Source of the DNA: Candidatus Iainarchaeum sp.
GTDB taxonomy: Archaea; Iainarchaeota; Iainarchaeia; Iainarchaeales; JACQJH01
Length of the DNA stretch: 32,000 bases
Direction of reading: 5' to 3'
NCBI GenBank assembly: GCA_016205145.1
Contig: JACQJH010000001.1
Location: forward strand, 450,001-482,000
Shown: positions 1 through 32,000 of the stretch, in pieces
Position numbering within the stretch: the first letter of the stretch is position 1
How the letters are laid out: each line of letters starts with the position of its first letter
The notes under the pieces: generated by a model
The model's input: only the letters and a program-made list of their open reading frames with translations
The model's database searches: none
Told to the model about the DNA's origin: nothing
Position numbers and translations under genes: made by a program

Positions 1-426
1 ATAAAGCAGTTCTCCTATCTTGACGGCGTCCTCAAAAACCAGATAACTGCATTGCAGGAACTCAACTTCTACGACGCAAGGCAGTTCGAATGGGCTTCTC
101 AGGCCCTCGAACTCATAAAATCGGTTCCATCGCAGACCGAAGGCAACACTTTCACTGTGGAATGCCTCAACGAATCCTTTTTTGAAACAGTGAAGCAGGC
201 CTTCCAGCCGAAAGTGCAGGGCAAAAACATAGTGCTCGAAGACCAGTCACTGCCGAACCTGCTCATGCTCTTGCAGGAAAACCATTCGCTCGAATACAAC
301 ACAGTCAACCTCTATTTTGCCACAATCCGCATCAGAATTTCCTTTCCGCAAATCCTGTTGTTCGGGCCGTACCAAAAGCTCGAGGAACTGCAGAAAGCAG
401 GTGCCTTGGCAGCGGCAAAAAAATAG
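1..426 (+). CDS. hypothetical protein, 5' end outside the window
   Basis: Frame 1 is open from nt 1 (no stop before the listed TTG at 52) to TAG 424-426. I recognise no motif. A hairpin terminator follows. Confidence 0.5.
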   Translation: MKQFSYLDGVLKNQITALQELNFYDARQFEWASQALELIKSVPSQTEGNTFTVECLNESFFETVKQAFQPKVQGKNIVLEDQSLPNLLMLLQENHSLEYNTVNLYFATIRIRISFPQILLFGPYQKLEELQKAGALAAAKK

Positions 427-480
427 TTATTTGCCAGCCTGGAAAACTTTTGGGAAAAGTTTTATCAAAACTCACGGAAC

Positions 481-504
481 AACCCGTTGCTTGCGCAACG
501 GGTT
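481..504. terminator. bidirectional hairpin between a convergent ORF and the tRNA
   Basis: Perfect 10-bp inverted repeat AACCCGTTGC-ttgc-GCAACGGGTT. It lies between the ORF stop (426) and the tRNA 3' end (506), with T-rich tracts adjacent on both strands. Confidence 0.55.
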
Positions 505-505
505 T

Positions 506-685
506 TGCGCCCGCCGGGATTCGAACCCGGGTCATGACCTTGTTCCGCACGGAATGTCGTCCTTTACAGCAGGAATTTTTGCTGGGGTTTACTCGGCGTA
601 TTGCAAAAGCAATACGCCTTGGTTTCGAACCCGCCGGACGAAACCGGCGTGGGAAGGTCAGATGCTACCATTACACCACAGGCGC
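506..685 (-). tRNA. tRNA-Gly (anticodon CCC) interrupted by a 109-nt intron
   Basis: Minus-strand cloverleaf folded by hand. Acceptor GCGCCTG/CGGGCGC (7 bp, one G-U). D-arm GTGT-AATGGTA-GCAT. Anticodon stem TGACC/GGTCA. Loop TT-CCC-A-A. Variable region TGAC. T-arm CCGGG-TTCGAAT-CCCGG. Discriminator A. No encoded CCA. The mature length would be 71 nt. Confidence 0.9.
541..649 (-). other. tRNA intron at canonical position 37/38 with a bulge-helix-bulge motif
   Basis: A central 4-bp helix (TTCC, nt 32-35, paired with GGAA at the intron 3' end) is flanked by 3-nt bulges CA|C and CA|A. The intron interior folds into several hairpins, including CGCCGG-TTTCGT-CCGGCG, GGCGTATTGC-TTTT-GCAATACGCC and CAGCA-N8-TGCTG. 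Confidence 0.8.
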
Positions 686-843
686 GCCTGCATTGTTTTT
701 TTTGCTGAAGCAGACGATAAAAAGGTGAAAGTTAGATTTTTTAAAACCGACAATTTTTTGCCGCTCCGCCGGAACGAGTTGCCAGAAAAGCTTTTATAGG
801 CTGCAACCGTTTCTTTTTTTGCCAGCTTTTTTGGTGATCGTAT

Positions 844-1920
844 ATGCCCGCCAAGGTAACGAATCGAGCCAAGCCGAAATCCGGGGCAAAGGCCGATTTG
901 GAGTTGCTTCTTGAACTGATGAACCTTTTCGGGGTTTCGGGCAGCGAGAAAAGCGTGCGCGATTTCATAATCAAAAAGATCCGGCCGCACGTCGATTCGA
1001 TCAAGGTCGACAGGCTCGGCAACCTTGTCGCGACGCAGAAAGGCAGGAAGCCGAAGATAATGCTTGCCGCGCACATGGATGAGATCGGCTTGATGGTGAA
1101 GAGCATCGACCATACCGGCAGCCTGTTCCTTTCCGAAATTGGTTCAATGGCTTCGAAAACCCTTCTTGGCCAGCGCGTCCTCGTGCAATCCGGCAAAGGC
1201 CTGTTGCCTGGCGTGATTTCAACCAAGGCGATTTCCAACTGGGTTGAATCGGACAATTCCGATTCGGAGCTGAAAAACATGTTTGTCGACACCGGCCTCG
1301 ACCTGGCTGCAGTGAAGCGCGCCGGCGTAACCGTTGGAAGCACGGTTTCCCTTGTGCAGGACAATGTTTTTCTTGCAGGCGGCAGGCTTGTCTGCGGCAA
1401 GGCCCTGGACGACCGGGTCGGCTGTTTTGTGCTCATCGAGCTTGCAAGGCGCCTGAGGAAAACGCCGGAAGAAATAGATTTTGTTTTCACTGTGCAGGAA
1501 GAGGTTGGGTTGTATGGCAGCAGGACAAGCGCGTTCTCGGTCGACCCCGACATCGGCATAGCGGTTGACGTGACGAATTCGAATGACGTGCTTGAAGACC
1601 GGCCGACAAAGATTCTGGGCAATGGCCCTGTGCTCATAGTCAAGGATTCGGACATGATTGCAAGCAAGTCCATCAATGACGCGCTTATCGCAATAGCAAA
1701 GCGGAGGAAGGCATCATTGCAGCTTGCGGTGATGAGCGGCGGCACTACCGATGCGTTGAGCATTTCTCTTTCACGCGAGGGCGTTCCTGCAACCGTTGTC
1801 GGCGTTCCGGTAAGGAACATGCACACTGTTTTCGGCATCGCTTCATTGCAGGACATCGAAGAGCTTGTTTTGCTGCTGGAGGATTTTTTGAAAAAGCCGC
1901 CGAAAATCCGCCCGCAGTGA
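844..1920 (+). CDS. M42-family (TET/FrvX-type) metallo-aminopeptidase
   Basis: 358 aa with the motifs AAHMDEIG, LDDRVGC, QEEVGLYG and GVPVRNMH. GGTGAT lies 5 nt upstream of the ATG, and a T-run and hairpin follow the stop. Confidence 0.9.
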   Translation: MPAKVTNRAKPKSGAKADLELLLELMNLFGVSGSEKSVRDFIIKKIRPHVDSIKVDRLGNLVATQKGRKPKIMLAAHMDEIGLMVKSIDHTGSLFLSEIGSMASKTLLGQRVLVQSGKGLLPGVISTKAISNWVESDNSDSELKNMFVDTGLDLAAVKRAGVTVGSTVSLVQDNVFLAGGRLVCGKALDDRVGCFVLIELARRLRKTPEEIDFVFTVQEEVGLYGSRTSAFSVDPDIGIAVDVTNSNDVLEDRPTKILGNGPVLIVKDSDMIASKSINDALIAIAKRRKASLQLAVMSGGTTDALSISLSREGVPATVVGVPVRNMHTVFGIASLQDIEELVLLLEDFLKKPPKIRPQ

Positions 1921-2000
1921 ACGGTTTTTTTCGGATTGGCGATTTGGGTAAAAGTTTTTATTGGCCGGCCGGAGTTTTATTCCGGCGGCGTGGGCTGCGC

Positions 2001-2031
2001 TTGCCTTAATAATTGTGTTTGCCTTAATAAT
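2001..2031 (+). promoter_or_regulatory. tandem 13-bp direct repeat TTGCCTTAATAAT (period 18) upstream of the DsbA-like operon
   Basis: Copies at 2001-2013 and 2019-2031, which is 59-89 nt upstream of ATG 2090. Each copy contains a TATA-like TTAATAAT. More A/T-rich sequence lies at 2051-2075. Confidence 0.4.
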
Positions 2032-2089
2032 GTTTCTGCAAAAATATCTGTTAAAAACTTTAAAATAATTTTTGGAAAGGGGGAGTTTG

Positions 2090-2920
2090 ATGACAAAACT
2101 TGGGGAAATGGACGCAAAATCTTCTGCGCAGATTCCAAACAGCTTGGTTCTCGCGGCAAGCATATTTATTTCGGCGCTGATTTTATCGGCATCTGTCCTG
2201 ATGGTGGGCAATTCCATTACAACTGAAATTTCAAAGCTTTCAGGCCTGGCGCTTGCGCCGGCAAATGCAGGCGGAACAGGAACCCAAGAGCAAAACGTTC
2301 CTTCGCCCGCGCAGGCTGCGCCTTCTCCTGAGCCGGCGGCGCCCGAAATTTCGCTGAAAACGGTTTCAGGCAATGCAGCCGGAGTCATGGGCGAGGACAA
2401 TGCGCCGGTTACAATCGTGGAATATTCCGATTTCCAGTGCCCGTTCTGCAGGCGCCATTACACTGAAACGCACCAGCAGCTGATAGACAATTACGTGAAG
2501 ACCGGCAAGGCAAAGCTTGTTTTCAAGGATCTGCCTTTGGACTTCCATCCTTCGGCTTCAATGGCCGCGAACGCGGCAAGGTGCGGCGCGGAGCAGGGAA
2601 AGTTCTGGGAAGCGCATGACGCAATCTTTGACATGCAGCAGGCAAAGGATCCCAGCGGGGGAACCGTGCAGTTTTCTGCGCAGGACGTCAAGGATGCCGT
2701 CGCGAAGATTTCCGGAATCGACGCAACAAAGTTCAATTCGTGCGTTGACAGCAGCAAGTATGCAAGCGATGTGAAGGCAAGCTACACCGAAGGCTTTTCC
2801 ATCGGCATAAACGGCACGCCGAGCTTTGTCATCGGACCGACGGACGGCAAGGGCCAGATTGTCGTTGGGGCGCAGCCTTTCGCGACATTCAAGGCGGTCG
2901 TAGACGGGTATTTGGGCTGA
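2090..2920 (+). CDS. membrane-anchored DsbA-family thiol:disulfide oxidoreductase (CPFC active site)
   Basis: Contains the motif EYSDFQCPFCRRHY and the DsbA helical insert (FHPSA...ARCGAEQGKFWEAHD). It has an N-terminal TM and a Pro/Ala-rich linker. I chose ATG 2090 because GGGGGAG lies 4 nt upstream; the track start 2072 is an alternative. Confidence 0.85.
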   Translation: MTKLGEMDAKSSAQIPNSLVLAASIFISALILSASVLMVGNSITTEISKLSGLALAPANAGGTGTQEQNVPSPAQAAPSPEPAAPEISLKTVSGNAAGVMGEDNAPVTIVEYSDFQCPFCRRHYTETHQQLIDNYVKTGKAKLVFKDLPLDFHPSASMAANAARCGAEQGKFWEAHDAIFDMQQAKDPSGGTVQFSAQDVKDAVAKISGIDATKFNSCVDSSKYASDVKASYTEGFSIGINGTPSFVIGPTDGKGQIVVGAQPFATFKAVVDGYLG

Positions 2921-2989
2921 AACCCAAATACCCCACTTTCTTTCTTTTCATTTTTTTGCGGGCTGGTGCAATTGGATTTTTTTGATTCC

Positions 2990-3517
2990 ATGAACGCGAA
3001 AACCGCGCATCTTTCCAGAGCTTTCCGCATTGTGTTTTCCCGGCCCAAATATTCGCTTCTTGCCATTTTTCTTGCCATGGCTCTTTTTTTGGGTGTAAAC
3101 TTTCTTGTCAACTGGCGCCTGCTTTCGGGTTTCGTGCTTGGAAACTTTCCGCTGTCAAACAAAATCACGGTCCTTTCCGGATTAGCGCAGGGAAGCCTGC
3201 TAAACAACACGACTGAAACTTTTTTTTCCTTCGCCGTCGTGTCATTGCTAATCGGCGTGAACGTTTCGCTTTTCGCCTATCGCATCAGGCATTCGGGCTT
3301 GGACAAAAAGGCGGGCGCGAGCGGCATTCTGGGCGGGTTTTTCGGGCTGTTTGCCGCGGGCTGCACGGCCTGCACGCTTTCGCTTGTGGCATTTTTCGGT
3401 TTCGCGGGATTGTTTGCGCTGCTGCCTTTCAGGGGCTTTGAAGTGTGGGCATTGGGAATCGCGGTCCTCATGTTGAGCATTTACTGGAATTCGAAAAGCA
3501 TCTGCGGAGTCTGCTAG
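2990..3517 (+). CDS. 4-TM membrane protein, CxxC paralog 1 (TM3 GCTACT, C-terminal SICGVC)
   Basis: Four hydrophobic segments, a basic TM2-TM3 loop (YRIRHSGLDKK), an intramembrane CTAC and a terminal CGVC. It is a paralog of 8247-8717 and 11225-11701. The start is ATG 2990 or GTG 2966. Confidence 0.75.
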   Translation: MNAKTAHLSRAFRIVFSRPKYSLLAIFLAMALFLGVNFLVNWRLLSGFVLGNFPLSNKITVLSGLAQGSLLNNTTETFFSFAVVSLLIGVNVSLFAYRIRHSGLDKKAGASGILGGFFGLFAAGCTACTLSLVAFFGFAGLFALLPFRGFEVWALGIAVLMLSIYWNSKSICGVC

Positions 3518-3529
3518 CAGTTCGGGGGA

Positions 3530-4096
3530 ATGCGCATGGGCCTGACAAAACACGAAAGGAAACAGCTGAAAAAAACGGAACGGCTTGAAAGCGAAAGGAC
3601 CCTTGGCGAAAAAAAGCGGAAGGAAAATTTCCTGAAAAACGCGGGCATGGCAATCCTTGCAATCGCGGTTGTCGCGGCAATCGCCTTTTTTGCGTTGCAG
3701 GCAAATGCCAACAGGCCCAAACTGGACACGCGCGGCATTTCCTTTCCGTTGGTGAACGTGCACTGGCACGCCACGCCCCGCATTTTTTTGTGCGGCGGGG
3801 AAAAGTTGATTCCGACGCCGCCTGAAACAAATCCTTTGCTGCACACGCATGAGGACAGGCTCATCCACATCGAAGGCAGCGTTTCCGGGCCGGAGCAGAT
3901 AACCCTGGAAAGGTTTTTTGACGGCATCGGCATAAAGTTTTCTTCAACCGGAATCTGGGGCAAAAGGAACGGCGACACCTGCGAAAACACGGGCAAGGCG
4001 GGAAAGGTTTCAATGAAGGTCAACGGTTCCGCAAACACTGAGTTCCAGAATTTTGTGCCAAAGGACGGCGACGTGATAGAAATTCGTTTTGAATAG
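3530..4096 (+). CDS. membrane-anchored exported protein with HWH / HTHED motifs (unknown function, possible metal site)
   Basis: 188 aa with a K/E-rich N-terminus, one TM, then VNVHWHATPRIFLCGG...LLHTHEDRLIHIEG...VNG...DGDVIEIRF. GGGGG precedes ATG 3530/3536. Confidence 0.7.
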   Translation: MRMGLTKHERKQLKKTERLESERTLGEKKRKENFLKNAGMAILAIAVVAAIAFFALQANANRPKLDTRGISFPLVNVHWHATPRIFLCGGEKLIPTPPETNPLLHTHEDRLIHIEGSVSGPEQITLERFFDGIGIKFSSTGIWGKRNGDTCENTGKAGKVSMKVNGSANTEFQNFVPKDGDVIEIRFE

Positions 4097-4106
4097 GCGT
4101 TGTGAC

Positions 4107-4301
4107 ATGAATAAAGTGAAACAAACCGCGTTGTTCACCTGCCCGGAATGCGGCGCAAAATCGGAAATAGCGGTTCCAACCGGCAGGTGCCTTGCCTTTC
4201 ACGAATGCGTGGCATGCCATAAAATCATCGCGGCAAAAAAATCCTGTTGCGTCATCTGCGACTACTCCGACAAGAAGTGCCCTGTTTCAGCAAAACACTG
4301 A
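4107..4301 (+). CDS. small Cys-rich protein resembling the GDCCVxC-domain family (10 Cys in 64 aa)
   Basis: Sequence MNKVKQTALFTCPECG...FHECVACH...KKSCCVICDYSDKKCP. It lies 10 nt after the previous stop. Confidence 0.6.
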   Translation: MNKVKQTALFTCPECGAKSEIAVPTGRCLAFHECVACHKIIAAKKSCCVICDYSDKKCPVSAKH

Positions 4302-4364
4302 CTGGCCGCACTTTTGATTGTTTGGCTTTTTTTTGGCGCTCAGGGGCTGTTCCGCTTTTTCCAC

Positions 4365-4411
4365 ATGGTTTCAACAACGGTTATCTATGGTTTCAGCCGC
4401 ATTGTTTGCAT
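4365..4411 (+). promoter_or_regulatory. shared promoter/operator module, copy A (ATGGTTTCAAC-N11-ATGGTTTCAGC-N7-TTTGCAT)
   Basis: It aligns colinearly, with no indels and 37/47 identity, to 10681-10727. The first spacer contains a TATA-like TTATCTAT. It lies 42-88 nt upstream of ATG 4453. Confidence 0.55.
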
Positions 4412-4452
4412 CAGAGCCTGATTCAGGCAATGTTTTTGCGGAGGAGACGGAA

Positions 4453-5130
4453 ATGCAGGGTTGTTGCGGGGAAGGGCACAAGTCCGGTTCCCATAAGTCT
4501 GGTTCGGCTGGCCAGCAAGCGGAATTCAAAACCAGTGCCGGCGGCAAAAAGCTGGGTTTTGGAAAAACCGCATTGACTGTGGTTTTGGCCTTGGCTGTTG
4601 TAGCAGGACTGCTGTTTTTCCTTCGCCCCGGCTCGACTGGACAGGTGTCCGCAACCGCGACGGGCAATACTGTCGGTGCTGTGGCGCCGGGTTTTGAGTT
4701 GAAGGACATTGCCGGAAACAGCGTGAAGCTGAGCGATTTCAAGGGCAGGGCTGTCATACTTTTTTTCAACGAGGGCGGAATGTGCTATCCTTCGTGCTGG
4801 AACCAGATAAAGGCTCTGGCAACGGATGAAAGGCTTAACAACGAAAACGTGGCGTCTTTCTCCGTGGTGGTTGACAACACTTCGGACTGGGAGAAAATCA
4901 CGGCTCACGTGCCCGGCTTTTCGCAGTCGGGCCTGCTCTTCGACACTTCAAAGGTTGTTTCGTCAAGTTACGGGGCGCTGAACATGCCGTCTTCGATGCA
5001 TGGCGGCATGATGCCGGGGCACACATATTATATCATCGGAAAGGACGGCAAAATAAAGTTCATTTTCGACGACCCGCAGATGGGCGTGAGGAACGACCTG
5101 CTTGCCGCTGAAATAGCAAAGCTGGTTTGA
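4453..5130 (+). CDS. membrane-anchored thioredoxin-fold (redoxin/TlpA-like) protein with an N-terminal MQGCCGEGH tail
   Basis: APGFELKDIAGNSVKLSDFKGRAVILFFNEGGMCYPSCW is a redoxin-type beta-alpha-beta with the Cys pair spaced CxxxC. It has one TM. I chose ATG 4453 because GGAGGAG lies 6 nt upstream and the promoter module would otherwise fall inside the ORF. Confidence 0.75.
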   Translation: MQGCCGEGHKSGSHKSGSAGQQAEFKTSAGGKKLGFGKTALTVVLALAVVAGLLFFLRPGSTGQVSATATGNTVGAVAPGFELKDIAGNSVKLSDFKGRAVILFFNEGGMCYPSCWNQIKALATDERLNNENVASFSVVVDNTSDWEKITAHVPGFSQSGLLFDTSKVVSSSYGALNMPSSMHGGMMPGHTYYIIGKDGKIKFIFDDPQMGVRNDLLAAEIAKLV

Positions 5131-5155
5131 CGGCTGGATTGTTTTTGGTGGTGGC

Positions 5156-6034
5156 GTGGGCGAACTGCTTTTAGGCGCGTCAATAATAACCGCTTTTGTG
5201 GCGGGAGTCGCGGCATTGTTCGCGCCGTGCTGCATTACCGTGCTCTTGCCCGCCTACCTCGGCTCGGTTTTCAGGCAGATGCGCACGGTTTTCCTCATGA
5301 CTTTCGTTTTCTTCCTGGGCCTGCTCGCGGTTTTCCTGCCGCTCGGCCTCGGCTTCGCGGCGCTCGGCGAAGCGTTCAGGCAGTTTCACGACGTCATTTT
5401 CGTCGGCGGAAGCGTTTTCCTCATAGTGCTTGGCGCCTCGATGCTTTTGGGAAAGCACTTTTCAATGCCATTTGCACCGCGCCCGTCTCCAAAAGTTACT
5501 GGTGCGGTTTCGGTTTTCGCGCTCGGCGTGTTCTCCGGCATAGCGACGCTTTGCTGTGCGCCCGTGCTTGCCGGAGTGCTGGCGCTTTCGATAATGCCGG
5601 GTTCGGTTTTCTGGGGCGGAGTCTACTCGCTGGCTTACGTGCTTGGCATGACGATTCCGTTGTTCGTAATTGCCTTCGCGCTTGACAAGTCGGATGCCCT
5701 TGAAAAAATCCGGCTGCTCAACAGGACCGTCGAATACGGCTTCGGCGGAGAAAAAATCAGCCTGCTTGCATCCGAAATGGTTGCAGCGTTGATGTTCATC
5801 GGAATGGGCTTGCTGACGATTTACTTTTTCATGACCGGGCAGCTTGCACAAAATTCCGGCTTCCAGGTTTCCACGAACGTGATGCTTGCAGGAGTGGCGG
5901 ATTTTGCCTCGAAGTATTTTTCGTGGGCACCGCCGGTTGCATTGGCGGGCGCGGTTGCGCTGATTTTGGCCGGCCTGGCGTTCATTGCCTTCAAAGAGAA
6001 GCATGGCCGGGGAAACGAAAAAAGGGAATCCTGA
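5156..6034 (+). CDS. CcdA/DsbD-family transmembrane thiol-disulfide (or thiophilic metal) transporter
   Basis: Polytopic, with two pseudo-repeats: FAPCCITVLLP (C25, C26) and TLCCAPVLAG (C133, C134). GTG start with GGTGGTGG upstream. It directly follows the redoxin gene. Confidence 0.75.
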   Translation: MGELLLGASIITAFVAGVAALFAPCCITVLLPAYLGSVFRQMRTVFLMTFVFFLGLLAVFLPLGLGFAALGEAFRQFHDVIFVGGSVFLIVLGASMLLGKHFSMPFAPRPSPKVTGAVSVFALGVFSGIATLCCAPVLAGVLALSIMPGSVFWGGVYSLAYVLGMTIPLFVIAFALDKSDALEKIRLLNRTVEYGFGGEKISLLASEMVAALMFIGMGLLTIYFFMTGQLAQNSGFQVSTNVMLAGVADFASKYFSWAPPVALAGAVALILAGLAFIAFKEKHGRGNEKRES

Positions 6035-6050
6035 TGGGAGGGATGAAAAC

Positions 6051-6260
6051 GTGATTGCAAAAATAATCGAAAGCGCAAAGCGCAACCATCTCGCGCAGAT
6101 GGCAATCTGCTGCCTCTTGCCGGTGCTGCTGATAATCGCGTTGCAGCTTTTGGGTTACACGGGTTTCTGGGTTTATGCCCTGGCCCTCGCTTTGTGCATC
6201 GGCTCGCACATTGCAATGGCGGCTATTGGCGCGAAAAAAGAGGGGCAGTCATGCCATTAG
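6051..6260 (+). CDS. small 2-TM protein resembling DUF2933 (metal-resistance-associated)
   Basis: Sequence HLAQMAICCLLPVLLIIALQLL...LALCIGSHIAMAA...SCH. GTG 6051 is preceded by GGGAGGGA at 6 nt. ATG 6003 is an alternative start. Confidence 0.5.
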   Translation: MIAKIIESAKRNHLAQMAICCLLPVLLIIALQLLGYTGFWVYALALALCIGSHIAMAAIGAKKEGQSCH

Positions 6261-6376
6261 ACTTAGGAAAGCACCGCGGCTGGCTGGAAAACGCCTTCTG
6301 GCTTCTCGTGCTCGCAGTCGCATACATTGCAATGCAAAAAGCAATGCATCCCGGCTGGACGGTTTTCGGAATCTGA
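6251..6376 (+). CDS. 41-aa single-TM peptide
   Basis: ATG 6251 overlaps the end of the previous ORF, with AGAGGGG 5 nt upstream. The hydrophobic core is AFWLLVLAVAYIAM. Confidence 0.35.
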   Translation: MPLDLGKHRGWLENAFWLLVLAVAYIAMQKAMHPGWTVFGI

Positions 6377-6464
6377 ATCCGCCGGGTGTATTTAGCCTGA
6401 TTTGGAAAAACTAATATAAATGCCGCTGCGCATCCATTAAAAACGCAGGAGGGCGGGATTAATC

Positions 6465-8189
6465 ATGGCGGGATTTGATGGCAGGACTGTCATTGGCTTG
6501 GCTTTGGTGGCCGTAATCGTGTTTGGGGCGGCGTTTTACATTGGCACATCCGGAAATTCCGGAATGCGTTCAGAGACGCGGCCGGCCGGAAGCGCGGCCG
6601 GGCAAACGGGCGCGGCATTCCCTTCCGGTGAATTGTCCGCCGGCGACAGGGCCATGATGGAGCACTGCAAGTCCATGCCGCAAATGCCGGGGTGCGAAAA
6701 ATTCGCCGGTCAGGAAGCCGCCGCAAATGGCGGTGCGGGTGCAAACGCCGGTTACTCTGATTCAGTTGCCGGGCTTTCCGCGGCAGGCGGAACCGCGGTT
6801 TATGATGCGAAAGACGGCGGAAAAATAACCCTGTCAGCGTCGGCCGTCAAAAAAACCGTTGCCGGCACGGAAGTCAGGATGCTTGCATACAACGGCCAGA
6901 TTCCGGGACCCACGATAAGAGTGAAACAGGGAAGCTCTCTGGAAGTGGAATTCATAAACGGCCTTGACTCCGAAACGACTGTGCACTGGCACGGCGTGAG
7001 AGTAAAAAACGATTTTGACGGCGTTCCGGGCGTGACGCAAAAGCCGGTCAAGCCCGGGGAAAAGTTTGTCTACCCGCTGGAGTTTCCGGACGAGGGCATA
7101 TACTGGTATCATCCGCACATGAGAGAGGACTACCAGCAGGAGCTCGGGCTTTACGGCAACATCATCGTCGAGCCGTCCGATGAAGGCTCTTACAACAAGG
7201 TCAACCGCGAAATGACGCTTGCGCTTGACGACATTCTGATGGAAGGCAATGGCATTGCCGCGTTCTCCGCCGATTTTGCGACGCATTCCCTGATGGGAAG
7301 GTTCGGGAACGTGATGCTGGTCAACGGCAGTGACAAATTTGAAATGGCCGCGCTGAAAGGCGAAACTGTGAGGTTTTTCGTCACGAATGCCGCGAACGCA
7401 AGGACATTCAACTTGGTTTTCGGGGGATTGAAGTTGAAGGTTGTCGGCGCGGACAGCGGAAAGTATGAAAAAGAATTTTTCGCGGACTCGGTTGTGGTGG
7501 CGCCGTCGGAAAGGTACGTTGTGGAAGTGCTGTTTGACGGGGAGGGAACATACAACATCCTCAATTCGACGCCTGAAGGAAAAACGGTTCTCGGCAAAAT
7601 AGCCGTGTCGGGCCGGCAGGCGGAAGAGGATTATTCCAAGGAGTTTTTTGAAACAATGGAAAATTCCCGGGTTGCTGACAGCATTTCCGGCATGAGGCGG
7701 TATTTTGACAAGCCCGCGGACCATGAAATAAGAATCGGCGTGGACCTGATGGGCATGAGTCATGGCAGCATGGCGATGGCTCAGGGAACCGGCGGCATCG
7801 AGTGGGAGGACGAAATGCCGCAAATGAACCTGGCCATGAACAGCAGGATAATGGAATGGCAGTTCATTGACGTGAAAACCGGGAAAAAGAACGAGGGCAT
7901 AAGCTATGAGTGGAAAAAAGGCGACAAAATCAAGTTGAGGATTTTCAACGACCCGGATTCCGCGCACCCCATGCAGCACCCGATCCATTTGCACGGCCAA
8001 AGGTTCCTGGCCATAAGCAGTGACGGGGTGGAAAGCGAAAACCTGGCGTGGAAGGACACGGTTCTGGTCCCGTCGGGTTCCACGGCGGACATTCTTGTGG
8101 ATGTCTCGAATCCCGGAAAATGGATGCTGCACTGCCATGTCCCGGAACACATGGAAAGCGGAATGCACACGACGGTAAACGTAATATGA
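6465..8189 (+). CDS. multicopper oxidase (CueO/CopA-like cuprous oxidase), N-terminally membrane-anchored
   Basis: All four MCO copper motifs are present: HWHG, WYHPH, HPIHLHG and HCHVPEHMESGM. There are Met-rich segments (MMEHCKSMPQMPGC; MGMSHGSMAMAQG...MPQMNLAMNSRIM). GGAGGGCGGG lies upstream of the ATG. Confidence 0.92.
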   Translation: MAGFDGRTVIGLALVAVIVFGAAFYIGTSGNSGMRSETRPAGSAAGQTGAAFPSGELSAGDRAMMEHCKSMPQMPGCEKFAGQEAAANGGAGANAGYSDSVAGLSAAGGTAVYDAKDGGKITLSASAVKKTVAGTEVRMLAYNGQIPGPTIRVKQGSSLEVEFINGLDSETTVHWHGVRVKNDFDGVPGVTQKPVKPGEKFVYPLEFPDEGIYWYHPHMREDYQQELGLYGNIIVEPSDEGSYNKVNREMTLALDDILMEGNGIAAFSADFATHSLMGRFGNVMLVNGSDKFEMAALKGETVRFFVTNAANARTFNLVFGGLKLKVVGADSGKYEKEFFADSVVVAPSERYVVEVLFDGEGTYNILNSTPEGKTVLGKIAVSGRQAEEDYSKEFFETMENSRVADSISGMRRYFDKPADHEIRIGVDLMGMSHGSMAMAQGTGGIEWEDEMPQMNLAMNSRIMEWQFIDVKTGKKNEGISYEWKKGDKIKLRIFNDPDSAHPMQHPIHLHGQRFLAISSDGVESENLAWKDTVLVPSGSTADILVDVSNPGKWMLHCHVPEHMESGMHTTVNVI

Positions 8190-8246
8190 GCGGCTGCCCG
8201 GAACCGGTTTTAATAACTGCGTTGCGGATTCATTCCGTGGCATAAA

Positions 8247-8717
8247 ATGCGAAAATGGTGGCAAGTGGACAAAAAAATAAAATTCCTGTTGGTTGGGGCG
8301 GGGCTTTCAATTCTGCTTTTCATAATCATGGGAACGCCCACGGCCCTCGTGCCCAACCCATTCATTCACTACAAGAGGATGGTTGCCGCGGCATGGTTGG
8401 ACTATTTTTTTCTCGCCTCAACCTCGATAATGCTTGCGGCATTGATTTCGCTGAAACTGTATTTCAGGTCGGGGCGCGGCCTCGGCGCAAAAGAAATCGG
8501 CGGGGGCGCGCTGGGCTTTCTTGCGTTCAGCTGCCCGATTTGCAATGCTCTTCTCGTGGCTTTGCTCGGCGGCGCGACGATAATGGCGTTCGTGGAGCCG
8601 TTGAGGCCGCTGTTTGGAGTCGTGTCGATTGCGATTTTGGGTTGGCTTATTTATGGCGCGCTGAAATGCGGGGGATGCAATGGCGCCGCAGGCCGGCACG
8701 GCATGAAAATTAATTAA
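8247..8717 (+). CDS. 4-TM membrane protein, CxxC paralog 2 (TM3 SCPICN, C-terminal KCGGCNG)
   Basis: Same architecture as 2990-3517. Cys96/99 lie in TM3 and Cys141/144 at the C-terminus. It starts 57 nt after the MCO stop. Confidence 0.75.
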   Translation: MRKWWQVDKKIKFLLVGAGLSILLFIIMGTPTALVPNPFIHYKRMVAAAWLDYFFLASTSIMLAALISLKLYFRSGRGLGAKEIGGGALGFLAFSCPICNALLVALLGGATIMAFVEPLRPLFGVVSIAILGWLIYGALKCGGCNGAAGRHGMKIN

Positions 8718-8756
8718 TCTGCTTGCATTTACATACAATCTGTTGCGGTGCTTGGA

Positions 8757-9455
8757 ATGGCGTTTCCTTTGAACCCCTGGCTTTTCGGCTCGGCCGCCCT
8801 GCTGTTGTTGTGGCTGGCCATATGGCTTTTCAGGCCCGCTTTGCGCAGGGAAATGCTTTTGGTCAGCCTTTTCACCGCGCCTTTGGGTCTGACGGAACCG
8901 CTTTTTGTGCCCGAATACTGGACTCCGCCTTCGCTGTTCAACCTTGCCGCCACAACGGGCTTTGACATTGAAAGCATAGTCTTCTGCTTTGCCGCCGGGG
9001 GAATAGCGGCGGTCATCTACGAAATCCTGGTGAAATCGAGGCACAGTGAAATGTCCATGAATGAAATGCGTTCTAAACGGCACAGGTTCCACAAAATCGC
9101 GCTCGCCTCTCCCGCAATCGTTTTCGTGCCCCTGTACCTTTTTTCCGGCCTGAACCCGATATATGTTTCAATAATTGCGCTGTTTGCCGGCGCAATGGCG
9201 ACTGTCGTGTGCAGGCCGGATTTGAAGAAACCGGTCTTAACCGGAGGAACAGTATTTTTGCTCATCTATTTCTTTTTCTTCCTGTTTTTGAGCGTGGCAT
9301 TCCCGGATTTTGTGCCGAACGCGTGGAATTTTTCGGCCATCAGCGGCATTCTTGTTTTCGGCGTCCCTTTTGAGGAGCTGCTGTTCGCGCTTTCCTTTGG
9401 AATGGCGTGGGCGGGCCTTTACGAGCATTTTTTCTGGAAAAAACTGGTTCGTTAG
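8757..9455 (+). CDS. polytopic membrane protein, possibly of the lycopene-cyclase-domain (CrtYc/d-like) family
   Basis: About 7 hydrophobic segments, with repeated motifs FDIESIVFCFAAGG and VPFEELLFALSFG that resemble the PxEE(x)LF signature. The functional assignment is weak. GTG 8748 is an alternative start. Confidence 0.5.
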   Translation: MAFPLNPWLFGSAALLLLWLAIWLFRPALRREMLLVSLFTAPLGLTEPLFVPEYWTPPSLFNLAATTGFDIESIVFCFAAGGIAAVIYEILVKSRHSEMSMNEMRSKRHRFHKIALASPAIVFVPLYLFSGLNPIYVSIIALFAGAMATVVCRPDLKKPVLTGGTVFLLIYFFFFLFLSVAFPDFVPNAWNFSAISGILVFGVPFEELLFALSFGMAWAGLYEHFFWKKLVR

Positions 9456-9485
9456 GCCAATCAGGCAACCGGCAAAGGCTTCCGG

Positions 9486-9911
9486 TCAGTGCGCGCCGCC
9501 GCCCTTGAAAGTCCGCGCGCAGTGCCTGCAGCAGAATTTCAGGGTTTTTCCGTTTATTTTTTCCGTGTGGCCGCCTTCATAGACCATGCAGGCGCAGTGC
9601 GCGCACTGCGAAAGCTTCGGTTCCACGGCAAGGTCTATGAGGCCGCCGAACCTGTGCAGCATCGACTTGCAGAACGCCTTGCCTTCCGGCGTCAGAGCGT
9701 AAACCTTTTTTTCCCTCGCGCCCTCTGATTTGACCCGGATGTATTTTGCCTTTTCAAGTTTTGCGAGGAAAGGGTAGATCTGGCCGGGTGAAACCCTGCT
9801 TTCGAGCCTTTCGCTTATCTCCTTTATGAGCTCGTAGCCGTGCCTGGGGCCGTCGCACAGAAGAAGCATGCAATAGAATTTGGCCATGTTTGTGATCCTG
9901 ATTTCTTTCAT
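9486..9911 (-). CDS. PadR-type winged-helix regulator fused to a C-terminal TRASH metal-binding domain
   Basis: The N-terminal half (LLLCDGPRHGYELIKEI...GQIYPFLAKLEKAKYI...YALTPEG) is PadR-like. The C-terminus CAHC-x20-CCRHC fits the TRASH pattern C-x2-C-x19-22-C-x3-C. Confidence 0.85.
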   Translation of the reverse strand: MKEIRITNMAKFYCMLLLCDGPRHGYELIKEISERLESRVSPGQIYPFLAKLEKAKYIRVKSEGAREKKVYALTPEGKAFCKSMLHRFGGLIDLAVEPKLSQCAHCACMVYEGGHTEKINGKTLKFCCRHCARTFKGGGAH

Positions 9912-9952
9912 TGCGGTCAGGCGGATTTATCTGGGAAAACGTTTAAATATTT

Positions 9953-9973
9953 ATATATCTAAATTTGATATAT
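9953..9973. promoter_or_regulatory. palindrome ATATATC-N7-GATATAT in the divergent promoter region
   Basis: Perfect 7-bp inverted repeat embedded in TATA-like sequence. It lies 42-62 nt from the PadR-TRASH ATG and 70-90 nt from ATG 10043. Confidence 0.45.
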
Positions 9974-10042
9974 CTGTTTTCTGGGCATCATTTTTCTGAG
10001 CGTCATTTGGGCTGGCAACAATTTTTTTTGGGGTGGTTTGCA

Positions 10043-10630
10043 ATGGTGGAAAAATCGGGTTTGCTGGCATTGGTTGTATTGGCGGGTTTAATCGCGTTGC
10101 CTGTTGCAATGGCGCAGGGTTCGGATGATTTTGCGCAGGCGAAGGCGCTGATCGACAGGAATGCGTCCTGCGGCAGCCTGAGCAGCGAACAGCTTGAACT
10201 GATCGGCGATTATGTGATGGAGCAGATCCATCCCGGCGAAGCCCACGAATATGTGGAATCGATGATGGGCGGCGAGGGCTCGGATAGCCTGAAACGGGCG
10301 CACATTGCCATGGCTTACAGGTTCTACTGTGCAGGCTTAGGTTCTGGGTTGAACGCAAACAGCCCGTATTATGGCGTAATGGGCGGCTATGGGATGATGG
10401 GTGGCATGATGTACGGCAACTATGGCGGGATGATGGGTTCTGGCAATGCCTATTCCACTTATGGGCTTATGGGATACGGCGGCGGAACCGCAAATTATCC
10501 TGGAATGATGGGCTATAATGCGTCAACCGGCGGCCTTGGCCTGCTTACGCAGGTCTTGTTTGTGGTGGCGCTTGGTCTCGCAGTTCTGTTCCTTGGCATT
10601 AAAGTCTTCGGGCAATTTCAAAAGCGGTGA
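10043..10630 (+). CDS. secreted Met/Gly/Tyr-rich protein with a C-terminal TM anchor (putative Cu(I)-binding)
   Basis: Signal-like N-terminus LLALVVLAGLIALPVAMAQG. A helical domain carries HPGEAHEYVESMMGGEG. A low-complexity stretch reads YYGVMGGYGMMGGMMYGNYGGMMGSG...PGMMGY. The tail is hydrophobic. Confidence 0.7.
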   Translation: MVEKSGLLALVVLAGLIALPVAMAQGSDDFAQAKALIDRNASCGSLSSEQLELIGDYVMEQIHPGEAHEYVESMMGGEGSDSLKRAHIAMAYRFYCAGLGSGLNANSPYYGVMGGYGMMGGMMYGNYGGMMGSGNAYSTYGLMGYGGGTANYPGMMGYNASTGGLGLLTQVLFVVALGLAVLFLGIKVFGQFQKR

Positions 10631-10680
10631 TTGAGGATTTGGGGTTGAATGTCCTGCGGGTTGTATGCCGGCCCGGAACA

Positions 10681-10727
10681 AAAGGTTTCAGCAATGCCTA
10701 TTTATGGTTTCAGCAGGAATATTTGCA
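10681..10727 (+). promoter_or_regulatory. shared promoter/operator module, copy B (AAGGTTTCAGC-N11-ATGGTTTCAGC-N7-TTTGCAT)
   Basis: It is colinear with 4365-4411. The first spacer contains a TATA-like TATTTAT. It lies 70-116 nt upstream of ATG 10797, the first gene of the cop operon. Confidence 0.55.
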
Positions 10728-10796
10728 TAGTTGTGTTTTTTTGCATCCGGTCTTTTTTATGAATTTTATGGGTGAAGGCTCTAAAGTGGTGGTCAG

Positions 10797-11228
10797 ATGA
10801 ATGAGGTTAAAGTCCAGCGTGTTTTCCTGTTGCTTGTGTTAGGCGCCCTGGTCGTGTTCGGCGGAATGGTTCTGTTTTGGTTTGGCGCTAATGCAGCGCC
10901 CGCCAGATCGGCATCGGTAAATAATCAGGGTATTGTTGCCGGAGGGAACGGCCAGGCACAGGACATTTACATCAGGGCGCTTTCAAGCGGAACCTATGAC
11001 AAAAGCGAGGTCACGGTAAAGAAAGGCGTGCCGGTCAGACTGCATTTTTCCGCTGACCCTGGCGCGGGCTGCGGAAGGTATCTGGTGCTATACGGCCTGA
11101 ACGTCAATGCGCTTTCCAAGAACGGCGAAGAAGCGGTTGTCGACTTCACGCCGCAACAGGAAGGCAGCTTTGAATACAATTGCGGTATGAGAATGTTCAA
11201 ACCCGGAACATTGAAGGTTTTGGCATGA
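10797..11228 (+). CDS. membrane-anchored cupredoxin-like domain protein
   Basis: One TM followed by VTVKKGVPVRLHFSADPGAGCGRYLV...VDFTPQQEGSFEYNCGMRMFKPGTLKV. This is the typical cupredoxin_1-type C...CGM.M pattern seen in cop operons. Confidence 0.75.
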   Translation: MNEVKVQRVFLLLVLGALVVFGGMVLFWFGANAAPARSASVNNQGIVAGGNGQAQDIYIRALSSGTYDKSEVTVKKGVPVRLHFSADPGAGCGRYLVLYGLNVNALSKNGEEAVVDFTPQQEGSFEYNCGMRMFKPGTLKVLA

Positions 11229-11701
11229 GCAGGCTTGAAGCTTTGGCCTTGGTGTTGTCGGAGCGCAGTCAGCTCGCAATATTTCTTGCGGCGTTTGCCG
11301 TGCTTTTGCCTTTGCTGGCAGTCAGCTCGGCAATAATTTCGCCGGTGGGTTTTGCGTTCAATCCTTTGGCTGAACCGCTTGGAATCGCTTTGACAATCGT
11401 CATTGCAATCCTGATGGGCCTGAACCTGACGGTCCTGTTGCATGCCCACGCACGCAATGCAAATGCAAAAAAGGGGACTGTCCTGTTCGGCGGCCTGGCG
11501 GCAACGTTTGCCACTGCCTGCCCTGTTTGCCCGCCGACATGGATTGTCCTGCTCGGCTTCGGCTCGGCCGCGGGCTTTCTTTCTGGAACCGGGATTTTCA
11601 TTGCAATTGGCAGCATAGTCTTGCTTTCATTGGCTCTTTACAATTCTTTGGGTTGCGCAGACGGAAACTGCGGGGTGGACAAGAATGGAAAAAATGATTA
11701 A
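11225..11701 (+). CDS. 4-TM membrane protein, CxxC paralog 3 (TM3 ACPVCP, C-terminal GCADGNCG)
   Basis: ATG 11225 overlaps the cupredoxin stop (ATGA). Cys99/102 lie in TM3 and Cys144/149 at the C-terminus. Same architecture as the other two paralogs. Confidence 0.75.
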   Translation: MSRLEALALVLSERSQLAIFLAAFAVLLPLLAVSSAIISPVGFAFNPLAEPLGIALTIVIAILMGLNLTVLLHAHARNANAKKGTVLFGGLAATFATACPVCPPTWIVLLGFGSAAGFLSGTGIFIAIGSIVLLSLALYNSLGCADGNCGVDKNGKND

Positions 11702-11888
11702 AGTGAAAGGCATGCATTGTAAGTCATGCGAAATCCTTGTCGCGGACTCCGTGTCTGAAATCAGCGGCGTGGAAAGCGTCAAGGCGGACAGCAGGAAGGG
11801 AACTGTTGTGGTGAATGTCCGGGATGCCGGGATTCTCGGCAGGGTGAAAGCCGCGATTGAAAAGGAAGGCTACAAGGTGGAAAACTGA
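11685..11888 (+). CDS. copZ: CopZ-like heavy-metal-associated (HMA) copper chaperone
   Basis: 67 aa with a GMHCKSC motif and a ferredoxin-like HMA length. GGGGTGGA lies 5 nt upstream. Confidence 0.88.
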   Translation: MEKMIKVKGMHCKSCEILVADSVSEISGVESVKADSRKGTVVVNVRDAGILGRVKAAIEKEGYKVEN

Positions 11889-12808
11889 TGGAATTCGAAC
11901 TTGAACTTGGCGGAATGTCCTGCGGCTCATGCGAGCGCATAATCGAAAAGGTTGCCGAGAAAGCCGGCGCGGAAGTCAAGGAAATCGACTCGCGCAAAGG
12001 CAGGGTCACAATCGTTTCCGAGGAATCCAAAATAGCCGGAATAAGGGAAGAGCTTGCCAAGCGCGGCTTTGCCGAAAAGGGCAGCAGGGAAGACGTGGGC
12101 AGGGGCGACCTGAAAAACGTTGTTGGCTACATTTTGGCAGTGCTGTCAATCCAGCCGCACGTCGAAGAGGAAGCCAGGCTCGTCAACCACGCCATTGCGT
12201 CCGCGATTATTTTGGCTGGGCTGAACATTCTGGCTTACCTGTTTTTTGTGCAGGGCCTGGAGAACGGCGAAAAGTACCTTCCATTCCTTGCATTGGCGAT
12301 TGTTGCGTCAATAACATCCGTTTTCGCGTACCTTCACGCCAAATGCTACCGTAAAATCATGTCCTGCCAGAACGGCATGATGGTCGGAATGACCATGGGC
12401 ATGGTTCCGGGCTTCATGGTCGGCGCAATCATTGCCGCGACAAACGGAATGTTTCTTGGCAGCGTGGCCGGAATTCTGACCGGCGCATGGCTTGGCCTGA
12501 AGAGCGGAAAATGCTGCGGCGTAATGGGCGCAATGGAAGGAGTCATGGCCGGCCTGATGTCCGGTTTGATGGGGCCGATGACAGTGATCATGACCCTCAA
12601 CGACAACATGCTCGTTCTGCTTTACCTGATTTTCGGAATCTCTGTTTTTTTGCTCGGCGGCCTGAGCTACATGCTGTACCGCGAGGAAGGCGAAACCCCG
12701 GTTGCGAACACAAAGCTGCCGGAATTCATTGTTCTCGGCATTGCGTTCAATCTTGTGCTGCTGGCGATAATGCTTTTTGCGGTTAAGGGGCCATTGAGGT
12801 TCGTGTGA
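11888..12808 (+). CDS. HMA domain fused to a Met/Gly/Cys-rich ~7-TM membrane domain (unknown family)
   Basis: The N-terminal 62 aa form an HMA domain with GMSCGSC. After a charged linker come TM segments including [18 protein letters not shown] and [30 protein letters not shown] overlap joins it to copZ. Confidence 0.75.
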
Positions 12809-12818
12809 GGGCGATGGC

Positions 12819-15275
12819 ATGAAAAAAATCACAGTCGGCATTAAAGGCATGCATTGCGCTTCCTGCGCCACGATAATCGAGCGTCGCCTCAAAAAAGTTG
12901 AAGGCGTGAAGGATGTCTCTGTCAGCGTCGCGGCAAACAGGGCGGCGATCGAATTTGATGAGGGCATTGCGGGCATTGAACAGTTTGGAAAGGCAGTGGA
13001 AAGTGCAGGGTACGAACTCGTCCAGCCGCAGGGGCAGGATTCCGGCGATGCGAAGATAACAATGCATGTAAAGGGCATGGATTCGCCGCATTGTGCGGGC
13101 ATTGTCGGGAATGCGCTCAAGGGAACCGCTGGAGTGAAAAAATTCGACCTCAGCTTCCAGAATGCCTCGGCAATGGTTGAATTCGATGCCTCCATCACCG
13201 GCTTTGATAAAATAAAGGCTTCGATTGCAAGGGCAGGCTATGATGCGGAACTGCTTGTCGGGGAGGAAACAGTGGACCAGGAGAAGGCCGCACGCGATAA
13301 AGAAATCGCGGAATTGAAGCGCAGGCTCGTTTTTTCGGCATTGCTGACCGTGCCGGTTGTCCTGCTTGCATTGCCGGAAATGCTGAAAACTGTTATGGCA
13401 TTCGAGTACCCGCAGTTCATAATGCAGAACATGGCTGCATTGCAATTGCTGTTTTCAACGCCGGTGATGTACCTTAACAGGGACATGTTTGTGAGGGGCT
13501 TCAGGGGGCTGTTGAATAACATGCCGGGCATGGACAGCCTTGTCGCTTTGGGCGTCGGGACAACCTATGCTTACAGCGCAATCGTGGCCCTGCGCATCAT
13601 TGGCGGAGTCATGTATTTTGAAACCGCTGCTTTGCTTCTCACGTTCATATTGCTTGGCAGGTACCTTGAGGCGATTGCCAAAGGAAAGACTTCCGAGGCA
13701 ATCAAGCGCCTTGTAGGGCTTGCGCCGAAAACCGCAATCGTGGTCAGGGCAGGAAAAGAGGTTGAAATTCCGATCAAGGAAGTTGTTGTCGGGGACATTG
13801 TCATTGTGAAGCCGGGCAGCAAGATTCCGGTTGACGGCGTCATAGTCGAAGGCGAAAGCAGCATTGACGAGAGCATGATTACAGGGGAGAGCATGCCCGT
13901 GCACAAGCGAAAAAATGACATTGTGATCGGCGGGACAATCAACGGCAATGGCTCTTTCAGGTTCAGGGCGACAAAAATCGGCAAGGACACAATGCTTGCG
14001 CAGATAATCCGTTTGGTGGAGGACGCGCAGGCAAGCAAGGCGCCGATCCAGAAGCTTGCAGACACTGTCGCAGGCTATTTTGTGCACGCAGTAATAGTGC
14101 TTGCATTGCTTGCCTTCGCTTACTGGTATTTCGTGGCAGGCCAGCCGTTTCTTTTCGCGCTCACAATCCTTGTTTCAACGCTTGTGATTTCCTGTCCTTG
14201 CGCAATGGGCCTTGCAACCCCGACAGCGGTCATGATTGGAACCGGCAAGGGCGCCGAGAACGGCGTGCTCATAAAAAACGCGGAGAGCCTTGAAATCCTG
14301 CATCAGGCCAAAACCTTTGTGTTCGACAAGACCGGCACAATCACCATGGGAAAGGCGTCGGTAACGGAAATCGTTCCGGTCGGAATCAAGGCAGCCGACC
14401 TTCTTTGCCTTGCGGCTTCCGCGGAAAAGAATTCCGAGCATCATTTAGCGCAGGCAATCGTGAAAAAGGCGAAGGAATCGAGGCTGAAAATTGCAGAACC
14501 GAAATCTTTCAAGGCGATTCCGGGGCATGGCGTCGAGGCAAAAGTCGGGGCGAAGAATGTTCTCATCGGAACTGTTGTCCTGATGAAAAAAAGCGGGGTC
14601 CGGATCGGAAACGATTTGGTTGGCAGGATGCAGTCGCTTGAAGAGCAGGGAAAAAGCGTTGTCCTTGTTTCGTCGGACGGAAAGCTTGTGGGAATGGTTG
14701 CGATTGCCGACACCATAAAAGAGCATGCTGCCGAGGCTGTAAGGCAATTGCAGGCAATGGGTTATGAAACCGTCATGATAACCGGCGACAATTCCCGCAC
14801 TGCAAACGCGATTGCAAAGCAGGCAGGCATTTCAAGGGTGCTGGCGCAGGTGCTTCCGTCGGACAAGGCCGCGGAAGTCAAGAAATTGCAGTTGAACGGA
14901 AGAAAGGTTGCCTTTGTCGGCGACGGCATAAACGATGCCCCGGCCTTGGCGCAGGCCGACATTGGAATCGCGATTGGCAGCGGCACCGACGTTGCGATTG
15001 AAAGCGGCGGAATAGTTTTGGTGAAAAGCGATTTGCGCGACATTGTGACGGCGGTAAAGCTTAGCAAATACACTCTCGGCAAAATAAAGCAGAATCTGTT
15101 CTGGGCTTTCGGCTACAATGCGGTCGGCATTCCGCTCGCGGCAGGCGCATTCTATCCTTTCACCGGCTGGCTTTTGTCGCCGGTCATAGCCGGAGCGGCA
15201 ATGGCTTTCAGCTCGGTAAGCGTTGTTTCGAACAGCCTGCTCATGCGCGGATGGAAACCGGATAAAAAGGTTTGA
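12819..15275 (+). CDS. copA: Cu(I)-translocating P1B-type ATPase
   Basis: 818 aa. HMA1 has GMHCASC. HMA2 is degenerate (GMDSPHCAG). It carries the TM CPC motif ([11 protein letters not shown]), DKTGT, MITGDN and GDGINDAP. Confidence 0.95.
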
Positions 15276-16241
15276 CTATTGTTTTCCCGCGCTGAGCGCC
15301 TGGTAGTTTACCGCGCCGTAAGTGTTGTTTTCTTTGAGCGCGCGGATGATCTGCTGTGCCGCTTCGACCCCGCACTTGTCCTGCGCTTCCTTTGTGGCTG
15401 AGGCGATGTGCGGCGTGAGAATGACGTTGCCCAACTGCGTCAGCTCCGAGTTTTCCAATGGTTCTTTTGCGAAAACGTCGAGTGCAGCGCCGCCAAGCTT
15501 TCCGCTTTTAAGCGCTTGAACCAGGTCGGCTTCGTTTATTGCCCCGCCGCGCGCAGTGTTCACGATTTTTGCGCCGTCCTTCATTTTTGAAATAGTGTCC
15601 GCGTTAATCATTCCTTTTGTCTGCTCTGTCAGGGGAACGTGCAATGAAATCATGTCCGCCTGTGCCAGCAGTTCGTCCAACTGCACCAGGCTTGCGTTCG
15701 CTTCCCTTACATGCTCTTCTTTCGCGAAAGGGTCCGCAACGACGATTTTCATTCCGAATGCGTTGCCGCGTTTGGCAACTTCCCTTCCGATGCGGCCGAA
15801 GCCGATCAGGCCGAGAGTTTTTCCCTGAAGCTCGTTGCCCTTGAACGCTTTCTTCTCCCATTCGCCGCGCTTCATGCTCGCGTCGGCCTTTGCGATGTGC
15901 CTGTTCAATGCGATCATCAAACCGATTGCGTGCTCGGCAACGGAAACGGTGTTGCCTTCCGGGGTGTTGAAGACGAAAATGCCTTTTGCGGTCGCGGCCT
16001 GGATGTCAACATTGTCGAGGCCAACCCCGGCCCTTGAAACCGCTTTCATCTTGTGCGCTGCGGCGATGATTGCGGGCGTGACTTTCGTGGCGCTTCTCAC
16101 TATCATTGCGTCGTATCCGGAAACCGATTGCACGAGCTGTTCTTCGCTGAGCCCCTCCCGTTCATCGGCTTCGAGGCCCGCCTCTCTTATCATTTGCACG
16201 CCTTTTTTTGCGATGTTGTCCATTACGAGAACTTTTGCCAT
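15276..16241 (-). CDS. serA: D-3-phosphoglycerate / D-2-hydroxyacid dehydrogenase (short form, no ACT domain)
   Basis: Contains GFGRIGREVAKR (NAD fold) and LTPHIASAT (catalytic His region). It is adjacent to an aminotransferase. Its stop abuts the copA stop with no gap. Confidence 0.8.
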   Translation of the reverse strand: MAKVLVMDNIAKKGVQMIREAGLEADEREGLSEEQLVQSVSGYDAMIVRSATKVTPAIIAAAHKMKAVSRAGVGLDNVDIQAATAKGIFVFNTPEGNTVSVAEHAIGLMIALNRHIAKADASMKRGEWEKKAFKGNELQGKTLGLIGFGRIGREVAKRGNAFGMKIVVADPFAKEEHVREANASLVQLDELLAQADMISLHVPLTEQTKGMINADTISKMKDGAKIVNTARGGAINEADLVQALKSGKLGGAALDVFAKEPLENSELTQLGNVILTPHIASATKEAQDKCGVEAAQQIIRALKENNTYGAVNYQALSAGKQ

Positions 16242-16281
16242 TTTGGTCCCCCGGTTTTTCCCGTGCGATTTTCGCGGATTT

Positions 16282-17364
16282 TCACGCTATTGCCTTCATT
16301 GTGGCGAGAATCGAGTCGATTGTGTCCAGCAGTTCTTTCAGTTGTTCTTCCGTGGTGTCGCCCATGTGCGCTATCCTGAAAGTCTGCTGCTTGAGCTTGC
16401 TGTAACCGTTTGAAATCACATAGCCTTTTTTGCCGAGCTCTTCGTTCAGCTTGTCGATGTCGTATCCTTTCGTGTTTTTGATGCAGCTTAATGCGATTGC
16501 CTCGAAGCCCTTTTCCGGGAACAGTTCAAAGCCCTGTTCCTTGACCCAGGAGTGGCAGATGTTCCTCAGCTTTTCGTGCCTTGCAAACCTCTGTTCGAGG
16601 CCTTCCGCGAGCATGTTGTCAAGCTGTTTGTCCAGGCCGAACAATTGCGGTATTGCGGGCGTGCTCGGCGTATTGTTTTTCTGGTGGTATTTGTCCATTT
16701 CAATAAGGTCAAAATAATAGCCCCTGTTTTTCACTTCTTTCGCCTTGTCCAGCGCCTTCTGGCTCACGGATGCGATTGCCAGGCCGGGCGGCAAGGCAAA
16801 TGCCTTCTGCACTCCGGCAAGGCAGATGTCGATGCCGAAAGCGTCTGTGTCAATCGGCATTGCCGTCAGGCTTGAAACAGTGTCGACGCAGAAAATTGTT
16901 TCAGGATAGTCTTTCATCACTTTTGCGATTTGTTCAAGCGGGTTCAATACGCCGGTGGATGTTTCGCTGTGCACCAGCATTACAGATTCGTATTTTCCGG
17001 TTTCAAGCTTTTCCTTCAATGGCTCGGCCTTGTTTGCGAGGCCCCATTCCACGCTTAAAGCGTCGGCCTGCTTTCCGTTTGCGAGGCTGAGCCTGTGCCA
17101 CAGTTCGGAGAAGTTTCCGCATGTCATGTGCAGGCATTTTTCGTTTGCCGTGTTGCGCGAACAGGCTTCGAATGCGCCTGTGGAGGAGGACGTGAACATG
17201 AAGACCCTGTTCTTGGTGAACATTGCCTTCTGGATTTTCGGCTGGATTGAAGCGTACAGGCTTGCGAATTCCCTGCTCCTGTGCCCGATCATGGGCCTGC
17301 CTATCTCATGCCTGATTTCCTCGCTGACTTCCGTCGGACCCGGAATGAAAAGCCTTTTGTGCAC
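16282..17364 (-). CDS. class-V PLP aminotransferase (phosphoserine / serine-pyruvate aminotransferase-like)
   Basis: Contains LFIPGPTEV and the GVQKAFALPPGL PLP-lysine motif. I prefer GTG 17364 because AGGGGGGA lies 7 nt upstream. The track's TTG 17424 is an alternative start. Confidence 0.8.
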   Translation of the reverse strand: MHKRLFIPGPTEVSEEIRHEIGRPMIGHRSREFASLYASIQPKIQKAMFTKNRVFMFTSSSTGAFEACSRNTANEKCLHMTCGNFSELWHRLSLANGKQADALSVEWGLANKAEPLKEKLETGKYESVMLVHSETSTGVLNPLEQIAKVMKDYPETIFCVDTVSSLTAMPIDTDAFGIDICLAGVQKAFALPPGLAIASVSQKALDKAKEVKNRGYYFDLIEMDKYHQKNNTPSTPAIPQLFGLDKQLDNMLAEGLEQRFARHEKLRNICHSWVKEQGFELFPEKGFEAIALSCIKNTKGYDIDKLNEELGKKGYVISNGYSKLKQQTFRIAHMGDTTEEQLKELLDTIDSILATMKAIA

Positions 17365-17447
17365 TTCAAAATCCCCCCTAATTTCTGTTATATGCCTGAT
17401 AAAAGACTGATATTTAGCCGACAACTTTTTTTAAAGCGTGCGTTCGG

Positions 17448-17476
17448 AGCCGGTTTCGTCCGGCTGGTTCGATGAC
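17448..17476 (+). repeat. inverted copy of the 5' part of the tRNA-Gly intron (hairpin AGCCGG-TTTCGT-CCGGCT plus GGTTCGA)
   Basis: 17449-17472 matches the reverse complement of 625-648 at 23 of 24 nt. The single mismatch is compensated by the base 5' of the hairpin (C-G becomes A-T). It lies in a 184-nt gap between two minus-strand genes. Confidence 0.7.
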
Positions 17477-17548
17477 GGGTATCTCGCGTTGCTCGATACC
17501 CATCTGCACTCAGCATTAAATGTTTCGGAGGCGTGCGACGGAGCCAGG

Positions 17549-18523
17549 TTATTCCTTGATTTCAGCGGCATCGATCTGCCCGTCGCCGTCCAAATCCAGG
17601 CCTTCGACAACTTTTGCGTGAATCCTTTCATTGAAAAGATTTGGCTTGGCAATCTTTTCAACGCTTTTTGCCATTGCGACAACCGCGGCCTTGGTGCCAG
17701 CATTGCGGTTTCCGGCTATGAGCAGAATGCGCTTGTCGCCGAAGAAAGGGTGTGGCGCCTTGACGATTATGCCTGTTGCGTCCTCGGTGTAGGTTTTTTC
17801 CGAAGCCGAGCTTTCAATGCCCCATGGGCCATTGCTTTGCACGAATTTTACGGGCAGCCTGTCGTTTATTTCCTGGCAGATCTTGTTTGTGATCGGCCCG
17901 CCGACAATGATTGCGTTGCTGTCAAGCTTTTCCAGTGACTCGACCATTGTGTCCAATAGCACGAAAGGGTATTTTATTTTGGAGGCATAACTGCCGAGGA
18001 TTGCTGCCAGTTCGACTGCCAGGTGGGAGTCCCTTGCCCTCGCCTTGAGCGGGCCGTGCGGATCGGGCGAGCCGATGATGATTTTGGCTGAAAAAACGCC
18101 CTTATGTATAAACGGTTCGAGGAATTCTGCAATCTCTTTAGGCACTTCCTTTTCCCTGCCTTCGATGGCCTGCTTTTCCCCGCCGGCATCCGGTGTAACG
18201 ATTGACACCGCGCCGAAGTCCGCGGAAAAGAATTTTGCCAGGGCGCCCTGTTTTTCCTGCGTCTTCTGCACCGACACAAGTCCGGATTTTTTCAGCTGGT
18301 TGATGTAATAGTATGCTTTCTGCTCCGGCATGCCCAGCTTTTTCGCCAGCTCGGCAGGATAAGCCGGCTTTTTCACCAGCTCAGAGTAAATTTTCCATGC
18401 GCTATCGCTGGCAAGCGGCCTTATTTCGCTTGCCTTGTGGGCAATTTTTGTGGCGATTCGCCTCCGGACCGCGTTCCTTTCAAATTCGACAAAATCCGCC
18501 AAAAACACCACCACTTTTAACAT
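17549..18523 (-). CDS. winged-HTH protein with an uncharacterised alpha/beta C-terminal domain and a terminal EF-hand-type loop
   Basis: The wHTH reads AYPAELAKKLGMPEQKAYYYINQLKKSGLV. C-terminal domain motifs include IIVGGPITN and ILLIAGNRNAGTKAA. The last 15 aa contain DLDGDGQIDAAE, which fits DxDxDGxIxxxE. Confidence 0.7.
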   Translation of the reverse strand: MLKVVVFLADFVEFERNAVRRRIATKIAHKASEIRPLASDSAWKIYSELVKKPAYPAELAKKLGMPEQKAYYYINQLKKSGLVSVQKTQEKQGALAKFFSADFGAVSIVTPDAGGEKQAIEGREKEVPKEIAEFLEPFIHKGVFSAKIIIGSPDPHGPLKARARDSHLAVELAAILGSYASKIKYPFVLLDTMVESLEKLDSNAIIVGGPITNKICQEINDRLPVKFVQSNGPWGIESSASEKTYTEDATGIIVKAPHPFFGDKRILLIAGNRNAGTKAAVVAMAKSVEKIAKPNLFNERIHAKVVEGLDLDGDGQIDAAEIKE

Positions 18524-18687
18524 TTTAATAATGGTATAGCTTTTTTAATAATAATGGTTGAATTTTTATTTAAATGCTTGCCCCTGCGTTCTGAATTTTT
18601 TCTTAATGCTTCCGCGATTTTCGGGTTGGGTTTTAAATACCTGCGGAAAGCAATTGTCTTATTCGCAACTGTTTTTTGTGGTTTGTA

Positions 18688-20457
18688 ATGTGTGGAATCA
18701 TCGGCGTGAAAGGCCTGAACGGCTTCAATGAGGCGCAGCCTGCCATACTGTCGGGCCTGAAAAGCCTGGAATACAGGGGCTATGATTCCTGGGGAATTGC
18801 GCTGGAGCAGGCCGGCGGGTTTTTCGTTGAAAAGAAGGCCGGCAGGATTTCCGATGAAAAAGGCGTTTCCGAGATCCGGGCAGGCACGGGCATCGGCCAC
18901 ACTCGCTGGGCAACGCATGGAAAAGTCTGCGAGGCAAACGCGCATCCGCACCTTTCAAGGAACGGCAAAATTGCCGTGGTGCACAACGGCATAATCGAGA
19001 ACTATTCGGAGCTCAGGGAAACGCTTTCAGGCAACGGTTTCACTTTCGCATCGGAAACCGACACCGAAGTCGTTCCGCATCTGATTGAATCTTTCATGGC
19101 TGAACCCGGCAATGATTTTTTCGGCGCTGTGAGAAAGGCGCTGCTGCAGCTCGAAGGCAGCTTTGCAATCGTTGCAATGCACGCCGATTCCGATTCATTG
19201 GTTTGCGCGCGCAACGGCTCGCCCCTGCTTCTTGGAGTTTCGGATGACGCGCTTTTTGCGGCATCGGACATCACGGCTTTCCTTGGCCACACCAAAAACG
19301 CGGTTTACCTTGCCGACGGGGAAATGGCCCTGCTCTCTGACAGGCCGGAGGTTTTTTCCATTGCAACCGGCGAAGGCGTTCCGTTCAAGGTTGAAACCGT
19401 TGACTGGAACGTCGAGCAGGCGAAGAAGGGCAATTTCGCGCATTTCATGCTGAAAGAAATTTGCGAGCAGCCGCAGACAATCAGGCTTGCCATCGAGCAG
19501 GACAAGGCACTGCTTGACAAGGCAACCGGAATGCTGCGCGATGCTTTCGGCATCTTTTTTGTGGGCTGCGGCACAAGCTACCATGCCTGCGTTTCGGCGT
19601 CATACATGTTTTCCGGCATTGCGGGAAAGCACGTGAATGCCTGCCTTGCCTCGGAGTTTTCCAATTACACGGATTTCATCGGGCCGGGCGCGCTTGTCGT
19701 CGCGGTCTCGCAGTCCGGCGAAACCGCGGATTTGATTGACGCCGTGAAAACCGCAAAGCAAAAAGGCGCGAAGGTTTTGTGCATCGTGAACGTCATGGGC
19801 TCTTCGCTTTCAAGGCTCGGCGACGAAACCCTGATGATGAATGCCGGCCCTGAAATCTGCGTGCTGTCGACGAAAAGCTACACTTCACAGCTTGCAATCC
19901 TTCTGCTTCTGGCGTTTTCGCTTGCGGGCAAAGCACGGGAAGGCAGGGCGCTCATTCTGGATGCCGCGTCAAAAGTCAAAAAAGTCATTTCCGGAAACGA
20001 AAATGAAATCAAAAGGATTGCCGCCGCAACGAAAAACGCGAAAGACTATTTTGTCATTGGCAGGGACCTCGCATTCCCTTCCGCGCTTGAAGGCGCGCTC
20101 AAGATAAAGGAAGTCTCCTACATCCATGCCGAAGGCTTTGCCGGAGGGGAGTTGAAGCACGGCACAATCGCATTGGTCGAGCAGGGCGTTCCGGCAATAG
20201 TGTTTTCAACCGAAAAGACAAGGCCGCTCATCCTGGGCAATGCAATGGAAATAAAGTCGCGCGGCGGCATGATAATAGGCTTGGACTCGAAGCCGAACCC
20301 GCTTTTCGACCATTTCATTGAAGTGCCAGAAGTTTCGGAGGCAAACCCGATTTTAATGATTGTCCCAATTCAACTGCTTGCATATCATCTCGCATTGGAG
20401 CGCAATTGCGATCCGGACAAGCCGCGCAATCTCGCAAAATCTGTAACGGTGAAATGA
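18688..20457 (+). CDS. glmS: glutamine-fructose-6-phosphate aminotransferase
   Basis: Ntn start MCGIIGV followed by two SIS domains (GCGTSYHA, SQSGETADL) and a C-terminal KSVTVK-type end. I moved the start to ATG 18688 so that Cys is residue 2. Confidence 0.93.
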   Translation: MCGIIGVKGLNGFNEAQPAILSGLKSLEYRGYDSWGIALEQAGGFFVEKKAGRISDEKGVSEIRAGTGIGHTRWATHGKVCEANAHPHLSRNGKIAVVHNGIIENYSELRETLSGNGFTFASETDTEVVPHLIESFMAEPGNDFFGAVRKALLQLEGSFAIVAMHADSDSLVCARNGSPLLLGVSDDALFAASDITAFLGHTKNAVYLADGEMALLSDRPEVFSIATGEGVPFKVETVDWNVEQAKKGNFAHFMLKEICEQPQTIRLAIEQDKALLDKATGMLRDAFGIFFVGCGTSYHACVSASYMFSGIAGKHVNACLASEFSNYTDFIGPGALVVAVSQSGETADLIDAVKTAKQKGAKVLCIVNVMGSSLSRLGDETLMMNAGPEICVLSTKSYTSQLAILLLLAFSLAGKAREGRALILDAASKVKKVISGNENEIKRIAAATKNAKDYFVIGRDLAFPSALEGALKIKEVSYIHAEGFAGGELKHGTIALVEQGVPAIVFSTEKTRPLILGNAMEIKSRGGMIIGLDSKPNPLFDHFIEVPEVSEANPILMIVPIQLLAYHLALERNCDPDKPRNLAKSVTVK

Positions 20458-20458
20458 G

Positions 20459-21847
20459 ATGGCGGAAGAAACTGCAATGAACGCAGGCACGCGGAAAAGG
20501 CGGCTGTTTGAAACCGACGGCATCCGCGGAAAGGCCAATGCCTATCCGATGACGCCTGAAATAGCGTTGCGCGTGGGCAAGGCTGTCGCAAAATATTTCC
20601 TTGAACGCAACGGAAAAACGAGCCACCGCATTGTCATAGGCAAGGATACGAGGCGTTCAGGTTACATGCTTGAAAACGCGCTTGTCTCAGGAATAGTTTC
20701 AATGGGCGCGAACGCCCTGCTTGTCGGGCCCATTCCGACCCCGGCGATAGCGCACCTGGCAAAGTCCCTGAACTGCGACGCCGGAATAATGCTTTCCGCT
20801 TCACACAATCCTGCCGAGGACAACGGCATAAAGATTTTTTCGGGGGAAGGCTTCAAGCTTGACGACAAAGTCGAGCTTGAAATCGAAAGGCTCATTTTTT
20901 CCGACATCGACGCCTCGCACATAACCGGAAACCTGGTCGGCGGGGCGAAAAGGATTGACGATGCCGCGGGCAGGTACATTGAATTCGTAAAGAATTCCAT
21001 TAACAACCAGCCCTTGGACGGCCTGAAAATCGTGCTTGACGTGGCGAACGGCTCGGCTTACAGGATTGCGCCGTGGGTTTTCTCGGAACTCGGCGCGGAA
21101 GTCATTGTCATGAACGATTCGCCTGACGGCATGAACATCAATGCAGACTGCGGTGCACTGCACGTGCAGGGCATGCTGGAAAAAGTAAAGGAAACCGGCG
21201 CAGGCATAGGCATTGCTTTCGACGGCGACGCCGACAGGATAGCGGTCTGCGACGAAACCGGAAAGGAAGTTGACGGCAACGCTTTGCTCGCCATTTTCGC
21301 GCTTGACCTTTCGGACAAGGGAAAGCTGAAAAACAATTGCGTCGTCTCGACGGTCATGGCAAACTCCGCCCTGACGGAACTGCTCGGCGGGCACGGCATC
21401 AGGACAGTCCATACGCCGGTCGGCGACAGGTATGTGATAGGCGAAATGCGCAGGGGAACATCAAATTTCGGCGGCGAGCCGAACGGCCACACTGTCTTTT
21501 TCGATTACAACACCACGGACGACGCAATGGTCGCGGCATTGCAGCTGCTTGCGATAATGAAACGGTCCGGCAAAAAGGTTTCCGAGCTTGCTTCGGTGCT
21601 CAGGCCTTTTCCGCAGGCGCTTGTCAATGTGAAGGTCCGCGAAAAAAAGCCTTTTGAAACCCTGCCCCGCGTGAAACAAAAAATCGCGGAAGCGGAAAAA
21701 TCTTTGGCAGGCAACGGCAAGGTTTTGGTGCGCTATTCGGGCACGGAAATGCTTGCCAGGGTTCTGGTTGAAAGCGGTTCCATGGAAAAATCCGAATCGC
21801 TCGCTGCTGGCATCGCAAACGTGATAAAAAATGAAATCGGCGCGTGA
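20459..21847 (+). CDS. glmM: phosphoglucosamine mutase
   Basis: Contains TDGIRGKAN, the phosphoserine loop SASHNPAEDNGIK, FDGDADR and GGEPNGH. It starts 1 nt after the glmS stop. Confidence 0.92.
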   Translation: MAEETAMNAGTRKRRLFETDGIRGKANAYPMTPEIALRVGKAVAKYFLERNGKTSHRIVIGKDTRRSGYMLENALVSGIVSMGANALLVGPIPTPAIAHLAKSLNCDAGIMLSASHNPAEDNGIKIFSGEGFKLDDKVELEIERLIFSDIDASHITGNLVGGAKRIDDAAGRYIEFVKNSINNQPLDGLKIVLDVANGSAYRIAPWVFSELGAEVIVMNDSPDGMNINADCGALHVQGMLEKVKETGAGIGIAFDGDADRIAVCDETGKEVDGNALLAIFALDLSDKGKLKNNCVVSTVMANSALTELLGGHGIRTVHTPVGDRYVIGEMRRGTSNFGGEPNGHTVFFDYNTTDDAMVAALQLLAIMKRSGKKVSELASVLRPFPQALVNVKVREKKPFETLPRVKQKIAEAEKSLAGNGKVLVRYSGTEMLARVLVESGSMEKSESLAAGIANVIKNEIGA

Positions 21848-22514
21848 AAAACCGGTGATTTGGATGGCTGAACTGGCTGGGCAAAAAATCCGCGGGTTTT
21901 TGCGGCGGGTTGAAAAGGAAATCGCAAATGCAAAGAACGCCGAACTCGAATTCTGGAAACTCCTCGACGAGGCGGAAAAGCTTTGTGAAGGCATTCAGAA
22001 TGCAAGCGAAGGCGCGGTTGAGCAGAATGTTGTCGTGGAAGGATTGCTGTCCGTCGGAAAAGGCTCGGTTGTCAAGGCCGGCTCGCGCATCGAAGGCGAT
22101 GTTTTCATTGGCGGGAACTGCGTGATCGGGCCGAACGCGTACCTGCGCAAGTCTGTCGTAATCGGCGACAACTGCCATGTCGCAAACTCTGAAATAAAAA
22201 ATTCTGTCATACTGCATGATTCGAACGTCCCGCATTACTCTTACGTCGGCGACTCCGTAATTGGCGCGAACGTGAATCTCGGAGCGGGAACAAAGATTGC
22301 GAATCTGCGCTTTGACGACAAGAACATTTTCGTTGCGGTTGCCGGCAAAAAAACCGATTCCGGCAGGCGCAAGCTCGGCTGCCTCATAGGCAACAATTCG
22401 AAGCTTGGCATAAATTCCAGCGTCAACTGCGGCGTCATAATCGGCAACGGCTGTTTTGTCCGGCCGGGGAAAGTTGTGGAAAAGAACCTTGAAGATGGGG
22501 CAAAACTTGATTGA
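21831..22514 (+). CDS. left-handed beta-helix (hexapeptide) acyltransferase, GlmU C-terminal-domain-like, without a nucleotidyltransferase domain
   Basis: A 60-aa helical N-terminus is followed by hexapeptide repeats (IGGNCVIGPNAYL...IGDNCHVANSEIKNSVI...IGANVNLGAGTKIANL). It overlaps the glmM end by 17 nt. Confidence 0.75.
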   Translation: MKSAREKPVIWMAELAGQKIRGFLRRVEKEIANAKNAELEFWKLLDEAEKLCEGIQNASEGAVEQNVVVEGLLSVGKGSVVKAGSRIEGDVFIGGNCVIGPNAYLRKSVVIGDNCHVANSEIKNSVILHDSNVPHYSYVGDSVIGANVNLGAGTKIANLRFDDKNIFVAVAGKKTDSGRRKLGCLIGNNSKLGINSSVNCGVIIGNGCFVRPGKVVEKNLEDGAKLD

Positions 22515-22526
22515 TTTTTTCGCGCC

Positions 22527-22871
22527 TCATCTTGTCTTGTATCCGAATTTCCGGCTGTATTTTTTGTGGTCGTACCACTCCAAAATGATGCTTACAACAA
22601 TTATTTCGTCCCTTGCCACTGAATAAATCAGCTGCCATCCTTTCGGCAGATTGTATTTCCAGCAGTTGTCTATTCCGTATTTCCTGAAATATTCCTTCGG
22701 AACCTGTTTTTTCGGCACCTGTATTCCTGAAAACGCGTTTTCCCGGATGTTTTCAAATGCCTTTTCCAAAAATCCGCTGAGCGCAAGGTCTTCAGTTGTC
22801 GAATGCCCCAATTCTTGGAATGCTATTTTTATTTTTTCATCCGCAAACCTGATTTTTGACGCAAGTTTCAT
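22527..22871 (-). CDS. RelE/ParE-superfamily-like toxin (archaeal type)
   Basis: 114 aa. The C-terminal pattern YGIDNCWKYNLPKGWQLIYSV...IIVVSIILEWYDHKKY resembles archaeal RelE-like toxins. An ATGA overlap joins it to the upstream small gene. Confidence 0.55.
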   Translation of the reverse strand: MKLASKIRFADEKIKIAFQELGHSTTEDLALSGFLEKAFENIRENAFSGIQVPKKQVPKEYFRKYGIDNCWKYNLPKGWQLIYSVARDEIIVVSIILEWYDHKKYSRKFGYKTR

Positions 22872-23164
22872 TTTTTGTTTCCCCAGCCAAGGCTTTCCAT
22901 GGCGAGGTATTTTCTGGCAAGCGCCGGATTATAAATCCAGGCTATTTTTCGTTCCTTGTCGAGGGCAATCTTTCCCGAGTCCAGAAGATAGCCGATGGTG
23001 GTGCAGTATGTCTGGTACATCATTTTTTTCGGCAGTTTTTCCCACAGCATTCTTTTCCTGAATTCGCCTGAATGCGCTTTTATGACTTTTTCGACCATTA
23101 AGACCGTGTCCAATCGGGGATAGCGCGTGATTTGAACGGTTTCCGAAGCCACAAAAAGCACCAA
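22868..23164 (-). CDS. putative antitoxin / small winged-helix-like partner
   Basis: 98 aa, 4-nt overlap with the toxin gene, and a palindromic operator immediately upstream. TTG 23164 or GTG 23161 is the start. Confidence 0.5.
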   Translation of the reverse strand: MVLFVASETVQITRYPRLDTVLMVEKVIKAHSGEFRKRMLWEKLPKKMMYQTYCTTIGYLLDSGKIALDKERKIAWIYNPALARKYLAMESLGWGNKK

Positions 23165-23170
23165 TCCTTG

Positions 23171-23188
23171 TTATATCAGTTGATATAA
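23171..23188. promoter_or_regulatory. perfect palindrome TTATATCA-gt-TGATATAA upstream of the TA pair
   Basis: 8-bp arms, 7-24 nt upstream of the antitoxin start, and TATA-like. This is the typical position for TA autoregulation or a leaderless promoter. Confidence 0.5.
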
Positions 23189-23278
23189 TAAGTATTTTAA
23201 ACCGTTTCTCCTGGCGCCCGTGTGTAAGTGGGCGGAATGCGATGCGTTTGCGAAGGTGCCTGCAAACGGCTGTTCCGG

Positions 23279-26200
23279 TCAGTAGATTATTTCCTTGCCT
23301 TTCATCGCGTCCAGGAAAATCGTGCGGTTCTTTCCGTCATAGCTTTTCAGCCTTCCCTCGTATGCCGGCATGTAAACGGTTTCGATTTTTTTGACGACGA
23401 TCTTGCTCCACAGCCTTTTCAACGATTCCGCCGCCTGTTCCTTTGAAACGCGCGGGGCCTCGATTGCCACGGATTCCTGCTGTTTCAATGGCAGGCCGTG
23501 CAGCGAATTCATTATGGGGTGCAGCGGGTTTGCGGGCAAATCAACGCTCTCGTTTAGCCTGAAGGAAGTTTCATTGTTCGCGGTTTCAATTTTGATTATG
23601 TTCTTGTCCGCGAGGCTTTTCAGCAGCCTCCTGAGCCTGGCCTCGTCCATGCCGGTTTTCTGCATCAATGCTTCCAGGCCGGCCTTATCCTTTTTGAGAG
23701 CGTTGAAGAGAATCGCCTCGTTTTCGTTCAGCTGCGAAAATTCCTTGAATCCGCGTGACTCCAAAAACTCGTTTCCGGCATAGTGCAGGAATTCGCCGCT
23801 CAGGGAATTGACGTATGCCTCGCCGACATTGAAAATTTCCTTGGAGCCGAAATAGTTGAATTTGAACGCGAAAACGGGAATGAATTTGAGGTAAACGCTT
23901 TCCAGCATCTCCTCCTTTCCGAAAAATCCCAAAAACTTTTTTTGCCGCATGGCATTGAACGCTTTTCTCGCGGCTTCCTCATTGACCTGCACCGGAAACG
24001 CGAGCAGTTCCGGCGGTTCCTGCACTCCGGCTGCGGTTTCAGGTTTCGGCGCCTCTTCCTTCAAAACCTTCTTTTCGATTTCCTCCGCCTTTCTTGTCGC
24101 CTCTTCGAGCTTTTTCTCCATTTCCTCTTCGTAGCCGGGCACGCTCACGGTCTGCTTTTCGGAGTCAAATTCTATTCCCTTGCGGTCGAGCTGTTCCATT
24201 ATGTCCGATGGTTCAATGTTCGCCTTGAACTTGTTGTTGACAGTGTTTATGATCTGGCGGATTTTTTCAAGCTCAATCACGCCTTCCTTTTCAATTTTGG
24301 CGAGGCACATTTCCAATGCAAGCTTTTTCGCCTTCTCCGGATCCAGGTCCTTCGACAGTTCTGCGGTTTCAGCTTCCCTGCCTTCGTGCTGTGACATTCT
24401 CGGCCTGACCCTCATTACGAACGCCCTGCTTGTCTCCTCGCGCCTGTCGCCGGTAAGCGCGGTTCCAACGGGAAGCGTTTTGATGAACGTGGGCTTCCTG
24501 AATTTTTTTGGAATCAGGGTGGGAGTCCTCTTGAAAACGGATTTTATGTCGTCGTCGAAGACAAGCTTGTGCGTCATTATTATGTCAAGCTGTGACAGCA
24601 CGTGCGAGTCGATTGCAGACGGCTGTTGTGTTGCGAAGACAAGCGAGCAGCCGGGCTGGCGGCCCTGCTTCACATATTCTATGAGCGAAGTTGTCGCAGG
24701 CGTCTTGACGTTTCCGCTCGGAATGAGCGTATGCGCCTCGTCTATGAACAGCCATGTCGGCGGAATCTCAAGCTCCATCATTTCATCCGCATCAACAGTC
24801 TTGTGCCTGCTAGCCGCCTCACGCCTTGTGGTTTTTTTGCGCGCTGCAAGAATGCGCCTGCCAAGAATGCCTATGACCAGCGCGGAAACATTGTCCTCAA
24901 GGAAAGAGGTGTCGATGATTGTGAGCTGGTTTTCCATGCTCAGTTCGCCCAGAGGTGTGCCCTTATCGGAGAAAACGCCCCAGTTTTTTGCGGCGTCAAA
25001 CCTTGAAACCAGCGCCCTGATAGAATCGGGCTTGTAGCCCTTGTCCGAGGAATGCAGTTCCTTGTCGTTTTCAAGGCAGTTTATCAGGTCGTCAAGCGTG
25101 TAATTGCCTTTTTTTCCCGCAATTTTCGGTCCTTCCTTCTGCTCGTAGCCGCTTCTCACCTTTGAAATGACCTTTTCTATGAGCAGGCCGCTCGGCGAAA
25201 ACCTTTCAATGCCGAATGTGAGGCACCAGTCGTCGGTTGAAAGCAATGAGGCGTGCATGGAAAACGTCGCGTCAAACGTTCCGCCCGGCACCTGGTCCTT
25301 GACTCCCGCAGGAATGAATACCTTGAGGTTGTCCAAACCCTGCGGTGTCAGATCCCATTTTGCAAGCATGCCAATTTCCCTTTCATCCTTGTTCGGGAAC
25401 CTCATCGACCAGAACACGCCGATGGGGTCTATCACGATTATGCCGACGTTCTTGTTTTTGTGCGCCAGCTCTTCCGCGAGAACGCCCAAAACGTAAGACT
25501 TTCCGGATCCGCGGGCACCGTTCACGAAAATGACGTGCGGGTTGAGGCTGTCCACCAATACATTGAAATCGTTGAGTTCGGAGTCCTGCACTTTTCCGAC
25601 AAACAGGCCGGCTTCCTCGCCGTACTTTTCAAACAACGACTTTTTCCTGCCGATGAACGCAATCTTTTTTTTCTCGTCAGACAATAAGCTGAGTTCGAAC
25701 CTGCCGCCTTCCTCGTCTCTCTCCTTCTCTTTCTCGGTTTTCGCCTCGACCGGGTTTGGCTTGTGCTGGTCGGAATAAATGTCCGCTTCGCGGATGCCGA
25801 CTTCCTTGTCGAACGGCAGGAGTTCATCCTTCTGCGCGTAAATGGATGCCTTCTCCAGAATGACGTCCTTTATCTGCTGCTTGTCCTCTTCCTCCAAGGC
25901 GATTTGTTCAAGCTCGTCGTTCATTTCAAGGTCGTCAGCTGCCTGCTTTTTGGCCTTGACTCCCGCCGCATCTAAATCCGTTTCCGCGCCTTTTCCCGCC
26001 CTGCCTTCGCCGGCAATGCCATTCCCGCTTTCCTTTGCCGCGGCGTTTTGGGCGGGTTTTTGTTTCGCCTGCCTTTTCCTTTTCACGCGCTTTTCATCGG
26101 GCGCCGCGCTTTCAATAACGGTTTCGTTTTCGAACCCGGCTTTTTCGGCCGGAACGCCTTTTCCTTTTTCCGCTGTTTCCGGCGCGTTTTCTTCTGTTAT

Positions 26201-26404
26201 GTTTTCGCCTTCTTCGCCCGCGCTTTTCGCCTTTTTTTCGGCTTTTTCCTTCAGTTCAATGGTCTTTTTCTTCCTTGCCTCGCGCGCCGCCTTGCGCTCG
26301 TTGCTTTCGCCCAAGACCTCGTCGAAAATGTCCTTGTCGTCCTCGACAAAAGAGGTCTCAATGACCTTCTCGTCATCGCTTTCGCTGGCTTCGGCTTCAG
26401 GCAT
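23279..26404 (-). CDS. 1041-aa FtsK/HerA-superfamily (DUF87-like) P-loop ATPase with an E/K-rich N-terminal disordered region and a C-terminal wHTH-containing extension
   Basis: Walker A VIFVNGARGSGKSY, Walker B WLFIDEAHTLIP, and SLVFATQQPSAIDSHVLSQLD plus VRPRMSQHEG typical of HerA-like ATPases. Residues 1-250 are low-complexity E/K/A. The C-terminus carries a wHTH-like stretch GLEALMQKTGMDEARLRRLLKSLADKNII. Confidence 0.8.
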   Translation of the reverse strand: MPEAEASESDDEKVIETSFVEDDKDIFDEVLGESNERKAAREARKKKTIELKEKAEKKAKSAGEEGENITEENAPETAEKGKGVPAEKAGFENETVIESAAPDEKRVKRKRQAKQKPAQNAAAKESGNGIAGEGRAGKGAETDLDAAGVKAKKQAADDLEMNDELEQIALEEEDKQQIKDVILEKASIYAQKDELLPFDKEVGIREADIYSDQHKPNPVEAKTEKEKERDEEGGRFELSLLSDEKKKIAFIGRKKSLFEKYGEEAGLFVGKVQDSELNDFNVLVDSLNPHVIFVNGARGSGKSYVLGVLAEELAHKNKNVGIIVIDPIGVFWSMRFPNKDEREIGMLAKWDLTPQGLDNLKVFIPAGVKDQVPGGTFDATFSMHASLLSTDDWCLTFGIERFSPSGLLIEKVISKVRSGYEQKEGPKIAGKKGNYTLDDLINCLENDKELHSSDKGYKPDSIRALVSRFDAAKNWGVFSDKGTPLGELSMENQLTIIDTSFLEDNVSALVIGILGRRILAARKKTTRREAASRHKTVDADEMMELEIPPTWLFIDEAHTLIPSGNVKTPATTSLIEYVKQGRQPGCSLVFATQQPSAIDSHVLSQLDIIMTHKLVFDDDIKSVFKRTPTLIPKKFRKPTFIKTLPVGTALTGDRREETSRAFVMRVRPRMSQHEGREAETAELSKDLDPEKAKKLALEMCLAKIEKEGVIELEKIRQIINTVNNKFKANIEPSDIMEQLDRKGIEFDSEKQTVSVPGYEEEMEKKLEEATRKAEEIEKKVLKEEAPKPETAAGVQEPPELLAFPVQVNEEAARKAFNAMRQKKFLGFFGKEEMLESVYLKFIPVFAFKFNYFGSKEIFNVGEAYVNSLSGEFLHYAGNEFLESRGFKEFSQLNENEAILFNALKKDKAGLEALMQKTGMDEARLRRLLKSLADKNIIKIETANNETSFRLNESVDLPANPLHPIMNSLHGLPLKQQESVAIEAPRVSKEQAAESLKRLWSKIVVKKIETVYMPAYEGRLKSYDGKNRTIFLDAMKGKEIIY

Positions 26405-26516
26405 GGAAAAACCAAGCTATATTGTGTGTTTTCATATATTTATGTTTTCTCTGCCGCGGCAAGAATTCTTAAATATTAGTTAAGGTTTTAGTAGGTGGGG
26501 TTGTCAAGGTAATTGA

Positions 26517-28394
26517 ATGTCCGCGTTTTCTTCTGATGAAACGGGCCAAGTCCCGGTAGCCTTGAAATTGCTCGCCGTGCTTGCCATCATCGCGTTCGTG
26601 CTTGCCCTTGTTTCATTGGGCCGGAACGGGCAGGCAAACCTTGCGGGCCGGTTTGCCGGAGCGCAAGCCGATTTTGGCGGAACATGCCTGTTCGGGGATT
26701 TTTTCTGCTTTTCCGGATCAGGCGGGGCGCAGGATTCATTCGAAGGGGATTCGGCTGTTTCCGGTTCAGGTTTCGATTATGCAAATGAGCCGGGCATGCC
26801 GGAAGCCGGCGGCGGTTTTTATGGCGGCTATGATTCCGGCGCGGCGCCGGAAGATTTTGGCGCCGGCCCGGAAACGGGTTCGGACCCTGATTATGGCGGC
26901 CAAAGAGGCGCGCCTTCCGGAAGCGGACTGCCGGAAATTTACGGTTCGGTCCAGCCGGCCGGCAGTTTTGGTGGCGTGAACGCCGGAAAAAGCGTTCTTG
27001 ACAGGGAAAGGCCGCCCGTCAGGATGCCAAAAAACCTGCCCCAGTCATCCGAAAAATCCGGTCCGAAAGCTGTTGCGGCCTCTTTTGAAAAGTATTCCTC
27101 GGACTATCCGCCAGAATGCAAAGAGCATTGCCCGTCGGTCACGGTTTTCTGTTTGCCGGAAGGCCAACTTGCGGATGAATGCGGTGAAGGCGCCACTGCC
27201 TGTGCGGATGAGGCTTCCTGTGAAATCAGCCTGCTTGATTCGGCCTGCGGGTCTGCGGGAATAAGCTCTGGAACATATCCTGCCGGTGAAATCGAGGATA
27301 TTTTGAACGATGCCAAGGAAAAGTCCGCGCCAGGGCCAGATGAGGCGGAGGACATTTGCACGCTGGAACACGAATTCAGGCACATCTGCGACCCTGATGA
27401 CAGGCCGCCCGGTTCCCGCCAGCAATGCACCGAAGTTTATGCCGAAGTCTACGAGGACAAGTGCATGAACGACTTTGCCGAGGCGAACTGCGGCGAAAAC
27501 CAGAATTGGACCGATGAGCAGTGCGGCGACCTTTGCGGCAGAATAGAGTACGGCAATTATGTGCGCAAGTGGGATGACTGCATGTGCCAGAATGCGGTTT
27601 CGGCAGAGGGCAAGTACAGCACCGGTTCAACCGGCTCATCCGACTGCTGTTCTTGCATAAGCCAGTGCACGGCCTATGGCGATAATATGGCGATGCCGCA
27701 GGCATGCATTGACAAGGGCTTTGTCAACCAGAAGGACGCCCAAAGCGCGTGCGCCGGCATTTCAAAAGCGGGAAGCGGCCACGGCTGCGACTATTGGAGC
27801 AGTGACGAGCACGACGAAGCCCAGATTTTCGGCCAGTGCGGCGGCCCCGGCATCTTTCTCGGCTGCTGTTCCGGTTACCCTTCCGGGCAAAACCCGTGGC
27901 CGGGAAACAAATGCGAAAGCTGTGACGCGCTTTTGGCATTGCAGGTTCCTGTCGGCGACGACGGAAAAACAGACTATGCCCTGCTTAAAACGCAGAGGCT
28001 TGAGGCGGTTGCAAAAGCCTGCAATGGCGCTCCCGCCAATTTCGATTCCGAGTTCAAAGACGGTTCCGATGGGCAGATATTGGAAGTTTGCGTGGTCTGC
28101 AACGACCCGTGCCGGCCCTGCTATCAGCAGGCGGGCGGAACAACATCTTCATGTTTTCCGAAAGGGCCTGCAGGCACTTGCGCCCCTGAAAAGGATGATG
28201 CCGCGCTTTTGGGCTTGATCAAAAACATTGCAAAGGGCAGCGGAGTCTGCGCAAATCCTTTGACGGCTTATATGACAAGCATGCAGGCCGGCCCGTACTG
28301 CGGCCAGGCGTGCTGTGCCGACTATAGCTGCCCACTCCCAGAATATGGCAACACCACTCCAGGCATTGCCGGATGCGTGCTCTGCGATAGTTAA
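26517..28394 (+). CDS. N-terminally anchored, extremely Cys-rich (44 Cys) surface protein
   Basis: A TM at residues ~14-34 is followed by a G/S/D/Y-rich linker, then a ~430-aa region with 42 Cys (CC, CxC, CxxC and CxxxC spacings). GGTGGGG lies upstream of the ATG. It is divergent from the HerA-like gene. Confidence 0.75.
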   Translation: MSAFSSDETGQVPVALKLLAVLAIIAFVLALVSLGRNGQANLAGRFAGAQADFGGTCLFGDFFCFSGSGGAQDSFEGDSAVSGSGFDYANEPGMPEAGGGFYGGYDSGAAPEDFGAGPETGSDPDYGGQRGAPSGSGLPEIYGSVQPAGSFGGVNAGKSVLDRERPPVRMPKNLPQSSEKSGPKAVAASFEKYSSDYPPECKEHCPSVTVFCLPEGQLADECGEGATACADEASCEISLLDSACGSAGISSGTYPAGEIEDILNDAKEKSAPGPDEAEDICTLEHEFRHICDPDDRPPGSRQQCTEVYAEVYEDKCMNDFAEANCGENQNWTDEQCGDLCGRIEYGNYVRKWDDCMCQNAVSAEGKYSTGSTGSSDCCSCISQCTAYGDNMAMPQACIDKGFVNQKDAQSACAGISKAGSGHGCDYWSSDEHDEAQIFGQCGGPGIFLGCCSGYPSGQNPWPGNKCESCDALLALQVPVGDDGKTDYALLKTQRLEAVAKACNGAPANFDSEFKDGSDGQILEVCVVCNDPCRPCYQQAGGTTSSCFPKGPAGTCAPEKDDAALLGLIKNIAKGSGVCANPLTAYMTSMQAGPYCGQACCADYSCPLPEYGNTTPGIAGCVLCDS

Positions 28395-28459
28395 GAAACC
28401 TGGCTGTGCGGCTTTGGCTTTTGGCAAGTTATCTTTAAATACTTTCCCGAAACCAATAT

Positions 28460-30157
28460 TTGCGAGAGTTATGCCAAGTGATTCACTTTGGGTTCGCGAG
28501 TGATTCTTCTTCTGTAAACCTGCATAGCTTTCAGCACGCAAAAAAAGGCTCAATCTGCCCAACATTCAAGACCGTCCAGACATCAAACAGTTTTGATGCA
28601 ACCGGGTTTTTCGCAAAACTCTCCGATTACGGCAGGAAGGAAAACTGCATTTTGTTTGAAAGCGCGGACATAGTCAAAAAGTACGGCGAGCACAGCATCG
28701 GCTCCTCTTCGCCCTGCCTGAAAGTTTCCGGAAAAGGCGCGAAATTCGGGATTCTTGCCCTCAATGCGACCGGCGAAAGGTTCCTGAAATTCCTCCACAC
28801 CCGCCTGGGCTTCTGTGACAGTGTCAAATTCGCTAAAACGAAAATCTCCGGCTCGCTCAAGCCGAAAGCGCAGGGCGTTTCCGAGGAGGAAAGGCTGAAG
28901 CTGAAAACGCACGCCGACATTCTGCGGCAGATTGCTTTCGCATTGAAGCCAGCCGGCTTGGCCGTGCCATTCCCTGCTTATGCCGGCTTGTTCGGCGCGA
29001 TTTCCTATGACTTCATAGACCAGTTCGAGTTCCTGCCGAAAAACAGGGCAGACCCGCTCAAGGACCCGGATTACGAACTGTTCTTCCTTGACAATTTGTT
29101 CCACTGCAACCATGCAAAAAAAACTCTCACTTTCGTGGCAAATGCCCTGCTCTTTGACGGCACGAAAAAAGAAATGGAAAATGAAAAAACGCGCTGCCTT
29201 GCGAAAATCGCGGAAATGGAAGCCGCGCTCGCAATGCCCCTGCCAAAAAAACGCAGGTTCAAAACGCGCGCCGGCAATGCGCAAAAAATGTCAACCGACT
29301 GCGCAAAAAAAGATTTCATCAAAACCGTTGAAAAGTGCAGGGAAAACATCCTGGCGGGCGACGTTTTCCAGATAGTGCCCAGCCGCACAAGCATCGTTCC
29401 CTATTCCGCCGAGCCGCTGGACATTTATTCCGAACTCAAAAAACTCAATCCCTCGCCTTACATGTTTTTCGTGAATGCGAAAAGCGGCATCCTGCTAGGA
29501 AGCTCGCCGGAAACGTTTTTGCGCGTGCAGGCAAAGAATGGCAAAGGCGGAAAGTATGAAAAATCCGTTGAAATCCGGCCGATTGCTGGAACGAGGCCGC
29601 GGGGCAAAACCGAAGCAGAGGACGCGGCCTTTGAAAAAGAACTCCTCTCCGATGAAAAGGAACTGGCCGAGCACACGATGCTGATCGACCTGGCGCGCAA
29701 CGACGTGGCACGCGTTTCGATTCCCGGCACAAGGCGCGTTGAAACTCCGTATCATGTCGAAAAGTATTCGCACGTCCAGCACATTGTTTCAAACGTTCTT
29801 GGCACATTGAAGCCGGAGCTTGACTGCCTGCACGCTTATCTTGCAAGCATGAACATGGGCACTTTGACAGGCGCGCCCAAGGTGAAGGCAATGGAGTTGT
29901 TGCGCCGTTATGAGAAGACAAAGCGCGGCTTTTACGGGGGAAGCGTTGCCTATATCACTCCATCAGGAGAGCTTGACTCCGCAATCGTCATCAGGAGCGC
30001 GAGGCTGAAAAACGGCAAGGCGTTTGTGCGCGCCGGCGCAGGCATTGTCTTCGATTCGGTGCCGGAAAAGGAATTCGATGAAACCGGGCGCAAGGCGCAG
30101 GCCTGCCTGAATGCAATCGAAAGCGCGAACAAAAAAGCCGGGGCGGCGGGAAAATGA
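28460..30157 (+). CDS. trpE: anthranilate synthase component I
   Basis: Contains ILFESAD, NPSPYMFF, SSPETFLRV, RPIAGTRPRG, AEHTMLIDLARNDV, GAPKVKAMELL and RGFYGGSVAYI. The start is uncertain: TTG 28460 or GTG 28478, with no ATG nearby. Confidence 0.9.
   Translation: MRELCQVIHFGFASDSSSVNLHSFQHAKKGSICPTFKTVQTSNSFDATGFFAKLSDYGRKENCILFESADIVKKYGEHSIGSSSPCLKVSGKGAKFGILALNATGERFLKFLHTRLGFCDSVKFAKTKISGSLKPKAQGVSEEERLKLKTHADILRQIAFALKPAGLAVPFPAYAGLFGAISYDFIDQFEFLPKNRADPLKDPDYELFFLDNLFHCNHAKKTLTFVANALLFDGTKKEMENEKTRCLAKIAEMEAALAMPLPKKRRFKTRAGNAQKMSTDCAKKDFIKTVEKCRENILAGDVFQIVPSRTSIVPYSAEPLDIYSELKKLNPSPYMFFVNAKSGILLGSSPETFLRVQAKNGKGGKYEKSVEIRPIAGTRPRGKTEAEDAAFEKELLSDEKELAEHTMLIDLARNDVARVSIPGTRRVETPYHVEKYSHVQHIVSNVLGTLKPELDCLHAYLASMNMGTLTGAPKVKAMELLRRYEKTKRGFYGGSVAYITPSGELDSAIVIRSARLKNGKAFVRAGAGIVFDSVPEKEFDETGRKAQACLNAIESANKKAGAAGK
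30142..30157 (+). repeat. 16-bp direct repeat GGCGGCGGGAAAATGA, left copy (trpE stop / doc start)
   Basis: Identical to 30653-30668. Both copies encode ...AAGK-stop and contain the overlapping ATG of the next ORF. Confidence 0.8.
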
Positions 30158-30534
30158 CTGCAATTATTAACCTGTCTTTTGATGAAGCTATGGCAGTTTA
30201 TGAGGAAGTCATGCTTGCAACGGATTCGAAACCGGCTGTCAGGATTTCCGGCACTTTGGAGCACATCCTGCTTTCATGCGAGAATTCGTTTAACGGCGAA
30301 AATGATGCCTTGTTTTTCAAGGCGGCTTTTTTGCTAAAGGAAATAATTTCAAAGCACCCTTTTATGGATGGAAACAAGCGCGGCGCTCTGGCCATAACCG
30401 ATGCTTTTCTGAGCCAAAACGGACAATTTTTGGAGTTTGAAAGGCAGGATGTGGCATTTTTGGAAGAAATAGACTTCAAAAAACTGCGGGTTGGCACGAT
30501 AAAAAAATTTTTGGAGAAAAAGGTGAAAGTCTAA
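30154..30534 (+). CDS. doc: Doc (death-on-curing) / Fic-fold toxin
   Basis: 126 aa. HPFMDGNKR (nt 30355-30381) matches the Doc motif HxFx(D/N)(A/G)NKR. The ATG overlaps the trpE stop (ATGA). Confidence 0.8.
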   Translation: MTAIINLSFDEAMAVYEEVMLATDSKPAVRISGTLEHILLSCENSFNGENDALFFKAAFLLKEIISKHPFMDGNKRGALAITDAFLSQNGQFLEFERQDVAFLEEIDFKKLRVGTIKKFLEKKVKV

Positions 30535-30668
30535 TGGCTCGCCAAAACCTTGTAAATTTCAATGTTCCTTTTGACTACTTTGCGGGCAACTTTCCTGAAT
30601 TTTTCGTCAGCCATATTAATATCTCTGCGATAAGTGCATTTAAACATTTGCAGGCGGCGGGAAAATGA
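30534..30668 (+). CDS. 44-codon ORF linking doc to the next gene (possible antitoxin or by-product of the insertion)
   Basis: Its ATG overlaps the doc TAA (TAATG) and its TGA overlaps the next ATG (ATGA). The peptide is MARQNLVNFNVPFDYFAGNFPEFFVSHINISAISAFKHLQAAGK. The last 4 codons duplicate the trpE 3' end. Confidence 0.25.
   Translation: MARQNLVNFNVPFDYFAGNFPEFFVSHINISAISAFKHLQAAGK
30653..30668 (+). repeat. 16-bp direct repeat GGCGGCGGGAAAATGA, right copy
   Basis: It lies 511 bp downstream of the left copy and brackets doc plus 134 nt. Confidence 0.8.
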
Positions 30669-31465
30669 GCAGCAAACAAAGAACACCGGTTTCACCCACA
30701 AGCCGGCTGAGAAATTTGATAGCCGATTCTTATTTCAGGGCGTCTCCTCGTGCCAAAACGGATTTGCGCACGGGGCTGAGTGAAGGCCACGGAGGGAGTC
30801 ATCCGGATTATCCGAACAGGGGCGCAATGAATGTTTTTGAGGTAATTGATGATGGGAAACCGTTAAGGGGCATTAGGAAAAGTTTCCAATTGGCTCTGCG
30901 TCTTGTGGCTGATTTCCATGGCCGGCCGGCAACTGGCATTTTGAGAATGGGCAAAGCAGGAATAAGGCGCAAAGTTAGCGGCGAAGCGGCACATCTTCTT
31001 CCGGGGCACGGGCTTGCCGGGCCACAATTTGTTGAGCAGAAGATTTTTGAAAATGTTCCGCCCGACAAACTTGAGCTTTTCATTGATATTGCCAGAAAAA
31101 ATAAGGGCGAGCCGTTGGCGAGGTTTCTGGAACGTGAAACGGTTTCCGGAATATATTCTGATGAGGAACGGGCAGCCCTTTGCGAAGGGTTTCCGACCGT
31201 CGGCAGGCTTTTGGCGGCCGTAAGGGCCGGTTTGCTTGTAAAGCTGACCGAACAGGCGATAGTAGAACTTGCATATGCGCACAGAGTGCAACTTCCGAAA
31301 CCGTTTACTGGCAGGCCCCTAAAAACGCACGTGATTTTGGAATATCTTGCGCCAAAATATCCTTCGCGCGAGGCGATGATTGCCGACATTGAACGGGTTG
31401 TGCAAGAAATTCCCGGGTACCAGTTTGTTGCCGAACTGGAAAGAGTTGAAGGTGAAAAAAGATGA
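30665..31465 (+). CDS. hypothetical 266-aa protein inside the trp operon
   Basis: Its start and stop both sit in ATGA overlaps (with the 44-codon ORF and with trpG). The first ~54 aa are S/R/P-rich and may be non-coding; ATG 30827 (MNVFEVIDDGKPL) is an alternative start. I recognise no motif. Confidence 0.55.
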   Translation: MSSKQRTPVSPTSRLRNLIADSYFRASPRAKTDLRTGLSEGHGGSHPDYPNRGAMNVFEVIDDGKPLRGIRKSFQLALRLVADFHGRPATGILRMGKAGIRRKVSGEAAHLLPGHGLAGPQFVEQKIFENVPPDKLELFIDIARKNKGEPLARFLERETVSGIYSDEERAALCEGFPTVGRLLAAVRAGLLVKLTEQAIVELAYAHRVQLPKPFTGRPLKTHVILEYLAPKYPSREAMIADIERVVQEIPGYQFVAELERVEGEKR

Positions 31466-32000
31466 GCAAAGGCAAAAGAGGAAAAGGCGCGCGAGGCAAG
31501 GGCATCAACGTTTTGTTCATCGACAACTTCGATTCTTTTACATACAATCTTGTGGACGAGTTTGCGAAACGCGGTTGCCGCGTGAAGGTTTTCCGCAACA
31601 ACATCGCCATCGCAAAAATCAAAAGCGAGGCGAAAAAGTTCAAGGCTCGGCTGATTGTCATTTCGCCCGGCCCCTCGACGCCGGAGCGCGCGGGCAATTC
31701 TATTGCGGTCATAAAAGAGTTTGCCGGAAAAATCCCGGTTTTCGGCGTTTGCCTTGGCCTGCAGGCAATGGTTGTTGCCTTCGGCGGAAAGGTTGCAAGG
31801 GCGCCTGAAACCGTGCACGGCAAGCCGTCTGACGTGGTGCATGACGGCAGAACCATTTTTGAAGGAATTACAAATCCTTTTTCGGCGGGAAGGTATCATT
31901 CCCTTTGCGCTGTCAAAGTGCCATCCTGCCTGCAGGTTTCGGCTTTGTCGGAGTCGAAAGTCGTCATGGCTTTGCGGCACGAAAAATCGGGGAAGACTTT
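31462..32000 (+). CDS. trpG: anthranilate synthase component II (glutamine amidotransferase), 3' end outside the window
   Basis: This ORF is not in the supplied track because it has no stop within the window. My translation is MSKGKRGKGARGKGINVLFIDNFDSFTYNLVDEF...ISPGPSTP...PVFGVCLGLQAM...GRYHSL, which carries the class-I GATase signature with catalytic Cys. Confidence 0.9.
   Translation, partial: MSKGKRGKGARGKGINVLFIDNFDSFTYNLVDEFAKRGCRVKVFRNNIAIAKIKSEAKKFKARLIVISPGPSTPERAGNSIAVIKEFAGKIPVFGVCLGLQAMVVAFGGKVARAPETVHGKPSDVVHDGRTIFEGITNPFSAGRYHSLCAVKVPSCLQVSALSESKVVMALRHEKSGKT

What the first reader, a model, noticed from the sequence alone, without database searches (positions are those of the whole stretch)
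2001..15275. 13-kb, ~20-gene copper plus extracytoplasmic-thiol island: an archaeal counterpart of bacterial Scs + Cue/Cop logic
All genes but one lie on the + strand in four tightly packed units. Unit 1 is DsbA-like, paralog 1, the HWH/HTH protein and the Cys-rich 64-aa protein. Unit 2 is redoxin, CcdA-like, a DUF2933-like protein and a 41-aa peptide. Unit 3 is MCO, paralog 2 and a 7-TM protein. Unit 4 is cupredoxin, paralog 3, CopZ, the HMA-7TM fusion and CopA. A divergent PadR-TRASH sensor and a Met-rich secreted protein sit between units 3 and 4. The trio of a DsbA-like protein, a membrane-anchored TlpA-like redoxin and a DsbD/CcdA-like membrane protein mirrors the Salmonella scsBCD copper-tolerance locus. 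Here that trio is physically merged with the oxidase/efflux arm (MCO, CopZ, CopA). This combination in a putatively small-genome archaeon, together with at least 7 genes of unknown family, suggests a more elaborate envelope copper-defence and oxidative-folding system than the canonical archaeal copTA/copRTA clusters.
Basis: partly seen in the sequence, partly recalled or inferred. Interest (0 to 1): 0.65.

Follow-up and report, generated by a model that had tools for sequence, protein, structure and literature searches.

The report
Archaeal copper and thiol defence island
A tiny-genome (DPANN) archaeon carries a conserved 13-kb block of genes for pumping out, oxidising and binding copper, joined to genes that manage protein thiols outside the cell, and it includes three copies of an unstudied membrane protein distantly related to the bacterial mercury transporter MerT.

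Summary
Window 2.0-15.3 kb carries 18 tightly packed genes, 17 on the + strand, and the gene identities are largely as described. The block is not a chimera: three independent assemblies are 100% identical across 3,851-18,523. The same modules recur in Ca. Iainarchaeum andersonii, other DPANN MAGs and a nanohaloarchaeon.

- The three "paralogs" belong to a large unannotated family (1,659 clusters). Members have four TM helices, an invariant CPxC inside TM3 and a cytoplasmic Cys. The TM3-TM4 hairpin is homologous to MerT TM1-TM2 (hhalign 96%).
- The Cys-rich peptide is a GDCCVxC protein, a family seen once here beside merT-merP.
- The "7-TM protein" is a lycopene-cyclase-domain protein. Relatives carry a rhodanese fusion in that slot.
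- The redoxin has CxxxC, not CxxC.
- The CcdA-like protein lacks ScsB's periplasmic domains.

Two conserved promoter elements were found. GATATATC-N7-GATATATC sits beside PadR-TRASH. GGTTTCA-N15-GGTTTCA sits upstream of units 2 and 4.

Best reading: a modular island for copper and other soft metals plus envelope thiols. It resembles Scs plus Cue/Cop in logic but is not an Scs member. The role of the MerT-like proteins (metal relay or thiol relay) is unresolved. It is a new variant of a known kind, of moderate interest.

The parts
2072..2920 (+). Membrane-anchored DsbA-like thioredoxin-fold protein with active site CPFC. The likely ATG is at 2090.
   Evidence: Pfam Thioredoxin_4 1.1e-30 and DSBA 3.2e-15. 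NCBIfam Rcas_1661-type thioredoxin-like lipoprotein at 150.8 bits, below the cut-off. One N-terminal TM segment. 39-44% identical homologues lie in L002, L006, L009, L011-L013.
2990..3517 (+). Paralog 1: a 4-TM MerT-like protein with CTAC in TM3 and a C-terminal CGVC.
   Evidence: A par1-like gene follows DsbA in L002, L006, L009, L012 and L015.
3536..4096 (+). 'HWH/HTH' protein: an N-terminal TM helix plus an extracytoplasmic beta-grasp domain. Invariant residues are H-W-H, H-T-H-x-D, H-I-E-G and two Cys.
   Evidence: No Pfam or NCBIfam hit. AF2 pLDDT 81. Foldseek matches the transcobalamin beta-domain and a DUF4430-like 'putative metal binding protein' (E 8.8e-4 to 2e-2, TMt 0.51-0.58). Syntenic after DsbA and par1-like in L006, L009, L011, L012 and L013.
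4107..4301 (+). 64-aa GDCCVxC-domain protein with 9 Cys.
   Evidence: NCBIfam NF041374 at 52.4 bits, above the cut-off of 40. A family member is annotated directly after merT-merP on a Methylophaga plasmid.
4362..4411 (+). Promoter/operator-like element, copy 1: GGTTTCA-N15-GGTTTCA around a TATA-like box, upstream of the redoxin-CcdA unit.
   Evidence: 50-nt repeat D1, 78% identical to 10679-10728. The element is conserved in intergenic regions of L001/L003, L006 and L009. PWM scores are 50-56 against a maximum of 16.5 in 20 shuffles.
4450..5130 (+). Membrane-anchored AhpC/TSA-Redoxin-fold protein with a conserved CYPSC (CxxxC), a MPSSMHGGMMPGH motif and an N-terminal GCCGEGH tail. Gene callers start it at 4387.
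   Evidence: Pfam AhpC-TSA 1.5e-15 and Redoxin 4.6e-9. 54% identical homologue in L006 with both motifs conserved. No SCO1/SenC profile hit.
5156..6034 (+). CcdA/DsbD_TM-type membrane protein with doubled cysteines (PCC in TM1, LCCAP in TM4).
   Evidence: Pfam DsbD_TM 2.2e-7, 30.9 bits against a cut-off of 27.1. 57% identical in L006 with the same CC pairs. Canonical single Cys in L004 and L021.
6003..6260 (+). Small membrane protein (69-85 aa; start at 6003 or 6051) with ICC in the TM segment and a C-terminal SCH.
   Evidence: 68% identical in Ca. I. andersonii L009 and 41% in L004. No Pfam hit, including DUF2933.
6251..6376 (+). 41-aa membrane peptide.
   Evidence: 67% identical ORF at the same position in L009. 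Called as a gene in independent assemblies.
6465..8189 (+). Membrane-anchored three-domain multicopper oxidase with a Met-rich N-terminal segment.
   Evidence: Cu-oxidase_3, Cu-oxidase and Cu-oxidase_2. Motifs HWHG, WYHPH, HPIHLHG and HCHVPEHMESGM are read from the translation. 45-52% identical in L006, L012 and L013.
8247..8717 (+). Paralog 2: a 4-TM MerT-like protein with CPIC in TM3 and a C-terminal CGGC. The start is at 8247 or 8265.
   Evidence: Weak NCBIfam MerTP hit aligning residues 101-141 to MerT positions 19-59. 44-70% identical in L001-L015.
8757..9455 (+). Lycopene-cyclase-domain polytopic membrane protein. Whether it belongs to the system is doubtful.
   Evidence: PF18916 2.1e-17. 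No homologue in any related locus. Relatives carry a 394-396-aa exported rhodanese fusion after par2.
9486..9911 (-). PadR-type winged-helix regulator with a C-terminal TRASH-like Cys motif (CAHC-x20-CCRHC).
   Evidence: PadR 1.2e-16. TRASH_HVO_1752_C 7.2e-5, below the gathering cut-off. 57-70% identical in L002, L003, L006 and L011, always next to the CopA operon.
9952..9974 (+). Probable PadR-TRASH operator: TATATATC-N7-GATATATC, just downstream of a TTTAAATA box in the divergent intergenic region.
   Evidence: Unique in the window against an expectation of 0.02. The same TTTAAA-N4-GATATATC-N7-GATATATC arrangement occurs in L002, L003, L006 and L011.
10043..10630 (+). Secreted Met/Gly/Tyr-rich protein, C-terminally anchored (8.2% Met).
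   Evidence: 45% identical in L006 at the same position, 39% in L004.
10679..10728 (+). Promoter/operator-like element, copy 2 (GGTTTCA-N15-GGTTTCA), upstream of the cupredoxin-par3-CopZ-HMA_TM-CopA unit.
   Evidence: A weaker copy sits upstream of the cupredoxin operon of L009 (score 27).
10797..11228 (+). Membrane-anchored cupredoxin-like protein with conserved H, C, C, M and M.
   Evidence: Cupredoxin_1 1.6e-7. 45% identical in L009.
11225..11701 (+). Paralog 3: a 4-TM MerT-like protein with CPVC in TM3 and a C-terminal CADGNC. Its start overlaps the cupredoxin stop and its end overlaps the CopZ start.
   Evidence: 36% identical, in the same cupredoxin-par3-CopZ order, in L009.
11685..11888 (+). 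CopZ-type HMA copper chaperone (GMHCKSC).
   Evidence: HMA 1.7e-12.
11888..12808 (+). Fusion of an HMA domain with a ~6-TM Met/Cys-rich membrane domain (GKCCG; 6.5% Met).
   Evidence: Weak HMA hit, 0.0019. The TM part has no family. The N-terminal 102 aa are 39% identical in L009, where the contig ends.
12819..15275 (+). P1B-1 type Cu(I)-exporting ATPase (CopA) with two N-terminal HMA domains.
   Evidence: E1-E2_ATPase 2.9e-63, Hydrolase, and HMA x2. CPC, DKTGT, YN and MxxSS motifs are read from the translation. 43-53% identical in L002-L006, L010 and L011; 40% over a partial alignment in L015.

Best explanation
This is a conserved, modular island of an Iainarchaeum-related DPANN archaeon. It manages copper and other thiophilic soft metals, and the cysteine chemistry they damage, at a single-membrane envelope.

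Shown by sequence and family evidence:
- A cytoplasmic Cu(I) route, CopZ to a P1B-1 CopA.
- An exported, membrane-anchored multicopper oxidase.
- A cupredoxin-like protein.
- A Met-rich anchored protein.
- A PadR-TRASH regulator, with a conserved GATATATC-N7-GATATATC site at its divergent promoter.
- A DsbA-like oxidoreductase.
- A CxxxC redoxin paired with a CcdA-type membrane protein.

Inferred mechanism:
1. Cu(I) binding to the TRASH cysteines releases PadR from the operator. This derepresses the Met-rich protein and, in relatives, CopA directly.
2. A second, unidentified regulator acts at the GGTTTCA-N15-GGTTTCA elements of the redoxin-CcdA unit and the cupredoxin-par3-CopZ-HMA_TM-CopA unit.
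3. CopA expels Cu(I).
4. The oxidase converts Cu(I) to Cu(II), and the Met-rich protein buffers it.
5. CcdA passes cytoplasmic reducing power to the redoxin, which keeps extracytoplasmic cysteines, or its own Cu-binding CxxxC, reduced.

The three 4-TM CPxC proteins are MerT-like cysteine relays. Each links a cytoplasmic Cys pair to an exported partner encoded just upstream (DsbA-like, oxidase, cupredoxin). My preferred reading is that they pass Cu(I), or Hg(II) where MerA is present, between the exported partner and cytoplasmic CopZ. The nearly equal alternative is that they pass electrons, acting like DsbD or DsbB.
For: - Gene identities and motifs.
- Tight packing and overlapping genes.
- Independent assemblies.
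- Recurrence of modules. These appear in L002, L003, L006, L009, L011-L013 and L015, which include Ca. Iainarchaeum andersonii and a nanohaloarchaeon: DsbA/par1-like/HWH; MCO/par2; PadR(-)/CopA; redoxin/CcdA; cupredoxin/par3/CopZ/HMA_TM.
- PadR operator: conserved in five loci and unique in the window.
- GGTTTCA element: conserved upstream of island operons in four lineages, with PWM scores of 50-56 against a shuffle maximum of 16.5.
- MerT relation of the paralog family: hhalign probability 96.4%, E 1.2e-9 over 67 columns. TM3 CPxC aligns to the MerT TM1 CC, the EPLRP loop to EPYRP, and the C-terminal Cys to MerT C76. 13 of 49 family members hit Pfam MerT, and there is one NCBIfam MerTP hit.
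- Relay architecture: 291 of 291 members have a TM CxxC, and 285 of 291 have a further Cys on the predicted cytoplasmic side.
- Mer links: GDCCVxC next to merT-merP, and MerA abutting the island in L009.
Against: - No expression or metal-response data exist, and the organism is uncultured.
- Importing Cu(I) only to export it again through CopA would be futile in a cell with one membrane.
- In the bacterial branch of the family, neighbours are enriched for rhodanese (11 of 150 neighbour proteins), DsbD_TM (6), DsbA (5), CsoR-type regulators (4) and TauE (3). HMA and P1B ATPase were not among the 25 most frequent families listed. That favours thiol or persulfide chemistry over metal transport.
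- The paralogs fail every curated MerT threshold and have four TM helices rather than three.
- The TRASH hit is below Pfam's cut-off.
- The lycopene-cyclase-domain gene has no obvious role.
- The GGTTTCA element has no assigned regulator in the window.
Confidence: 0.72

Rival explanations
1. The 4-TM CPxC proteins are transmembrane thiol-disulfide or persulfide relays: quinone-independent analogues of DsbB or DsbD. On this reading par1 is the membrane redox partner of the DsbA-like protein, and the island is chiefly an oxidative-folding, disulfide-repair and cuproprotein-maturation system rather than a metal-transport one.
For: - The DsbA to par1-like gene order, often with overlapping or near-touching genes, is conserved in six or more loci across three DPANN lineages. 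This resembles DsbA-DsbB/VKOR pairs.
- The Brevibacterium member lies beside two DsbA-like genes and a DsbD_TM gene.
- Neighbours in 47 non-redundant bacterial loci are enriched for rhodanese, DsbD_TM, DsbA, thioredoxin, CsoR/CstR-type regulators and TauE.
- Most bacterial members keep only one cytoplasmic Cys. That suits mixed-disulfide chemistry.
Against: - The only detectable homology is to the metal transporter MerT.
- The second Cys site is on the reducing, cytoplasmic side. That excludes a DsbB-like oxidase unless the topology is inverted.
- par2 and par3 follow cuproproteins, not thioredoxin-fold proteins.
- par3 is translationally coupled to CopZ.
- A CcdA-type reductant channel is already present.
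Confidence: 0.35
2. The island is essentially a mer-type system for mercury and similar thiophilic metals. The MerT-like proteins and GDCCVxC import Hg(II) for a MerA encoded elsewhere, and copper genes are co-located passengers.
For: - MerT-like hairpin.
- GDCCVxC annotated after merT-merP on a plasmid.
- In Ca. I. andersonii a MerA (TIGR02053, 445.6 bits on a sequence truncated at the contig end) and an ArsR-type regulator abut the homologous island.
- One Diapherotrites genome is listed with MerA in PMC8261052.
Against: - No MerA, MerB, MerP or MerR is present in the 32-kb window.
- The ATPase has the Cu(I) signature CPC/YN/MxxSS.
- An MCO, a cupredoxin, a Met-rich protein and a TRASH regulator are copper hallmarks.
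- Most related loci that carry par2 have CopA but no MerA.
Confidence: 0.12
3. The cluster is a chance juxtaposition or assembly artefact of unrelated genes.
For: The 2.0-kb junction is not covered by the independent assemblies. The lycopene-cyclase-domain gene is unique to this lineage.
Against: Three independent assemblies are 100% identical over 3.85-18.5 kb. Synteny of modules holds across many genomes. Cis-elements are shared. No GC discontinuity is visible.
Confidence: 0.03

Closest known systems
Salmonella/Proteus/Caulobacter Scs system (ScsABCD), together with the CueO/CopA/CueP copper response
   Same: It has an exported DsbA-like CxxC protein, a membrane-anchored thioredoxin-fold protein and a DsbD-family membrane protein, all associated with copper tolerance. 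ScsC and ScsB bind Cu(I) (PMC10907172, PMC8900818). ScsA is a small protein whose CX2C may be buried in the membrane, which is reminiscent of the CPxC proteins.
   Different: - The DsbD-family protein here is TM-only (CcdA-like) and lacks the ScsB alpha/gamma periplasmic domains.
- The redoxin has CxxxC plus a Met/His motif.
- The thiol genes are physically fused to the efflux and oxidase genes.
- The host is an archaeon with one membrane.
- The regulators are PadR-TRASH plus an unknown factor, not CpxRA/CueR.
- Three MerT-like proteins, a beta-grasp His-rich protein and a GDCCVxC protein are added.
MerT/MerP/MerA mercury transport relay (Tn501/Tn21)
   Same: A Cys pair inside a TM helix, followed by an 'EPxRP' turn, a second TM helix and then cytoplasmic cysteines. 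The gene is adjacent to an exported metal-binding or CxxC partner and to a cytoplasmic HMA protein (CopZ, compared with NmerA).
   Different: - Four TM helices, with the homologous hairpin at the C-terminal end.
- CPxC instead of the vicinal CC.
- Below all curated MerT thresholds.
- No MerA, MerP or MerR in the window.
- The context is copper in DPANN, and rhodanese/Dsb in bacteria.
Archaeal cop clusters (copRTA / copMA of Sulfolobus/Saccharolobus, CopR of Pyrococcus furiosus; PMC7830388, PMC3595675)
   Same: A P1B-1 CopA, a small metallochaperone, and a TRASH-containing, copper-sensing transcription factor encoded next to the pump.
   Different: The DNA-binding domain is PadR-type, not Lrp/AsnC-type. 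The cluster has about 18 genes instead of 2-3, with an oxidase, a cupredoxin, a Met-rich protein and a complete thiol branch.
Sco/TlpA-CcdA copper-chaperone and reductant pathways for cuproprotein assembly
   Same: A membrane-anchored thioredoxin-fold protein with CxxxC and a nearby conserved His-containing motif, encoded next to CcdA and upstream of cuproproteins.
   Different: No SCO1/SenC profile match. No haem-copper oxidase is visible. The CcdA has doubled cysteines.

Membership tests
Scs system (ScsABCD) | ScsB: a DsbD-family protein with 8 TM helices plus periplasmic alpha (double Ig) and gamma domains carrying CX2/3C (PMC10907172) | tested here: not met
   The 292-aa protein matches only DsbD_TM (residues 10-194) and is hydrophobic throughout. 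It has no periplasmic domains.
Scs system (ScsABCD) | ScsC: an exported DsbA/DsbG-like thioredoxin-fold protein with CxxC | tested here: met
   Thioredoxin_4 1.1e-30, DSBA 3.2e-15, a CPFC motif and an N-terminal anchor. Fold level only; no ScsC-specific test was made.
Scs system (ScsABCD) | ScsD: a membrane-anchored TlpA/CcmG-like protein with a CX2C active site | tested here: not met
   The protein is anchored and has an AhpC-TSA/Redoxin fold, but its conserved motif is CYPSC (CxxxC). TlpA and ResA NCBIfam scores are far below their cut-offs.
Scs system (ScsABCD) | ScsA homologue (a small protein with a CLAC-type CX2C) | not tested
   No ScsA sequence was available for comparison. The CPxC proteins share only the idea of a membrane-buried CxxC.
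Scs system (ScsABCD) | Copper-induced transcription | not testable with these tools
   The organism is uncultured and no expression data were accessible.
MerT (PF02411 / NCBIfam MerT, MerTP) | TM helix with a Cys pair, an EPxRP turn and a second TM helix (the TM1-TM2 hairpin) | tested here: met
   hhalign of family alignment A3 against genuine MerT sequences: probability 96.4%, E 1.2e-9, 67 columns. With the narrower DPANN alignment A4 the probability is 63%. The Cys pair is CPxC rather than CC.
MerT (PF02411 / NCBIfam MerT, MerTP) | Score above the curated family threshold | tested here: not met
   None of the three paralogs has a Pfam hit. par2 scores 17.7 bits against a cut-off of 180 for MerTP. 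Only 13 of 49 family members hit PF02411, and weakly (best E 2.3e-5).
MerT (PF02411 / NCBIfam MerT, MerTP) | About 116 aa, 3 TM helices, with the Cys-pair helix first | tested here: not met
   The paralogs are 150-175 aa with four helices, and the CPxC lies in the third.
MerT (PF02411 / NCBIfam MerT, MerTP) | Cytoplasmic Cys pair after the hairpin | tested here: met
   C-terminal CGVC, CGGC and CADGNC in the three paralogs. 285 of 291 family members have at least one Cys on the predicted cytoplasmic side. Topology is inferred from the positive-inside rule.
MerT (PF02411 / NCBIfam MerT, MerTP) | Operon with merR, merP and merA | tested here: not met
   None is present in the window. MerA is adjacent only in L009.
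Archaeal cop cluster (copRTA/copTA) | P1B-1 Cu(I) ATPase with CPC, YN and MxxSS | tested here: met
   Pfam domains and motifs read in the translation.
Archaeal cop cluster (copRTA/copTA) | CopR: an Lrp/AsnC-type HTH fused to TRASH | tested here: not met
   The DNA-binding domain is PadR (1.2e-16). A TRASH-like C-terminus is present, but at 23.3 bits against a cut-off of 27.
CueO-type multicopper oxidase | Three cupredoxin domains with the four conserved His-rich copper motifs | tested here: met
   Cu-oxidase_3, Cu-oxidase and Cu-oxidase_2. HWHG, HPH, HxH and HCHxxxHxxxxM motifs. There is no twin-arginine signal; the protein has an N-terminal anchor instead. Cuprous oxidase activity was not tested.
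GDCCVxC domain (NF041374) | Score above the curated cut-off | tested here: met
   52.4 bits against a cut-off of 40.
CcdA/DsbD_TM (PF02683) | Score above the gathering threshold, and one conserved Cys in each of two TM helices | tested here: met
   30.9 bits against 27.1. Both sites are present but doubled, as PCC and CCAP.
Sco (SCO1/SenC) | Profile match plus CxxxC and a distal His | tested here: inconclusive
   CxxxC and a conserved His/Met motif are present, but there is no PF02630 hit even at E<=5.

The most novel reading that the evidence does not exclude
The 4-TM CPxC proteins may be a previously unrecognised class of membrane cysteine relay. There are three copies here, and 1,659 clusters at 50% identity across archaea and Actinobacteria. 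On this reading they wire a cytoplasmic donor (CopZ or a thioredoxin) directly to a dedicated exported partner (DsbA-like protein, multicopper oxidase, cupredoxin, rhodanese). Organisms without quinones or respiratory chains would thereby gain an ATP- and quinone-independent way to metallate cuproproteins, or to form and reduce disulfides, outside the cell.
Probability: 0.3. Interest if true: 0.8.

Novelty: new variant of a known kind. Interest (0 to 1): 0.55.

Why it matters
Copper homeostasis in archaea is known mainly from 2-3-gene cop clusters. How DPANN archaea handle disulfide and thiol chemistry at the envelope is essentially undescribed; they have tiny genomes, usually no respiratory chain, and a lifestyle that depends on the cell surface.

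This island shows that one DPANN lineage keeps a large, conserved, modular toolkit joining metal efflux and oxidation to extracytoplasmic thiol management. It therefore parallels the copper/Dsb link recently recognised in bacterial pathogens.

The island also gives a defined genomic context to a large family without any annotation: the MerT-like CPxC proteins. It supplies testable partner predictions for each copy and two candidate operator sequences.

If the family proves to be a new transmembrane Cu(I) or electron relay, that would matter for understanding cuproprotein maturation and oxidative folding in organisms lacking DsbB/VKOR-quinone systems.

Tried and rejected
1. Structure of paralog 2. 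The AF2 model (pLDDT 72) was searched with Foldseek against the PDB and gave no significant match (best E 6.3). An HMM search of PDB sequences with the family profile found only spurious hits, and MerF was not detected.

2. The search for related loci with the broad alignments A3 and A2 failed for lack of a conserved stretch. It worked with the sub-alignments A4 and A6.

3. The single-sequence homology search for the HWH protein found only 5 proteins. More homologues came from tblastn on fetched loci.

4. P0263 could not be located on a contig. The Demequina context was uninformative.

5. I looked for the membrane-anchored wHTH (DUF7343) regulator that sits beside the GGTTTCA element in relatives. 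There is none in the window.

6. I tested whether the PadR operator also occurs upstream of the other units. It does not, so the idea of a single PadR regulon was rejected.

7. General Cys enrichment of the island was rejected: 1.72% against 1.74% in flanking genes. Only CC (7 against 3) and CxxC (14 against 5) motifs are enriched.

8. 'DUF2933-like' and 'Sco' assignments were not supported by profiles.

9. Literature searches for GDCCVxC, for DPANN copper/Dsb, for MerT-like families and for PadR-TRASH found no description of this island or family.

10. No tRNA or integrase boundary and no GC shift suggest a recent mobile origin.

Full report
**1. What is in the sequence**

Six-frame ORF listing and translation with Pfam and NCBIfam scans give 18 genes between 2072 and 15275. 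Seventeen are on the + strand.

In order they are:
- a membrane-anchored DsbA/Thioredoxin_4 protein (CPFC)
- paralog 1
- a 186-188-aa 'HWH/HTH' protein
- a 64-aa Cys-rich protein
- an anchored AhpC/TSA-Redoxin protein
- a CcdA/DsbD_TM protein
- a 69-85-aa membrane protein and a 41-aa membrane peptide
- a three-domain multicopper oxidase with all four copper motifs
- paralog 2
- a lycopene-cyclase-domain membrane protein
- PadR-TRASH, on the - strand
- a Met/Gly-rich anchored protein (8.2% Met)
- a cupredoxin-like protein
- paralog 3
- CopZ
- an HMA-membrane fusion
- a P1B-1 CopA (CPC, DKTGT, YN, MxxSS)

Gaps inside units run from -17 to 88 bp. The genes cupredoxin/par3/CopZ/HMA-TM overlap by 4, 17 and 1 nt.

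The flanks are housekeeping genes: an M42 aminopeptidase on one side, and SerA-like, aminotransferase and GlmS/GlmM/hexapeptide transferase genes on the other. No GC break is visible.

**2. Is it real and conserved?**

Three independent Logan assemblies (SRR12113383, -84, -85) are 100% identical to window 3851-18523, 4277-13913 and 9971-17312. This removes the chimera concern at 9.5 and 15.3 kb. The 2.0-kb junction is not covered by them.

Relatives were found through the paralog family and a scan of species-representative genomes. They carry the same modules:

| Module | Loci |
|---|---|
| DsbA, par1-like, HWH | L006, L009, L011, L012, L013 (without HWH in L002 and L015) |
| MCO, par2 | L006 |
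| redoxin, CcdA | L006 |
| par2, PadR(-), CopA | L002, L003, L006, L011, L015 |
| cupredoxin, par3, CopZ, HMA-TM, and the two small peptides | L009 |

L009 is Candidatus Iainarchaeum andersonii SCGC AAA011-E11. Other record titles name Ca. Iainarchaeum MAGs, unclassified archaeal MAGs and one nanohaloarchaeon.

The window therefore comes from an Iainarchaeum-related DPANN archaeon, on a contig of 612,963 bp. The island is a lineage-wide, modular feature. Modules are shuffled between genomes. For example, relatives have an exported rhodanese fusion where the window has the lycopene-cyclase-domain gene. They also have DUF302, DUF411 or extra Cys-rich proteins that the window lacks.

**3. The three paralogs**

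They are 23-29% identical, with pairwise BLASTP E values from 0.004 to 8e-6. They share four hydrophobic helices, an invariant CxxC (CTAC, CPIC, CPVC) in helix 3, a conserved turn (EPLRP in the par2 type) and a C-terminal Cys pair.

A word-indexed search found only 30 relatives. An exhaustive profile search of 1.84 billion representatives found 1,659 clusters at E<=1e-3 and 551 at E<=1e-10.

Named members are 'hypothetical' or 'integral membrane' proteins of Actinobacteria: Brevibacterium, Georgenia, Demequina, Enemella and Glutamicibacter. None of the listed members has a precomputed Pfam domain, apart from one longer protein carrying an unrelated one.

Thirteen of 49 members give weak Pfam MerT hits, and par2 gives a weak NCBIfam MerTP hit. 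I verified a MerT sequence against annotated plasmid genes (100% identity) and built a small genuine MerT alignment. Profile-profile comparison then gave 96.4% probability, E 1.2e-9, over 67 columns. It aligned:
- helix 3 with CPxC to MerT TM1 with the vicinal CC
- the EPLRP turn to EPYRP
- helix 4 to TM2
- the C-terminal Cys to MerT Cys76

With the narrower DPANN-only alignment the probability was 63%.

The positive-inside rule puts the N-terminus, the loop between helices 2 and 3, and the C-terminal Cys pair in the cytoplasm, as in MerT. Across 291 retrieved members, all have the TM CxxC (81% CP[VI]C), and 285 have at least one more Cys on the predicted cytoplasmic side.

The paralogs are thus a distinct, unannotated 4-TM family that shares the Cys-relay hairpin of MerT. 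They fail every curated MerT threshold and differ in architecture, so I do not file them as MerT.

**4. What do they do?**

Two readings survive.

*Metal relay.*
- The only homology is to a Hg(II) transporter.
- In DPANN the genes always sit in copper islands.
- par3 is translationally coupled to the cupredoxin gene upstream and to CopZ downstream. This mimics MerP, MerT and NmerA.
- The neighbouring 64-aa protein is a GDCCVxC-domain protein (52.4 bits against a cut-off of 40). A member of that family is annotated directly after merT-merP on a Methylophaga plasmid.
- In Ca. I. andersonii a MerA (TIGR02053, 445.6 bits on a truncated sequence) and an ArsR-type regulator abut the island.

*Thiol or persulfide relay.*
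- DsbA followed by par1-like is conserved, like a DsbA-DsbB pair.
- The Brevibacterium member lies beside two DsbA-like genes and a DsbD_TM gene.
- Among 150 neighbour proteins (two genes either side) of 47 non-redundant metagenomic loci of the bacterial branch, the commonest families were MFS (12), rhodanese (11), DsbD_TM (6), pyridine-nucleotide-disulfide oxidoreductases (6), DsbA/Thioredoxin_4 (5), CsoR-type regulators (4), thioredoxin (3) and TauE (3). HMA and P-type ATPases were not among the 25 most frequent families listed.

Import followed by CopA export would be futile in a cell with one membrane. If the function is metal transfer, the likelier direction is from cytoplasmic CopZ outwards, to load or feed the exported partners. 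I put the metal relay slightly ahead (about 0.45 against 0.35), but this step is inference.

**5. Other components**

*HWH protein.* It has no family. Its AF2 model (pLDDT 81) is a TM helix plus a beta-grasp domain. The domain resembles the transcobalamin beta-domain and a DUF4430-type 'putative metal binding protein' (Foldseek E 8.8e-4 to 2e-2, TMt 0.51-0.58). Five invariant His, an Asp, a Glu and two Cys suggest a metal or ligand site.

*Redoxin.* It conserves CYPSC and MPSSMHGGMMPGH with its L006 homologue. That is Sco-like chemistry, although no SCO1/SenC profile matches.

*CcdA-like protein.* In the window and in L006 it has doubled cysteines at both canonical sites (PCC, CCAP). The L004 and Brevibacterium versions have single Cys.

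CC and CxxC motifs are about three times denser per residue in the island than in the flanks (CC 7 against 3; CxxC 14 against 5). Overall Cys content is the same. A preprint on selenoprotein families argues that recurring CC/CU motifs across a gene neighbourhood point to heavy-metal handling (10.1101/2022.07.06.499078).

**6. Regulation**

Two conserved cis-elements emerged.

(A) In the PadR/Met-rich divergent region, TTTAAATA is followed by TATATATC-N7-GATATATC at 9952-9974. This is unique in the window against an expectation of 0.02. The same layout occurs next to the PadR homologues of L002, L003, L006 and L011. In those relatives the promoter drives tiny CC-containing peptides and then (Met-rich)-DUF302-CopA.

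(B) A 50-nt repeat occurs at 4362-4411 and 10679-10728 (78% identity). It contains GGTTTCA-N15-GGTTTCA around a TATA-like box. It lies upstream of the redoxin-CcdA unit and of the cupredoxin-par3-CopZ-HMA_TM-CopA unit. The element recurs upstream of island operons in L001/L003, L006 (twice) and L009 (twice, plus a weaker third copy). PWM scores are 50-56 against a maximum of 16.5 in 20 shuffles.

In relatives a membrane-anchored winged-helix (DUF7343) gene sits beside element B. The window has no such gene.

The four units are therefore not one regulon. At least two regulators are implied, and units 1 and 3 carry neither element.

**7. Comparison with known systems**

The Scs review (PMC10907172) defines ScsB by its periplasmic alpha/gamma domains and ScsD by a CX2C. 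Both features were tested here and are not met. Only the ScsC-like feature is met, and only at fold level. The island works like 'Scs plus Cue/Cop', but it is not an Scs locus.

Compared with archaeal copRTA/copTA clusters (PMC7830388, PMC3595675), it shares CopA, a chaperone and a TRASH sensor. It uses a PadR DNA-binding domain and is far larger.

I found no paper describing this island, the CPxC family or the two elements.

**8. Verdict**

This is a new variant of a known kind: a metal-homeostasis island coupled to envelope thiol oxidoreductases. What makes it worth following is the large uncharacterised MerT-like CPxC family, which has clear partner predictions. Copper dependence and the direction and cargo of the relay remain untested. 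Interest 0.55.

Noticed in passing
window 4362-4411 and 10679-10728; also L003:5984, L006:409 and 9939, L009:4974, 6680 and 8113: A conserved bipartite element, GGTTTCA-N15-GGTTTCA, flanks a TATA-like box upstream of island operons in several DPANN genomes. In relatives it lies beside a membrane-anchored wHTH (DUF7343) gene that the window lacks. The cognate regulator is unknown.
   Followed up: partly
window 9952-9974; L006:~12135-12160, L003:~12110-12135, L002:~10958-10983, L011:~9887-9910: A conserved GATATATC-N7-GATATATC site lies just downstream of a TTTAAA box in the PadR-TRASH divergent promoter. It is the probable PadR operator.
   Followed up: partly
L003:~12155-12195, L002:~11000-11037, L006:12181-12291: Tiny ORFs rich in Cys-Cys lie directly downstream of the PadR operator and ahead of CopA in relatives: MNGGGGCCGGGR, MDGKKKRKNGCC, and a 36-aa peptide with GCCGG...GCCGEGC. 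The window's redoxin carries a similar GCCGEGH N-terminal tail. They may be leader or sensor peptides, or mini-metallothioneins.
   Followed up: no
L009:3-1358 (-) and 1342-1695 (-): In Ca. Iainarchaeum andersonii a mercuric reductase (TIGR02053, 445.6 bits on a truncated sequence) and an ArsR/SmtB regulator lie immediately next to the homologous island. No MerA is present in the 32-kb window.
   Followed up: partly
L003:6056-7010 and 10461-11648; L006:429-1465 and 10455-11645; P0008: Unrelated exported proteins in relatives share short C-terminal tails: ...VPDMVGGC on two Cys-rich proteins, and ...GAGACGV on the rhodanese fusion. One par2-type protein (P0008) also ends in GAGACGV. This could be a sorting, lipidation or metal-binding tag.
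   Followed up: no
window 8757-9455: A lycopene-cyclase-domain protein (PF18916, 2e-17) sits in the slot where relatives carry an exported rhodanese fusion. The window has no carotenoid genes and the related loci have no homologue. Its role is unexplained.
   Followed up: no
window 506-685 (-): Rfam finds a full-length tRNA match spread over 180 nt (43.5 bits), but ARAGORN reports no tRNA. This is probably an intron-containing archaeal tRNA.
   Followed up: no
window 5156-6034; L006:2867-3724: The CcdA-type protein has doubled cysteines at both canonical sites (PCC in TM1, CCAP in TM4) in the Iainarchaeum-type versions. The L004 and Brevibacterium homologues have single Cys.
   Followed up: partly
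window 1985-2025: A tandem direct repeat, TTGCCTTAATAAT x2 with an 18-nt period, lies upstream of the DsbA-like gene. It differs from both other elements, and its conservation was not examined.
   Followed up: no
window 26517-28394 (+) and 30665-31465 (+): Long ORFs of 625 aa and 266 aa downstream of the island have no Pfam family at E<=0.001.
   Followed up: no
L021 (Brevibacterium sediminis CP030797.1) and L002:5241-6323: A BlaI/CopY-type repressor (Penicillinase_R) paired with an M48 peptidase lies next to the CPxC gene or the DsbA cluster, both in an actinobacterium and in a DPANN contig.
   Followed up: no

Follow-up and report, generated by a model that had tools for sequence, protein, structure and literature searches.

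The 32,000-nt stretch of DNA analysed here (the window) comes from a DPANN archaeon and carries a copper-handling gene island that encodes three paralogous four-TM membrane proteins, designated A, B and C. Profile comparisons point to MerT as a distant relative of their family. A, B and C may well be MerT-style ligand-exchange relays for Cu(I), a reading to which we assign an even chance.

The ORFs for A (2990-3517), B (8247-8717) and C (11225-11701), all on the forward strand, are present as originally predicted, together with the sequence elements from which a common architecture had been proposed. These are the loops YRIRHSGLDKK, FRSGRGLGAK and HAHARNANAKK of A, B and C, respectively; the TM motifs GCTACT (intramembrane C-T-A-C) of A, SCPICN of B, and ACPVCP in TM3 of C; and the C-termini SICGVC (C-G-V-C), KCGGCNG (C-G-G-C) and GCADGNCG (C-A-D-G-N-C). 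B further includes an EPLRP loop. The first terminal Cys follows the second TM Cys by 44, 42 and 42 residues and the first TM Cys by 47, 45 and 45 residues in A, B and C, respectively. Sequence similarity is weak (E values of 0.004, 8e-6 and 7e-5 in the pairwise BLASTP comparisons), and a profile built from actinobacterial homologs, with the window sequences left out, matched exactly three ORFs of the window, namely B (1.5e-27), C (1.5e-14) and A (4e-6). Both results exceed chance expectation and confirm the proposed paralogy. B is of the core type that Actinobacteria also have, and A is a divergent member of a DsbA-adjacent subgroup. AF2 models of A and B had pLDDT values of 73.7 and 84.3; the TM3 helix of modelled B is broken at residues 95-100, and the break falls exactly on S-C-P-I-C-N.

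The family comprises 1,704 clusters at 50% identity, found in DPANN archaea and Actinobacteria. Pfam and NCBIfam hold no model for it, every member is annotated as hypothetical, and A, B and C have no match in these databases at curated thresholds, in keeping with the earlier view that they belong to no named family. Conservation of all four cysteines, which the original hypothesis required, fails: general to the family are only the CPxC, invariant in 143 of 143 sequences, and one further Cys on the cytoplasmic side. The latter lies in one of two regions predicted to be cytoplasmic, the C-tail and loop 2, and almost never in both or neither (38/4 versus 8/93, Fisher p 3e-22). Most members have three Cys only, a number more suited to trigonal thiolate coordination than to a disulfide cascade. 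A terminal Cys pair marks a subfamily (32 of 143 representatives), and the orthologs of A that lie beside DsbA genes of other genomes lack a C-terminal Cys altogether. The positive-inside rule applied to the 143 homologs supports an N-in/C-in topology, with a mean K+R content per sequence of 2.7 in the N-terminus, 2.7 in loop 2 and 2.4 in the C-tail, as against 0.4 in loop 3 and 1.5 over the 19 residues of loop 1. The original placement of cytoplasmic-side Cys facing a mid-membrane CxxC agrees with this predicted topology.

Resemblance to MerT had been denied in the original prediction, wrongly. In profile-profile comparison, TM3-TM4 and the C-terminal Cys of the family align with TM1-TM2 and the cytoplasmic Cys of MerT (hhalign probability 95-96%, E 3e-8 to 1e-9). 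The probability rose from 88% to 95.1% (E 3e-8) with a deeper family alignment, and the C-terminal half alone gave 96.4% (E 1e-9). Reversed and 40 column-shuffled MerT profiles scored at most 20.8, as compared with 40.6 for real MerT, and controls with CcdA, a lycopene-cyclase-domain protein, an HMA-TM protein and CopA gave ≤4%. The alignment pairs G-G, the TM cysteines, EPxRP with LEPYRP, and the C-tail Cys with Cys76 of MerT. Pfam MerT was matched by 21 and NCBIfam MerT by 28 of the 143 homologs, any other curated family occurring at most three times, and the family profiles match genuine annotated MerT proteins. A, B and C themselves are below every curated MerT threshold in Pfam and NCBIfam, the only curated match of B being NCBIfam MerTP (E 0.0021). 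Foldseek found no structural match to the family; hence the fold argument is one from sequence profiles only. Judged from these profiles, the C-terminal hairpin of the family (TM3, EPxRP-type loop and TM4) is distantly related to the TM1-TM2 hairpin of MerT through a common ancestor.

Like MerT (PF02411; NF010314), the family has a G-G-rich helix with membrane cysteines near its middle, an (L)EPxRP loop, a second helix and a cytoplasmic Cys. The gene for an exported thiol metal-binder alongside and that for a cytoplasmic HMA-type acceptor after are comparable with MerP and the N-terminal domain of MerA. In the published MerT model, the metal passes from the Cys pair of MerP to Cys24/25 in the middle of MerT TM1, then to the cytoplasmic Cys76/82 and MerA (PMC5715351). 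The relay logic that the original prediction likened to MerT is apt. MerT has a vicinal C-C where the family has C-P-x-C, which, like the subthreshold MerT scores of A, B and C, counts against a Cu(I) relay. The family also has two extra N-terminal helices, lacks the third MerT helix, often has a single cytoplasmic Cys, sometimes before the hairpin, and is surrounded by copper and thiol-redox genes rather than mer genes.

Other known systems are similar in part. MerTP and MerT/CopZ fusions (NF033556, NF045683) tie a MerT-type membrane module to HMA, as the overlap of C with a 67-aa HMA gene does, but in the window HMA is encoded by its own gene, and the four-helix membrane part contains CPxC. 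MerC (PF03203), of ~140 aa, is likewise a four-helix protein that combines a CxxC within the membrane with a cytoplasmic Cys pair at the C-terminus (GCAMCFP...CDDDSC in Alteromonas). Its CxxC lies in TM1, whereas that of the family lies in TM3; no sequence relationship was detected (hhalign 0.5%), and the MerC model was not among the recurrent families in the 143 scanned homologs. In P1B-type copper ATPases, Cys-Pro in a kinked membrane helix forms a Cu(I) site; the CopA encoded in the window carries CPC. The analogy with the CPxC helix of the family is chemical only; the fold of these ATPases is unrelated and their mechanism is ATP-driven.

The gene for A follows, by 45 or 69 nt, that for a membrane-anchored DsbA-like thioredoxin-fold protein with CPFC (2072..2920, forward strand; Pfam Thioredoxin_4 1e-30, DSBA 3e-15). 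Further downstream on the same strand are genes for U188, a membrane-anchored exported protein (3530..4096) in which the motifs HWH, HxHxD and HxE are invariant and two Cys are present, with no match in Pfam or NCBIfam; a membrane-anchored TlpA/AhpC-TSA-like thioredoxin-fold protein (4318..5130; AhpC-TSA 1.5e-15); and a CcdA/DsbD_TM-family membrane protein (5156..6034; DsbD_TM 2.2e-7). The DsbA-like gene precedes an A-type gene in eight other loci of three DPANN phyla (Diapherotrites, Woesearchaeota and Aenigmarchaeota), among them L003, L006, L017, L021, L108 and L110 and, with a gap, L022. His-rich U188 is the third member of a trio kept across the three phyla.

B follows, after 57 nt, a membrane-anchored three-domain multicopper oxidase (MCO; 6465..8189, forward strand; Cu-oxidase_3, Cu-oxidase and Cu-oxidase_2). 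This order was found only in the window genome and in L006. Elsewhere, the upstream gene of B-type members varies: a DsbD-like protein with a 48-aa Cys-rich protein, U188, rhodanese or an A-type paralog may take the place of the MCO. Conserved beside B-type genes is that for a PadR-family regulator with a C-terminal TRASH metal-binding domain (9486..9911, reverse strand; PadR 1.2e-16, TRASH_HVO_1752_C 7e-5).

C overlaps the gene for a membrane-anchored cupredoxin-like protein (10797..11228; Cupredoxin_1 1.6e-7) by the predicted ATGA and, by 17 nt, that for a 67-aa CopZ-like HMA protein with no signal peptide (11685..11888; HMA 1.7e-12), which is consistent with translational coupling. Next are genes for an HMA domain (weak match only) fused to a Met-rich, CC-containing membrane domain of unknown family (11888..12808) and for a CopA-type Cu(I) P1B-ATPase (12819..15275; HMA motifs and CPC in the translation), all on the forward strand. 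Pfam HMA, E1-E2_ATPase and Hydrolase were recorded on the identical CopA gene in L012. The cupredoxin-like, C and HMA genes have the same order in two other genomes (L015, L017), and the fusion gene is kept after the HMA gene. Hence, the idea that each paralog has a dedicated exported partner holds for A (DsbA-like) and C (cupredoxin-like), and not for B (MCO). The cupredoxin-like protein had been expected to receive its metal outside the cell; its alignment lacks the His ligands and shows a Cys/Cys/Met/Met site in the motifs G-C-G-R and C-[GS]-M-[RK]-M-F, both conserved, which suggests a binder of Cu(I) and not a blue-copper protein that still has to be metallated. In L108, a homologous domain is joined to HMA and a DsbD_2 TM domain; such a fusion, 571 aa long in Woesearchaeota, comprises HMA, a DsbD_2 membrane domain with thiols and two cupredoxin-like domains of this kind. 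Copper genes around family members in other archaea include DUF411, MCO, CopA and PadR-TRASH genes, and one actinobacterial member adjoins YcnI and CopCD.

The main rival explanation, possible yet rather doubtful, is a thiol/disulfide relay, in which the mid-membrane CPxC and cytoplasmic-side Cys would provide the neighbouring DsbA-like protein with reducing or oxidising equivalents. In DPANN archaea, the family would then replace DsbB/VKOR functionally or form a second reductant channel of the CcdA kind, and in Actinobacteria it would be an accessory one; A would be the true partner of DsbA, and B and C would be derived. The DsbA-like to A-type order is indeed the most conserved link, and in L110 the trio occurs in a locus without any copper genes, which agrees with a thiol-redox role no less than with a copper role. 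DsbD_TM genes recur beside members in archaea and Actinobacteria, one member (P0131, Micromonospora) is a CcdA-family fusion, and the most recurrent neighbours in 79 actinobacterial loci are DsbA-like (14) and CcdA (11) rather than copper genes (MCO, 4), which counts against a Cu(I) relay. With its TlpA-like and CcdA genes, the layout of the window resembles the Salmonella scsABCD copper/redox locus, with the same cast of genes. There, ScsA, a small and unexplained membrane protein whose CX2C is predicted to lie within the membrane, is encoded with ScsC (DsbA-like), ScsB (DsbD-like) and ScsD (TlpA-like) under copper control, and Cu(I) binding is documented for the ScsC/ScsB pair, a point in favour of a Cu(I) relay (PMC10907172). 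By description, the sole basis of comparison, ScsA differs in having two predicted helices and a lipobox and in being tied to peroxide, not copper, tolerance. CcdA/DsbD_TM and DsbB/VKOR resemble the family in their membrane-embedded redox-capable Cys and in genes beside exported thioredoxin-fold proteins. However, such homology as can be detected points to a metal transporter; Pfam and NCBIfam gave no DsbB/VKOR match and no recurrent DsbD_TM match beyond the fusion protein, and neither hhalign nor Foldseek revealed any likeness to CcdA or to further membrane oxidoreductases of solved structure. Both Cys pairs of DsbB and VKOR are exposed outside the cell, whereas the extra Cys of the family is predicted inside and in most members is single. 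CcdA is usually present too, so a second reductant channel would be redundant, and the genes with which C appears translationally coupled encode metal-binding proteins rather than a thioredoxin fold.

Outward metallation conduits, as originally proposed, are unlikely. Cu(I) would pass from the HMA chaperone to the C-tail Cys, the CPxC and the exported MCO and cupredoxin-like protein. The relay anatomy is the same, the present results fit either direction, the HMA gene immediately follows C, and B does follow the MCO in two genomes; most loci, however, lack that adjacency, the cupredoxin-like partner lacks the His ligands of blue-copper proteins, and the CopA-type ATPase is the only route for copper from the cytoplasm to the outside identified in the window. 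The characterised relatives MerT, MerC, MerF and MerE all import (PMC5715351). Cryptic mer-like import of mercury or other soft metals (Ag, Cd, Au) instead of copper handling is highly improbable: MerT homology and HMA and Cys-rich partners, which would bind Hg(II) or Ag(I) too, speak for it, but merA, merB, merR and merP were not found in the window or in the ~100 loci examined, and the neighbours are MCO, CopA, DUF411, YcnI/CopCD and PadR-TRASH genes.

For the preferred Cu(I) relay, the metal, the ligand-exchange mechanism and the direction are what we infer from these data. The CPxC at the mid-TM3 break would most likely be an intramembrane site for a thiophilic metal, here Cu(I), exchanged with one or two Cys at the cytoplasmic face, in the C-tail or loop 2. 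By analogy with MerP, MerT and MerA, the inward direction is favoured; Cu(I) import beside an exporter, which has no demonstrated rationale, counts against it. A, B and C would be three stations of one copper island. A would partner the exported DsbA-like CPFC protein and the His-rich exported protein; B would be a generic form retained in the vicinity of CopA and the PadR-TRASH regulator; and C would connect the exported Cys/Met cupredoxin-like Cu(I) binder to the cytoplasmic HMA chaperone and CopA. Exposed thiol sites outside the cytoplasm would give up Cu(I), which would then be delivered to the HMA/CopA/sensor system in the cytoplasm.

The three ORFs predicted to encode paralogous four-TM proteins, A (2990-3517), B (8247-8717) and C (11225-11701), were all found where the original prediction placed them, and each of the basic loops, TM3 motifs and terminal Cys pairs assigned to them was located. 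The spacing of 44, 42 and 42 residues between the second TM3 Cys and the first terminal Cys is correct, as are the intergenic distances, including the ATGA overlap of the cupredoxin-like gene with C. The C ORF further overlaps by 17 nt the next gene, which encodes a 67-aa heavy-metal-associated domain (HMA) protein. The paralogy of A, B and C was borne out by weak yet significant similarity (pairwise BLASTP E-values of 0.004, 8e-6 and 7e-5). In an independent test, a profile built from 38 actinobacterial homologs matched B (1.5e-27), C (1.5e-14) and A (4e-6) and no other ORF in the window. The window derives from a DPANN archaeon, and proteins identical to B and C are on record from a Candidatus Diapherotrites genome.

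A word-indexed search revealed 29 relatives of the three proteins. In an exhaustive profile search, 1,704 clusters at 50% identity were represented at E<=0.001 (598 at E<=1e-10), and the actinobacterial profile gave more than 4,300 90%-identity clusters at E<=1e-10. The bacterial hosts named include Nocardioides, Salininema, Micromonospora, Planomonospora, Acidimicrobiales and Gaiellaceae, and the archaeal hosts named include Diapherotrites (Iainarchaeum), Woesearchaeota and Aenigmarchaeota. Family members are in all cases named "hypothetical" or "integral membrane protein", Pfam and NCBIfam include no model covering the family, and no literature was found on a MerT-like copper protein, a characterised member or the family at all. 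An apparent MerT in a Kineococcus copper paper is not the protein, being the author name Merten. The proteins belong to no named family, but are less exotic than a lack of known relatives would have implied.

Resemblance to MerT had not been seen on inspection of the sequence, but is detected by profile methods. Comparison by hhalign of the family with Tn501 MerT (a query 100% identical to annotated merT) gave 80%, and with a four-sequence MerT alignment 88%. The alignment of 143 family representatives matched MerT at 95.1% (E 3e-8), and the C-terminal half of the family alone at 96.4% (E 1e-9). A reversed MerT profile and 40 column-shuffled profiles scored <=20.8, as compared with 40.6 for real MerT, and control comparisons with CcdA, the lycopene-cyclase-domain protein, the HMA-TM protein and CopA of the window gave <=4%. 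When the 143 homologs were scanned with about 43,000 curated HMMs, Pfam MerT was matched by 21, NCBIfam MerT by 28 and MerTP by 23, and no curated family other than the MerT models appeared more than three times. Reciprocally, the family profiles match genuine MerT proteins encoded next to merP and merA. The aligned block, residues 79-146 of B and 7-78 of MerT, lines up the G-G-rich helix start, the membrane Cys, EPLRP with LEPYRP, the second helix, and the C-tail Cys with MerT Cys76.

Hence, at the level of the superfamily (PF02411 / NF010314), the hairpin is homologous to TM1-loop-TM2 of MerT. At the level of curated thresholds there is no such agreement: Pfam MerT did not match A, B or C at E<=1, NCBIfam gave MerTP alone, for B, at 17.7 bits against a cut-off of 180, and the best curated MerT E-values among the 143 homologs, 2e-5 and 2e-6, fall short of the thresholds. 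The hairpin of MerT is N-terminal in a three-helix protein, whereas the family has four helices with the hairpin at TM3-TM4. The vicinal Cys-Cys of the first hairpin helix of MerT is absent and C-[PT]-x-C is present instead, and the merR, merP and merA operon context is found neither in the window nor in related loci. A Cys pair behind the second hairpin helix, predicted to be cytoplasmic, occurs in A, B and C, but in a minority of the family (32/143). The first two helices show no relationship either to MerT or to the C-terminal half, and internal duplication was ruled out by comparison of the N-terminal with the C-terminal hairpin (hhalign 0.8%). Because the curated thresholds, CC motif, three-helix layout and mer context all fail, A, B and C are not MerT in the strict sense; judging from the profile comparisons, the hairpin is nevertheless common by descent. 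The family is classed as a branch of the Mer superfamily that has four helices and CPxC and is associated with copper and thiol-redox modules.

The C-P-x-C motif is invariant (143/143 sequences), and A and its close relative P0006 have C-T-A-C. In the AF2 model of B (pLDDT 84.3, pTM 0.75), TM3 is broken exactly at S95-C-P-I-C-N100, in the middle of a 31-residue hydrophobic stretch. The cysteines of MerT and MerE have been reported at the same mid-helix position (PMC5715351). Charge counts over the 143 homologs support an N-in/C-in topology. The terminal Cys pair is not general, and occurs in 32/143 sequences. A C-tail Cys is present in 101 (the 32 pairs and 69 single residues), of which eight also carry a Cys in the TM2-TM3 loop (loop 2) and 93 do not; among the 42 lacking a C-tail Cys, a loop-2 Cys, 10-35 residues ahead of CPxC, is present in 38 and absent from four (Fisher p 3e-22, for sequences that are phylogenetically non-independent). 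What is conserved, therefore, is CPxC together with one or more thiols on the face predicted to be cytoplasmic, at either flank of the hairpin. The A orthologs adjoining DsbA elsewhere (five genomes) belong to the loop-2 type (Q-C-P-A-C-A-S-L-G, P-K-T-C) and lack a terminal Cys, and in C-type proteins the last terminal Cys alone is constant. A PDB sequence search with the family profile gave no match at E<=10, and Foldseek against PDB with the AF2 models of A (pLDDT 74) and B (pLDDT 84) gave noise (best E >1, none <=0.001).

The closest architectural analogs are MerC and MerT-HMA fusions. MerC (PF03203) shares the outline of four TM helices, CxxC and a terminal Cys pair, but its CxxC lies in TM1 and that of the family in TM3. 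Kinship was ruled out (hhalign 0.5%), and the MerC model is not recurrent among the 143 homologs. The closest contextual analog, likened by its published description, is ScsA, a membrane CX2C protein of unassigned function from a copper-induced Dsb-like operon. The DsbA-like/DsbD-like pairs of the Scs system are documented Cu(I) binders (PMC10907172).

Related archaeal and actinobacterial loci (numbered L001-L110) were compared for gene order, nine archaeal genome loci coming from a search with the B-type alignment. A DsbA-like gene precedes the A-type gene in L003, L006, L017, L021, L022 (with a gap), L108 (Woesearchaeota) and L110 (Aenigmarchaeota). Directly behind this pair, in the window and in L006, L017, L021, L022 and L110, lies a gene for U188, a membrane-anchored, exported His-rich protein (3530-4096, +), or its homolog. 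The trio is kept across Diapherotrites, Woesearchaeota and Aenigmarchaeota, and in L110 it has no copper genes nearby. U188 homologs are encoded at L006:3819-4394, L017:4173-4754, L019:5403-5987, L108:965-1549 and L110:5456-6145 and, on the minus strand, at L021:1187-1768 and L022:2974-3564. U188 has no family in Pfam or NCBIfam. Given its invariant HWH, HxHxD and HxE motifs and two Cys, and its place behind DsbA and A-type across DPANN phyla, it probably binds metal itself. Just upstream of A, an 11-bp G+C-rich hairpin (2906-2933, +) spans the DsbA-like stop codon and is followed by a T-rich tail; it may be an intergenic terminator or attenuator. A 70-aa Cys-rich zinc-ribbon-like protein (4089-4301, +; CPECG...CHECVAC...CCVIC) is encoded between U188 and the TlpA-like gene, and is kept ahead of CopA at the archaeal L024:4556-4741. 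A 91-aa ORF (5985-6260, +) overlaps the CcdA gene at its end and is also a called gene in L012. Its product includes a membrane helix AICCLLPVLLIIALQLLGYTGFW resembling TM1 of MerT with canonical CC-x-x-P (hhalign 66.6%, E 5e-5, 25 columns) and ends in S-C-H; it may be a fourth, MerF/MerE-like protein of the island.

The gene upstream of B-type varies. It encodes the multicopper oxidase (MCO) in the window genome and L006, a 409-aa DsbD-like protein in L001, L002 and L024 (with a 48-aa Cys-rich protein also directly ahead of B-type in L001 and L002), U188 in L019, a rhodanese in L020 and an A-type paralog in L003. A B protein dedicated to the MCO is thus ruled out by synteny. The 409-aa protein, which has a DsbD_TM/ArsG-like membrane domain, lies directly ahead of B-type at L001/L002 4610-5998 and L024 2280-3527, and in L019 and L020 the 409-aa and 48-aa pair is found 1.4-5 kb upstream. 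A rhodanese gene adjoins B-type in L002, L006, L017 and L020. B-type genes stay near CopA and the gene for a regulator of the PadR family (9486-9911, minus strand) whose C-terminus bears a TRASH-type Cys motif. In most related loci this regulator gene is kept next to those of B-type and CopA, and its product is likely the copper sensor of the island. The regulator gene is adjoined, in L006 too, by one for a 221-aa exported protein (9965-10630, +), which is C-terminally anchored in the membrane and contains a low-complexity stretch rich in Gly, Met and Tyr GGMMGGMMYGNYGGMMG; this protein may be a Cu(I) sponge.

L015 and L017 share the order cupredoxin-like, C-type, HMA. G-C-G-R and C-[GS]-M-[RK]-M-F are conserved in the cupredoxin-like protein, which has no His ligands. 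In L108 (6201-7916), a 571-aa woesearchaeotal protein joins a cytoplasmic HMA to a DsbD_2 membrane domain and a pair of cupredoxin-like domains, in which the Cys...C-x-M-x-M motif of the protein encoded at 10797-11228 in the window recurs. By its domain composition this fusion is a Rosetta-stone link between an outside cupredoxin-like protein, a membrane thiol module and an inside HMA, and its architecture suggests that the DsbD-type membrane domains of these islands may also carry metal, not electrons. A further archaeal member is flanked by MCOs, a cupredoxin, a ferric-reductase-domain protein and CopA. Behind the HMA gene of the window, a gene at 11888-12808 (+), whose position between the HMA gene and CopA is kept, encodes 306 aa with an N-terminal HMA and a Met-rich membrane domain with a CC pair; the membrane part gave no family match.

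In Actinobacteria, one member adjoins YcnI and CopCD and another has an MCO and a DUF305 protein encoded nearby. Of 79 metagenomic loci surveyed, 14 have DsbA-like genes, 11 CcdA, 10 BlaI-like repressors (followed in two loci by an M48 peptidase gene), four MCO and two rhodanese. In a recurrent module (L088, L077, L049, L083, L089, L100 and L103), a BlaI/CopY-like repressor gene lies behind the family gene and is followed, in L077 and L088, by the M48 peptidase gene. The module is divergent from a DsbA-like gene, with CcdA behind it except in L077, and may represent a copper- or thiol-stress regulon. P0131 (Micromonospora, 457 aa) is a natural fusion of an N-terminal CcdA (DsbD_TM) and a family domain (residues 302-442), annotated in RefSeq as a CcdA family protein and nothing more.

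The proposal of partner-dedicated conduits is supported in part. The best-supported reading, held at roughly even confidence from homology and gene context, is a metal relay with MerT-style ligand exchange. An exported thiol/thioether site (Cys/Met of the cupredoxin-like protein in the case of C, CPFC of the DsbA-like protein in that of A) would exchange a thiophilic ion with the mid-membrane CPxC, which would pass it by ligand exchange to the Cys at the cytoplasmic face and then to the HMA protein; maintaining the reduced state of the exposed thiols would be the part of a CcdA or TlpA partner. The cargo is likely to be copper, given the neighbouring genes (MCO, CopA, HMA, PadR-TRASH, DUF411 and YcnI/CopCD), and carriage of other soft metals is highly improbable. 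Characterised Mer transporters are all importers (PMC5715351), and inward transfer is tentatively favoured by this homology; outward metallation of the exported proteins appears quite unlikely.

The main rival, a thiol/disulfide relay serving DsbA, is somewhat doubtful, although linkage to DsbA and CcdA gives it real support and the copper-free trio of L110 also speaks for it. Its difficulty is that the homology is to a metal transporter, that most members have a single extra Cys, and that similarity to DsbB, VKOR and CcdA is lacking. DsbB and VKOR gave no Pfam or NCBIfam match in A, B, C or the 143 homologs; they expose two Cys pairs outside the cell, whereas the extra Cys of the family is predicted to be cytoplasmic. 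CcdA/DsbD_TM is a six-helix inverted repeat with one Cys per half. DsbD_TM (PF02683) has no Pfam match in A, B or C, comparison with the window CcdA gave 0.2% by hhalign, and among the homologs the model matched only the N-terminal portion of a fusion protein. An unlikely further reading is that the DsbA, A-type and U188 trio forms a self-contained, quinone-independent machine for disulfide formation or DsbA recycling, in which a MerT-derived membrane protein would be re-purposed as the missing DsbB/VKOR equivalent and His-rich U188 would be a metal-dependent redox partner or substrate.

The main interest of the finding lies at the level of the family, above the curiosity of one genome. The family, of at least 1,704 clusters at 50% and more than 4,300 at 90% identity, has neither a name nor a curated model. 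Were its members to serve a DsbA-like partner, they would fill a gap on DsbA recycling in small-genome archaea. To our knowledge, how copper enters and is handed to extracytoplasmic proteins is little understood in Actinobacteria and DPANN archaea. If the proteins are Cu(I) relays, they would be the first members of the Mer superfamily with a non-mercury job, and would constitute a new, widespread, ATP-independent transmembrane copper route in both groups.

Follow-up and report, generated by a model that had tools for sequence, protein, structure and literature searches.

Archaeal promoters under repressor control, among them those of MDR1, Phr, LrpA and TrmB, have operators that overlap or follow the TATA box. 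For MarR/ArsR-like winged helices, which normally bind dyads, a pair of direct repeats at a distance of 22 bp would be an unusual target. ToxR, CadC and TcpP are tethered to the membrane, sense conditions outside the cytoplasm and bind promoters directly by a winged helix. This winged helix is N-terminal and of the OmpR type, and a single membrane helix joins it to a large periplasmic domain; the proteins act mostly as activators, and those of the ToxR type bind direct repeats. To our knowledge, nothing is known experimentally about gene regulation in DPANN archaea, almost all of which are uncultivated.

Copper regulation in archaea has been described for CopR, an Lrp-type helix-turn-helix protein with a TRASH domain found in Pyrococcus furiosus, Thermococcus and the Sulfolobales (PMC7830388). 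CopR is a soluble, octameric member of the Lrp family with a cytoplasmic TRASH sensor, and its motif is the semi-palindrome TTNNCAWWWTGNNAA; the P. furiosus protein binds directly upstream of BRE and activates (PMC7830388). PadR proteins, another family relevant to this locus, recognise ATGT-N8-10-ACAT inverted repeats (PMC3506622).

The locus described here lies in a window of 32 kb, by which we mean the whole stretch of DNA that was analysed. It resembles the CopR system in a predicted archaeal copper-responsive regulon with copA and a chaperone, in a candidate regulator gene that is divergent from copA in related genomes, and in a predicted site directly upstream of BRE. It differs from that system in that the sites are direct GGTTTCA repeats and in that the protein linked to them, a member of the DUF7343 family, has neither an Lrp nor a TRASH domain; no Lrp-family match was found among the window proteins scanned. 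Taken as a whole, the best explanation is in our judgement probable, though well short of certain: the window would carry box promoters that belong to a copper and thiol regulon of DPANN archaea and answer to a DUF7343 regulator, with the PadR-TRASH protein of the island standing apart.

Two 47-nt elements in a copper and thiol-redox island

All genes of the island are on the + strand except padR. The first are those for a DsbA-like protein (2072-2920), a membrane protein (2966-3517), an unknown protein (3530-4096; 188 aa in the comparison with the AR10 genome, below) and a GDCCVxC small protein (4107-4301). Presumed operon A (4453-9455) follows, with an AhpC/TSA-redoxin (4453-5130), a CcdA/DsbD_TM protein (5156-6034), a small membrane protein in the open reading frame 5985-6260, whose true start is probably later, a putative multicopper oxidase (6465-8189), assigned by reading its translation rather than from a Pfam scan, and two membrane proteins (8247-8717 and 8748-9455). 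The gene for a PadR-TRASH regulator (9486-9911, - strand; Pfam PadR 1.2e-16, TRASH 7e-5) is divergent from that for a Gly/Tyr/Met-rich protein (10043-10630, start ATG 10043). Presumed operon B (10797-15275) encodes a cupredoxin (10797-11228), a CPVC membrane protein ending at 11701, an HMA chaperone (11685-11888), an HMA-membrane protein (11888-12808) and the P-type ATPase CopA (12819-15275). Co-transcription within each operon is presumed from the shared strand and the short gaps, with a 205-nt gap before 6465 in operon A and, for operon B, the same gene order in the related contig L003. A further winged-helix protein of the window, with HTH_20/TrmB and S-layer domains, is encoded at 17549-18523.

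The 47-nt element is present in two copies, both located between genes and in the orientation of the genes 3' of them. Copy A (4365-4411, + strand) reads ATGGTTTCAAC-aacggttatct-ATGGTTTCAGC-cgcattg-TTTGCAT and ends 41 nt before ATG 4453 of the redoxin gene; copy B (10682-10728, + strand) reads AAGGTTTCAGC-aatgcctattt-ATGGTTTCAGC-aggaata-TTTGCAT and ends 68 nt before ATG 10797 of the cupredoxin gene. The initial annotation had placed copy A correctly and copy B 1 nt off, at 10681-10727. Its description of the element itself was sound: counted position by position, 37 of the 47 positions are identical, box 2 and TTTGCAT fully so, and in both copies the boxes start 22 nt apart. A repeat search aligned 4362-4411 with 10679-10728 as a 50-nt pair of 78% identity whose flanks are without similarity. 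The two-box pattern GGTTTCARC-N13-GGTTTCAGC, with up to three mismatches allowed, matched copies A and B only in the 32 kb; dinucleotide shuffles gave an expectation of 0.07 matches, and none of 100 shuffles reached two. Both copies also fit GGTTTCA-N15-GGTTTCA flanking a TATA with no mismatch in either 7-mer.

Read against archaeal promoter architecture, copy A would consist of a box 1 (ATGGTTTCAAC, 4365-4375) that is a predicted operator half-site directly upstream of BRE, a BRE-like AA (4376-4377; probably part of BRE itself) that together with a weak TATA-like stretch (GTTATCTAT) spans 4376-4388, and a box 2 (ATGGTTTCAGC, 4387-4397), the predicted second half-site, 22 nt from box 1 and between TATA and start site. 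Copy B repeats this layout, with box 1 (AAGGTTTCAGC) at 10682-10692, a BRE-like AA and the likewise weak TATA-like CCTATTTAT at 10693-10705 and box 2 (ATGGTTTCAGC) at 10704-10714; its box 1 reads ATGGTTTCAGC in the 94%-related contig L001. The TATA boxes would be centred near 4384 and 10701, which would put transcription starts at about 4408-4410 (G4408 to A4410) and 10725-10727, in or next to TTTGCAT (4405-4411 and 10722-10728), the predicted initiator region. TTTGCAT had been put forward in the initial annotation as the place of the start. It does lie at the right distance, 24-27 nt after the TATA centre, but it is not a motif conserved elsewhere: it reads TTTGCAG at the copy B site in L001 and is absent from the family consensus.

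The position of copy A also bears on gene annotation. A redoxin start at ATG 4453 had been proposed in place of TTG 4318, and it is the better choice, with GGAGGAG 7 nt before it and homologues of 195-203 aa. It is further preferred because the reading frame from 4318 would cross an element that is non-coding in more than 100 genomes, and we have corrected the start to 4453.

An Rfam search of the window found no structured-RNA family over the element region. An RNA element was rejected for this reason and because direct repeats cannot pair. Rfam's sole match to the window is a tRNA (506-685); ARAGORN found no tRNA in the window. An origin-recognition-box-like repeat was rejected too, as both the sequence and the context are wrong.

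Conservation of the promoter and the genes downstream

One genome per species (GTDB), 596 Gb in all, was scanned for the pattern GGTTTCAnnAA-N9-ATGGTTTCA, which has 18 fixed bases, and at least 120 stretches matched, against about 17 expected by chance from simple arithmetic. About 30 of the matches listed are bacterial, have no TATA and no gene downstream, and look like chance. At least 90 archaeal contigs, the complete AR10 genome among them, have the GGTTTCA-nnAA-TATA-ATGGTTTCA architecture; most are labelled Iainarchaeota/Diapherotrites, Micrarchaeota, Woesearchaeota/Nanoarchaeota, Undinarchaeota, Aenigmatarchaeota or Altiarchaeota, and a few carry other archaeal labels. The positions that the pattern leaves free form a canonical TATA in the archaeal matches listed (..CATATATATGG, ..CTATTAATGG; for example CCATATATATGG), and in related genomes the TATA positions read (C/A)(A/T)TAT(A/G)TAT. 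Among the scan matches listed, A or T fills on average 6.7 of the 9 free spacer positions in archaea and 4.8 in bacteria. Box 2 is followed in the archaeal matches by an AT-rich stretch, often by a Shine-Dalgarno sequence (GGTGAT), and by a start codon 15-50 nt on; the sequence after that is very often GGAATGCACTGC, the G-M-H-C codons of the HMA metal site. The canonical TATA, the Shine-Dalgarno sequence and the start codon of these other genomes bear out the initial reading of the element as a promoter with operator boxes around its TATA, and at the level of sequence the assignment of each 47-nt copy as a putative regulated archaeal core promoter, with BRE/TATA between two direct GGTTTCA boxes, holds.

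Because the scan pattern fixes the boxes, their conservation is better judged from a sample chosen by protein first. The consensus from that sample is aaaac.AtGGTTTCActAAa.caTAt.tATGGTTTCAG..ccaatat, and that of box 1 is AtGGTTTCA. A third direct box is present at -21 in 16 of 89 promoters, and an inverted TGAAAC at -9 in 6. Closer to the window, box pairs were seen at three places in contigs that encode a PadR-TRASH homologue: L001 (94% PadR identity) has one at the orthologous site, with the Gly/Tyr-rich gene on one side and the cupredoxin gene on the other, L003 (64% PadR identity) has at the same site the degenerate GGTTTCAcc-N13-TGTTTCGga around an AT-rich TATA, and L004 has a box pair in front of the homologue of the 8247-8717 gene.

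The genes behind the boxes are coherent in kind. Of 83 distinct complete open reading frames that start within 160 nt after the archaeal instances listed, 28 encode HMA proteins, and thioredoxin/DsbA-like, DsbD, cupredoxin and DUF411 proteins are also found among them; CopA is present in at least 52 box-pair loci. The targets in the window fit, with the redoxin and CcdA after copy A and the cupredoxin, HMA proteins and CopA after copy B. That the element defines a small regulon had been suggested from the window only, and the suggestion is supported, in that copper and thiol-redox genes follow the boxes both here and elsewhere. On this sequence evidence, the element is a predicted marker of a regulon that many DPANN lineages share and that joins copper export and chaperoning (HMA, CopA, cupredoxin) with extracytoplasmic thiol-disulfide functions (DsbA-like, redoxin, CcdA/DsbD). 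Two MAGs are represented by two motif-bearing contigs each (L047/L085 and L050/L080), and in both the candidate regulator described below is on one contig only, the pattern expected of one regulator that serves several promoters.

Candidate regulators of the boxes

When the open reading frames of the archaeal loci were clustered, the commonest neighbour of the boxes was a DUF7343 membrane protein, found in at least 61 loci. It has 165-185 aa, with a hydrophobic N-terminal helix, a short C-x5-C-x-H-E loop, a second hydrophobic helix and a C-terminal winged helix that matches Pfam DUF7343 (PF24034) with E values of 1e-8 to 2e-11. Of the 96 box pairs in the matches listed, 54 have the DUF7343 gene upstream in divergent orientation, within about 125 nt in 51 cases. 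The link was reproduced in reverse, from 63 metagenome loci picked by the DUF7343 protein alone, of which 53 had at least 200 nt upstream: GGTTTCA-N15-GGTTTCA, with at most two mismatches in total and within 350 nt, was found in 36 of the 53, against about 0.1 expected by chance from arithmetic. Nearly all of these box pairs are divergent from the DUF7343 gene, at -40 to -160. Relatives with at least 55% identity to the query have the box pair in about 29 of 31 cases, and the distant relatives in this sample (33-40% identity) are without boxes. Some DUF7343 genes have a weaker box-TATA-box promoter of their own at about -43, pointing to a leaderless transcript under autoregulation.

Like the invariant box, the recognition helix (K-[VL]-K-[SA]-H-R) hardly varies from phylum to phylum. 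The cysteine pair is missing from woesearchaeal members, so the signal may differ between lineages. An AlphaFold model (pLDDT 77) has a helix at residues 4-29, a loop at 30-45, a long helix at 46-96 and the winged helix at 100-166, and an N-in/C-in topology would place the winged helix in the cytoplasm. The family has attracted little annotation: each of its 93 database homologues goes under the name 'hypothetical', 'uncharacterized membrane protein' or 'DUF7343 domain-containing', the DUF label is the sole curated assignment, and NCBIfam offers no model. Against PDB sequences the regulator profile found nothing beyond weak matches to MarR/CodY winged helices and spurious ones to GPCR helices, Foldseek gave only generic winged-helix matches (E about 1e-3), and in the literature searched we found no paper that describes DUF7343, DPANN copper promoters, the motif or a membrane-bound archaeal regulator of this kind.

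The 32-kb window itself encodes no DUF7343 membrane regulator (the best tblastn E value, 0.004, is noise), and its link to the family comes from orthologous positions in AR10 and in Iainarchaeum andersonii (L076), genomes that do encode one. The AR10 island, for which L003 and L077 overlap at 99.8% identity, has the order CopA <- ... <- cupredoxin <- [degenerate boxes] <- Gly/Tyr-rich <- [palindrome] -> PadR ... DsbA-like <- [perfect boxes] -> DUF7343 <- unknown-188 <- DsbA. The window has the same genes, and at the place of DUF7343 in AR10, after the 188-aa unknown protein, it has the GDCCVxC gene and then copy A. In I. andersonii, which has no PadR at this locus, the cupredoxin-HMA operon and the DUF7343 gene are immediate divergent neighbours and a box pair lies in the gap that separates them. 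In L017 and L120 it is the redoxin-CcdA genes that follow a box promoter, and this promoter is divergent from the DUF7343 gene. Judged by these sequence associations, the likely regulator of the boxes is most probably the DUF7343 membrane winged-helix protein of about 170 aa.

The boxes might instead be bound by an unlinked factor, such as an ArsR-type protein, the HTH_20/TrmB and S-layer protein at 17549-18523 or a lineage-specific TFB/TBP variant, with DUF7343 a mere member of the regulon. At least nine box-pair loci contain an ArsR/HTH_5 gene, L005 has an ArsR-Fer4-DUF7343 operon with a box pair divergent from it, and the window encodes a further winged-helix protein and no DUF7343 gene. 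No other family comes near DUF7343 in frequency or in fixed divergent position, however, and sampling from the protein back to the DNA recovers the same link; the winged helix of DUF7343 is, moreover, a genuine one whose recognition helix is conserved, and direct-repeat boxes on both sides of the TATA are unlike a BRE variant. We regard an unlinked factor as improbable, although it is the most serious competitor to DUF7343.

Less likely still is the proposal of the initial annotation, that the PadR-TRASH protein, whose gene lies between the two copies, has the boxes as its operator and would repress both operons until Cu(I) binds TRASH. That this protein is the only DNA-binding protein of the island is true of the island, but uninformative, because the regulator of a regulon can be encoded elsewhere in the genome. 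TRASH is the copper sensor of archaeal CopR proteins (PMC7830388), and in the window, L001, L003, L004, L005, L037/L059 and L120 box pairs do lie a few kb or less from padR-TRASH. Yet by tblastn only 5 of the roughly 90 archaeal box-pair loci listed have PadR-TRASH within 8 kb (L037, L059, L077, L120 and, doubtfully, L089), a count to be set against the 54 of 96 box pairs with a divergent DUF7343 gene. The PadR-TRASH loci L006, L007 and L008/L009 have no box pair, even though in L008/L009 padR is directly divergent from the copA operon. The boxes extend to contigs that bear the labels of other phyla, whereas the named PadR-TRASH homologues are labelled Diapherotrites, Aenigmarchaeota or, for one partial match, Promethearchaeota. 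The labels Diapherotrites and Aenigmarchaeota would make the source of the window a DPANN archaeon, probably one of the Iainarchaeota.

The PadR-TRASH protein has a better candidate operator of its own. A palindrome, ATATATC-N7-GATATAT (9953-9973), unique in the window, lies between padR and the Gly/Tyr/Met-rich gene. It recurs upstream of padR-TRASH in L001/2, L003/L077 (one mismatch), L004, L007 (two copies), L008/9, L120 and L037/59 (one mismatch), always with a spacing of 7 nt and beside a TTTAAA-type TATA; in L008/L009 it is present where the GGTTTCA boxes are absent. Known PadR sites are inverted repeats, which a conserved palindrome of fixed spacing fits (PMC3506622), whereas the boxes are direct repeats and the nearest of them is 770 nt from padR. 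The palindrome is like PadR operators (PMC3506622) in being an AT-rich dyad in the regulator's own promoter, and the 47-nt element is unlike them in its direct repeats and in showing no co-occurrence with padR genes. For annotation, the two putative circuits of the island, box promoters and PadR-TRASH palindrome, can be told apart.

It is scarcely credible that the copies are a functionless chance match or remnant of local duplication, as their being only two in the window and their weak TATA-like spacers might suggest, given the shuffles, the unrelated flanks, the absence of an Rfam family from the region, the retention of the element at an orthologous site in L001, L003 and L076 and the recurrence of its architecture in more than 100 genomes at promoters of related genes; on the same grounds of unrelated flanks and promoter position in more than 100 genomes, a duplication remnant or mobile-element end was rejected.

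Proposed mechanism and comparison with known systems

If, as we favour, a DUF7343 protein is the regulator of the boxes, its mode of action can be sketched from the layout of the promoter. The 22-bp spacing would turn both GGTTTCA boxes to one face of the helix. The tethered regulator, as monomers or as a flexible dimer, would fill both boxes, and the third box at -21 where there is one, and the occupied boxes would shut out TBP, TFB and RNA polymerase, until copper or thiol-oxidative stress at an outside Cys/His/Glu loop lifts the block. Repression relieved by a signal at this loop is favoured because box 2, at roughly -22 to -12 between TATA and start, is placed such that a protein bound there would block recruitment of RNA polymerase, and because box 1 abuts BRE. 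By analogy, box 1 may also serve activation or dual control, as it occupies the site where archaeal activators such as P. furiosus CopR bind. The DUF7343 regulator of the window organism is assumed to be present in its genome and would be encoded outside the 32-kb window. PadR-TRASH would be a second, separate copper regulator, whose palindrome at 9953-9973 would control padR and the divergent gene.

The strongest form of this proposal, to which we would give even chances, is that DUF7343 proteins are membrane-tethered one-component factors that detect copper or disulfide stress on the outside of the cell and hold the TATA clamped between two GGTTTCA sites two helical turns apart, and that the window organism runs two parallel copper circuits. 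If this is true, DUF7343 would be a case, undescribed in the literature searched, of an archaeal sensor that binds DNA from the membrane and has a defined operator, and the two circuits would divide outside sensing, through DUF7343, from inside sensing, through the PadR-TRASH palindrome. The analysis gives a sharply defined predicted operator that spans lineages, a named candidate regulator family and a coherent set of copper and envelope thiol-redox targets. Regulon prediction directly from metagenomes becomes possible, and a simple in-vitro test is within reach.

Compared with the promoters of MDR1, Phr, LrpA and TrmB, the element is familiar in several respects: its predicted operator sites abut BRE/TATA and fill the stretch from TATA to start, and the putative regulator has a bacterial-type winged helix and a gene that is often divergent and probably autoregulated. 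It departs from them in having two, sometimes three, direct repeats in a fixed 22-bp (21-bp) phase around the TATA rather than a single dyad, a regulator that is predicted to be membrane-anchored, and a motif conserved across several labelled phyla. With ToxR, CadC and TcpP the proposed DUF7343 regulator would share outside sensing across the membrane, DNA binding by a winged helix and, for the ToxR type, direct repeats. Unlike them, it is built as a two-helix hairpin, its loop about 16 residues long, followed by a MarR/ArsR-like winged helix at the C terminus, and PDB sequence and NCBIfam searches detected no homology to them. If the membrane tether and outside sensing prove true, a signalling logic like that of ToxR and CadC would be added to archaea. 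By analogy, the proposed system resembles archaeal repressor-controlled promoters in function and ToxR/CadC in logic, and is a member of neither family.

Upstream gene and distant features of the window

Directly 5' of copy A, the GGTTTCA-box promoter at 4365-4411, lies a plus-strand gene (4107-4301) whose 64-aa product has a GDCCVxC domain (NCBIfam NF041374, E 4e-14); this gene fills the slot that is taken in AR10 (loci L003 and L077) by the gene of the DUF7343 regulator, a membrane-anchored winged-helix protein. A second DNA-binding protein of the window, encoded outside the copper/thiol-redox island (17549-18523, minus strand), has an HTH_20/TrmB winged helix at its N-terminus and an S-layer-like outer domain at its C-terminus. 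The 1041-aa HerA-like ATPase (23279-26404) and the Fic/DOC-domain protein (30154-30534) have no relation to the box-promoter finding. The 180-nt tRNA at 506-685 (minus strand), found by Rfam (43.5 bits) but not by ARAGORN, is presumably an intron-containing archaeal tRNA.

The palindrome beside padR-TRASH

A perfect 21-bp palindrome, ATATATC-N7-GATATAT, occupies 9953-9973, in the gap that separates padR-TRASH from its divergent neighbour. This palindrome recurs upstream of padR-TRASH in at least eight other loci with identical spacing, and it is probably the operator of PadR-TRASH. Directly after this palindrome promoter, L003 (about 9280-9330) and L004 (about 4500-4540) carry on the minus strand tiny Cys/Gly-rich ORFs with an SD, whose products, MCGACGGGGN and MGGNGCCGGGC (each followed by a stop), may serve as leader peptides that bind copper. 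In the window this place is taken by a gene for a Gly/Tyr/Met-rich protein of 195 aa.

DUF7343 variants in other loci

The GGTTTCA box pair was not found upstream of a distant DUF7343 subgroup (33-40% identity; metagenome loci L176-L189, many from samples with neighbouring JGI identifiers), which may recognise a different motif. The regulator variants of L014, L033, L072, L119 and L121, labelled mostly Woesearchaeota (L072, Methanosarcinales), are without the Cys pair of the loop between the membrane helices and have a longer DPLELE...M loop. In these five loci the box promoters precede, and drive, a gene for a secreted 130-160-aa protein that has no Pfam match and carries a YDxEVHEQL motif.

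Follow-up and report, generated by a model that had tools for sequence, protein, structure and literature searches.

To our knowledge, the membrane protein families that move copper number a handful: the P1B ATPases, the RND protein CusA, Ctr, CopD/YcnJ and the CcoA-type MFS proteins. In the CopC-CopD, PcoC-PcoD and YcnJ systems of copper-resistance operons, a polytopic protein is paired with, or sometimes fused to, an extracytoplasmic β-sandwich copper protein. MerP-MerT and the MerTP and MerT-CopZ fusions combine an HMA domain with a three-helix membrane protein that has a CC pair in TM1, and soft metal is relayed to or from the HMA domain by way of cysteines at the cytoplasmic face. Ctr1 (SLC31) of eukaryotes is a homotrimer of three-helix subunits, in which the Cu(I) filter is built from two rings of MX3M methionines and a glycine zipper, and Cys/His ligands at the cytoplasmic exit hand copper to an HMA-fold chaperone (PMC6437178). 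In Streptococcus pneumoniae, the membrane-anchored cupredoxin CupA, encoded with CopA, has been described as facing the cytoplasm, where it delivers copper to the cupredoxin-type N-terminal domain of CopA (PMC7558416).

The protein described here has points in common with each of these systems. It is encoded at 11888..12808 on the + strand of a 32,000-nucleotide stretch of archaeal DNA, hereafter the window, and joins an HMA domain, an amphipathic helix and a seven-helix Met/Gly-zipper membrane domain, as judged from the open reading frame, its homologues and an AlphaFold2 model. It is a promising candidate for a new kind of copper(I) conduit across the membrane. Like Ctr1, it has intramembrane MX3M motifs, a glycine-zipper helix, Cys/His residues at the predicted cytoplasmic side and an HMA-fold partner, but it is a seven-helix bundle with a seven-position Met stripe and belongs to an archaeal family found in an efflux operon. 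Membership of the Ctr family was rejected: there is no Pfam match, nor any sequence or fold match in a PDB library that should contain Ctr1 structures, and the motif types MX3M and GX3G are all that is common to the two. The likeness to CopC-CopD lies in the pairing of a polytopic membrane protein with an extracytoplasmic copper-binding partner; here, however, that partner is of the CupA type (Cys plus CxMxM) rather than the CopC type, an N-terminal HMA domain is added, and no match to the Pfam model was found. Met stripes and seven helices likewise distinguish it from MerT. The partner cupredoxin resembles that of the pneumococcus, whose operon lacks the seven-helix protein; in the window, CopA carries HMA rather than cupredoxin N-domains, and the cupredoxin is predicted to be extracellular.

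The gene and its operon

The gene encodes 306 amino acids from an ATG start in the open reading frame listing. A chance reading frame is ruled out by 170 homologues at E ≤ 1e-3 (90% clusters) and by 380 clusters at 50% identity. The translational coupling proposed in the first-pass annotation is visible in the DNA: the copZ stop codon TGA (11886-11888) shares a base with the ATG of the gene (11888-11890), giving TGATG, and 10 nucleotides (gggcgatggc) separate the end of the gene from the copA ATG at 12819. All the peptides quoted in that annotation are also found in the translation, with GMSCGSC at residues 9-15, a 14-residue peptide at 150-163, a further stretch starting at 164, and KSGKCCG with its associated 28-residue peptide at 205-235.

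Upstream, copZ (11685..11888, +) encodes a 67-residue HMA chaperone (Pfam HMA, 48 bits; NCBIfam CopZ). Downstream, copA (12819..15275, +) encodes a P1B-type Cu(I) ATPase that carries two HMA domains at its N-terminus and contains a CPC motif (Pfam E1-E2_ATPase at 2.9e-63, Hydrolase and two HMA matches). A CupA-type cupredoxin gene lies at 10797..11228 (+); its product begins with a signal anchor, followed by a lone Cys, C92, and a copper site of sequence C129-G-M-R-M, and it matches Pfam Cupredoxin_1. Against the PDB it matches CupA (2mry/4f2e) at E 9e-10 with the copper ligands, Cys and CxMxM, aligned and, by sequence, it is a true CupA homologue. Both CxMxM and an N-terminal hydrophobic segment are present in 76 of the 77 cupredoxin partners of the family. 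The first-pass annotation had not connected this cupredoxin to the gene.

Between the cupredoxin gene and copZ, and overlapping both, is a gene at 11225..11701 (+), the start of which overlaps the cupredoxin stop codon (ATGA). It encodes an accessory protein of four TM helices, in which an ACPVCPP motif lies within the membrane and a CxxxxC at the C-terminus; no match to it was found in Pfam, NCBIfam or the PDB. Homologues occur in 18 of 83 loci, mostly at the same position between the cupredoxin gene and copZ. The first gene of the + strand cluster (10043..10630) specifies a protein with a signal peptide, a Met/Gly/Tyr-rich low-complexity region and a C-terminal TM anchor, as read from its translation. 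It matches no family in Pfam or NCBIfam, a similar protein is found in 6 of 83 loci, and its composition would fit a possible extracellular Cu(I) sponge. Divergently transcribed from the cluster (9486..9911, -) is a PadR-type regulator that ends in a TRASH Cys cluster (Pfam PadR 1.2e-16; TRASH_HVO_1752_C 7.2e-5), a candidate for the copper sensor of the operon; PadR genes lie near family members in 14 of 83 loci. The multicopper oxidase, CcdA, redoxin and DsbA encoded upstream were considered as part of the core system and set aside, being present in just 5, 1, 1 and 13 of 84 loci, respectively.

Domain architecture and the search for relatives

The N-terminal HMA domain (residues 1-62; 11888..12073, +), predicted to be cytoplasmic, has the ferredoxin-like fold and the GMxCxxC metal-binding loop of PF00403 (G9-M-S-C12-G-S-C15, with the CxxC at 11921-11932) that are common to the CopZ and Atx1 metallochaperones, but here it forms one polypeptide chain with a large membrane domain. 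As a single sequence, it scores 19.0 bits, below the Pfam gathering cutoff of 24.8. The family profile, by contrast, matches many solved HMA domains among the PDB sequences (ATP7B at 5.6e-21, CopZ at about 1e-5). In the AlphaFold2 model, the β-α-β-β-α-β arrangement occupies residues 2-58 (strands 2-7, 29-34 and 39-43 and helices 13-25 and 46-58 among its elements), and Foldseek superposes this part on CopZ 6ff2/2qif with a target-normalized TM-score of 0.79-0.80, an rmsd of 1.6-2.2 Å and a probability of 1.00. The CxxC is retained in all 50 N-extended family members. Profile, model and structural match thus bear out the original assignment of an HMA domain to residues 1-62.

The model of the 306-residue protein has a pLDDT of 94.1 and a pTM of 0.90. 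After the HMA domain comes a short amphipathic helix (residues 75-86; 12110..12145, +), seen in the AlphaFold2 secondary structure and kept in the alignment of membrane-only forms, and then the membrane domain proper (residues 90-297; 12155..12778, +), predicted to be N-in/C-out. The approximately seven hydrophobic segments first noticed in the sequence correspond to seven long helices at 90-121, 127-153, 160-186, 188-210, 212-235, 241-267 and 277-297, with one-residue turns joining TM3 to TM4 and TM4 to TM5. E95 lies where TM1 starts; TM2 has H150 and Y154 at its cytoplasmic end, and TM6 contains Y261 and E266.

Conservation, assessed in 42 and 85 sequences, is concentrated in a core of TM3, TM4 and TM5 (residues 160-235; 12365..12592, +), where 36 of 76 columns reach 90% conservation or more; each flanking helix has 0-4 such columns. 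Within this core, C160 and C209/C210 are at the cytoplasmic ends of helices, E217 is mid-helix, and the methionines form stripes, M164/165-168-172 and M213-216-220-224-228-231-235. Glycine recurs at every fourth residue from 163 to 229, nearly invariantly in 85 open reading frames, to form glycine zippers. The methionine enrichment remarked on earlier can be quantified at 14 of 76 residues in 160-235 (18%), compared with 2.7% in nine other window proteins (binomial p about 1e-8); the family means are 19% Met and 24.5% Gly. In 85 of 85 independent open reading frames, M164, M165, M168, M220, M224, M228, M231, M235 and E95 are invariant; C160 (80/85), C210 (70/85), E217 (83/85) and E266 (82/85) are nearly so. 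D239 and N186, at the outer end, are further invariant residues. The copper-ligand idea, which a lack of Met/Cys conservation would have undermined, therefore stands. Among the membrane-domain cysteines, C160 and C210 are conserved, whereas C153 and C209 are conserved in only about half of the family; C210 is itself replaced by Ser in about 10-19% of members. The proposed family signature comprises C-x2-GMMxGMTxGM in TM3, a six-fold GxxxG zipper in TM4, CCGxMGxMEGxMAGxMxGxMGxM in TM5, E95 and Y261-x4-E266, together with linkage to CopA and a CupA-like cupredoxin. The window protein has every one of the motifs, and they are conserved across both the 42 and the 85 sequences.

For the membrane domain, Pfam, NCBIfam and PDB sequence and fold searches gave no place among CopD, CTR, CcdA, MerT and the P-type ATPases, in agreement with the first-pass annotation, which had left it unassigned. 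A Pfam-A scan of the window protein at E ≤ 0.1 returned the HMA domain alone, without a match to CopD or any other family, and at the same cutoff NCBIfam likewise had no match beyond the HMA part; scans of 47 family members against Pfam and NCBIfam gave nothing consistent besides HMA, which also disposes of CopD/PcoD. The family profile matched only HMA domains among PDB sequences, and in fold searches with the full and membrane-only models the best TM-score for the membrane domain was 0.26, with no match at E ≤ 0.001. Bacterial bestrophin, MlaE, MFS proteins and GPCRs (TM-scores 0.14-0.26, rmsd 13-25 Å, E ≥ 0.1) were discounted as noise. Weak matches to ECF_trnsprt (PF12822) in 4 of 47 members (best 2.1e-4; none for the window protein, and no S-component structure among the Foldseek matches) and to Gly-zipper_YMGG in 3 of 47 were judged compositional. 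The protein has no E1-E2_ATPase or Hydrolase match, as against 2.9e-63 for the neighbouring copA, and the TM-region stretches of the ATP7B profile alignment score 1.0 and -2.7 bits. The NCBIfam MerTP_fusion match is confined to the HMA part (residues 3-50; 14.4 bits against a cutoff of 180). There is no match to CcdA/DsbD_TM (PF02683), and the conserved cysteines are predicted at the cytoplasmic boundary; as a positive control, the genuine CcdA of the window (ORF 5156-6034) matches DsbD_TM at 2.2e-7. An internal duplication of TM3-4 and TM5-6, both of which open with Cys followed by G/M repeats, was rejected at an hhalign probability of 2%. Nor did any characterized non-metal transporter family match the membrane domain. 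The literature searched contained no description of the HMA/seven-helix Met-ladder family, and the copper island of the Micrarchaeota Mia14 paper is a different one. The gene appears to encode a member of a new family of integral membrane proteins that handle copper(I).

Family, partners and topology

The family comprises about 380 clusters; its members occur in 332 or more species genomes, almost all of them from DPANN archaea, with others from some methanogens and a few bacteria. CopA is encoded near family members in 78 of 83 loci and in all 52 with at least 3 kb of flanking sequence, and the bacterial member P0230 directly follows CsoR-CopA, so the copper role suggested by the first-pass annotation gains strong support from genomic context. 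A cupredoxin gene is nearby in 74 of 83 loci (50 of the 52 well-flanked ones), lying within 300 bp on the same strand in 58 of 83, and a small HMA gene is found in 44 of the 52 (within 300 bp on the same strand in 50 of 83). The HMA fusion occurs in 50 of 85 family open reading frames; in others, HMA is encoded by a gene of its own. In P0181 and P0199 the cupredoxin is fused C-terminally, P0230 is a fusion with SurA_N and a cupredoxin, and in P0231, a fusion with a histidine kinase, six helices lie between the HMA and kinase domains. The description of the protein as a possible stand-alone channel does not survive, given that a CupA-type cupredoxin gene is nearly always alongside, as at 10797-11228 here, and is fused in some relatives.

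Because of these fusions (HMA, cupredoxin, SurA-like and histidine kinase) and the positive-inside rule, we infer that the membrane protein is N-in/C-out with a cytoplasmic HMA domain. Loops 2-3, 4-5 and 6-7 contain on average 2.0, 1.1 and 2.7 Lys plus Arg residues, compared with 0.55, 0 and 0.1 in loops 1-2, 3-4 and 5-6, and the signal anchors of the cupredoxin partners are preceded by 2.0 and followed by 0.46. This topology would therefore place the HMA CxxC, H150, C160 and C209/C210 in a cluster at the cytoplasmic face and the CupA-like cupredoxin, with its Cys and CxMxM ligands, outside, while the Met ladder of TM5, running from 213 to 235 over about 33 Å, would span the bilayer. The location predicted for the archaeal cupredoxins is opposite to the cytoplasmic side described for pneumococcal CupA (PMC7558416).

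A putative copper(I) relay and competing explanations

Members of this new family are probably Cu(I)-binding, Cu(I)-translocating membrane proteins that link HMA/CopZ on the inside to a CupA-like protein on the outside, beside CopA. In essence, Cu(I) would be passed by ligand exchange, starting at the thiolates of CopZ or the HMA domain, entering through the Cys2(His) site at the cytoplasmic face, moving along the intramembrane thioether ladder and ending on the extracellular cupredoxin as the last acceptor. Copper detoxification would then involve, next to CopA, a transmembrane relay that does not depend on ATP. It could be driven by proton antiport via E217/E95/E266, or by trapping Cu(I) outside the cell and oxidizing it there. 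Outward movement is the more likely direction because the gene is always co-transcribed with copper-stress efflux genes. An outward-leaning, ATP-independent Cu(I) relay for copper detoxification beside CopA is the best explanation of the whole, at a probability of roughly 0.5. That the protein also represents a new structural class, a seven-helix fold without relatives among solved structures, whose glycine-zipper-packed Met ladder relays Cu(I) between the HMA/Cys2His site and a CupA-type cupredoxin, independently of ATP, in DPANN archaea, some methanogens and a few bacteria, is a tentative proposal that falls just short of even odds.

The relay argument is weakest on direction and coupling. 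Transfer of Cu(I) from high-affinity thiolates to low-affinity thioethers is uphill, and the protein has no energy-coupling module. The disposition of Met outside and in the membrane and Cys inside, together with an external binding protein, resembles that of the importers Ctr1, CopCD and MerPT. The kinase fusion, for its part, shows that the domain can act as a sensor input, for which metal binding is sufficient.

An importer after the manner of Ctr1, CopC-CopD or MerP-MerT is a reading that the ligand order, thioether outside and in the membrane and thiolate inside, would favour: the CupA-like protein would capture Cu(I), the Met ladder would let it flow into the cell, down both the electrical and the affinity gradient, and the Cys2(His) site and HMA domain would receive it for transfer to CopZ and then CopA or a regulator. 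Such a protein could clear Cu(I) from the cell surface or membrane, or feed a sensor. No energy-coupling domain is present; the external cupredoxin is the most constant partner even of forms without HMA, and Ctr1, with its Met rings and glycine zipper, is an importer (PMC6437178). We nevertheless regard import as unlikely. The gene always shares its operon with the exporter CopA and copper-stress-type regulators (PadR-TRASH here, CsoR in locus L086), so that import would amount to a futile cycle; the nutritional demand for copper seems low, since a characterized Micrarchaeota genome lacks heme-copper oxidases (PMC5498576); and the invariant or nearly invariant membrane-embedded acidic residues E217, E95 and E266 would be superfluous in a passive channel.

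It is similarly doubtful that the protein does not translocate copper at all, and serves instead as a membrane Cu(I) buffer or tethered chaperone that concentrates Cu(I) at the membrane and docks CopZ and CopA, like the docking platform of the first-pass annotation, or as a sensing or regulatory subunit of the CopA machinery. The obligatory linkage to CopA (52/52), the fusion and fission of HMA with copZ-like genes across the family and the sensor-input role that the domain plays in P0231 would all be accommodated, and membrane tethering of CupA is known to matter for CopA-dependent resistance (PMC7558416). A purely cytoplasmic-face dock, however, leaves unexplained the Met stripe along the length of TM5, the outer D239 and N186, and the tight pairing or fusion with an extracellular copper domain. 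The conserved C160 and C210, the HMA CxxC, the DsbA-like, redoxin and CcdA genes nearby in the window and in L086, and the reduction of Cu(II) by CupA in vitro (PMC7558416) could also suggest a thiol-redox conduit like CcdA/DsbD, passing reducing equivalents from the HMA CxxC to the cupredoxin Cys to keep these cysteines reduced or to convert Cu(II) to Cu(I). This is very improbable: both conserved cysteines are at the cytoplasmic face rather than mid-membrane, C210 can be Ser, the Met ladder is left unexplained, DsbD_TM matches the window CcdA (5156-6034) but not this protein, and the redox neighbours are not general (CcdA in 1 and DsbA-like proteins in 13 of 84 loci).

If the outward relay is correct, it would add a further family to those that handle copper, with a new fold and a new way of achieving selective Cu(I) permeation, and with an unusually explicit ligand path that runs from thiolates through a seven-step thioether ladder to a cupredoxin. 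The location and role assumed for CupA-type cupredoxins outside the streptococci would have to be revised. Genes retained in genome-reduced DPANN archaea are presumably important, and the relay would explain why this one is fixed in the copper operon of hundreds of them.

Gene position and family membership

The 7-TM protein is encoded by an ORF at 11888-12808 (+) of 306 aa, which lies directly after copZ (11685-11888, +; 67 aa) and before copA. The TGATG overlap of the copZ stop codon with its ATG and the 10-nt spacer to the copA ATG at 12819, both reported in a first-pass annotation, are seen in the DNA, and the peptide motifs quoted there are all found in the ORF. The N-terminal HMA domain described in that annotation is likewise confirmed. 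Taken as a single sequence, its 62 residues score 19.0 bits with Pfam HMA versus a cutoff of 24.8; a profile built from 42 family members matches dozens of solved HMA domains (ATP7B at 5.6e-21, CopZ at about 1e-5), and this part of the AlphaFold2 model has a beta-alpha-beta-beta-alpha-beta fold that can be overlaid on CopZ structures (TMt 0.79-0.80, rmsd 1.6-2.2 Å).

The membrane domain had been considered unassignable, and it has stayed so in Pfam-A, NCBIfam, PDB profile, and Foldseek searches. At E ≤ 0.1, all of Pfam-A and NCBIfam yielded HMA-type matches restricted to the first ~55 residues of the window protein and one further sub-threshold chance match to a type I toxin model (24 residues, E 0.011, 16 bits versus a cutoff of 60). 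The match to MerTP_fusion (NCBIfam) is confined to residues 3-50, at 14 bits versus a cutoff of 180. When 47 members were scanned one by one no consistent family emerged, with ECF_trnsprt matched by four (best 2e-4) and Gly-zipper_YMGG by three; as a positive control, the real CcdA of the window (5156-6034) matches DsbD_TM. The family profile found no solved structure for the membrane part, and Foldseek of the model against 350,542 PDB chains returned nothing at E ≤ 0.001, the best membrane fold "matches" having TM-scores of 0.14-0.26 and rmsd of 13-25 Å. Internal duplication of TM3-4 as TM5-6 is undetectable (hhalign probability 2%). The parts that belong to known families are limited to the HMA domain and the neighboring CupA-like cupredoxin.

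Used by itself as the query, the membrane domain recovers 170 proteins at E ≤ 1e-3 (90%-identity clusters), and an exhaustive HMMER scan of 50%-identity clusters found 380, 175 of them with E ≤ 1e-10; scanning one genome per species places relatives in at least 332 genomes. Among the matches listed, carriers are overwhelmingly DPANN archaea (Micrarchaeota, Woesearchaeota, Nanoarchaeia, Pacearchaeota, Aenigmatarchaeota, and Iainarchaeia), with a few Methanoregula, Methanosarcinales, and Thaumarchaeota MAGs. The names these proteins bear in the source records are without exception generic ("hypothetical protein," "heavy-metal-associated domain-containing protein," "cation transporter," "copper chaperone CopZ"). 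Full-text literature searches turned up no description of the family, and the copper island in the Micrarchaeota Mia14 genome paper is another one, of Thermoplasmatales type.

Methionine stripes and proposed membrane topology

The AlphaFold2 model (pLDDT 94.1, pTM 0.90; membrane part alone, 93.9 and 0.90) gives the membrane part seven long helices preceded by a short amphipathic one (75-86), in line with the Met-rich domain of about seven segments originally proposed, and one-residue turns join TM3 (160-186), TM4 (188-210), and TM5 (212-235). Met makes up 18% and Gly 22% of residues 160-235, compared with 2.7% Met in nine other window proteins (p about 1e-8). Conservation was assessed in an alignment of 42 proteins and, as an independent set, in 85 ORFs taken from genome loci. 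M164, M165, M168, M220, M224, M228, M231, M235, and E95 are invariant in both sets; the 85 ORFs also retain M172 (83), M213 (84), E217 (83), E266 (82), D239 (80), N186 (83), T185 (79), and Y261 (75), together with C160 (80), C210 (70, the remainder mostly Ser), and H150 (66, the remainder mostly Gln). C153 and C209 are kept in only part of the family. These counts, with eight Met invariant, clearly dispose of the possibility, raised at the outset as one that would speak against a copper role, that the Met and Cys positions are not conserved.

Conserved positions cluster in TM3-TM5: 36 of the 76 columns there reach 90% conservation or more, compared with 0-4 in each of TM1, TM2, TM6, and TM7, and family alignments place Gly at each fourth residue from 163 to 229. 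Read from sequence periodicity, Met 213, 216, 220, 224, 228, 231, and 235 of TM5 would form a single stripe over the full helix length with E217 embedded in it, and the TM5 Gly, shifted by two residues, would occupy roughly the opposite face. TM4 is predicted to be an almost pure zipper of six GxxxG repeats, and TM3 to carry a Gly stripe with an adjoining Met stripe.

The membrane side of each part, on which the first-pass annotation was silent, can now be proposed from several independent lines: fusions, charge counts, and the anchors of partner cupredoxins. An N-terminal extension of at least 45 aa is present in 50 of 85 family ORFs, all 50 with CxxC; the remaining 35 have only the membrane domain and are often preceded directly by a separate hma gene. 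P0219 has two HMA domains, and P0181 and P0199 carry a CupA-like cupredoxin fused C-terminally to the membrane domain. P0231 (locus L085, 301-1800) consists of HMA, TM1-5, one more helix, and a HisKA_3/HATPase_c histidine kinase, which suggests a membrane copper sensor made from parts of this family; L085 also has a separate HMA gene upstream and an overlapping gene downstream. Histidine kinase domains are necessarily cytoplasmic, so six helices between HMA and kinase would place the HMA domain in the cytoplasm and the end of TM5 outside. P0230 (620 aa) joins the membrane domain to a SurA_N-like chaperone domain and a CupA-like cupredoxin, and because SurA_N-type domains are extracytoplasmic, its C terminus after TM7 should be outside. 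The positive-inside rule agrees: loops 2-3, 4-5, and 6-7 average 2.0, 1.1, and 2.7 K+R, compared with 0.55, 0.0, and 0.1 for loops 1-2, 3-4, and 5-6, and the short C-terminal tail, which is predicted to lie outside as well, averages 1.14. We infer that the HMA CxxC, H150, C160, and C209/C210 lie at the cytoplasmic face, the Met ladder across the bilayer, N186 and D239 at the outer face, and the Cys/CxMxM site of the CupA-like partner outside the cell.

A conserved copper module and its neighbors

The partner at 10797-11228 is genuinely homologous to pneumococcal CupA (PDB 2mry/4f2e, E 9e-10) and to the cupredoxin-type CopA N-domain (4f2f, 7e-7); the CupA copper ligands align with its one Cys and its CGMRM motif, and CxMxM is kept in 76 of 77 partner cupredoxins. 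An N-terminal hydrophobic segment is present in 76 of 77 stand-alone cupredoxins; mean K+R falls from 2.0 ahead of it to 0.46 behind it, pointing to a signal anchor that would leave the domain outside. In contrast, the action of pneumococcal CupA is described as cytoplasmic (PMC7558416).

Across 83 non-redundant loci, a CopA-type ATPase lies near the family gene in 78 (52 of the 52 with at least 3 kb of flanks), a Cupredoxin_1 gene in 74 (50 of 52; 58 on the same strand within 300 bp), and a small HMA gene in 67 (44 of 52; 50 on the same strand within 300 bp). Two gene orders dominate: cupredoxin, (CPVC protein), copZ, 7-TM gene, copA in Micrarchaeota and the window, and (hma), 7-TM gene, cupredoxin, then hma and copA further along in Woesearchaeota and Nanoarchaeia. 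In the bacterial-type locus L086, CsoR and CopA are followed directly by the fused P0230 (6001-7863), which precedes a BlaI/BlaR-like pair (Penicillinase_R and Peptidase_M56). The stand-alone permease or channel once entertained thus gives way to a conserved module made up of a CupA-like cupredoxin, HMA, the 7-TM protein, and CopA.

Other genes accompany this module in the window. A 4-TM protein (11225-11701, +; 158 aa) has an intramembrane A-C-P-V-C-P-P motif and a C-terminal C-ADGN-C, without a match in Pfam, NCBIfam, or PDB. The gene overlaps the stop of the cupredoxin gene at its start (ATGA) and copZ at its end; homologues occur in 18 of 83 family loci, usually at the same position, and it may be another uncharacterized copper or thiol membrane component. 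The cop cluster opens with a gene (10043-10630, +; ORF listed from 9965) whose product combines a signal peptide with a Met/Gly/Tyr-rich low-complexity stretch (GYGMMGGMMYGNYGGMMGSG...PGMMGY) and a TM anchor at the C terminus; this product matches no family, has similar counterparts in 6 of 83 loci, and may be a surface Cu(I) sponge. Divergent from the cluster, 9486-9911 (-) encodes a PadR winged-helix regulator fused at its C terminus to a TRASH-type Cys cluster. The protein has an unusual architecture and is a candidate for an archaeal copper sensor; PadR genes occur near the family in 14 of 83 loci. A Lycopene_cyc-domain membrane protein (8748-9455, +) adjoins these genes and recurs at two distant archaeal loci (L001, 9057-9740; L033, about 7236). 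The three-domain multicopper oxidase at 6465-8189 (+), 1.3 kb upstream of the cop regulator, has an N-terminal membrane anchor and a Met/Cys-rich insert (MMEHCKSMPQMPGC), with no twin-arginine motif seen; such oxidases lie near the family in only 5 of 84 loci. The copper island is adjoined by an extracytoplasmic thiol-redox set (2072-6034, +) comprising a DsbA-like thioredoxin (2072-2920, +), an AhpC/redoxin-type protein (4318-5130, +), and the CcdA/DsbD_TM protein (5156-6034, +), which would fit Cys-containing copper proteins outside the cell; L086 has a comparable mix of Redoxin, SCO1, and two DsbD_TM. A 1041-aa HerA/DUF87-type ATPase (23279-26404, -) and a small Fic/DOC-domain protein (30154-30534, +) are unrelated to the copper cluster.

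A possible path for Cu(I)

The Cu(I)-selective filter of Ctr1 consists of MX3M-spaced methionine rings and a glycine zipper (PMC6437178), and the 7-TM protein resembles it in ligand chemistry. CopC-CopD/YcnJ similarly combine a membrane protein with an external beta-sandwich partner, sometimes fused, and MerP-MerT share an HMA and membrane relay. The 7-TM protein belongs to none of these, because each testable defining sequence or fold feature failed. Given the Ctr1-type ligands and the anatomy of a soft-metal path, the best explanation is a membrane protein that binds and probably translocates Cu(I), to which we assign a probability of about 0.5. Ligand exchange would start at the thiolates of CopZ and the HMA domain, pass to a Cys2(His) site at the membrane surface and a thioether series through the membrane, and end at the Cys/Met cupredoxin outside. 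The outward direction is favored because the gene is always transcribed together with copZ and copA, under regulators of the copper-stress type, and because the invariant acidic residues (E217, E95, and E266, within or at the ends of helices) could couple to protons.

Transport in the opposite direction is unlikely, although the case for an importer is serious: affinity would rise from Met to Cys, no energy module is present, and Ctr1, CopCD, and MerPT offer analogies. It is similarly doubtful that the protein is a dock, buffer, or sensor that moves no copper: the kinase fusion of the P0231 type and the obligatory linkage to CopA support such a role, but it does not account for the Met stripe across the membrane or for the extracellular partner. 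A CcdA-like thiol-redox function is very improbable, as conserved Cys are confined to one face, Ser often replaces C210, and thiol-redox genes are not general among the neighbors.

The copper-related interpretation of the first-pass annotation is thus supported as far as computation reaches, with two changes: the protein is part of a module, and the sides of its membrane parts are proposed. The 7-TM protein represents a new family, apparently with a new fold, and by analogy its job would be of a known kind, the trafficking of copper across or at the membrane.

Follow-up and report, generated by a model that had tools for sequence, protein, structure and literature searches.

Title: A tRNA-Gly(CCC) intron and an intergenic element as probable members of a low-copy mosaic repeat family in a DPANN archaeal lineage

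The intergenic element at 17448–17548 (plus strand) of the window, the whole 32,000-nt stretch of DNA that was analysed, is best explained as a non-coding repeat unit of ∼100 nt, probably a paralogue of the intron of the tRNA-Gly(CCC) gene located 16.8 kb away. The interpretation that we favour, and consider somewhat more probable than all others together, is that both are copies of a low-copy, lineage-restricted, intron-like mosaic repeat that undergoes turnover and homogenization at the DNA level and is tolerated within the anticodon loop. The earlier note had described one pair of matching hairpins. The hairpin in fact makes up just the 5′ part of the ∼100-nt unit, the intron belongs in its entirety to the family, and there are at least eight further copies or fragments besides the window pair in the organism and its close relatives.

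The Rfam tRNA model matches the minus strand at 506–685 with 43.5 bits (gathering score 29), aligned in full (model positions 1–71), the anticodon loop carrying a long insertion, although ARAGORN calls no tRNA in the window. The gene is contiguous and intact, and joining the exons (TTCCCA|A) generates a tRNA-Gly(CCC) of 71 nt. The features of this locus are the following.

506–685, minus strand: tRNA-Gly(CCC) gene, comprising the 5′ exon (650–685), the intron (541–649) and the 3′ exon (506–540)
541–649, minus strand: predicted bulge-helix-bulge intron of 109 nt at the canonical 37/38 position, with borders read from the splice sites
632–649, minus strand: hairpin A, intron copy, CGCCGG TTTCGT CCGGCG
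595–618, minus strand: hairpin H1, intron copy, GGCGTATTGC TTTT GCAATACGCC, a perfect 10-bp stem with the linker GGTTCGAAACCAA on the 5′ side and GAGTAA on the 3′ side
481–504, minus strand: hairpin directly 3′ of the tRNA, AACCCGTTGC GCAA GCAACGGGTT, a perfect 10-bp stem

In position and motif the 541–649 segment fits an archaeal bulge-helix-bulge tRNA intron, and it is predicted to be spliced. The motif has two 3-nt bulges and a 4-bp helix, in the order UGACC/GGUCA, bulge CA|A, UUCC/GGAA, bulge CA|C. The fold constrained to the bulge-helix-bulge is calculated at −76.6 kcal/mol, compared with −80.0 kcal/mol for the minimum free energy structure, and the inner helix is weak, with 2 bp, a 1-nt bulge and 3 bp. 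The intron runs from hairpin A through the linker, H1 and a third hairpin to the tail. Its length differs across close strains, being 44 nt, 109 nt and probably ∼162 nt. The orthologous intron of 44 nt (contigs L007 and L008) still contains the A′ and A hairpins described below, and keeps the hairpin with a single change in the loop (GCCGGTTTCATCCGG). The position directly 3′ of the tRNA is occupied by other modules in relatives, an H2-type hairpin in L007 and a composite element in L017.

The 17.4-kb copy is located in a gap of 184 nt, as the earlier note had stated, extending from the stop codon (17549–17551) of a TrmB/S-layer-like gene to the GTG start codon (17364) of a class-V aminotransferase gene, both on the minus strand. 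It comprises four segments, listed here together with the adjoining flank.

17448–17465, plus strand: hairpin A, intergenic copy, AGCCGG TTTCGT CCGGCT, the 5′ module of the spacer element
17466–17476, plus strand: truncated linker GGTTCGATGAC (family consensus GGTTCGAAACCAAGG), from alignments of family members
17477–17501, plus strand: hairpin H2 of the spacer element, GGGTATC TC GC GTT GC TC GATACCC
17502–17548, plus strand: tail of the unit, with its orthologue in the L005 tail (AGCAT.ATTAAA..TTCGG), and extending as far as the upstream gene's stop codon
17425–17447, minus strand: gene flank outside the repeat, ..CGAACGCACGC TTTAAAAAAAG, with bases 5′ of the aminotransferase gene, including its TATA-like box

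The sequence at 17449–17472 (plus strand; GCCGGTTTCGTCCGGCTGGTTCGA) is identical to that at 625–648 (minus strand; GCCGGTTTCGTCCGGCGGGTTCGA) at 23 of 24 positions. Because the intron borders are 541–649 the match corresponds to intron nucleotides 2–25, and this claim of the earlier note was reproduced. With up to three mismatches the 24-mer has two matches in the whole window, which are the two loci themselves, and none of 100 shuffled sequences contains one; the similarity is non-random and linked to the intron, as had been proposed. Direct similarity between the 17.4-kb locus and the intron is limited to these 24 nt in local alignment. The spacer sequence is identical at 128/128 positions in an independent Logan assembly, and is not an assembly artefact.

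Two further observations of the earlier note are borne out, the second hairpin GGGTATC..GATACCC at 17477–17501 and the imperfect direct repeat of 18 nt that brackets the copy (17436–17453 and 17531–17548). The right-hand repeat (GCGTGCGACGGAGCCAGG, 17531–17548) lies within the tail, the end of which resembles the 3′ end of the intron (CGTGCGGAACAAGG), while most of the left-hand repeat lies in the flank 17425–17447. From this flank to the GTG start the sequence is 100% identical in L005 and L022, while the adjoining element has been replaced.

Each repeat unit consists of four parts, namely a short GC hairpin, then a GGTTCGAAACCAAGG linker, a hairpin of 7–10 bp with variable sequence, and a tail. 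The short hairpin occurs as two types, A (GCCGGTTTCGTCCGGC) and A′ (GCCGTCATCGCCCGGC). The family is described by the module patterns AGCCGGTTTCGTCCGGCT, GCCGTCATCGCCCGG, GGTYCGRAACYAAGG and CTCGCNTTGCTCGA, and by the covariance model CM R1. The pattern AGCCGGTTTCGTCCGGCT is matched at 18/18 positions at L010:14–31 (the same organism, ∼9 kb left of the tRNA), L009:3590–3607 and L017:1661–1678, all three being identical over 18 nt to hairpin A at 17448–17465, and at 16/18 positions in L009/L018. CM R1 matches the intron at 586–649 with 89.8 bits and recovers the copies of L010, L009, L017 and L018; full copies in the window number just two. Three copies are present in the 44.6 kb read from the organism. 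There are ∼10 copies or fragments in total, all within ∼20 kb of the tRNA-Gly gene, this being the region that the sampling covered. A search of the window for perfect hairpins of a genome-wide type gave just a handful, most of them at the tRNA locus.

The similarity between family members spans 60–105 nt, with z-scores of 8–17. The intergenic element of L005/L022, from the orthologous spacer of the closest relative, is colinear with intron nucleotides 1–105 without gaps, and identical at 71 of 105 positions (68%; z = 16.8). By these alignments the entire tRNA-Gly(CCC) intron belongs to the family. All copies are located in gene spacers or in the tRNA intron, and their orientation relative to neighbouring genes is mixed, both sense and antisense; the 17.4-kb copy and that in the M42–DsbA spacer are antisense to both neighbours. 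The A/A′, linker and H1/H2 modules are combined differently in the elements E1, E3 and E4, the tRNA trailer of L017 and L005, and every element starts with the module that starts the intron. The 5′ borders have no common target motif (the preceding bases are TCGG, AAAA, GAAT, ATTA and CCCA). There are no terminal inverted repeats, and hairpin A/A′ has no inverted 3′ counterpart in the full-length L005rc, E1 and E4. The flanking direct repeat occurs at the window copy alone, with none when filled sites of E1 and E4 are compared with their empty counterparts. The metagenome contigs L010, L007 and L017 end within copies. The family has been found only in one DPANN lineage (Diapherotrites/Iainarchaeota-like), judged from the sequences searched.

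Presence and absence were compared among strains of ≥90% identity, using contigs of relatives (L005 and L009 from ERZ4903072, L017 from ERZ978281, L018 from ERZ4903055, L022 from ERZ28564302, and L007 and L020 from ERZ27293400). The M42–DsbA spacer contains an element of ∼155 nt in L009, L017 and L018 that is missing from the window and L010. After the gene for a 188-aa protein there is a composite element of ∼150 nt in L009, and a spacer of 10–13 nt in the window and L019. The TrmB–aminotransferase spacer carries no element in the next relative (L020/L021), while the orthologous element in L005/L022 has A′ and H1 where the window has A and H2. Two copies of L017, the intron and the intergenic E1, have inside H1 one and the same 53-nt double (nested) palindrome, identical at 53/53 positions. 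These comparisons show that family copies have been gained or lost at orthologous sites, that modules have been swapped at one and the same site, and that sequence has been exchanged between intron and intergenic copies within a genome. Some of the ‘empty’ sites may be deletions rather than sites that were never occupied (window GCCAATCC, compared with L009 GCGCCATCGCC). Relative to the M42 gene, the tRNA segment of L017/L018 has the orientation opposite to that in the window, and the junction adjoining CCTATAAAAGCTTTTCTGG continues differently in each of three strains. The same sequences are found in independent assemblies (window and L001; L005 and L022; L009, L017 and L018).

Under the favoured explanation the family would spread and be homogenized through insertion or deletion in spacers and gene conversion among its members. 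That the two window copies are nearly identical would then result from recent copying, rather than from a shared selected function. The copy in the anticodon loop may persist because its flanks form the bulge-helix-bulge, so that the splicing endonuclease would remove the insert. A spacer copy could be transcribed in either direction, whereupon its palindromes would fold into hairpins at the 3′ end of the adjacent transcript. The stems resemble palindromes of DNA: 5 of the 10 pairs of H1 are changed on both sides across family members, 87% of cells are paired compared with 24–45% for slid partners, and all 139 stem pairs listed are Watson–Crick, with none G–T, which is suggestive only because the stems were defined by complementarity. 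The strongly conserved pairing of H1, and the conserved inner segment of H2, could just as well reflect selection on RNA. No transposase, integrase, recombinase or reverse transcriptase is encoded among the proteins of the 32-kb window, nor any transposase of RAYT or IS200/IS605 type. A more specific proposal, that the spacer copies and the tRNA-Gly intron represent a single mobile DNA element, is a tentative one that we regard as less likely than not; a small non-autonomous repeat might have entered an anticodon loop and become a spliceable intron because its flanks happen to form a bulge-helix-bulge or, equally, an intron might have passed into spacers.

The pairing bears upon a rather unlikely alternative, a family of small structured RNA species of which one is spliced out of the tRNA as its intron and others have their own promoters, with a common hairpin-binding protein. 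In favour of it, the pairing of H1 survives double changes at 5 of its 10 pairs. The inner 17 nt of H2 are identical at 16/17 positions to those of the hairpin 3′ of the tRNA in L007 (on the other strand with respect to the tRNA), and there is a looser H2-type hairpin in the tRNA trailer of L017; between the window, L007 and L017 the outer stems of H2 differ yet stay complementary (GGGTATC in the window, GCCCATC, GAGGGGC). Excised archaeal tRNA introns can be stable, possibly circular RNAs, and the intron excised here would be such a species. An AT-rich, TATA-like box is found just 5′ of the copies, at 17427–17436 and in L010. The box in the window (the sole one on the plus strand) lies 12–22 nt before hairpin A, so a start ∼25 nt downstream of it would fall inside the hairpin. 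Against an RNA family, the copies are of mixed orientation and come and go between near-identical strains, the 53-nt insertion splits H1 in both the L017 intron and E1, and beyond A/A′ and H1 the predicted helices of the intron are not kept, by inspection, in the full-length paralogue L005rc. No Rfam family scores above threshold: the scan of 17350–17620 gave RT-13 (RF03017) at 14.2 bits (gathering score 69.1, E = 4.1), resting on GCGUGCGUUCGG in the conserved gene flank outside the repeat, and sul1 at 14 bits (gathering score 36, E = 3.3). Neither the intron nor 17425–17560 contains a C box (RTGATGA) on either strand, and the D-box sequence CTGA occurs once, on the minus strand of the spacer. 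The free-standing small RNA that the earlier note had suggested is disfavoured by the same orientation, start site, box and Rfam results, and by the lack of an element in L020/L021. The compensatory change that it described at hairpin A is real for the pair of loci, C–G in the intron and A–T at 17448/17465, but the covariation is weak. The AGCCGG..CCGGCT form with the A–T closing pair defines a subfamily (L010:14–31, L009:3590, L017:1661 and E1 of L009/L018), and the outer two pairs are unpaired in the copies of the L007 intron and L017 trailer (..CCGGAG), so this reads as one shared variant and not as repeated compensation. The note had allowed that a frequent genome-wide repeat without structural covariation would undo its proposal; the sequence is indeed a dispersed repeat, but one of low copy number with a long hairpin that does covary.

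A footprint of intron mobility, also proposed, comes closest of the three options raised in the earlier note, yet its RNA-mediated form is disfavoured. That the excised intron was reverse-spliced or reverse-transcribed, and then fixed in spacer DNA, is very unlikely. It would agree with the L005/L022 element beginning 0–2 nt from the equivalent of the 5′ splice site (CGCCGTCATCG..) and continuing colinearly to 4 nt short of the 3′ end of the intron, with the opening of every element on the first module of the intron, and with the transposition of introns between tRNA genes inferred in Thermoproteales (PMC4090602). However, there is no reverse transcriptase in the window, the 17.4-kb and M42–DsbA copies are antisense to both flanking genes, the 3′ borders are off the splice site, and the composites (E4 of L009 and the L017 trailer) are not simple intron copies. 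Nor could a bulge-helix-bulge be drawn at the borders of those spacer copies; by inspection the flanks GCGTGCGTTCGG| and |TTATTCC form no 4-bp helix with two bulges. It is highly improbable that hairpin A, with its inverted arms of 6 bp on either side of an asymmetric 6-bp spacer, is the core site of a site-specific recombinase, with the copies marking recombination sites, whereby the inverted pair may flip the intervening 16.8 kb and split the tRNA gene. The layout AGCCGG-TTTCGT-CCGGCT is compatible with a core site, the inversion in L017/L018 and the three continuations next to CCTATAAAAGCTTTTCTGG are in keeping with it, and tRNA genes are rearrangement hotspots in archaea (PMC3218864). Yet the window has no recombinase gene and its tRNA gene is intact, the single visible inversion junction is not at a copy of hairpin A, arms of 6 bp are short for such a site, and the linker, H1/H2 and tail are left unexplained. 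Chance similarity or an assembly artefact is refuted by the shuffles, the long similarities and the agreement of independent assemblies set out above, notwithstanding the ease with which GC-rich hairpins arise, the occurrence of the exact 18-mer twice in IMG/VR, about the number expected by chance, and one unrelated metagenome contig matching a 21-base version of the pattern.

The two IMG/VR matches to the 18-mer are lone GC hairpins before T-runs, terminator-like contexts in AT-rich phage contigs, and the matches there to the linker pattern fall mostly in one conserved phage coding region. The matches in IMG/VR are thus at chance level or phage coding, so no viral link was found. CCGGTTTCGTCCGGNNGGTTCGA has no match in GTDB genomes or IMG/VR, and a single one in JGI metagenomes (L004), where the surroundings are unrelated and further modules of the family are lacking. 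The six matches of SCGGCKGGTYCGRAACCAAGGC in GTDB genomes are all in high-GC bacterial contigs and mostly coding, and were rejected. Among these, L015 looked promising, but is bacterial with 67% GC. Some other roles for the copies were also discarded. They are not the ends of a 16.8-kb transposon, the tRNA gene being intact across its copy. The spacer copy is not a tRNA half or pseudo-tRNA, having neither cloverleaf nor exon-like flank, and no tRNA is found within 17350–17620; nor is it a transposed tRNA intron of Thermoproteales type, since it is not in a tRNA gene. It is unlikely that the upstream gene, through its 3′ untranslated region, exerts antisense control over the pre-tRNA, because the orthologous L005 element is just 68% identical to the intron. 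In the full-text literature searched, intron-like repeats in spacers are not reported and tRNA introns of this phylum are not mentioned.

We know of no evidence for archaeal intron ‘transposition’ beyond similar introns in different tRNA genes, nor of any identified vehicle. This lineage offers an intron at the canonical position that is paralogous, over nearly its full length, to ordinary spacer repeats. It also offers useful variation, with three intron lengths, filled and empty spacer sites, a nested insertion common to the intron and a spacer copy, and an inversion of the tRNA, which suffices to test a DNA repeat family as a seed of tRNA introns and a driver of rearrangement. The findings hint at a common origin of such introns and small mobile repeats. 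If the intron and spacer copies are a single mobile element they would provide a concrete source for late-gained archaeal tRNA introns, and recombination between inverted copies would offer a way for tRNA genes of DPANN archaea to become inverted, split or permuted. If this is merely a low-copy palindromic repeat it urges caution, in that short ‘covarying’ matches to introns can be copies of a repeat and not RNA modules.

The introns of Thermoproteales form the nearest comparison within the archaea. There, transposition of bulge-helix-bulge introns among tRNA genes has been inferred, by an unknown mechanism (Fujishima et al. 2010, reviewed in PMC4090602). In common with the present case there is an archaeal tRNA intron with close paralogues elsewhere in the genome, a presumed DNA-level mechanism, and variation of intron length and content between close relatives. 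Here, however, the paralogues lie in spacers between protein genes with no bulge-helix-bulge at their borders, and the host is a mesophilic DPANN archaeon rather than a crenarchaeon. Split and permuted tRNA genes, known in Nanoarchaeum and Thermoproteales (PMC3218864), likewise involve rearrangement at or near a tRNA gene, and inverted copies could in principle separate the halves, but the tRNA-Gly gene is contiguous and there is no tRNA half beside the spacer copy.

The family has the make-up of bacterial REP/BIME sequences, comprising short GC-rich extragenic palindromes and linkers arranged in mosaic units that vary between strains, mostly just 3′ of stop codons, with hairpins possible in transcripts of either direction. 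REP sequences have tens to hundreds of copies per genome. The family differs from these in its apparently low copy number (three in 44.6 kb against hundreds per genome), in the lack of a RAYT-type transposase in the window, in its archaeal host and in that one copy is a tRNA intron. It resembles known small mobile units in being 100–170 nt long, non-coding, structured, insertion-polymorphic in spacers and subject to nested insertion, but by MITE criteria it differs in having neither terminal inverted repeats nor a consistent target-site duplication, and we know of no parent insertion sequence. In Haloferax and other Euryarchaeota a box C/D guide RNA is contained within the tRNA-Trp intron, which is also a long archaeal tRNA intron with a discrete structured module; the present intron differs in lacking C/D boxes on either strand and any guide complementarity that we could find. 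The organism occurs within the community of samples SRR12113383-5, and is a tiny, mesophilic DPANN archaeon of groundwater.

At 506-685 of the minus strand the Rfam tRNA model scores 43.5 bits, its anticodon loop being interrupted by a long insertion; ARAGORN makes no call there. Joining of the exons generates a 71-nt tRNA-Gly(CCC), with the following parts.

650-685, minus strand: 5′ exon of tRNA-Gly(CCC)
541-649, minus strand: intron, 109 nt
506-540, minus strand: 3′ exon of tRNA-Gly(CCC)

In its sequence, 541-649 has the features of a canonical bulge-helix-bulge tRNA intron, of which it is a putative example. Its borders could form a helix-bulge-helix-bulge (UGACC/GGUCA, bulge CA|A, UUCC/GGAA, bulge CA|C); the fold forced into the motif lies +3.4 kcal/mol from the minimum-energy fold, and would put the hairpin singled out in the earlier note right where the intron begins. 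Comparison of window 506-685(-) with the metagenome loci L007:100-214 and L017:1-165 shows that the length of this intron varies. It is 109 nt in the window and 44 nt in L007 and L008, from a more distant relative (M42 peptidase 69% identical), and would be ~162 nt in L017, where the contig stops inside the intron, if the unseen 5′ part is like that of the window. The 44-nt orthologue still holds GCCGGTTTCATCCGG, preceded by a related second hairpin, CGCCGTCATCGCCCGACG.

The tRNA trailer hairpin is followed by an AT-rich near-palindrome, TTTTGATAAAACTTTTCCCAAAAGTTTTCC (window 432-468(-), L007:30-66 read on the minus strand, L017:310-345), kept in all three despite the differing hairpin modules before it; this is likely to be the tRNA terminator region. 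The final 13 nt of the L007 tRNA (CCCGGCGGGCGCA) recur ~82 nt downstream of the gene (L007:1-100, minus strand), followed by an A′-type module (ACCGTCATCGCCCGG) at the contig end, an arrangement that an element could have left as a scar on integrating at the tRNA gene. Upstream of the tRNA, AAAAAATTGTCGG at 745-757(-) is identical at 12/13 positions to AAAAAGTTGTCGG at 17411-17423(-), before the aminotransferase gene. Each adjoins a TTTAAAA-type box, and the motif may be a lineage-specific promoter element.

As first reported, 23/24 positions agree between the 24-mer at 17449-17472(+) and the reverse complement of 625-648, and the direct similarity of the two loci of the window is confined to these 24 nt. 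The second hairpin (17477-17501), the imperfect direct repeat (17436-17453 and 17531-17548) and the gap of 184 nt that separates two minus-strand genes are likewise present as described. These flanking genes are as follows.

17549-18523, minus strand: TrmB/S-layer-like protein gene
16282-17364, minus strand: class-V aminotransferase gene, GTG start

Homologues of the TrmB/S-layer-like protein carry the source names Candidatus Diapherotrites, Woesearchaeota, Aenigmarchaeota and other DPANN archaea; the window itself lies on a 613-kb contig in a metagenome-assembled genome. The change at the closing pair of the hairpin, taken earlier for a compensatory substitution, is present but is the signature of a subfamily, AGCCGG..CCGGCT; the L007 intron and the L017 trailer, which read ..CCGGAG, leave their outer two positions unpaired. 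The spacer copy was rejected as a transposed tRNA intron (the site has neither a tRNA nor a bulge-helix-bulge motif), as a MITE (terminal inverted repeats are absent) and as a C/D box RNA (there are no boxes).

Short-word BLAST of the spacer query against all fetched loci finds further copies of an 18-mer, AGCCGGTTTCGTCCGGCT.

L010:14-31: 18/18 identical; same organism, ~9 kb left of the tRNA, at the contig end
L009:3590-3607: 18/18; strain with M42 peptidase at least 90% identical
L017:1661-1678: 18/18; strain with M42 peptidase at least 90% identical
L009:1369-1386: 16/18; same strain group
L018: 15/17 over the BLAST span; same strain group

Alignment of the copies reveals a modular unit, comprising a short GC hairpin (A or A′, identical at 12/16 positions), a linker GGTTCGAAACCAAGG, a long hairpin and a tail. 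The long hairpin takes two forms: H1, which has 10 bp and a loop of 3-4 nt, and H2, which has 7 bp around CTCGCNTTGCTCGA. Six copies were used to build a covariance model that, applied unfiltered to 77 kb, recovers all six; the only full copies that it finds in the window are 586-649(-) and 17448-17510(+). The contigs of L010, L007 and L017 terminate within copies, as expected of repeats. The family appears to be confined to this lineage, because scans for exact patterns in the GTDB representative genomes, in JGI metagenomes and in IMG/VR, to which diverged copies are invisible, gave chance-level or unrelated matches only.

The intron as a whole belongs to this family and has a relative in the spacer. 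In L005, the closest relative (TrmB-like protein 93% identical), and independently in L022, the orthologous spacer holds a different-looking element that, read on the equivalent of the window + strand, aligns without gaps to intron nt 1-105 with 71/105 identities (z = 16.8 vs shuffles), beginning 0-2 nt from the equivalent of the 5′ splice site. On the promoter side, the window and L005 have 100% identical flanks, running from CGAACGCACGC TTTAAAAAAAG up to the GTG start, and the orthology of the element tails is still recognisable, while the modules beside the flank are A′ + H1 in L005 and A + H2 in the window. This combination indicates that the common ancestor already had an intron-like element in the TrmB-aminotransferase spacer, the inner modules of which were later replaced in one lineage. 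In L020 and L021, from the next relative, the spacer is T-rich and lacks the element.

Other sites also differ. E1, a ~155-nt copy in the M42-DsbA spacer, is present in L009, L017 and L018 and absent from the window and L010. E4, a ~150-nt composite copy, follows a 188-aa gene in L009, where the window and the related locus L019 have only 10-13 nt; it is colinear with the element directly 3′ of the tRNA in L017 (z = 14.1). The M42 gene lies between the L017 intron and E1, which are oppositely oriented and have in common an insert of two perfect palindromes (CATGGCAAAATCG/CGATTTTGCCATG and CCGGAATC/GATTCCGG) that is absent from the window.

L017:10-62, L017:1588-1640, L009:1296-1348, L018:1316-1368: 53-nt insert inside H1, in the intron and intergenic copy of these strains

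The 53/53 identity of the insert in the L017 intron and E1 shows that intron and intergenic copy exchanged sequence within one genome; the insert may be a palindromic insert in its own right, and a still smaller one. Relative to the M42 peptidase gene, the tRNA and trailer segment (window 430-843) is inverted in L017:1-447 and L018:1-175, as judged from the one junction in view. Beside CCTATAAAAGCTTTTCTGG, at this junction, L009 has a third continuation into unrelated AT-rich sequence. The place resembles a hotspot of rearrangement next to the tRNA gene; tRNA genes are known hotspots of this kind (PMC3218864).

Sequence comparison documents that the copies are dispersed, that they are present or absent at orthologous sites, that modules are swapped and that intron and spacer exchange sequence. 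We consider it fairly probable that the copies constitute a family of intron-like hairpin repeats, mosaic in build, low in copy number and restricted to this lineage. The earlier reading, of an inverted and covarying copy of the intron hairpin, stands in part and is better worded as a family of repeats with the intron among its members. Such a family would spread and be homogenised at the DNA level, with the 23/24 identity as the trace of a recent copying or gene-conversion event. The copy in the anticodon loop would be tolerated because it is spliced out, and transcribed spacer copies would provide at most 3′-end hairpins, in either orientation.

A small-RNA family with one copy hosted by the intron is unlikely. 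Hairpin A + H1 has 87% paired cells in the six-copy alignment, vs 24-45% with the partners slid, and double changes affect six pairs, of which five belong to H1. Between the window and L007, H2 is identical at 16/17 positions of its inner 17 nt (the L017 version is looser), and its outer stems differ yet remain complementary (GGGTATC, GCCCATC, GAGGGGC). On the other side, H1 is interrupted by a nested insertion in two copies, the other helices of the minimum-energy intron fold are lost in the full-length paralogue (by inspection), and the spacer copy belongs to no Rfam family. All the listed stem pairs (139/139) are Watson-Crick with no G-T, as would suit palindromes maintained at the DNA level, or by template switching in one step, better than selection acting on the RNA of one strand; this is only suggestive, because the stems were defined by complementarity.

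RNA-mediated mobility of the intron is less probable again, and a recombinase core site marginally less so than that; no transposase, integrase or reverse transcriptase was found in the window. Chance or artefact is very improbable: no further match to the 24-mer at ≤3 mismatches occurs elsewhere in the window or in 100 shuffles, and an independent Logan assembly carries the identical 128 nt.

Returning to the hairpin repeat family, bacterial REP/BIME mosaics are the closest in working to the spacer copy. In Thermoproteales similar introns are known in different tRNA genes (reviewed in PMC4090602). A full-text literature search retrieved no account of intron paralogues lying in the spacers of ordinary genes, which does not in itself prove novelty, and no work on the tRNA introns of this phylum. 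The interest is moderate at present; it would rise if a complete genome showed the family supplying other tRNA introns, or if inverted copies drive tRNA-gene rearrangement.

A perfect 11-bp hairpin at 2906-2933 (GGGTATTTGGG CTGAAA CCCAAATACCC) overlaps the end of a DsbA-like gene; it has GACGGGTAT in common with the start of H2 at 17474-17482 and is otherwise unrelated to the repeat family. Between the two window copies lies a copper-handling cluster (6465-15275) encoding a multicopper oxidase, cupredoxin-like and HMA-domain proteins, a PadR/TRASH regulator and an 818-aa P-type ATPase, with thiol-redox genes (DsbA-like, AhpC/TSA-like and DsbD-like) upstream. At 23279-28394 the gene for a 1041-aa HerA-like ATPase is divergent from an adjoining 625-aa gene without a Pfam match, and the small gene pair beside them (22527-23164) has a faint ParE-toxin match; these could be defence or toxin-antitoxin modules.

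Follow-up and report, generated by a model that had tools for sequence, protein, structure and literature searches.

A Doc cassette in the trpE stop/start overlap of an archaeal tryptophan operon, flanked by a junction repeat and accompanied by a candidate convergent antitoxin

Genes and repeat at the trpE-trpG junction

The window analysed here, a 32,000-nt stretch of a Candidatus Iainarchaeum sp. contig, ends within a trpEGDCBA operon of which trpE is the first gene and whose remaining genes are found on contig L001. A TATA-like TTTAAA can be read from the sequence upstream of trpE, at 28434-28439. The trpE and trpG genes are separated by a gene for a Doc-family protein (doc), a short open frame (ORF44) and an orphan gene (ORF266), and a 27-codon gene lies on the opposite strand (Table 1). 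On the plus strand every gene is joined to the next by an overlap of stop and start codons, which reads TAATG between doc and ORF44 and ATGA at the trpE-doc, ORF44-ORF266 and ORF266-trpG junctions. The trpE-doc overlap is part of the 16-mer GGCGGCGGGAAAATGA, which recurs 511 nt downstream at the ORF44-ORF266 overlap; the window contains no further match even with two mismatches permitted, and two matches were reached in none of 100 dinucleotide shuffles. The original prediction, made from the letters of this DNA, had described both the two copies of the 16-mer and the unbroken chain of overlaps from trpE to trpG. The two copies are indeed the sole pair in the window, and the chain is kept in relatives as well. 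It had also described doc as encoding a kinase-type motif, HPFMDGNKR, and as lacking an upstream antitoxin, and here too it was right: the product has the fold of Doc in addition to the motif, and a scan covering 24 larger ORFs of the window turned up no gene resembling phd. An Rfam search over positions 29900-31600 returned no match.

Table 1. Features of the trpE-trpG region, in window coordinates
Feature	Position	Strand	Remarks
trpE, anthranilate synthase component I, 559 aa	28478..30157	+	Pfam Chorismate_bind 1.5e-78, Anth_synt_I_N
Left copy of 16-nt direct repeat	30142..30157	+	Final trpE codons (GAAGK), TGA stop, ATG of doc
doc, 126-aa Doc-family (Fic fold) protein	30154..30534	+	Profile, PDB and fold matches
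Catalytic motif HPFMDGNKR, Doc residues 68-76	30355..30381	+	Fits Doc-type HxFx(D/N)(A/G)NKR
27-codon gene MADEKFRKVARKVVKRNIEIYKVLASH, candidate 'headless' antitoxin	30531..30614	-	Converges on doc, stop codons overlap
'ORF44', bridging frame from doc stop (TAATG) to duplicated junction (ATGA)	30534..30668	+	Stop-free frame
TTTAAA, putative archaeal TATA box of leaderless transcript	30639..30644	-	24 nt upstream of minus-strand ATG
Right copy of 16-nt direct repeat	30653..30668	+	End of ORF44 (QAAGK, stop), ATG of ORF266
ORF266, orphan protein	30665..31465	+	Separate insert between doc cassette and trpG
trpG, anthranilate synthase component II	31462..32000, runs past window end	+	Pfam GATase 3.7e-44; complete on L001

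The assignment of doc is supported by several collections. Its product matches Pfam Fic (PF02661) with an E-value of 2.6e-9 and 38.2 bits (cutoff 24), PHROG 577 ('Doc-like toxin') over its full length at 8.8e-15, and the PDB Doc chains 9vzc_A (5e-10) and 3k33_A (2e-4). With NCBIfam TIGR01550 (DOC_P1) it scores 38.4 bits, just short of the curated cutoff of 38.65. The best PDB fold matches of its AF2 model (pLDDT 86.2, pTM 0.84) are the Doc chains of phage P1 (3DD7, 3K33), with TM 0.79-0.80 and rmsd 2.7. In the catalytic motif a lysine replaces the second glycine of Fic AMPylases, and the residues H, F, D, G, N, K and R are invariant across 11 family members. The duplicated host junction supplies the start codon of doc, a gene with neither a promoter nor a spacer of its own; since it is translated from the ATG of the host junction, Doc should be made only as part of the trp operon message.

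Distribution and age of the cassette

Comparison with related DPANN genomes reveals what the locus looks like without these genes. In 72 of 77 relatives trpE adjoins trpG, about 35 of them having a plain ATGA overlap in a junction of the GGxGG...AAAATGA type, and the empty junctions are of the same kind of sequence as the repeat. No match to Doc, ORF44 or ORF266 was found in the relatives with adjacent trpE and trpG. Because trpE abuts trpG directly in relatives, and because the repeat consists of host junction sequence, doc and ORF266 can be recognized as inserts, and the empty sites bear out the earlier proposal of an insertion into the native trpE junction, with the repeat as its duplicate. 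The 551-nt gap between trpE and trpG in L071 holds no cassette: it is occupied by an unrelated gene for a helical protein, in a bacterial genome with ordinary intergenic spacers.

The Doc subfamily to which the window protein belongs is rare, with about 12 representatives in 5.8 billion proteins and a score that falls from 167 bits within it to 78 for the nearest Docs outside, and it is found at trpE-trpG or pyrD-pyrK in eight other loci. Each of these gene pairs encodes subunits of one enzyme. The cassette occupies trpE-trpG in the window and in L084, and pyrD-pyrK in L086, L095 and L096. In L097 an unrelated gene, ORF230, follows doc before pyrK; in L098 the order is pyrD, doc and HAD; in L085 doc is placed between a homologue of ORF266 and trpG; and in L087 and L088/L089 doc is free-standing. 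In a TrpE comparison that asked whether the lineages bearing the cassette are sisters, all pairs were about 60-64% identical.

Exact flanking repeats are present in six loci (window, 16/16; L086, 15 nt; L096, 18; L097, 17; L095, 13; L098, 12, or 19/22 when extended), with a period of 506-516 nt, and they have decayed in L084 and L085. The two copies are identical within each genome and different between genomes. Between lineages, synonymous pyrD sites have undergone six substitutions, and each of these has its counterpart in the second copy. The repeats are thus a case of concerted evolution. A third sequence complementary to them, through which RNA pairing might impose such co-variation, was sought, and nothing conserved was found. 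It could also be argued that no duplication took place and that the repeat reflects convergent selection alone, a Shine-Dalgarno-like stretch followed by ATGA being needed at both sites. The junctions in these operons do share GGxG...ATGA features, and it is because of these features that unrelated inserted genes encode similar C-termini (GEKR, KEND). Nonetheless, exact identity over 12-18 nt in six loci, in a sequence that differs between loci, and the lack of a second copy in all 100 shuffles speak against this idea, the mirrored pyrD substitutions refute it as the sole cause, and we give it next to no weight.

The original prediction took the duplicated junction for an insertion scar, which would most simply imply that a doc-bearing mobile element transposed recently into the trpE junction and left a 16-bp target-site duplication behind. 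Such an event would be in keeping with a perfect repeat made of host junction sequence, with the emptiness of the site in most relatives, with the occurrence of the cassette at two kinds of host junction as well as free-standing, and with the lower GC and GC3 of doc (0.42 and 0.48, versus 0.52 and 0.62-0.64 in the trp genes). The low GC, however, is common to every locus, doc lying below its neighbours in step with the GC of the host, and the divergence of doc is that of a long-standing resident. At synonymous sites it has diverged as far as the host genes have (pS 0.61-0.78 versus 0.49-0.84), and the identity of Doc follows that of the host proteins, with 85, 74, 76 and 62% for Doc against 90, 82, 72 and 61% for PyrD and, between the window and L084, 64% for Doc, 62% for TrpE and 65% for TrpG. 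The same site is filled in lineages only about 62% identical in TrpE, the same cassette is found at pyrD-pyrK in five other lineages, and the repeats of L084 and L085 have decayed. Nor is there any sign of recent movement. The only genes of the cassette are doc and the 27-codon ORF, with no transposase or integrase; its ends are coding or promoter sequence with no terminal inverted repeats; each locus has a single copy, with no near-identical copies at different sites; and a scan of viral contigs yielded no relatives. The cassette thus resembles a transposable element in being flanked, in six loci, by direct 12-18 nt repeats of the target, but it lacks a mobilising enzyme. With a pN/pS of 0.14-0.32, doc is under purifying selection. 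The cassette is hence old, vertically inherited and maintained by purifying selection, and a fresh insertion appears improbable.

The minus-strand gene, the bridging frame and ORF266

Within the stretch labelled ORF44, on the opposite strand, sits the 27-codon ORF, which the earlier reader overlooked. It is present, with its length unchanged, in all nine loci that cover its position, and annotation pipelines left it uncalled in every locus examined. Its pN/pS is 0.14-0.33 (about 0.2), versus 0.6-1.2 for the opposite frame, and the mean BLOSUM pair score is 58 on its strand versus 33 in the ORF44 frame. A TTTAAA precedes its ATG by 24-25 nt in eight of the nine loci, L095 having TTTATAAA at that place, and it may act as a promoter; runs of at least five T follow the gene on the minus strand in all nine, those of the window lying at about 30500-30522. 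The peptide is basic (charge +2 to +6), amphipathic and not hydrophobic, and there is no simple charge match between the two proteins, because the net charge of Doc varies from -3 to +10 across loci.

A possible role for this peptide is suggested by the nearest Docs outside the subfamily (loci L099-L104 and L094; 28-33% identity), which are paired with antitoxins of 74-78 aa carrying a ribbon-helix-helix (RHH) head, as identified by Pfam in L099 and judged by eye in L094. The 27-residue peptide can be aligned from one end to the other with the last 25 residues of these antitoxins (VRPEVMAHYRASLERNRKLYELLAQ; KFRKELGIILAEDQDILKDLADEK). An hhalign comparison places peptide positions 2-26 on antitoxin positions 54-78 of 78 (P 0.0017), and in a column-shuffle test the best ungapped placement of the peptide fell on the C-terminal tail in three of three antitoxins (z 5.0, 5.1 and 2.9). 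In contrast to the arrangement seen here, the RHH antitoxin genes lie upstream of doc, co-directional with it and abutting or overlapping it, and the modules are not embedded in biosynthetic operons. Searches with the peptide against Pfam, NCBIfam, PADLOC and PDB assigned it to no family, with chance matches only in Pfam and PDB. Its profile HMM fails to retrieve the RHH antitoxin tails (E far above 1), and the claim of homology therefore leans on a short, position-anchored similarity. Run against about 20,000 ORF segments from all fetched loci, the same HMM found family members only; the one extra match, in L064 (E 0.014), is an out-of-frame, lysine-rich stretch within a trp gene. The likeness of the peptide to P1 Phd proved no better than that of shuffled sequences.

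In the original prediction it was ORF44 or ORF266 that might neutralise Doc, from a downstream position and hence in the reverse of the usual toxin-antitoxin gene order. Both are translationally linked to doc, every locus has an open plus-strand frame corresponding to ORF44, and the ORF266 homologue of L085 again lies beside doc. Yet the amino acid sequence of ORF44 is not conserved, its pN/pS being near 1, and the ORF lacks its start in L086 and ends early in L085. ORF266, in turn, is lacking in six of the eight other embedded loci, being missing from L084, L086, L095, L096 and L098 and giving way to ORF230 in L097, and it is found upstream of doc in L085. A neutralising role for either ORF is accordingly very unlikely, and the likely partner of Doc, to judge from its conservation, its TATA-like box and its likeness to antitoxin tails, is the minus-strand 27-codon gene.

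ORF44 would seem to serve a different end. The plus-strand frame is open from the doc stop onwards in all loci; its own stop overlaps the next ATG in six of them and falls 4, 9 and 23 nt short of it in L084, L089 and L085, respectively. In four loci the spacer contains another frame without stops, and the openness of the bridging frame is partly a consequence of codon choice in the minus-strand gene; the probabilities attached to it are nominal, as the loci are not independent. ORF44 thus probably carries ribosomes onward to the next gene rather than encoding a conserved protein.

ORF266 begins with ATGAGCA, as trpG does, and its GC3 is 0.47 versus about 0.62 in the trp genes. It belongs to no family in Pfam, NCBIfam, PADLOC or PHROG; a word-index search and two exhaustive protein searches gave no homologue, just a fragment of ORF266 itself; and its single homologue, on L085, is 31% identical (E 2e-30). 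A single-sequence AF2 model reached a pLDDT of 44, too low for a fold search. ORF266 was rejected both as a mobilising enzyme and as an antitoxin, since most cassette loci do without it and in L085 it has switched sides. It entered this junction later and on its own, as an insert unrelated to the doc cassette.

Comparison with known systems and a proposed explanation

Known Doc toxins come in modules of two genes, the upstream one encoding a DNA-binding antitoxin. The Phd-Doc pair of phage P1 is a type II toxin-antitoxin system in which Doc, a Fic-fold kinase, phosphorylates EF-Tu. The window protein shares with P1 Doc its fold (TM 0.80), its size (126 aa) and the Doc-type motif HxFxDxNKR, with DGNKR in place of DANKR and a sequence identity of about 20%; the host being an archaeon, its putative target would be aEF1A. 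The canonical layout is a single autoregulated two-gene operon with a co-directional antitoxin gene upstream, whose product joins a DNA-binding domain (Phd/YefM, RHH or AbrB) to a toxin-binding tail. It is not found at these loci, where trpE, pyrD or the ORF266 homologue takes that place and its stop overlaps the ATG of doc; an upstream antitoxin gene is seen only with the nearest outgroup Docs. Unlike Phd-Doc, the system described here has no upstream antitoxin, no DNA-binding domain, no promoter dedicated to the toxin and no two-gene operon, and its candidate partner is a 27-residue peptide encoded downstream on the opposite strand. A precedent for a partner reduced to a tail can nevertheless be found in P1 Doc, crystallised together with just the C-terminal part of Phd (title of 3DD7).

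Convergent arrangements are typical of type I loci such as fst/RNAII and txpA/ratA, where 3'-overlapping transcripts produce a small hydrophobic toxin peptide and an RNA antitoxin. As in those loci, the partner transcript would overlap the 3' end of the toxin gene, but here the candidate toxin is a 126-aa enzyme and the partner ORF is under selection at the protein level (pN/pS about 0.2). Another small partner of a Fic-fold protein is YhfG, which is specific to Enterobacteria, is encoded co-directionally with its toxin and acts through an inhibitory (S/T)xxxE(G/N) helix. Antitoxins of this Fic-YhfG (FicT-FicA) group are small, helical and positively charged (Makarova et al. 2009, PMC2701414), and the 27-residue peptide likewise would be a small, basic and helical partner; it differs from them in lacking the (S/T)xxxE(G/N) motif and in facing a Doc-type toxin rather than an AMPylase. 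Non-trp genes of unknown role have been reported within trp operons, at trpB/trpA and trpF/trpB (Xie et al. 2003, as cited in PMC2395257). The passages of PMC2395257 on trp inserts mention neither Doc nor a junction duplication, and no such report was found in the literature searched.

Taken together, these data lead us to favour, with moderate confidence, the view that an old Doc cassette of 0.5 kb, delimited on either side by the 16-nt repeat, has settled in the trpE stop/start overlap and is equipped with a convergent, tail-only antitoxin candidate and a bridge for translational coupling. The 27-residue peptide would bind Doc much as the C-terminal tail of an RHH or Phd antitoxin does, without a DNA-binding head. 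Ribosomes finishing doc would be led along the open plus-strand frame to the start codon that follows, and coupling from trpE to trpG could thereby survive the insert. Doc output would track expression of the operon and the peptide would be made from an independent, opposing promoter; given these separate promoters, strong operon transcription could shift the balance towards free Doc, which in turn might phosphorylate the elongation factor and so slow translation. Another reading is that the pair merely makes the cassette difficult to lose. As for the repeats, each copy adjoins a host gene, and recombination or templated repair might keep it in step with that gene, which would explain why the two remain identical.

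Long vertical inheritance at two enzyme-subunit junctions fits a domesticated regulator as well as a toxin. Doc might thus be a kinase that regulates the enzymes between whose genes it sits, or the translation of their operons, with the peptide as its modulator. Purifying selection as strong as that on the adjoining enzymes, the fact that the cassette always follows the first cistron, where genes for subunits of a heteromeric enzyme meet, and the retained translational coupling to the upstream gene would all agree with such a role. On the other hand, one close-knit subfamily spans two unrelated enzyme systems and includes free-standing copies, its catalytic motif and fold are those of classical Doc, its partner peptide resembles antitoxin tails, and most relatives dispense with the cassette. 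Domestication consequently seems unlikely, although it deserves some weight. Returning to the cassette with a tail-only antitoxin, a fuller version can be sketched, for which our confidence is similarly low. According to it, a selfish or regulatory cassette would reside in operons as a promoterless doc using the host start codon, with a convergent tail-only antitoxin under its own promoter and a non-coding bridge. It would persist as a long-lived presence/absence polymorphism, its repeats homogenised either through recombination with alleles that lack the cassette or through rounds of homology-guided excision and re-integration that need no dedicated recombinase, and in DPANN archaea it would couple translation arrest to the expression of operons for amino-acid and nucleotide biosynthesis.

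The arrangement departs from the two-gene layout of Doc modules, in that Doc is here the passenger of a biosynthetic operon, paired with a convergent 27-codon gene in a cassette through which host translational coupling appears to run. If the peptide is an antitoxin, it would be among the smallest known, and the toxin-binding tail alone could be a free-standing gene. DPANN genomes are reduced, and a toxin wired to nutrient-biosynthesis operons could therefore provide them with a simple growth brake. The identity of the repeats within each genome, a small and clean instance of concerted evolution, makes the population dynamics of the cassette testable. Finally, the recurrence of the cassette at trpE-trpG and pyrD-pyrK, together with a Nudix insert in L011, points to a general rule by which genes enter tightly coupled operons without breaking them: the Nudix insert, a different gene, is built in the same way, its junction repeat matching at 13/15 positions and its bridge running to 15 codons.

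The native trpE/trpG junction and its insert

The 16-nt direct repeat noted at the trpE/doc and ORF44/ORF266 junctions is present at both; it has no further copy in the window with two mismatches allowed, and two copies arose in 0 of 100 dinucleotide shuffles of the window. In the left copy, the last few codons of trpE run into its TGA stop, which the start codon of doc overlaps; the right copy consists of the end of ORF44 (the plus-strand frame following doc), which again reads AAGK-stop, plus the ORF266 ATG. Pfam recognizes TrpE, a Fic/Doc protein and TrpG among the window ORFs and gives no match for ORF44 or ORF266. On a same-strain contig (L001) the operon order is trpE, doc, ORF44, ORF266, trpG, trpD, trpC, trpB, trpA, and the nearest TrpE proteins (56-64% identical) come from Iainarchaeum, Woesearchaeota and Nanoarchaeota MAGs.

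An empty site was sought among 77 relatives with trpE and trpG both on the DNA compared. The two genes adjoin in 72 of them, where Doc, ORF44 and ORF266 find no match, and about 35 show a simple 4-nt ATGA overlap preceded by GGxGG...AAA. These uninterrupted junctions are of the same sequence type as the window repeat, which therefore represents a duplicated host junction. The predicted insertion thus holds as an insert into a native junction, but not in its extent: beyond the 511 nt separating the repeats, the entire 1308 nt from trpE to trpG is extra DNA.

Features of the window and of the comparison loci (L handles)
Feature	Locus and position	Strand	Remarks
Direct repeat GGCGGCGGGAAAATGA	window, 30142-30157 and 30653-30668	+	16 nt; sequence match
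27-codon ORF MADEKFRKVARKVVKRNIEIYKVLASH	window, 30614 to 30531	-	stop codon overlaps doc stop
ATGAGCA starts	window, 30661-30671 and 31458-31468		ORF266, trpG
TrpG extension MSKGKRGKGARGKG	window, 31462-31530		N-terminal
Thioredoxin/DsbD-type genes	window, 2072-6034		
Copper-handling cluster	window, 6465-15275		
HerA-like ATPase; Cys-rich protein	window, 23279-28394	- (ATPase)	1041 aa; 625 aa
Cassette-flanking repeat GGGTGCAGCGCATGG	L086		15 nt
Cassette-flanking repeat GGTGCAGCGCATGGGTGA	L096		18 nt
Cassette-flanking repeat AAGGGGCGCTGCGCATG	L097		17 nt
Cassette-flanking repeat GGGTGTTGCTCAT	L095		13 nt
Cassette-flanking repeat GGGCAGCGCATG	L098		12 nt; 19/22 when extended
trpE-doc-trpG	L084		
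ORF266 homologue-doc-trpG	L085		homologue, L085:3-842
pyrD-doc-pyrK	L086, L095, L096		L095 doc, 5950-6339
pyrD-doc-ORF230-pyrK	L097		ORF230 (230 aa), L097:994-1686
pyrD-doc-HAD hydrolase	L098		
Free-standing doc	L087, L088/L089		upstream region AT-rich
Uncharacterised gene	L085:1972-2301		after trpG
Nudix-type hydrolase gene	L011:2100-2760		at trpE|trpG
Doc-like genes	L091:1090-1600; L093:2218-2710		

Recurrence and age of the cassette

The window Doc matches Fic/Doc profiles of Pfam and PHROG as well as PDB Doc chains, scores just under the cutoff of the NCBIfam DOC_P1 profile, and its confident structure model superposes on P1 Doc, a kinase of EF-Tu, with a TM of 0.80. An initial protein search retrieved only four relatives, a subfamily that profile search enlarged to about 12 representatives, with scores falling from 167 bits within it to 78 bits for ordinary Docs; the motif HxFxDGNKR is invariant among the members aligned. 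At L095 (motif HTFMDGNKR) doc has ATA in place of its ATG, and the gene call begins at an internal Met (112 aa); this may be a decaying copy. Downstream of more distant Doc-like genes (L091, L093; local protein identity 36-43%) lies a short ORF in the same orientation, helical and E/K/L-rich (e.g. MVTPEEKRLVAEIMKQHDELLRSLNSGPKKVIE), which may be another type of small downstream partner.

The cassette (doc plus a 27-codon minus-strand ORF) recurs in trp and pyr operons, and Doc tracks its host: Doc identities of 85, 74, 76 and 62% accompany PyrD identities of 90, 82, 72 and 61%, and between the window and L084 the values are 64% for Doc, 62% for TrpE and 65% for TrpG. Synonymous divergence is likewise as high in doc (0.61-0.78) as in the host gene 5' of it (0.49-0.84), hence the cassette has been inherited with these operons since the lineages split. 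It is old and, with a doc pN/pS of 0.14-0.32, under selection. The GC content of doc lies about 10 points below its neighbours at every locus and tracks host GC, a pattern more in keeping with residence and a composition rich in Lys, Glu and Ile than with a recent arrival. No relatives turned up in the viral contigs scanned.

The flanking repeats recur with a period of 506-516 nt and have decayed at L084 and L085. In the pyrD group they encode the PyrD tail, GAAHG (L086, L096, L097, L098) or GVAHK (L095), and the second copy mirrors six of six lineage-distinguishing nucleotide substitutions, three of which, at L097 and L098, leave the encoded PyrD tail unchanged. Because synonymous divergence elsewhere is saturated, such mirroring is concerted evolution and not a fresh insertion scar. 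Repeat identity is complete beside the ATG and weakens with distance from it, and no third, complementary sequence was found near the repeats. Templated repair from one copy to the other is an alternative; we favour recombination with conspecific alleles that lack the cassette, which would keep both copies matched to the single-copy junction because each is contiguous with a host gene.

ORF266 has no family (Pfam, NCBIfam, PADLOC, PHROG) and no homologue in large protein databases. Its sole relative, at L085 (31% identity, E 2e-30), lies upstream of doc, and it is missing at the other cassette loci, which argues against its proposed role as neutraliser; it is a separate insert, later than the cassette. 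ORF230 at L097 occupies the equivalent position, between cassette and pyrK, belongs to no family and lacks similarity to ORF266. ORF266 and trpG share the start ATGAGCA, with AAA(A/G) before both, and ORF230 (ATGACTAAAAG) and pyrK (ATGACTGAAAAG) share ATGACT.AAAAG. Both pairs look like additional small junction duplications, the ATGAGCA pair being perhaps a second, shorter one from ORF266 insertion. At L085 an uncharacterised gene takes the expected place of trpD.

The minus-strand ORF and the proposed bridging frame

The 27-codon ORF is found, at identical length, at all nine loci covering the region. Its pN/pS is 0.14-0.33, versus 0.6-1.2 for the codon-aligned plus-strand frame (five closer pairs), and its mean BLOSUM pair score is 58 versus 33. 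TTTAAA lies 24-25 nt 5' of its ATG at eight of nine loci (TTTATAAA occupies the position at L095), the spacing expected where a TATA box drives a leaderless transcript in archaea, and is a putative box of this kind; same-strand runs of at least five Ts lie downstream at 9/9 loci.

The encoded peptide is basic and amphipathic and matches no described family (Pfam, NCBIfam, PADLOC, PHROG, PDB). The closest Docs outside the subfamily are arranged classically: a gene for 77-78 aa lies upstream and abuts doc, and one of these upstream proteins has a Pfam RHH head. In hhalign, peptide positions 2-26 pair with antitoxin positions 54-78 of 78 (P 0.0017, probability only 16%), and a column-permutation test without gaps places the peptide profile best on the C-terminal tail of each of the three antitoxins tried (z 5.0, 5.1, 2.9), but a plain HMM search against antitoxin tails stayed below significance. 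The best-supported reading therefore makes the peptide a candidate tail-only antitoxin; P1 Doc crystallised with the Phd C-terminal domain alone (3DD7) offers a precedent.

ORF44, the other proposed neutraliser, is also a poor candidate: its amino-acid sequence is unconstrained, and its ATG, the reverse complement of the peptide's last His codon, is missing in L086. The overlapping stop/start chain, on the other hand, is read as a conserved design. A single plus-strand frame is stop-free from the doc stop to one terminal stop at 9/9 loci, whereas the remaining frames hold up to 11 stops; the terminal stop overlaps the next ATG at six loci and precedes it by 4 nt (L084), 9 nt (L089) or 23 nt (L085). 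For such a frame to stay open, TTA, CTA and TCA codons must be absent from the minus-strand gene (nominal probability 10^-2.3 over nine loci), and the promoter spacer must likewise be devoid of in-frame stops (10^-3.8 over six loci); the loci are non-independent, and at four of them the spacer has another stop-free frame. This frame may be a bridge carrying ribosomes from doc to the next start codon. In an Iainarchaeum MAG (L011), an unrelated Nudix-type hydrolase gene inserted at trpE|trpG shows the same design of junction repeat plus bridge: the junction is duplicated (GGTGTTCCGGAATGA / GGTGGTCCGCAATGA, 13/15), and a 15-codon ORF (MNAPFIGNFVLGGPQ), a diverged trpG-start copy, leads to trpG with an ATGA overlap at each end.

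Possible function and surrounding genes

The comparisons establish how the cassette is built, how old it is, that it recurs under selection and how its repeats behave. In the mechanism proposed, Doc output would be proportional to translation of the operon's first gene, and the peptide, expressed from the opposing promoter, would neutralise Doc. Heavy operon transcription may repress the convergent promoter, which would release Doc and slow translation. It is just as likely that the pair does no more than hinder cassette loss from an essential operon, where loss would be tolerated solely as an exact repeat-to-repeat deletion. Doc as a domesticated regulatory kinase is a serious rival. In the literature searched there is no report of Doc cassettes lodged within operons for biosynthesis, of a mini-antitoxin gene converging on its toxin gene, or of a duplicated junction combined with a bridge; trp operons containing non-trp genes (Xie et al. 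2003, cited in PMC2395257) and Fic proteins with small basic partners (PMC2701414) are known in other forms.

The window TrpG carries a Lys/Gly/Arg-rich N-terminal extension absent from relatives, and TrpG at L015 a Lys-rich one of about 60 residues. Elsewhere in the window lie thioredoxin/DsbD-type genes, a copper-handling cluster that comprises a multicopper oxidase, a cupredoxin-like protein, a TRASH-domain PadR regulator and an HMA-domain P-type ATPase, a HerA-like ATPase gene and, immediately upstream of the trp operon, a Cys-rich protein without family.
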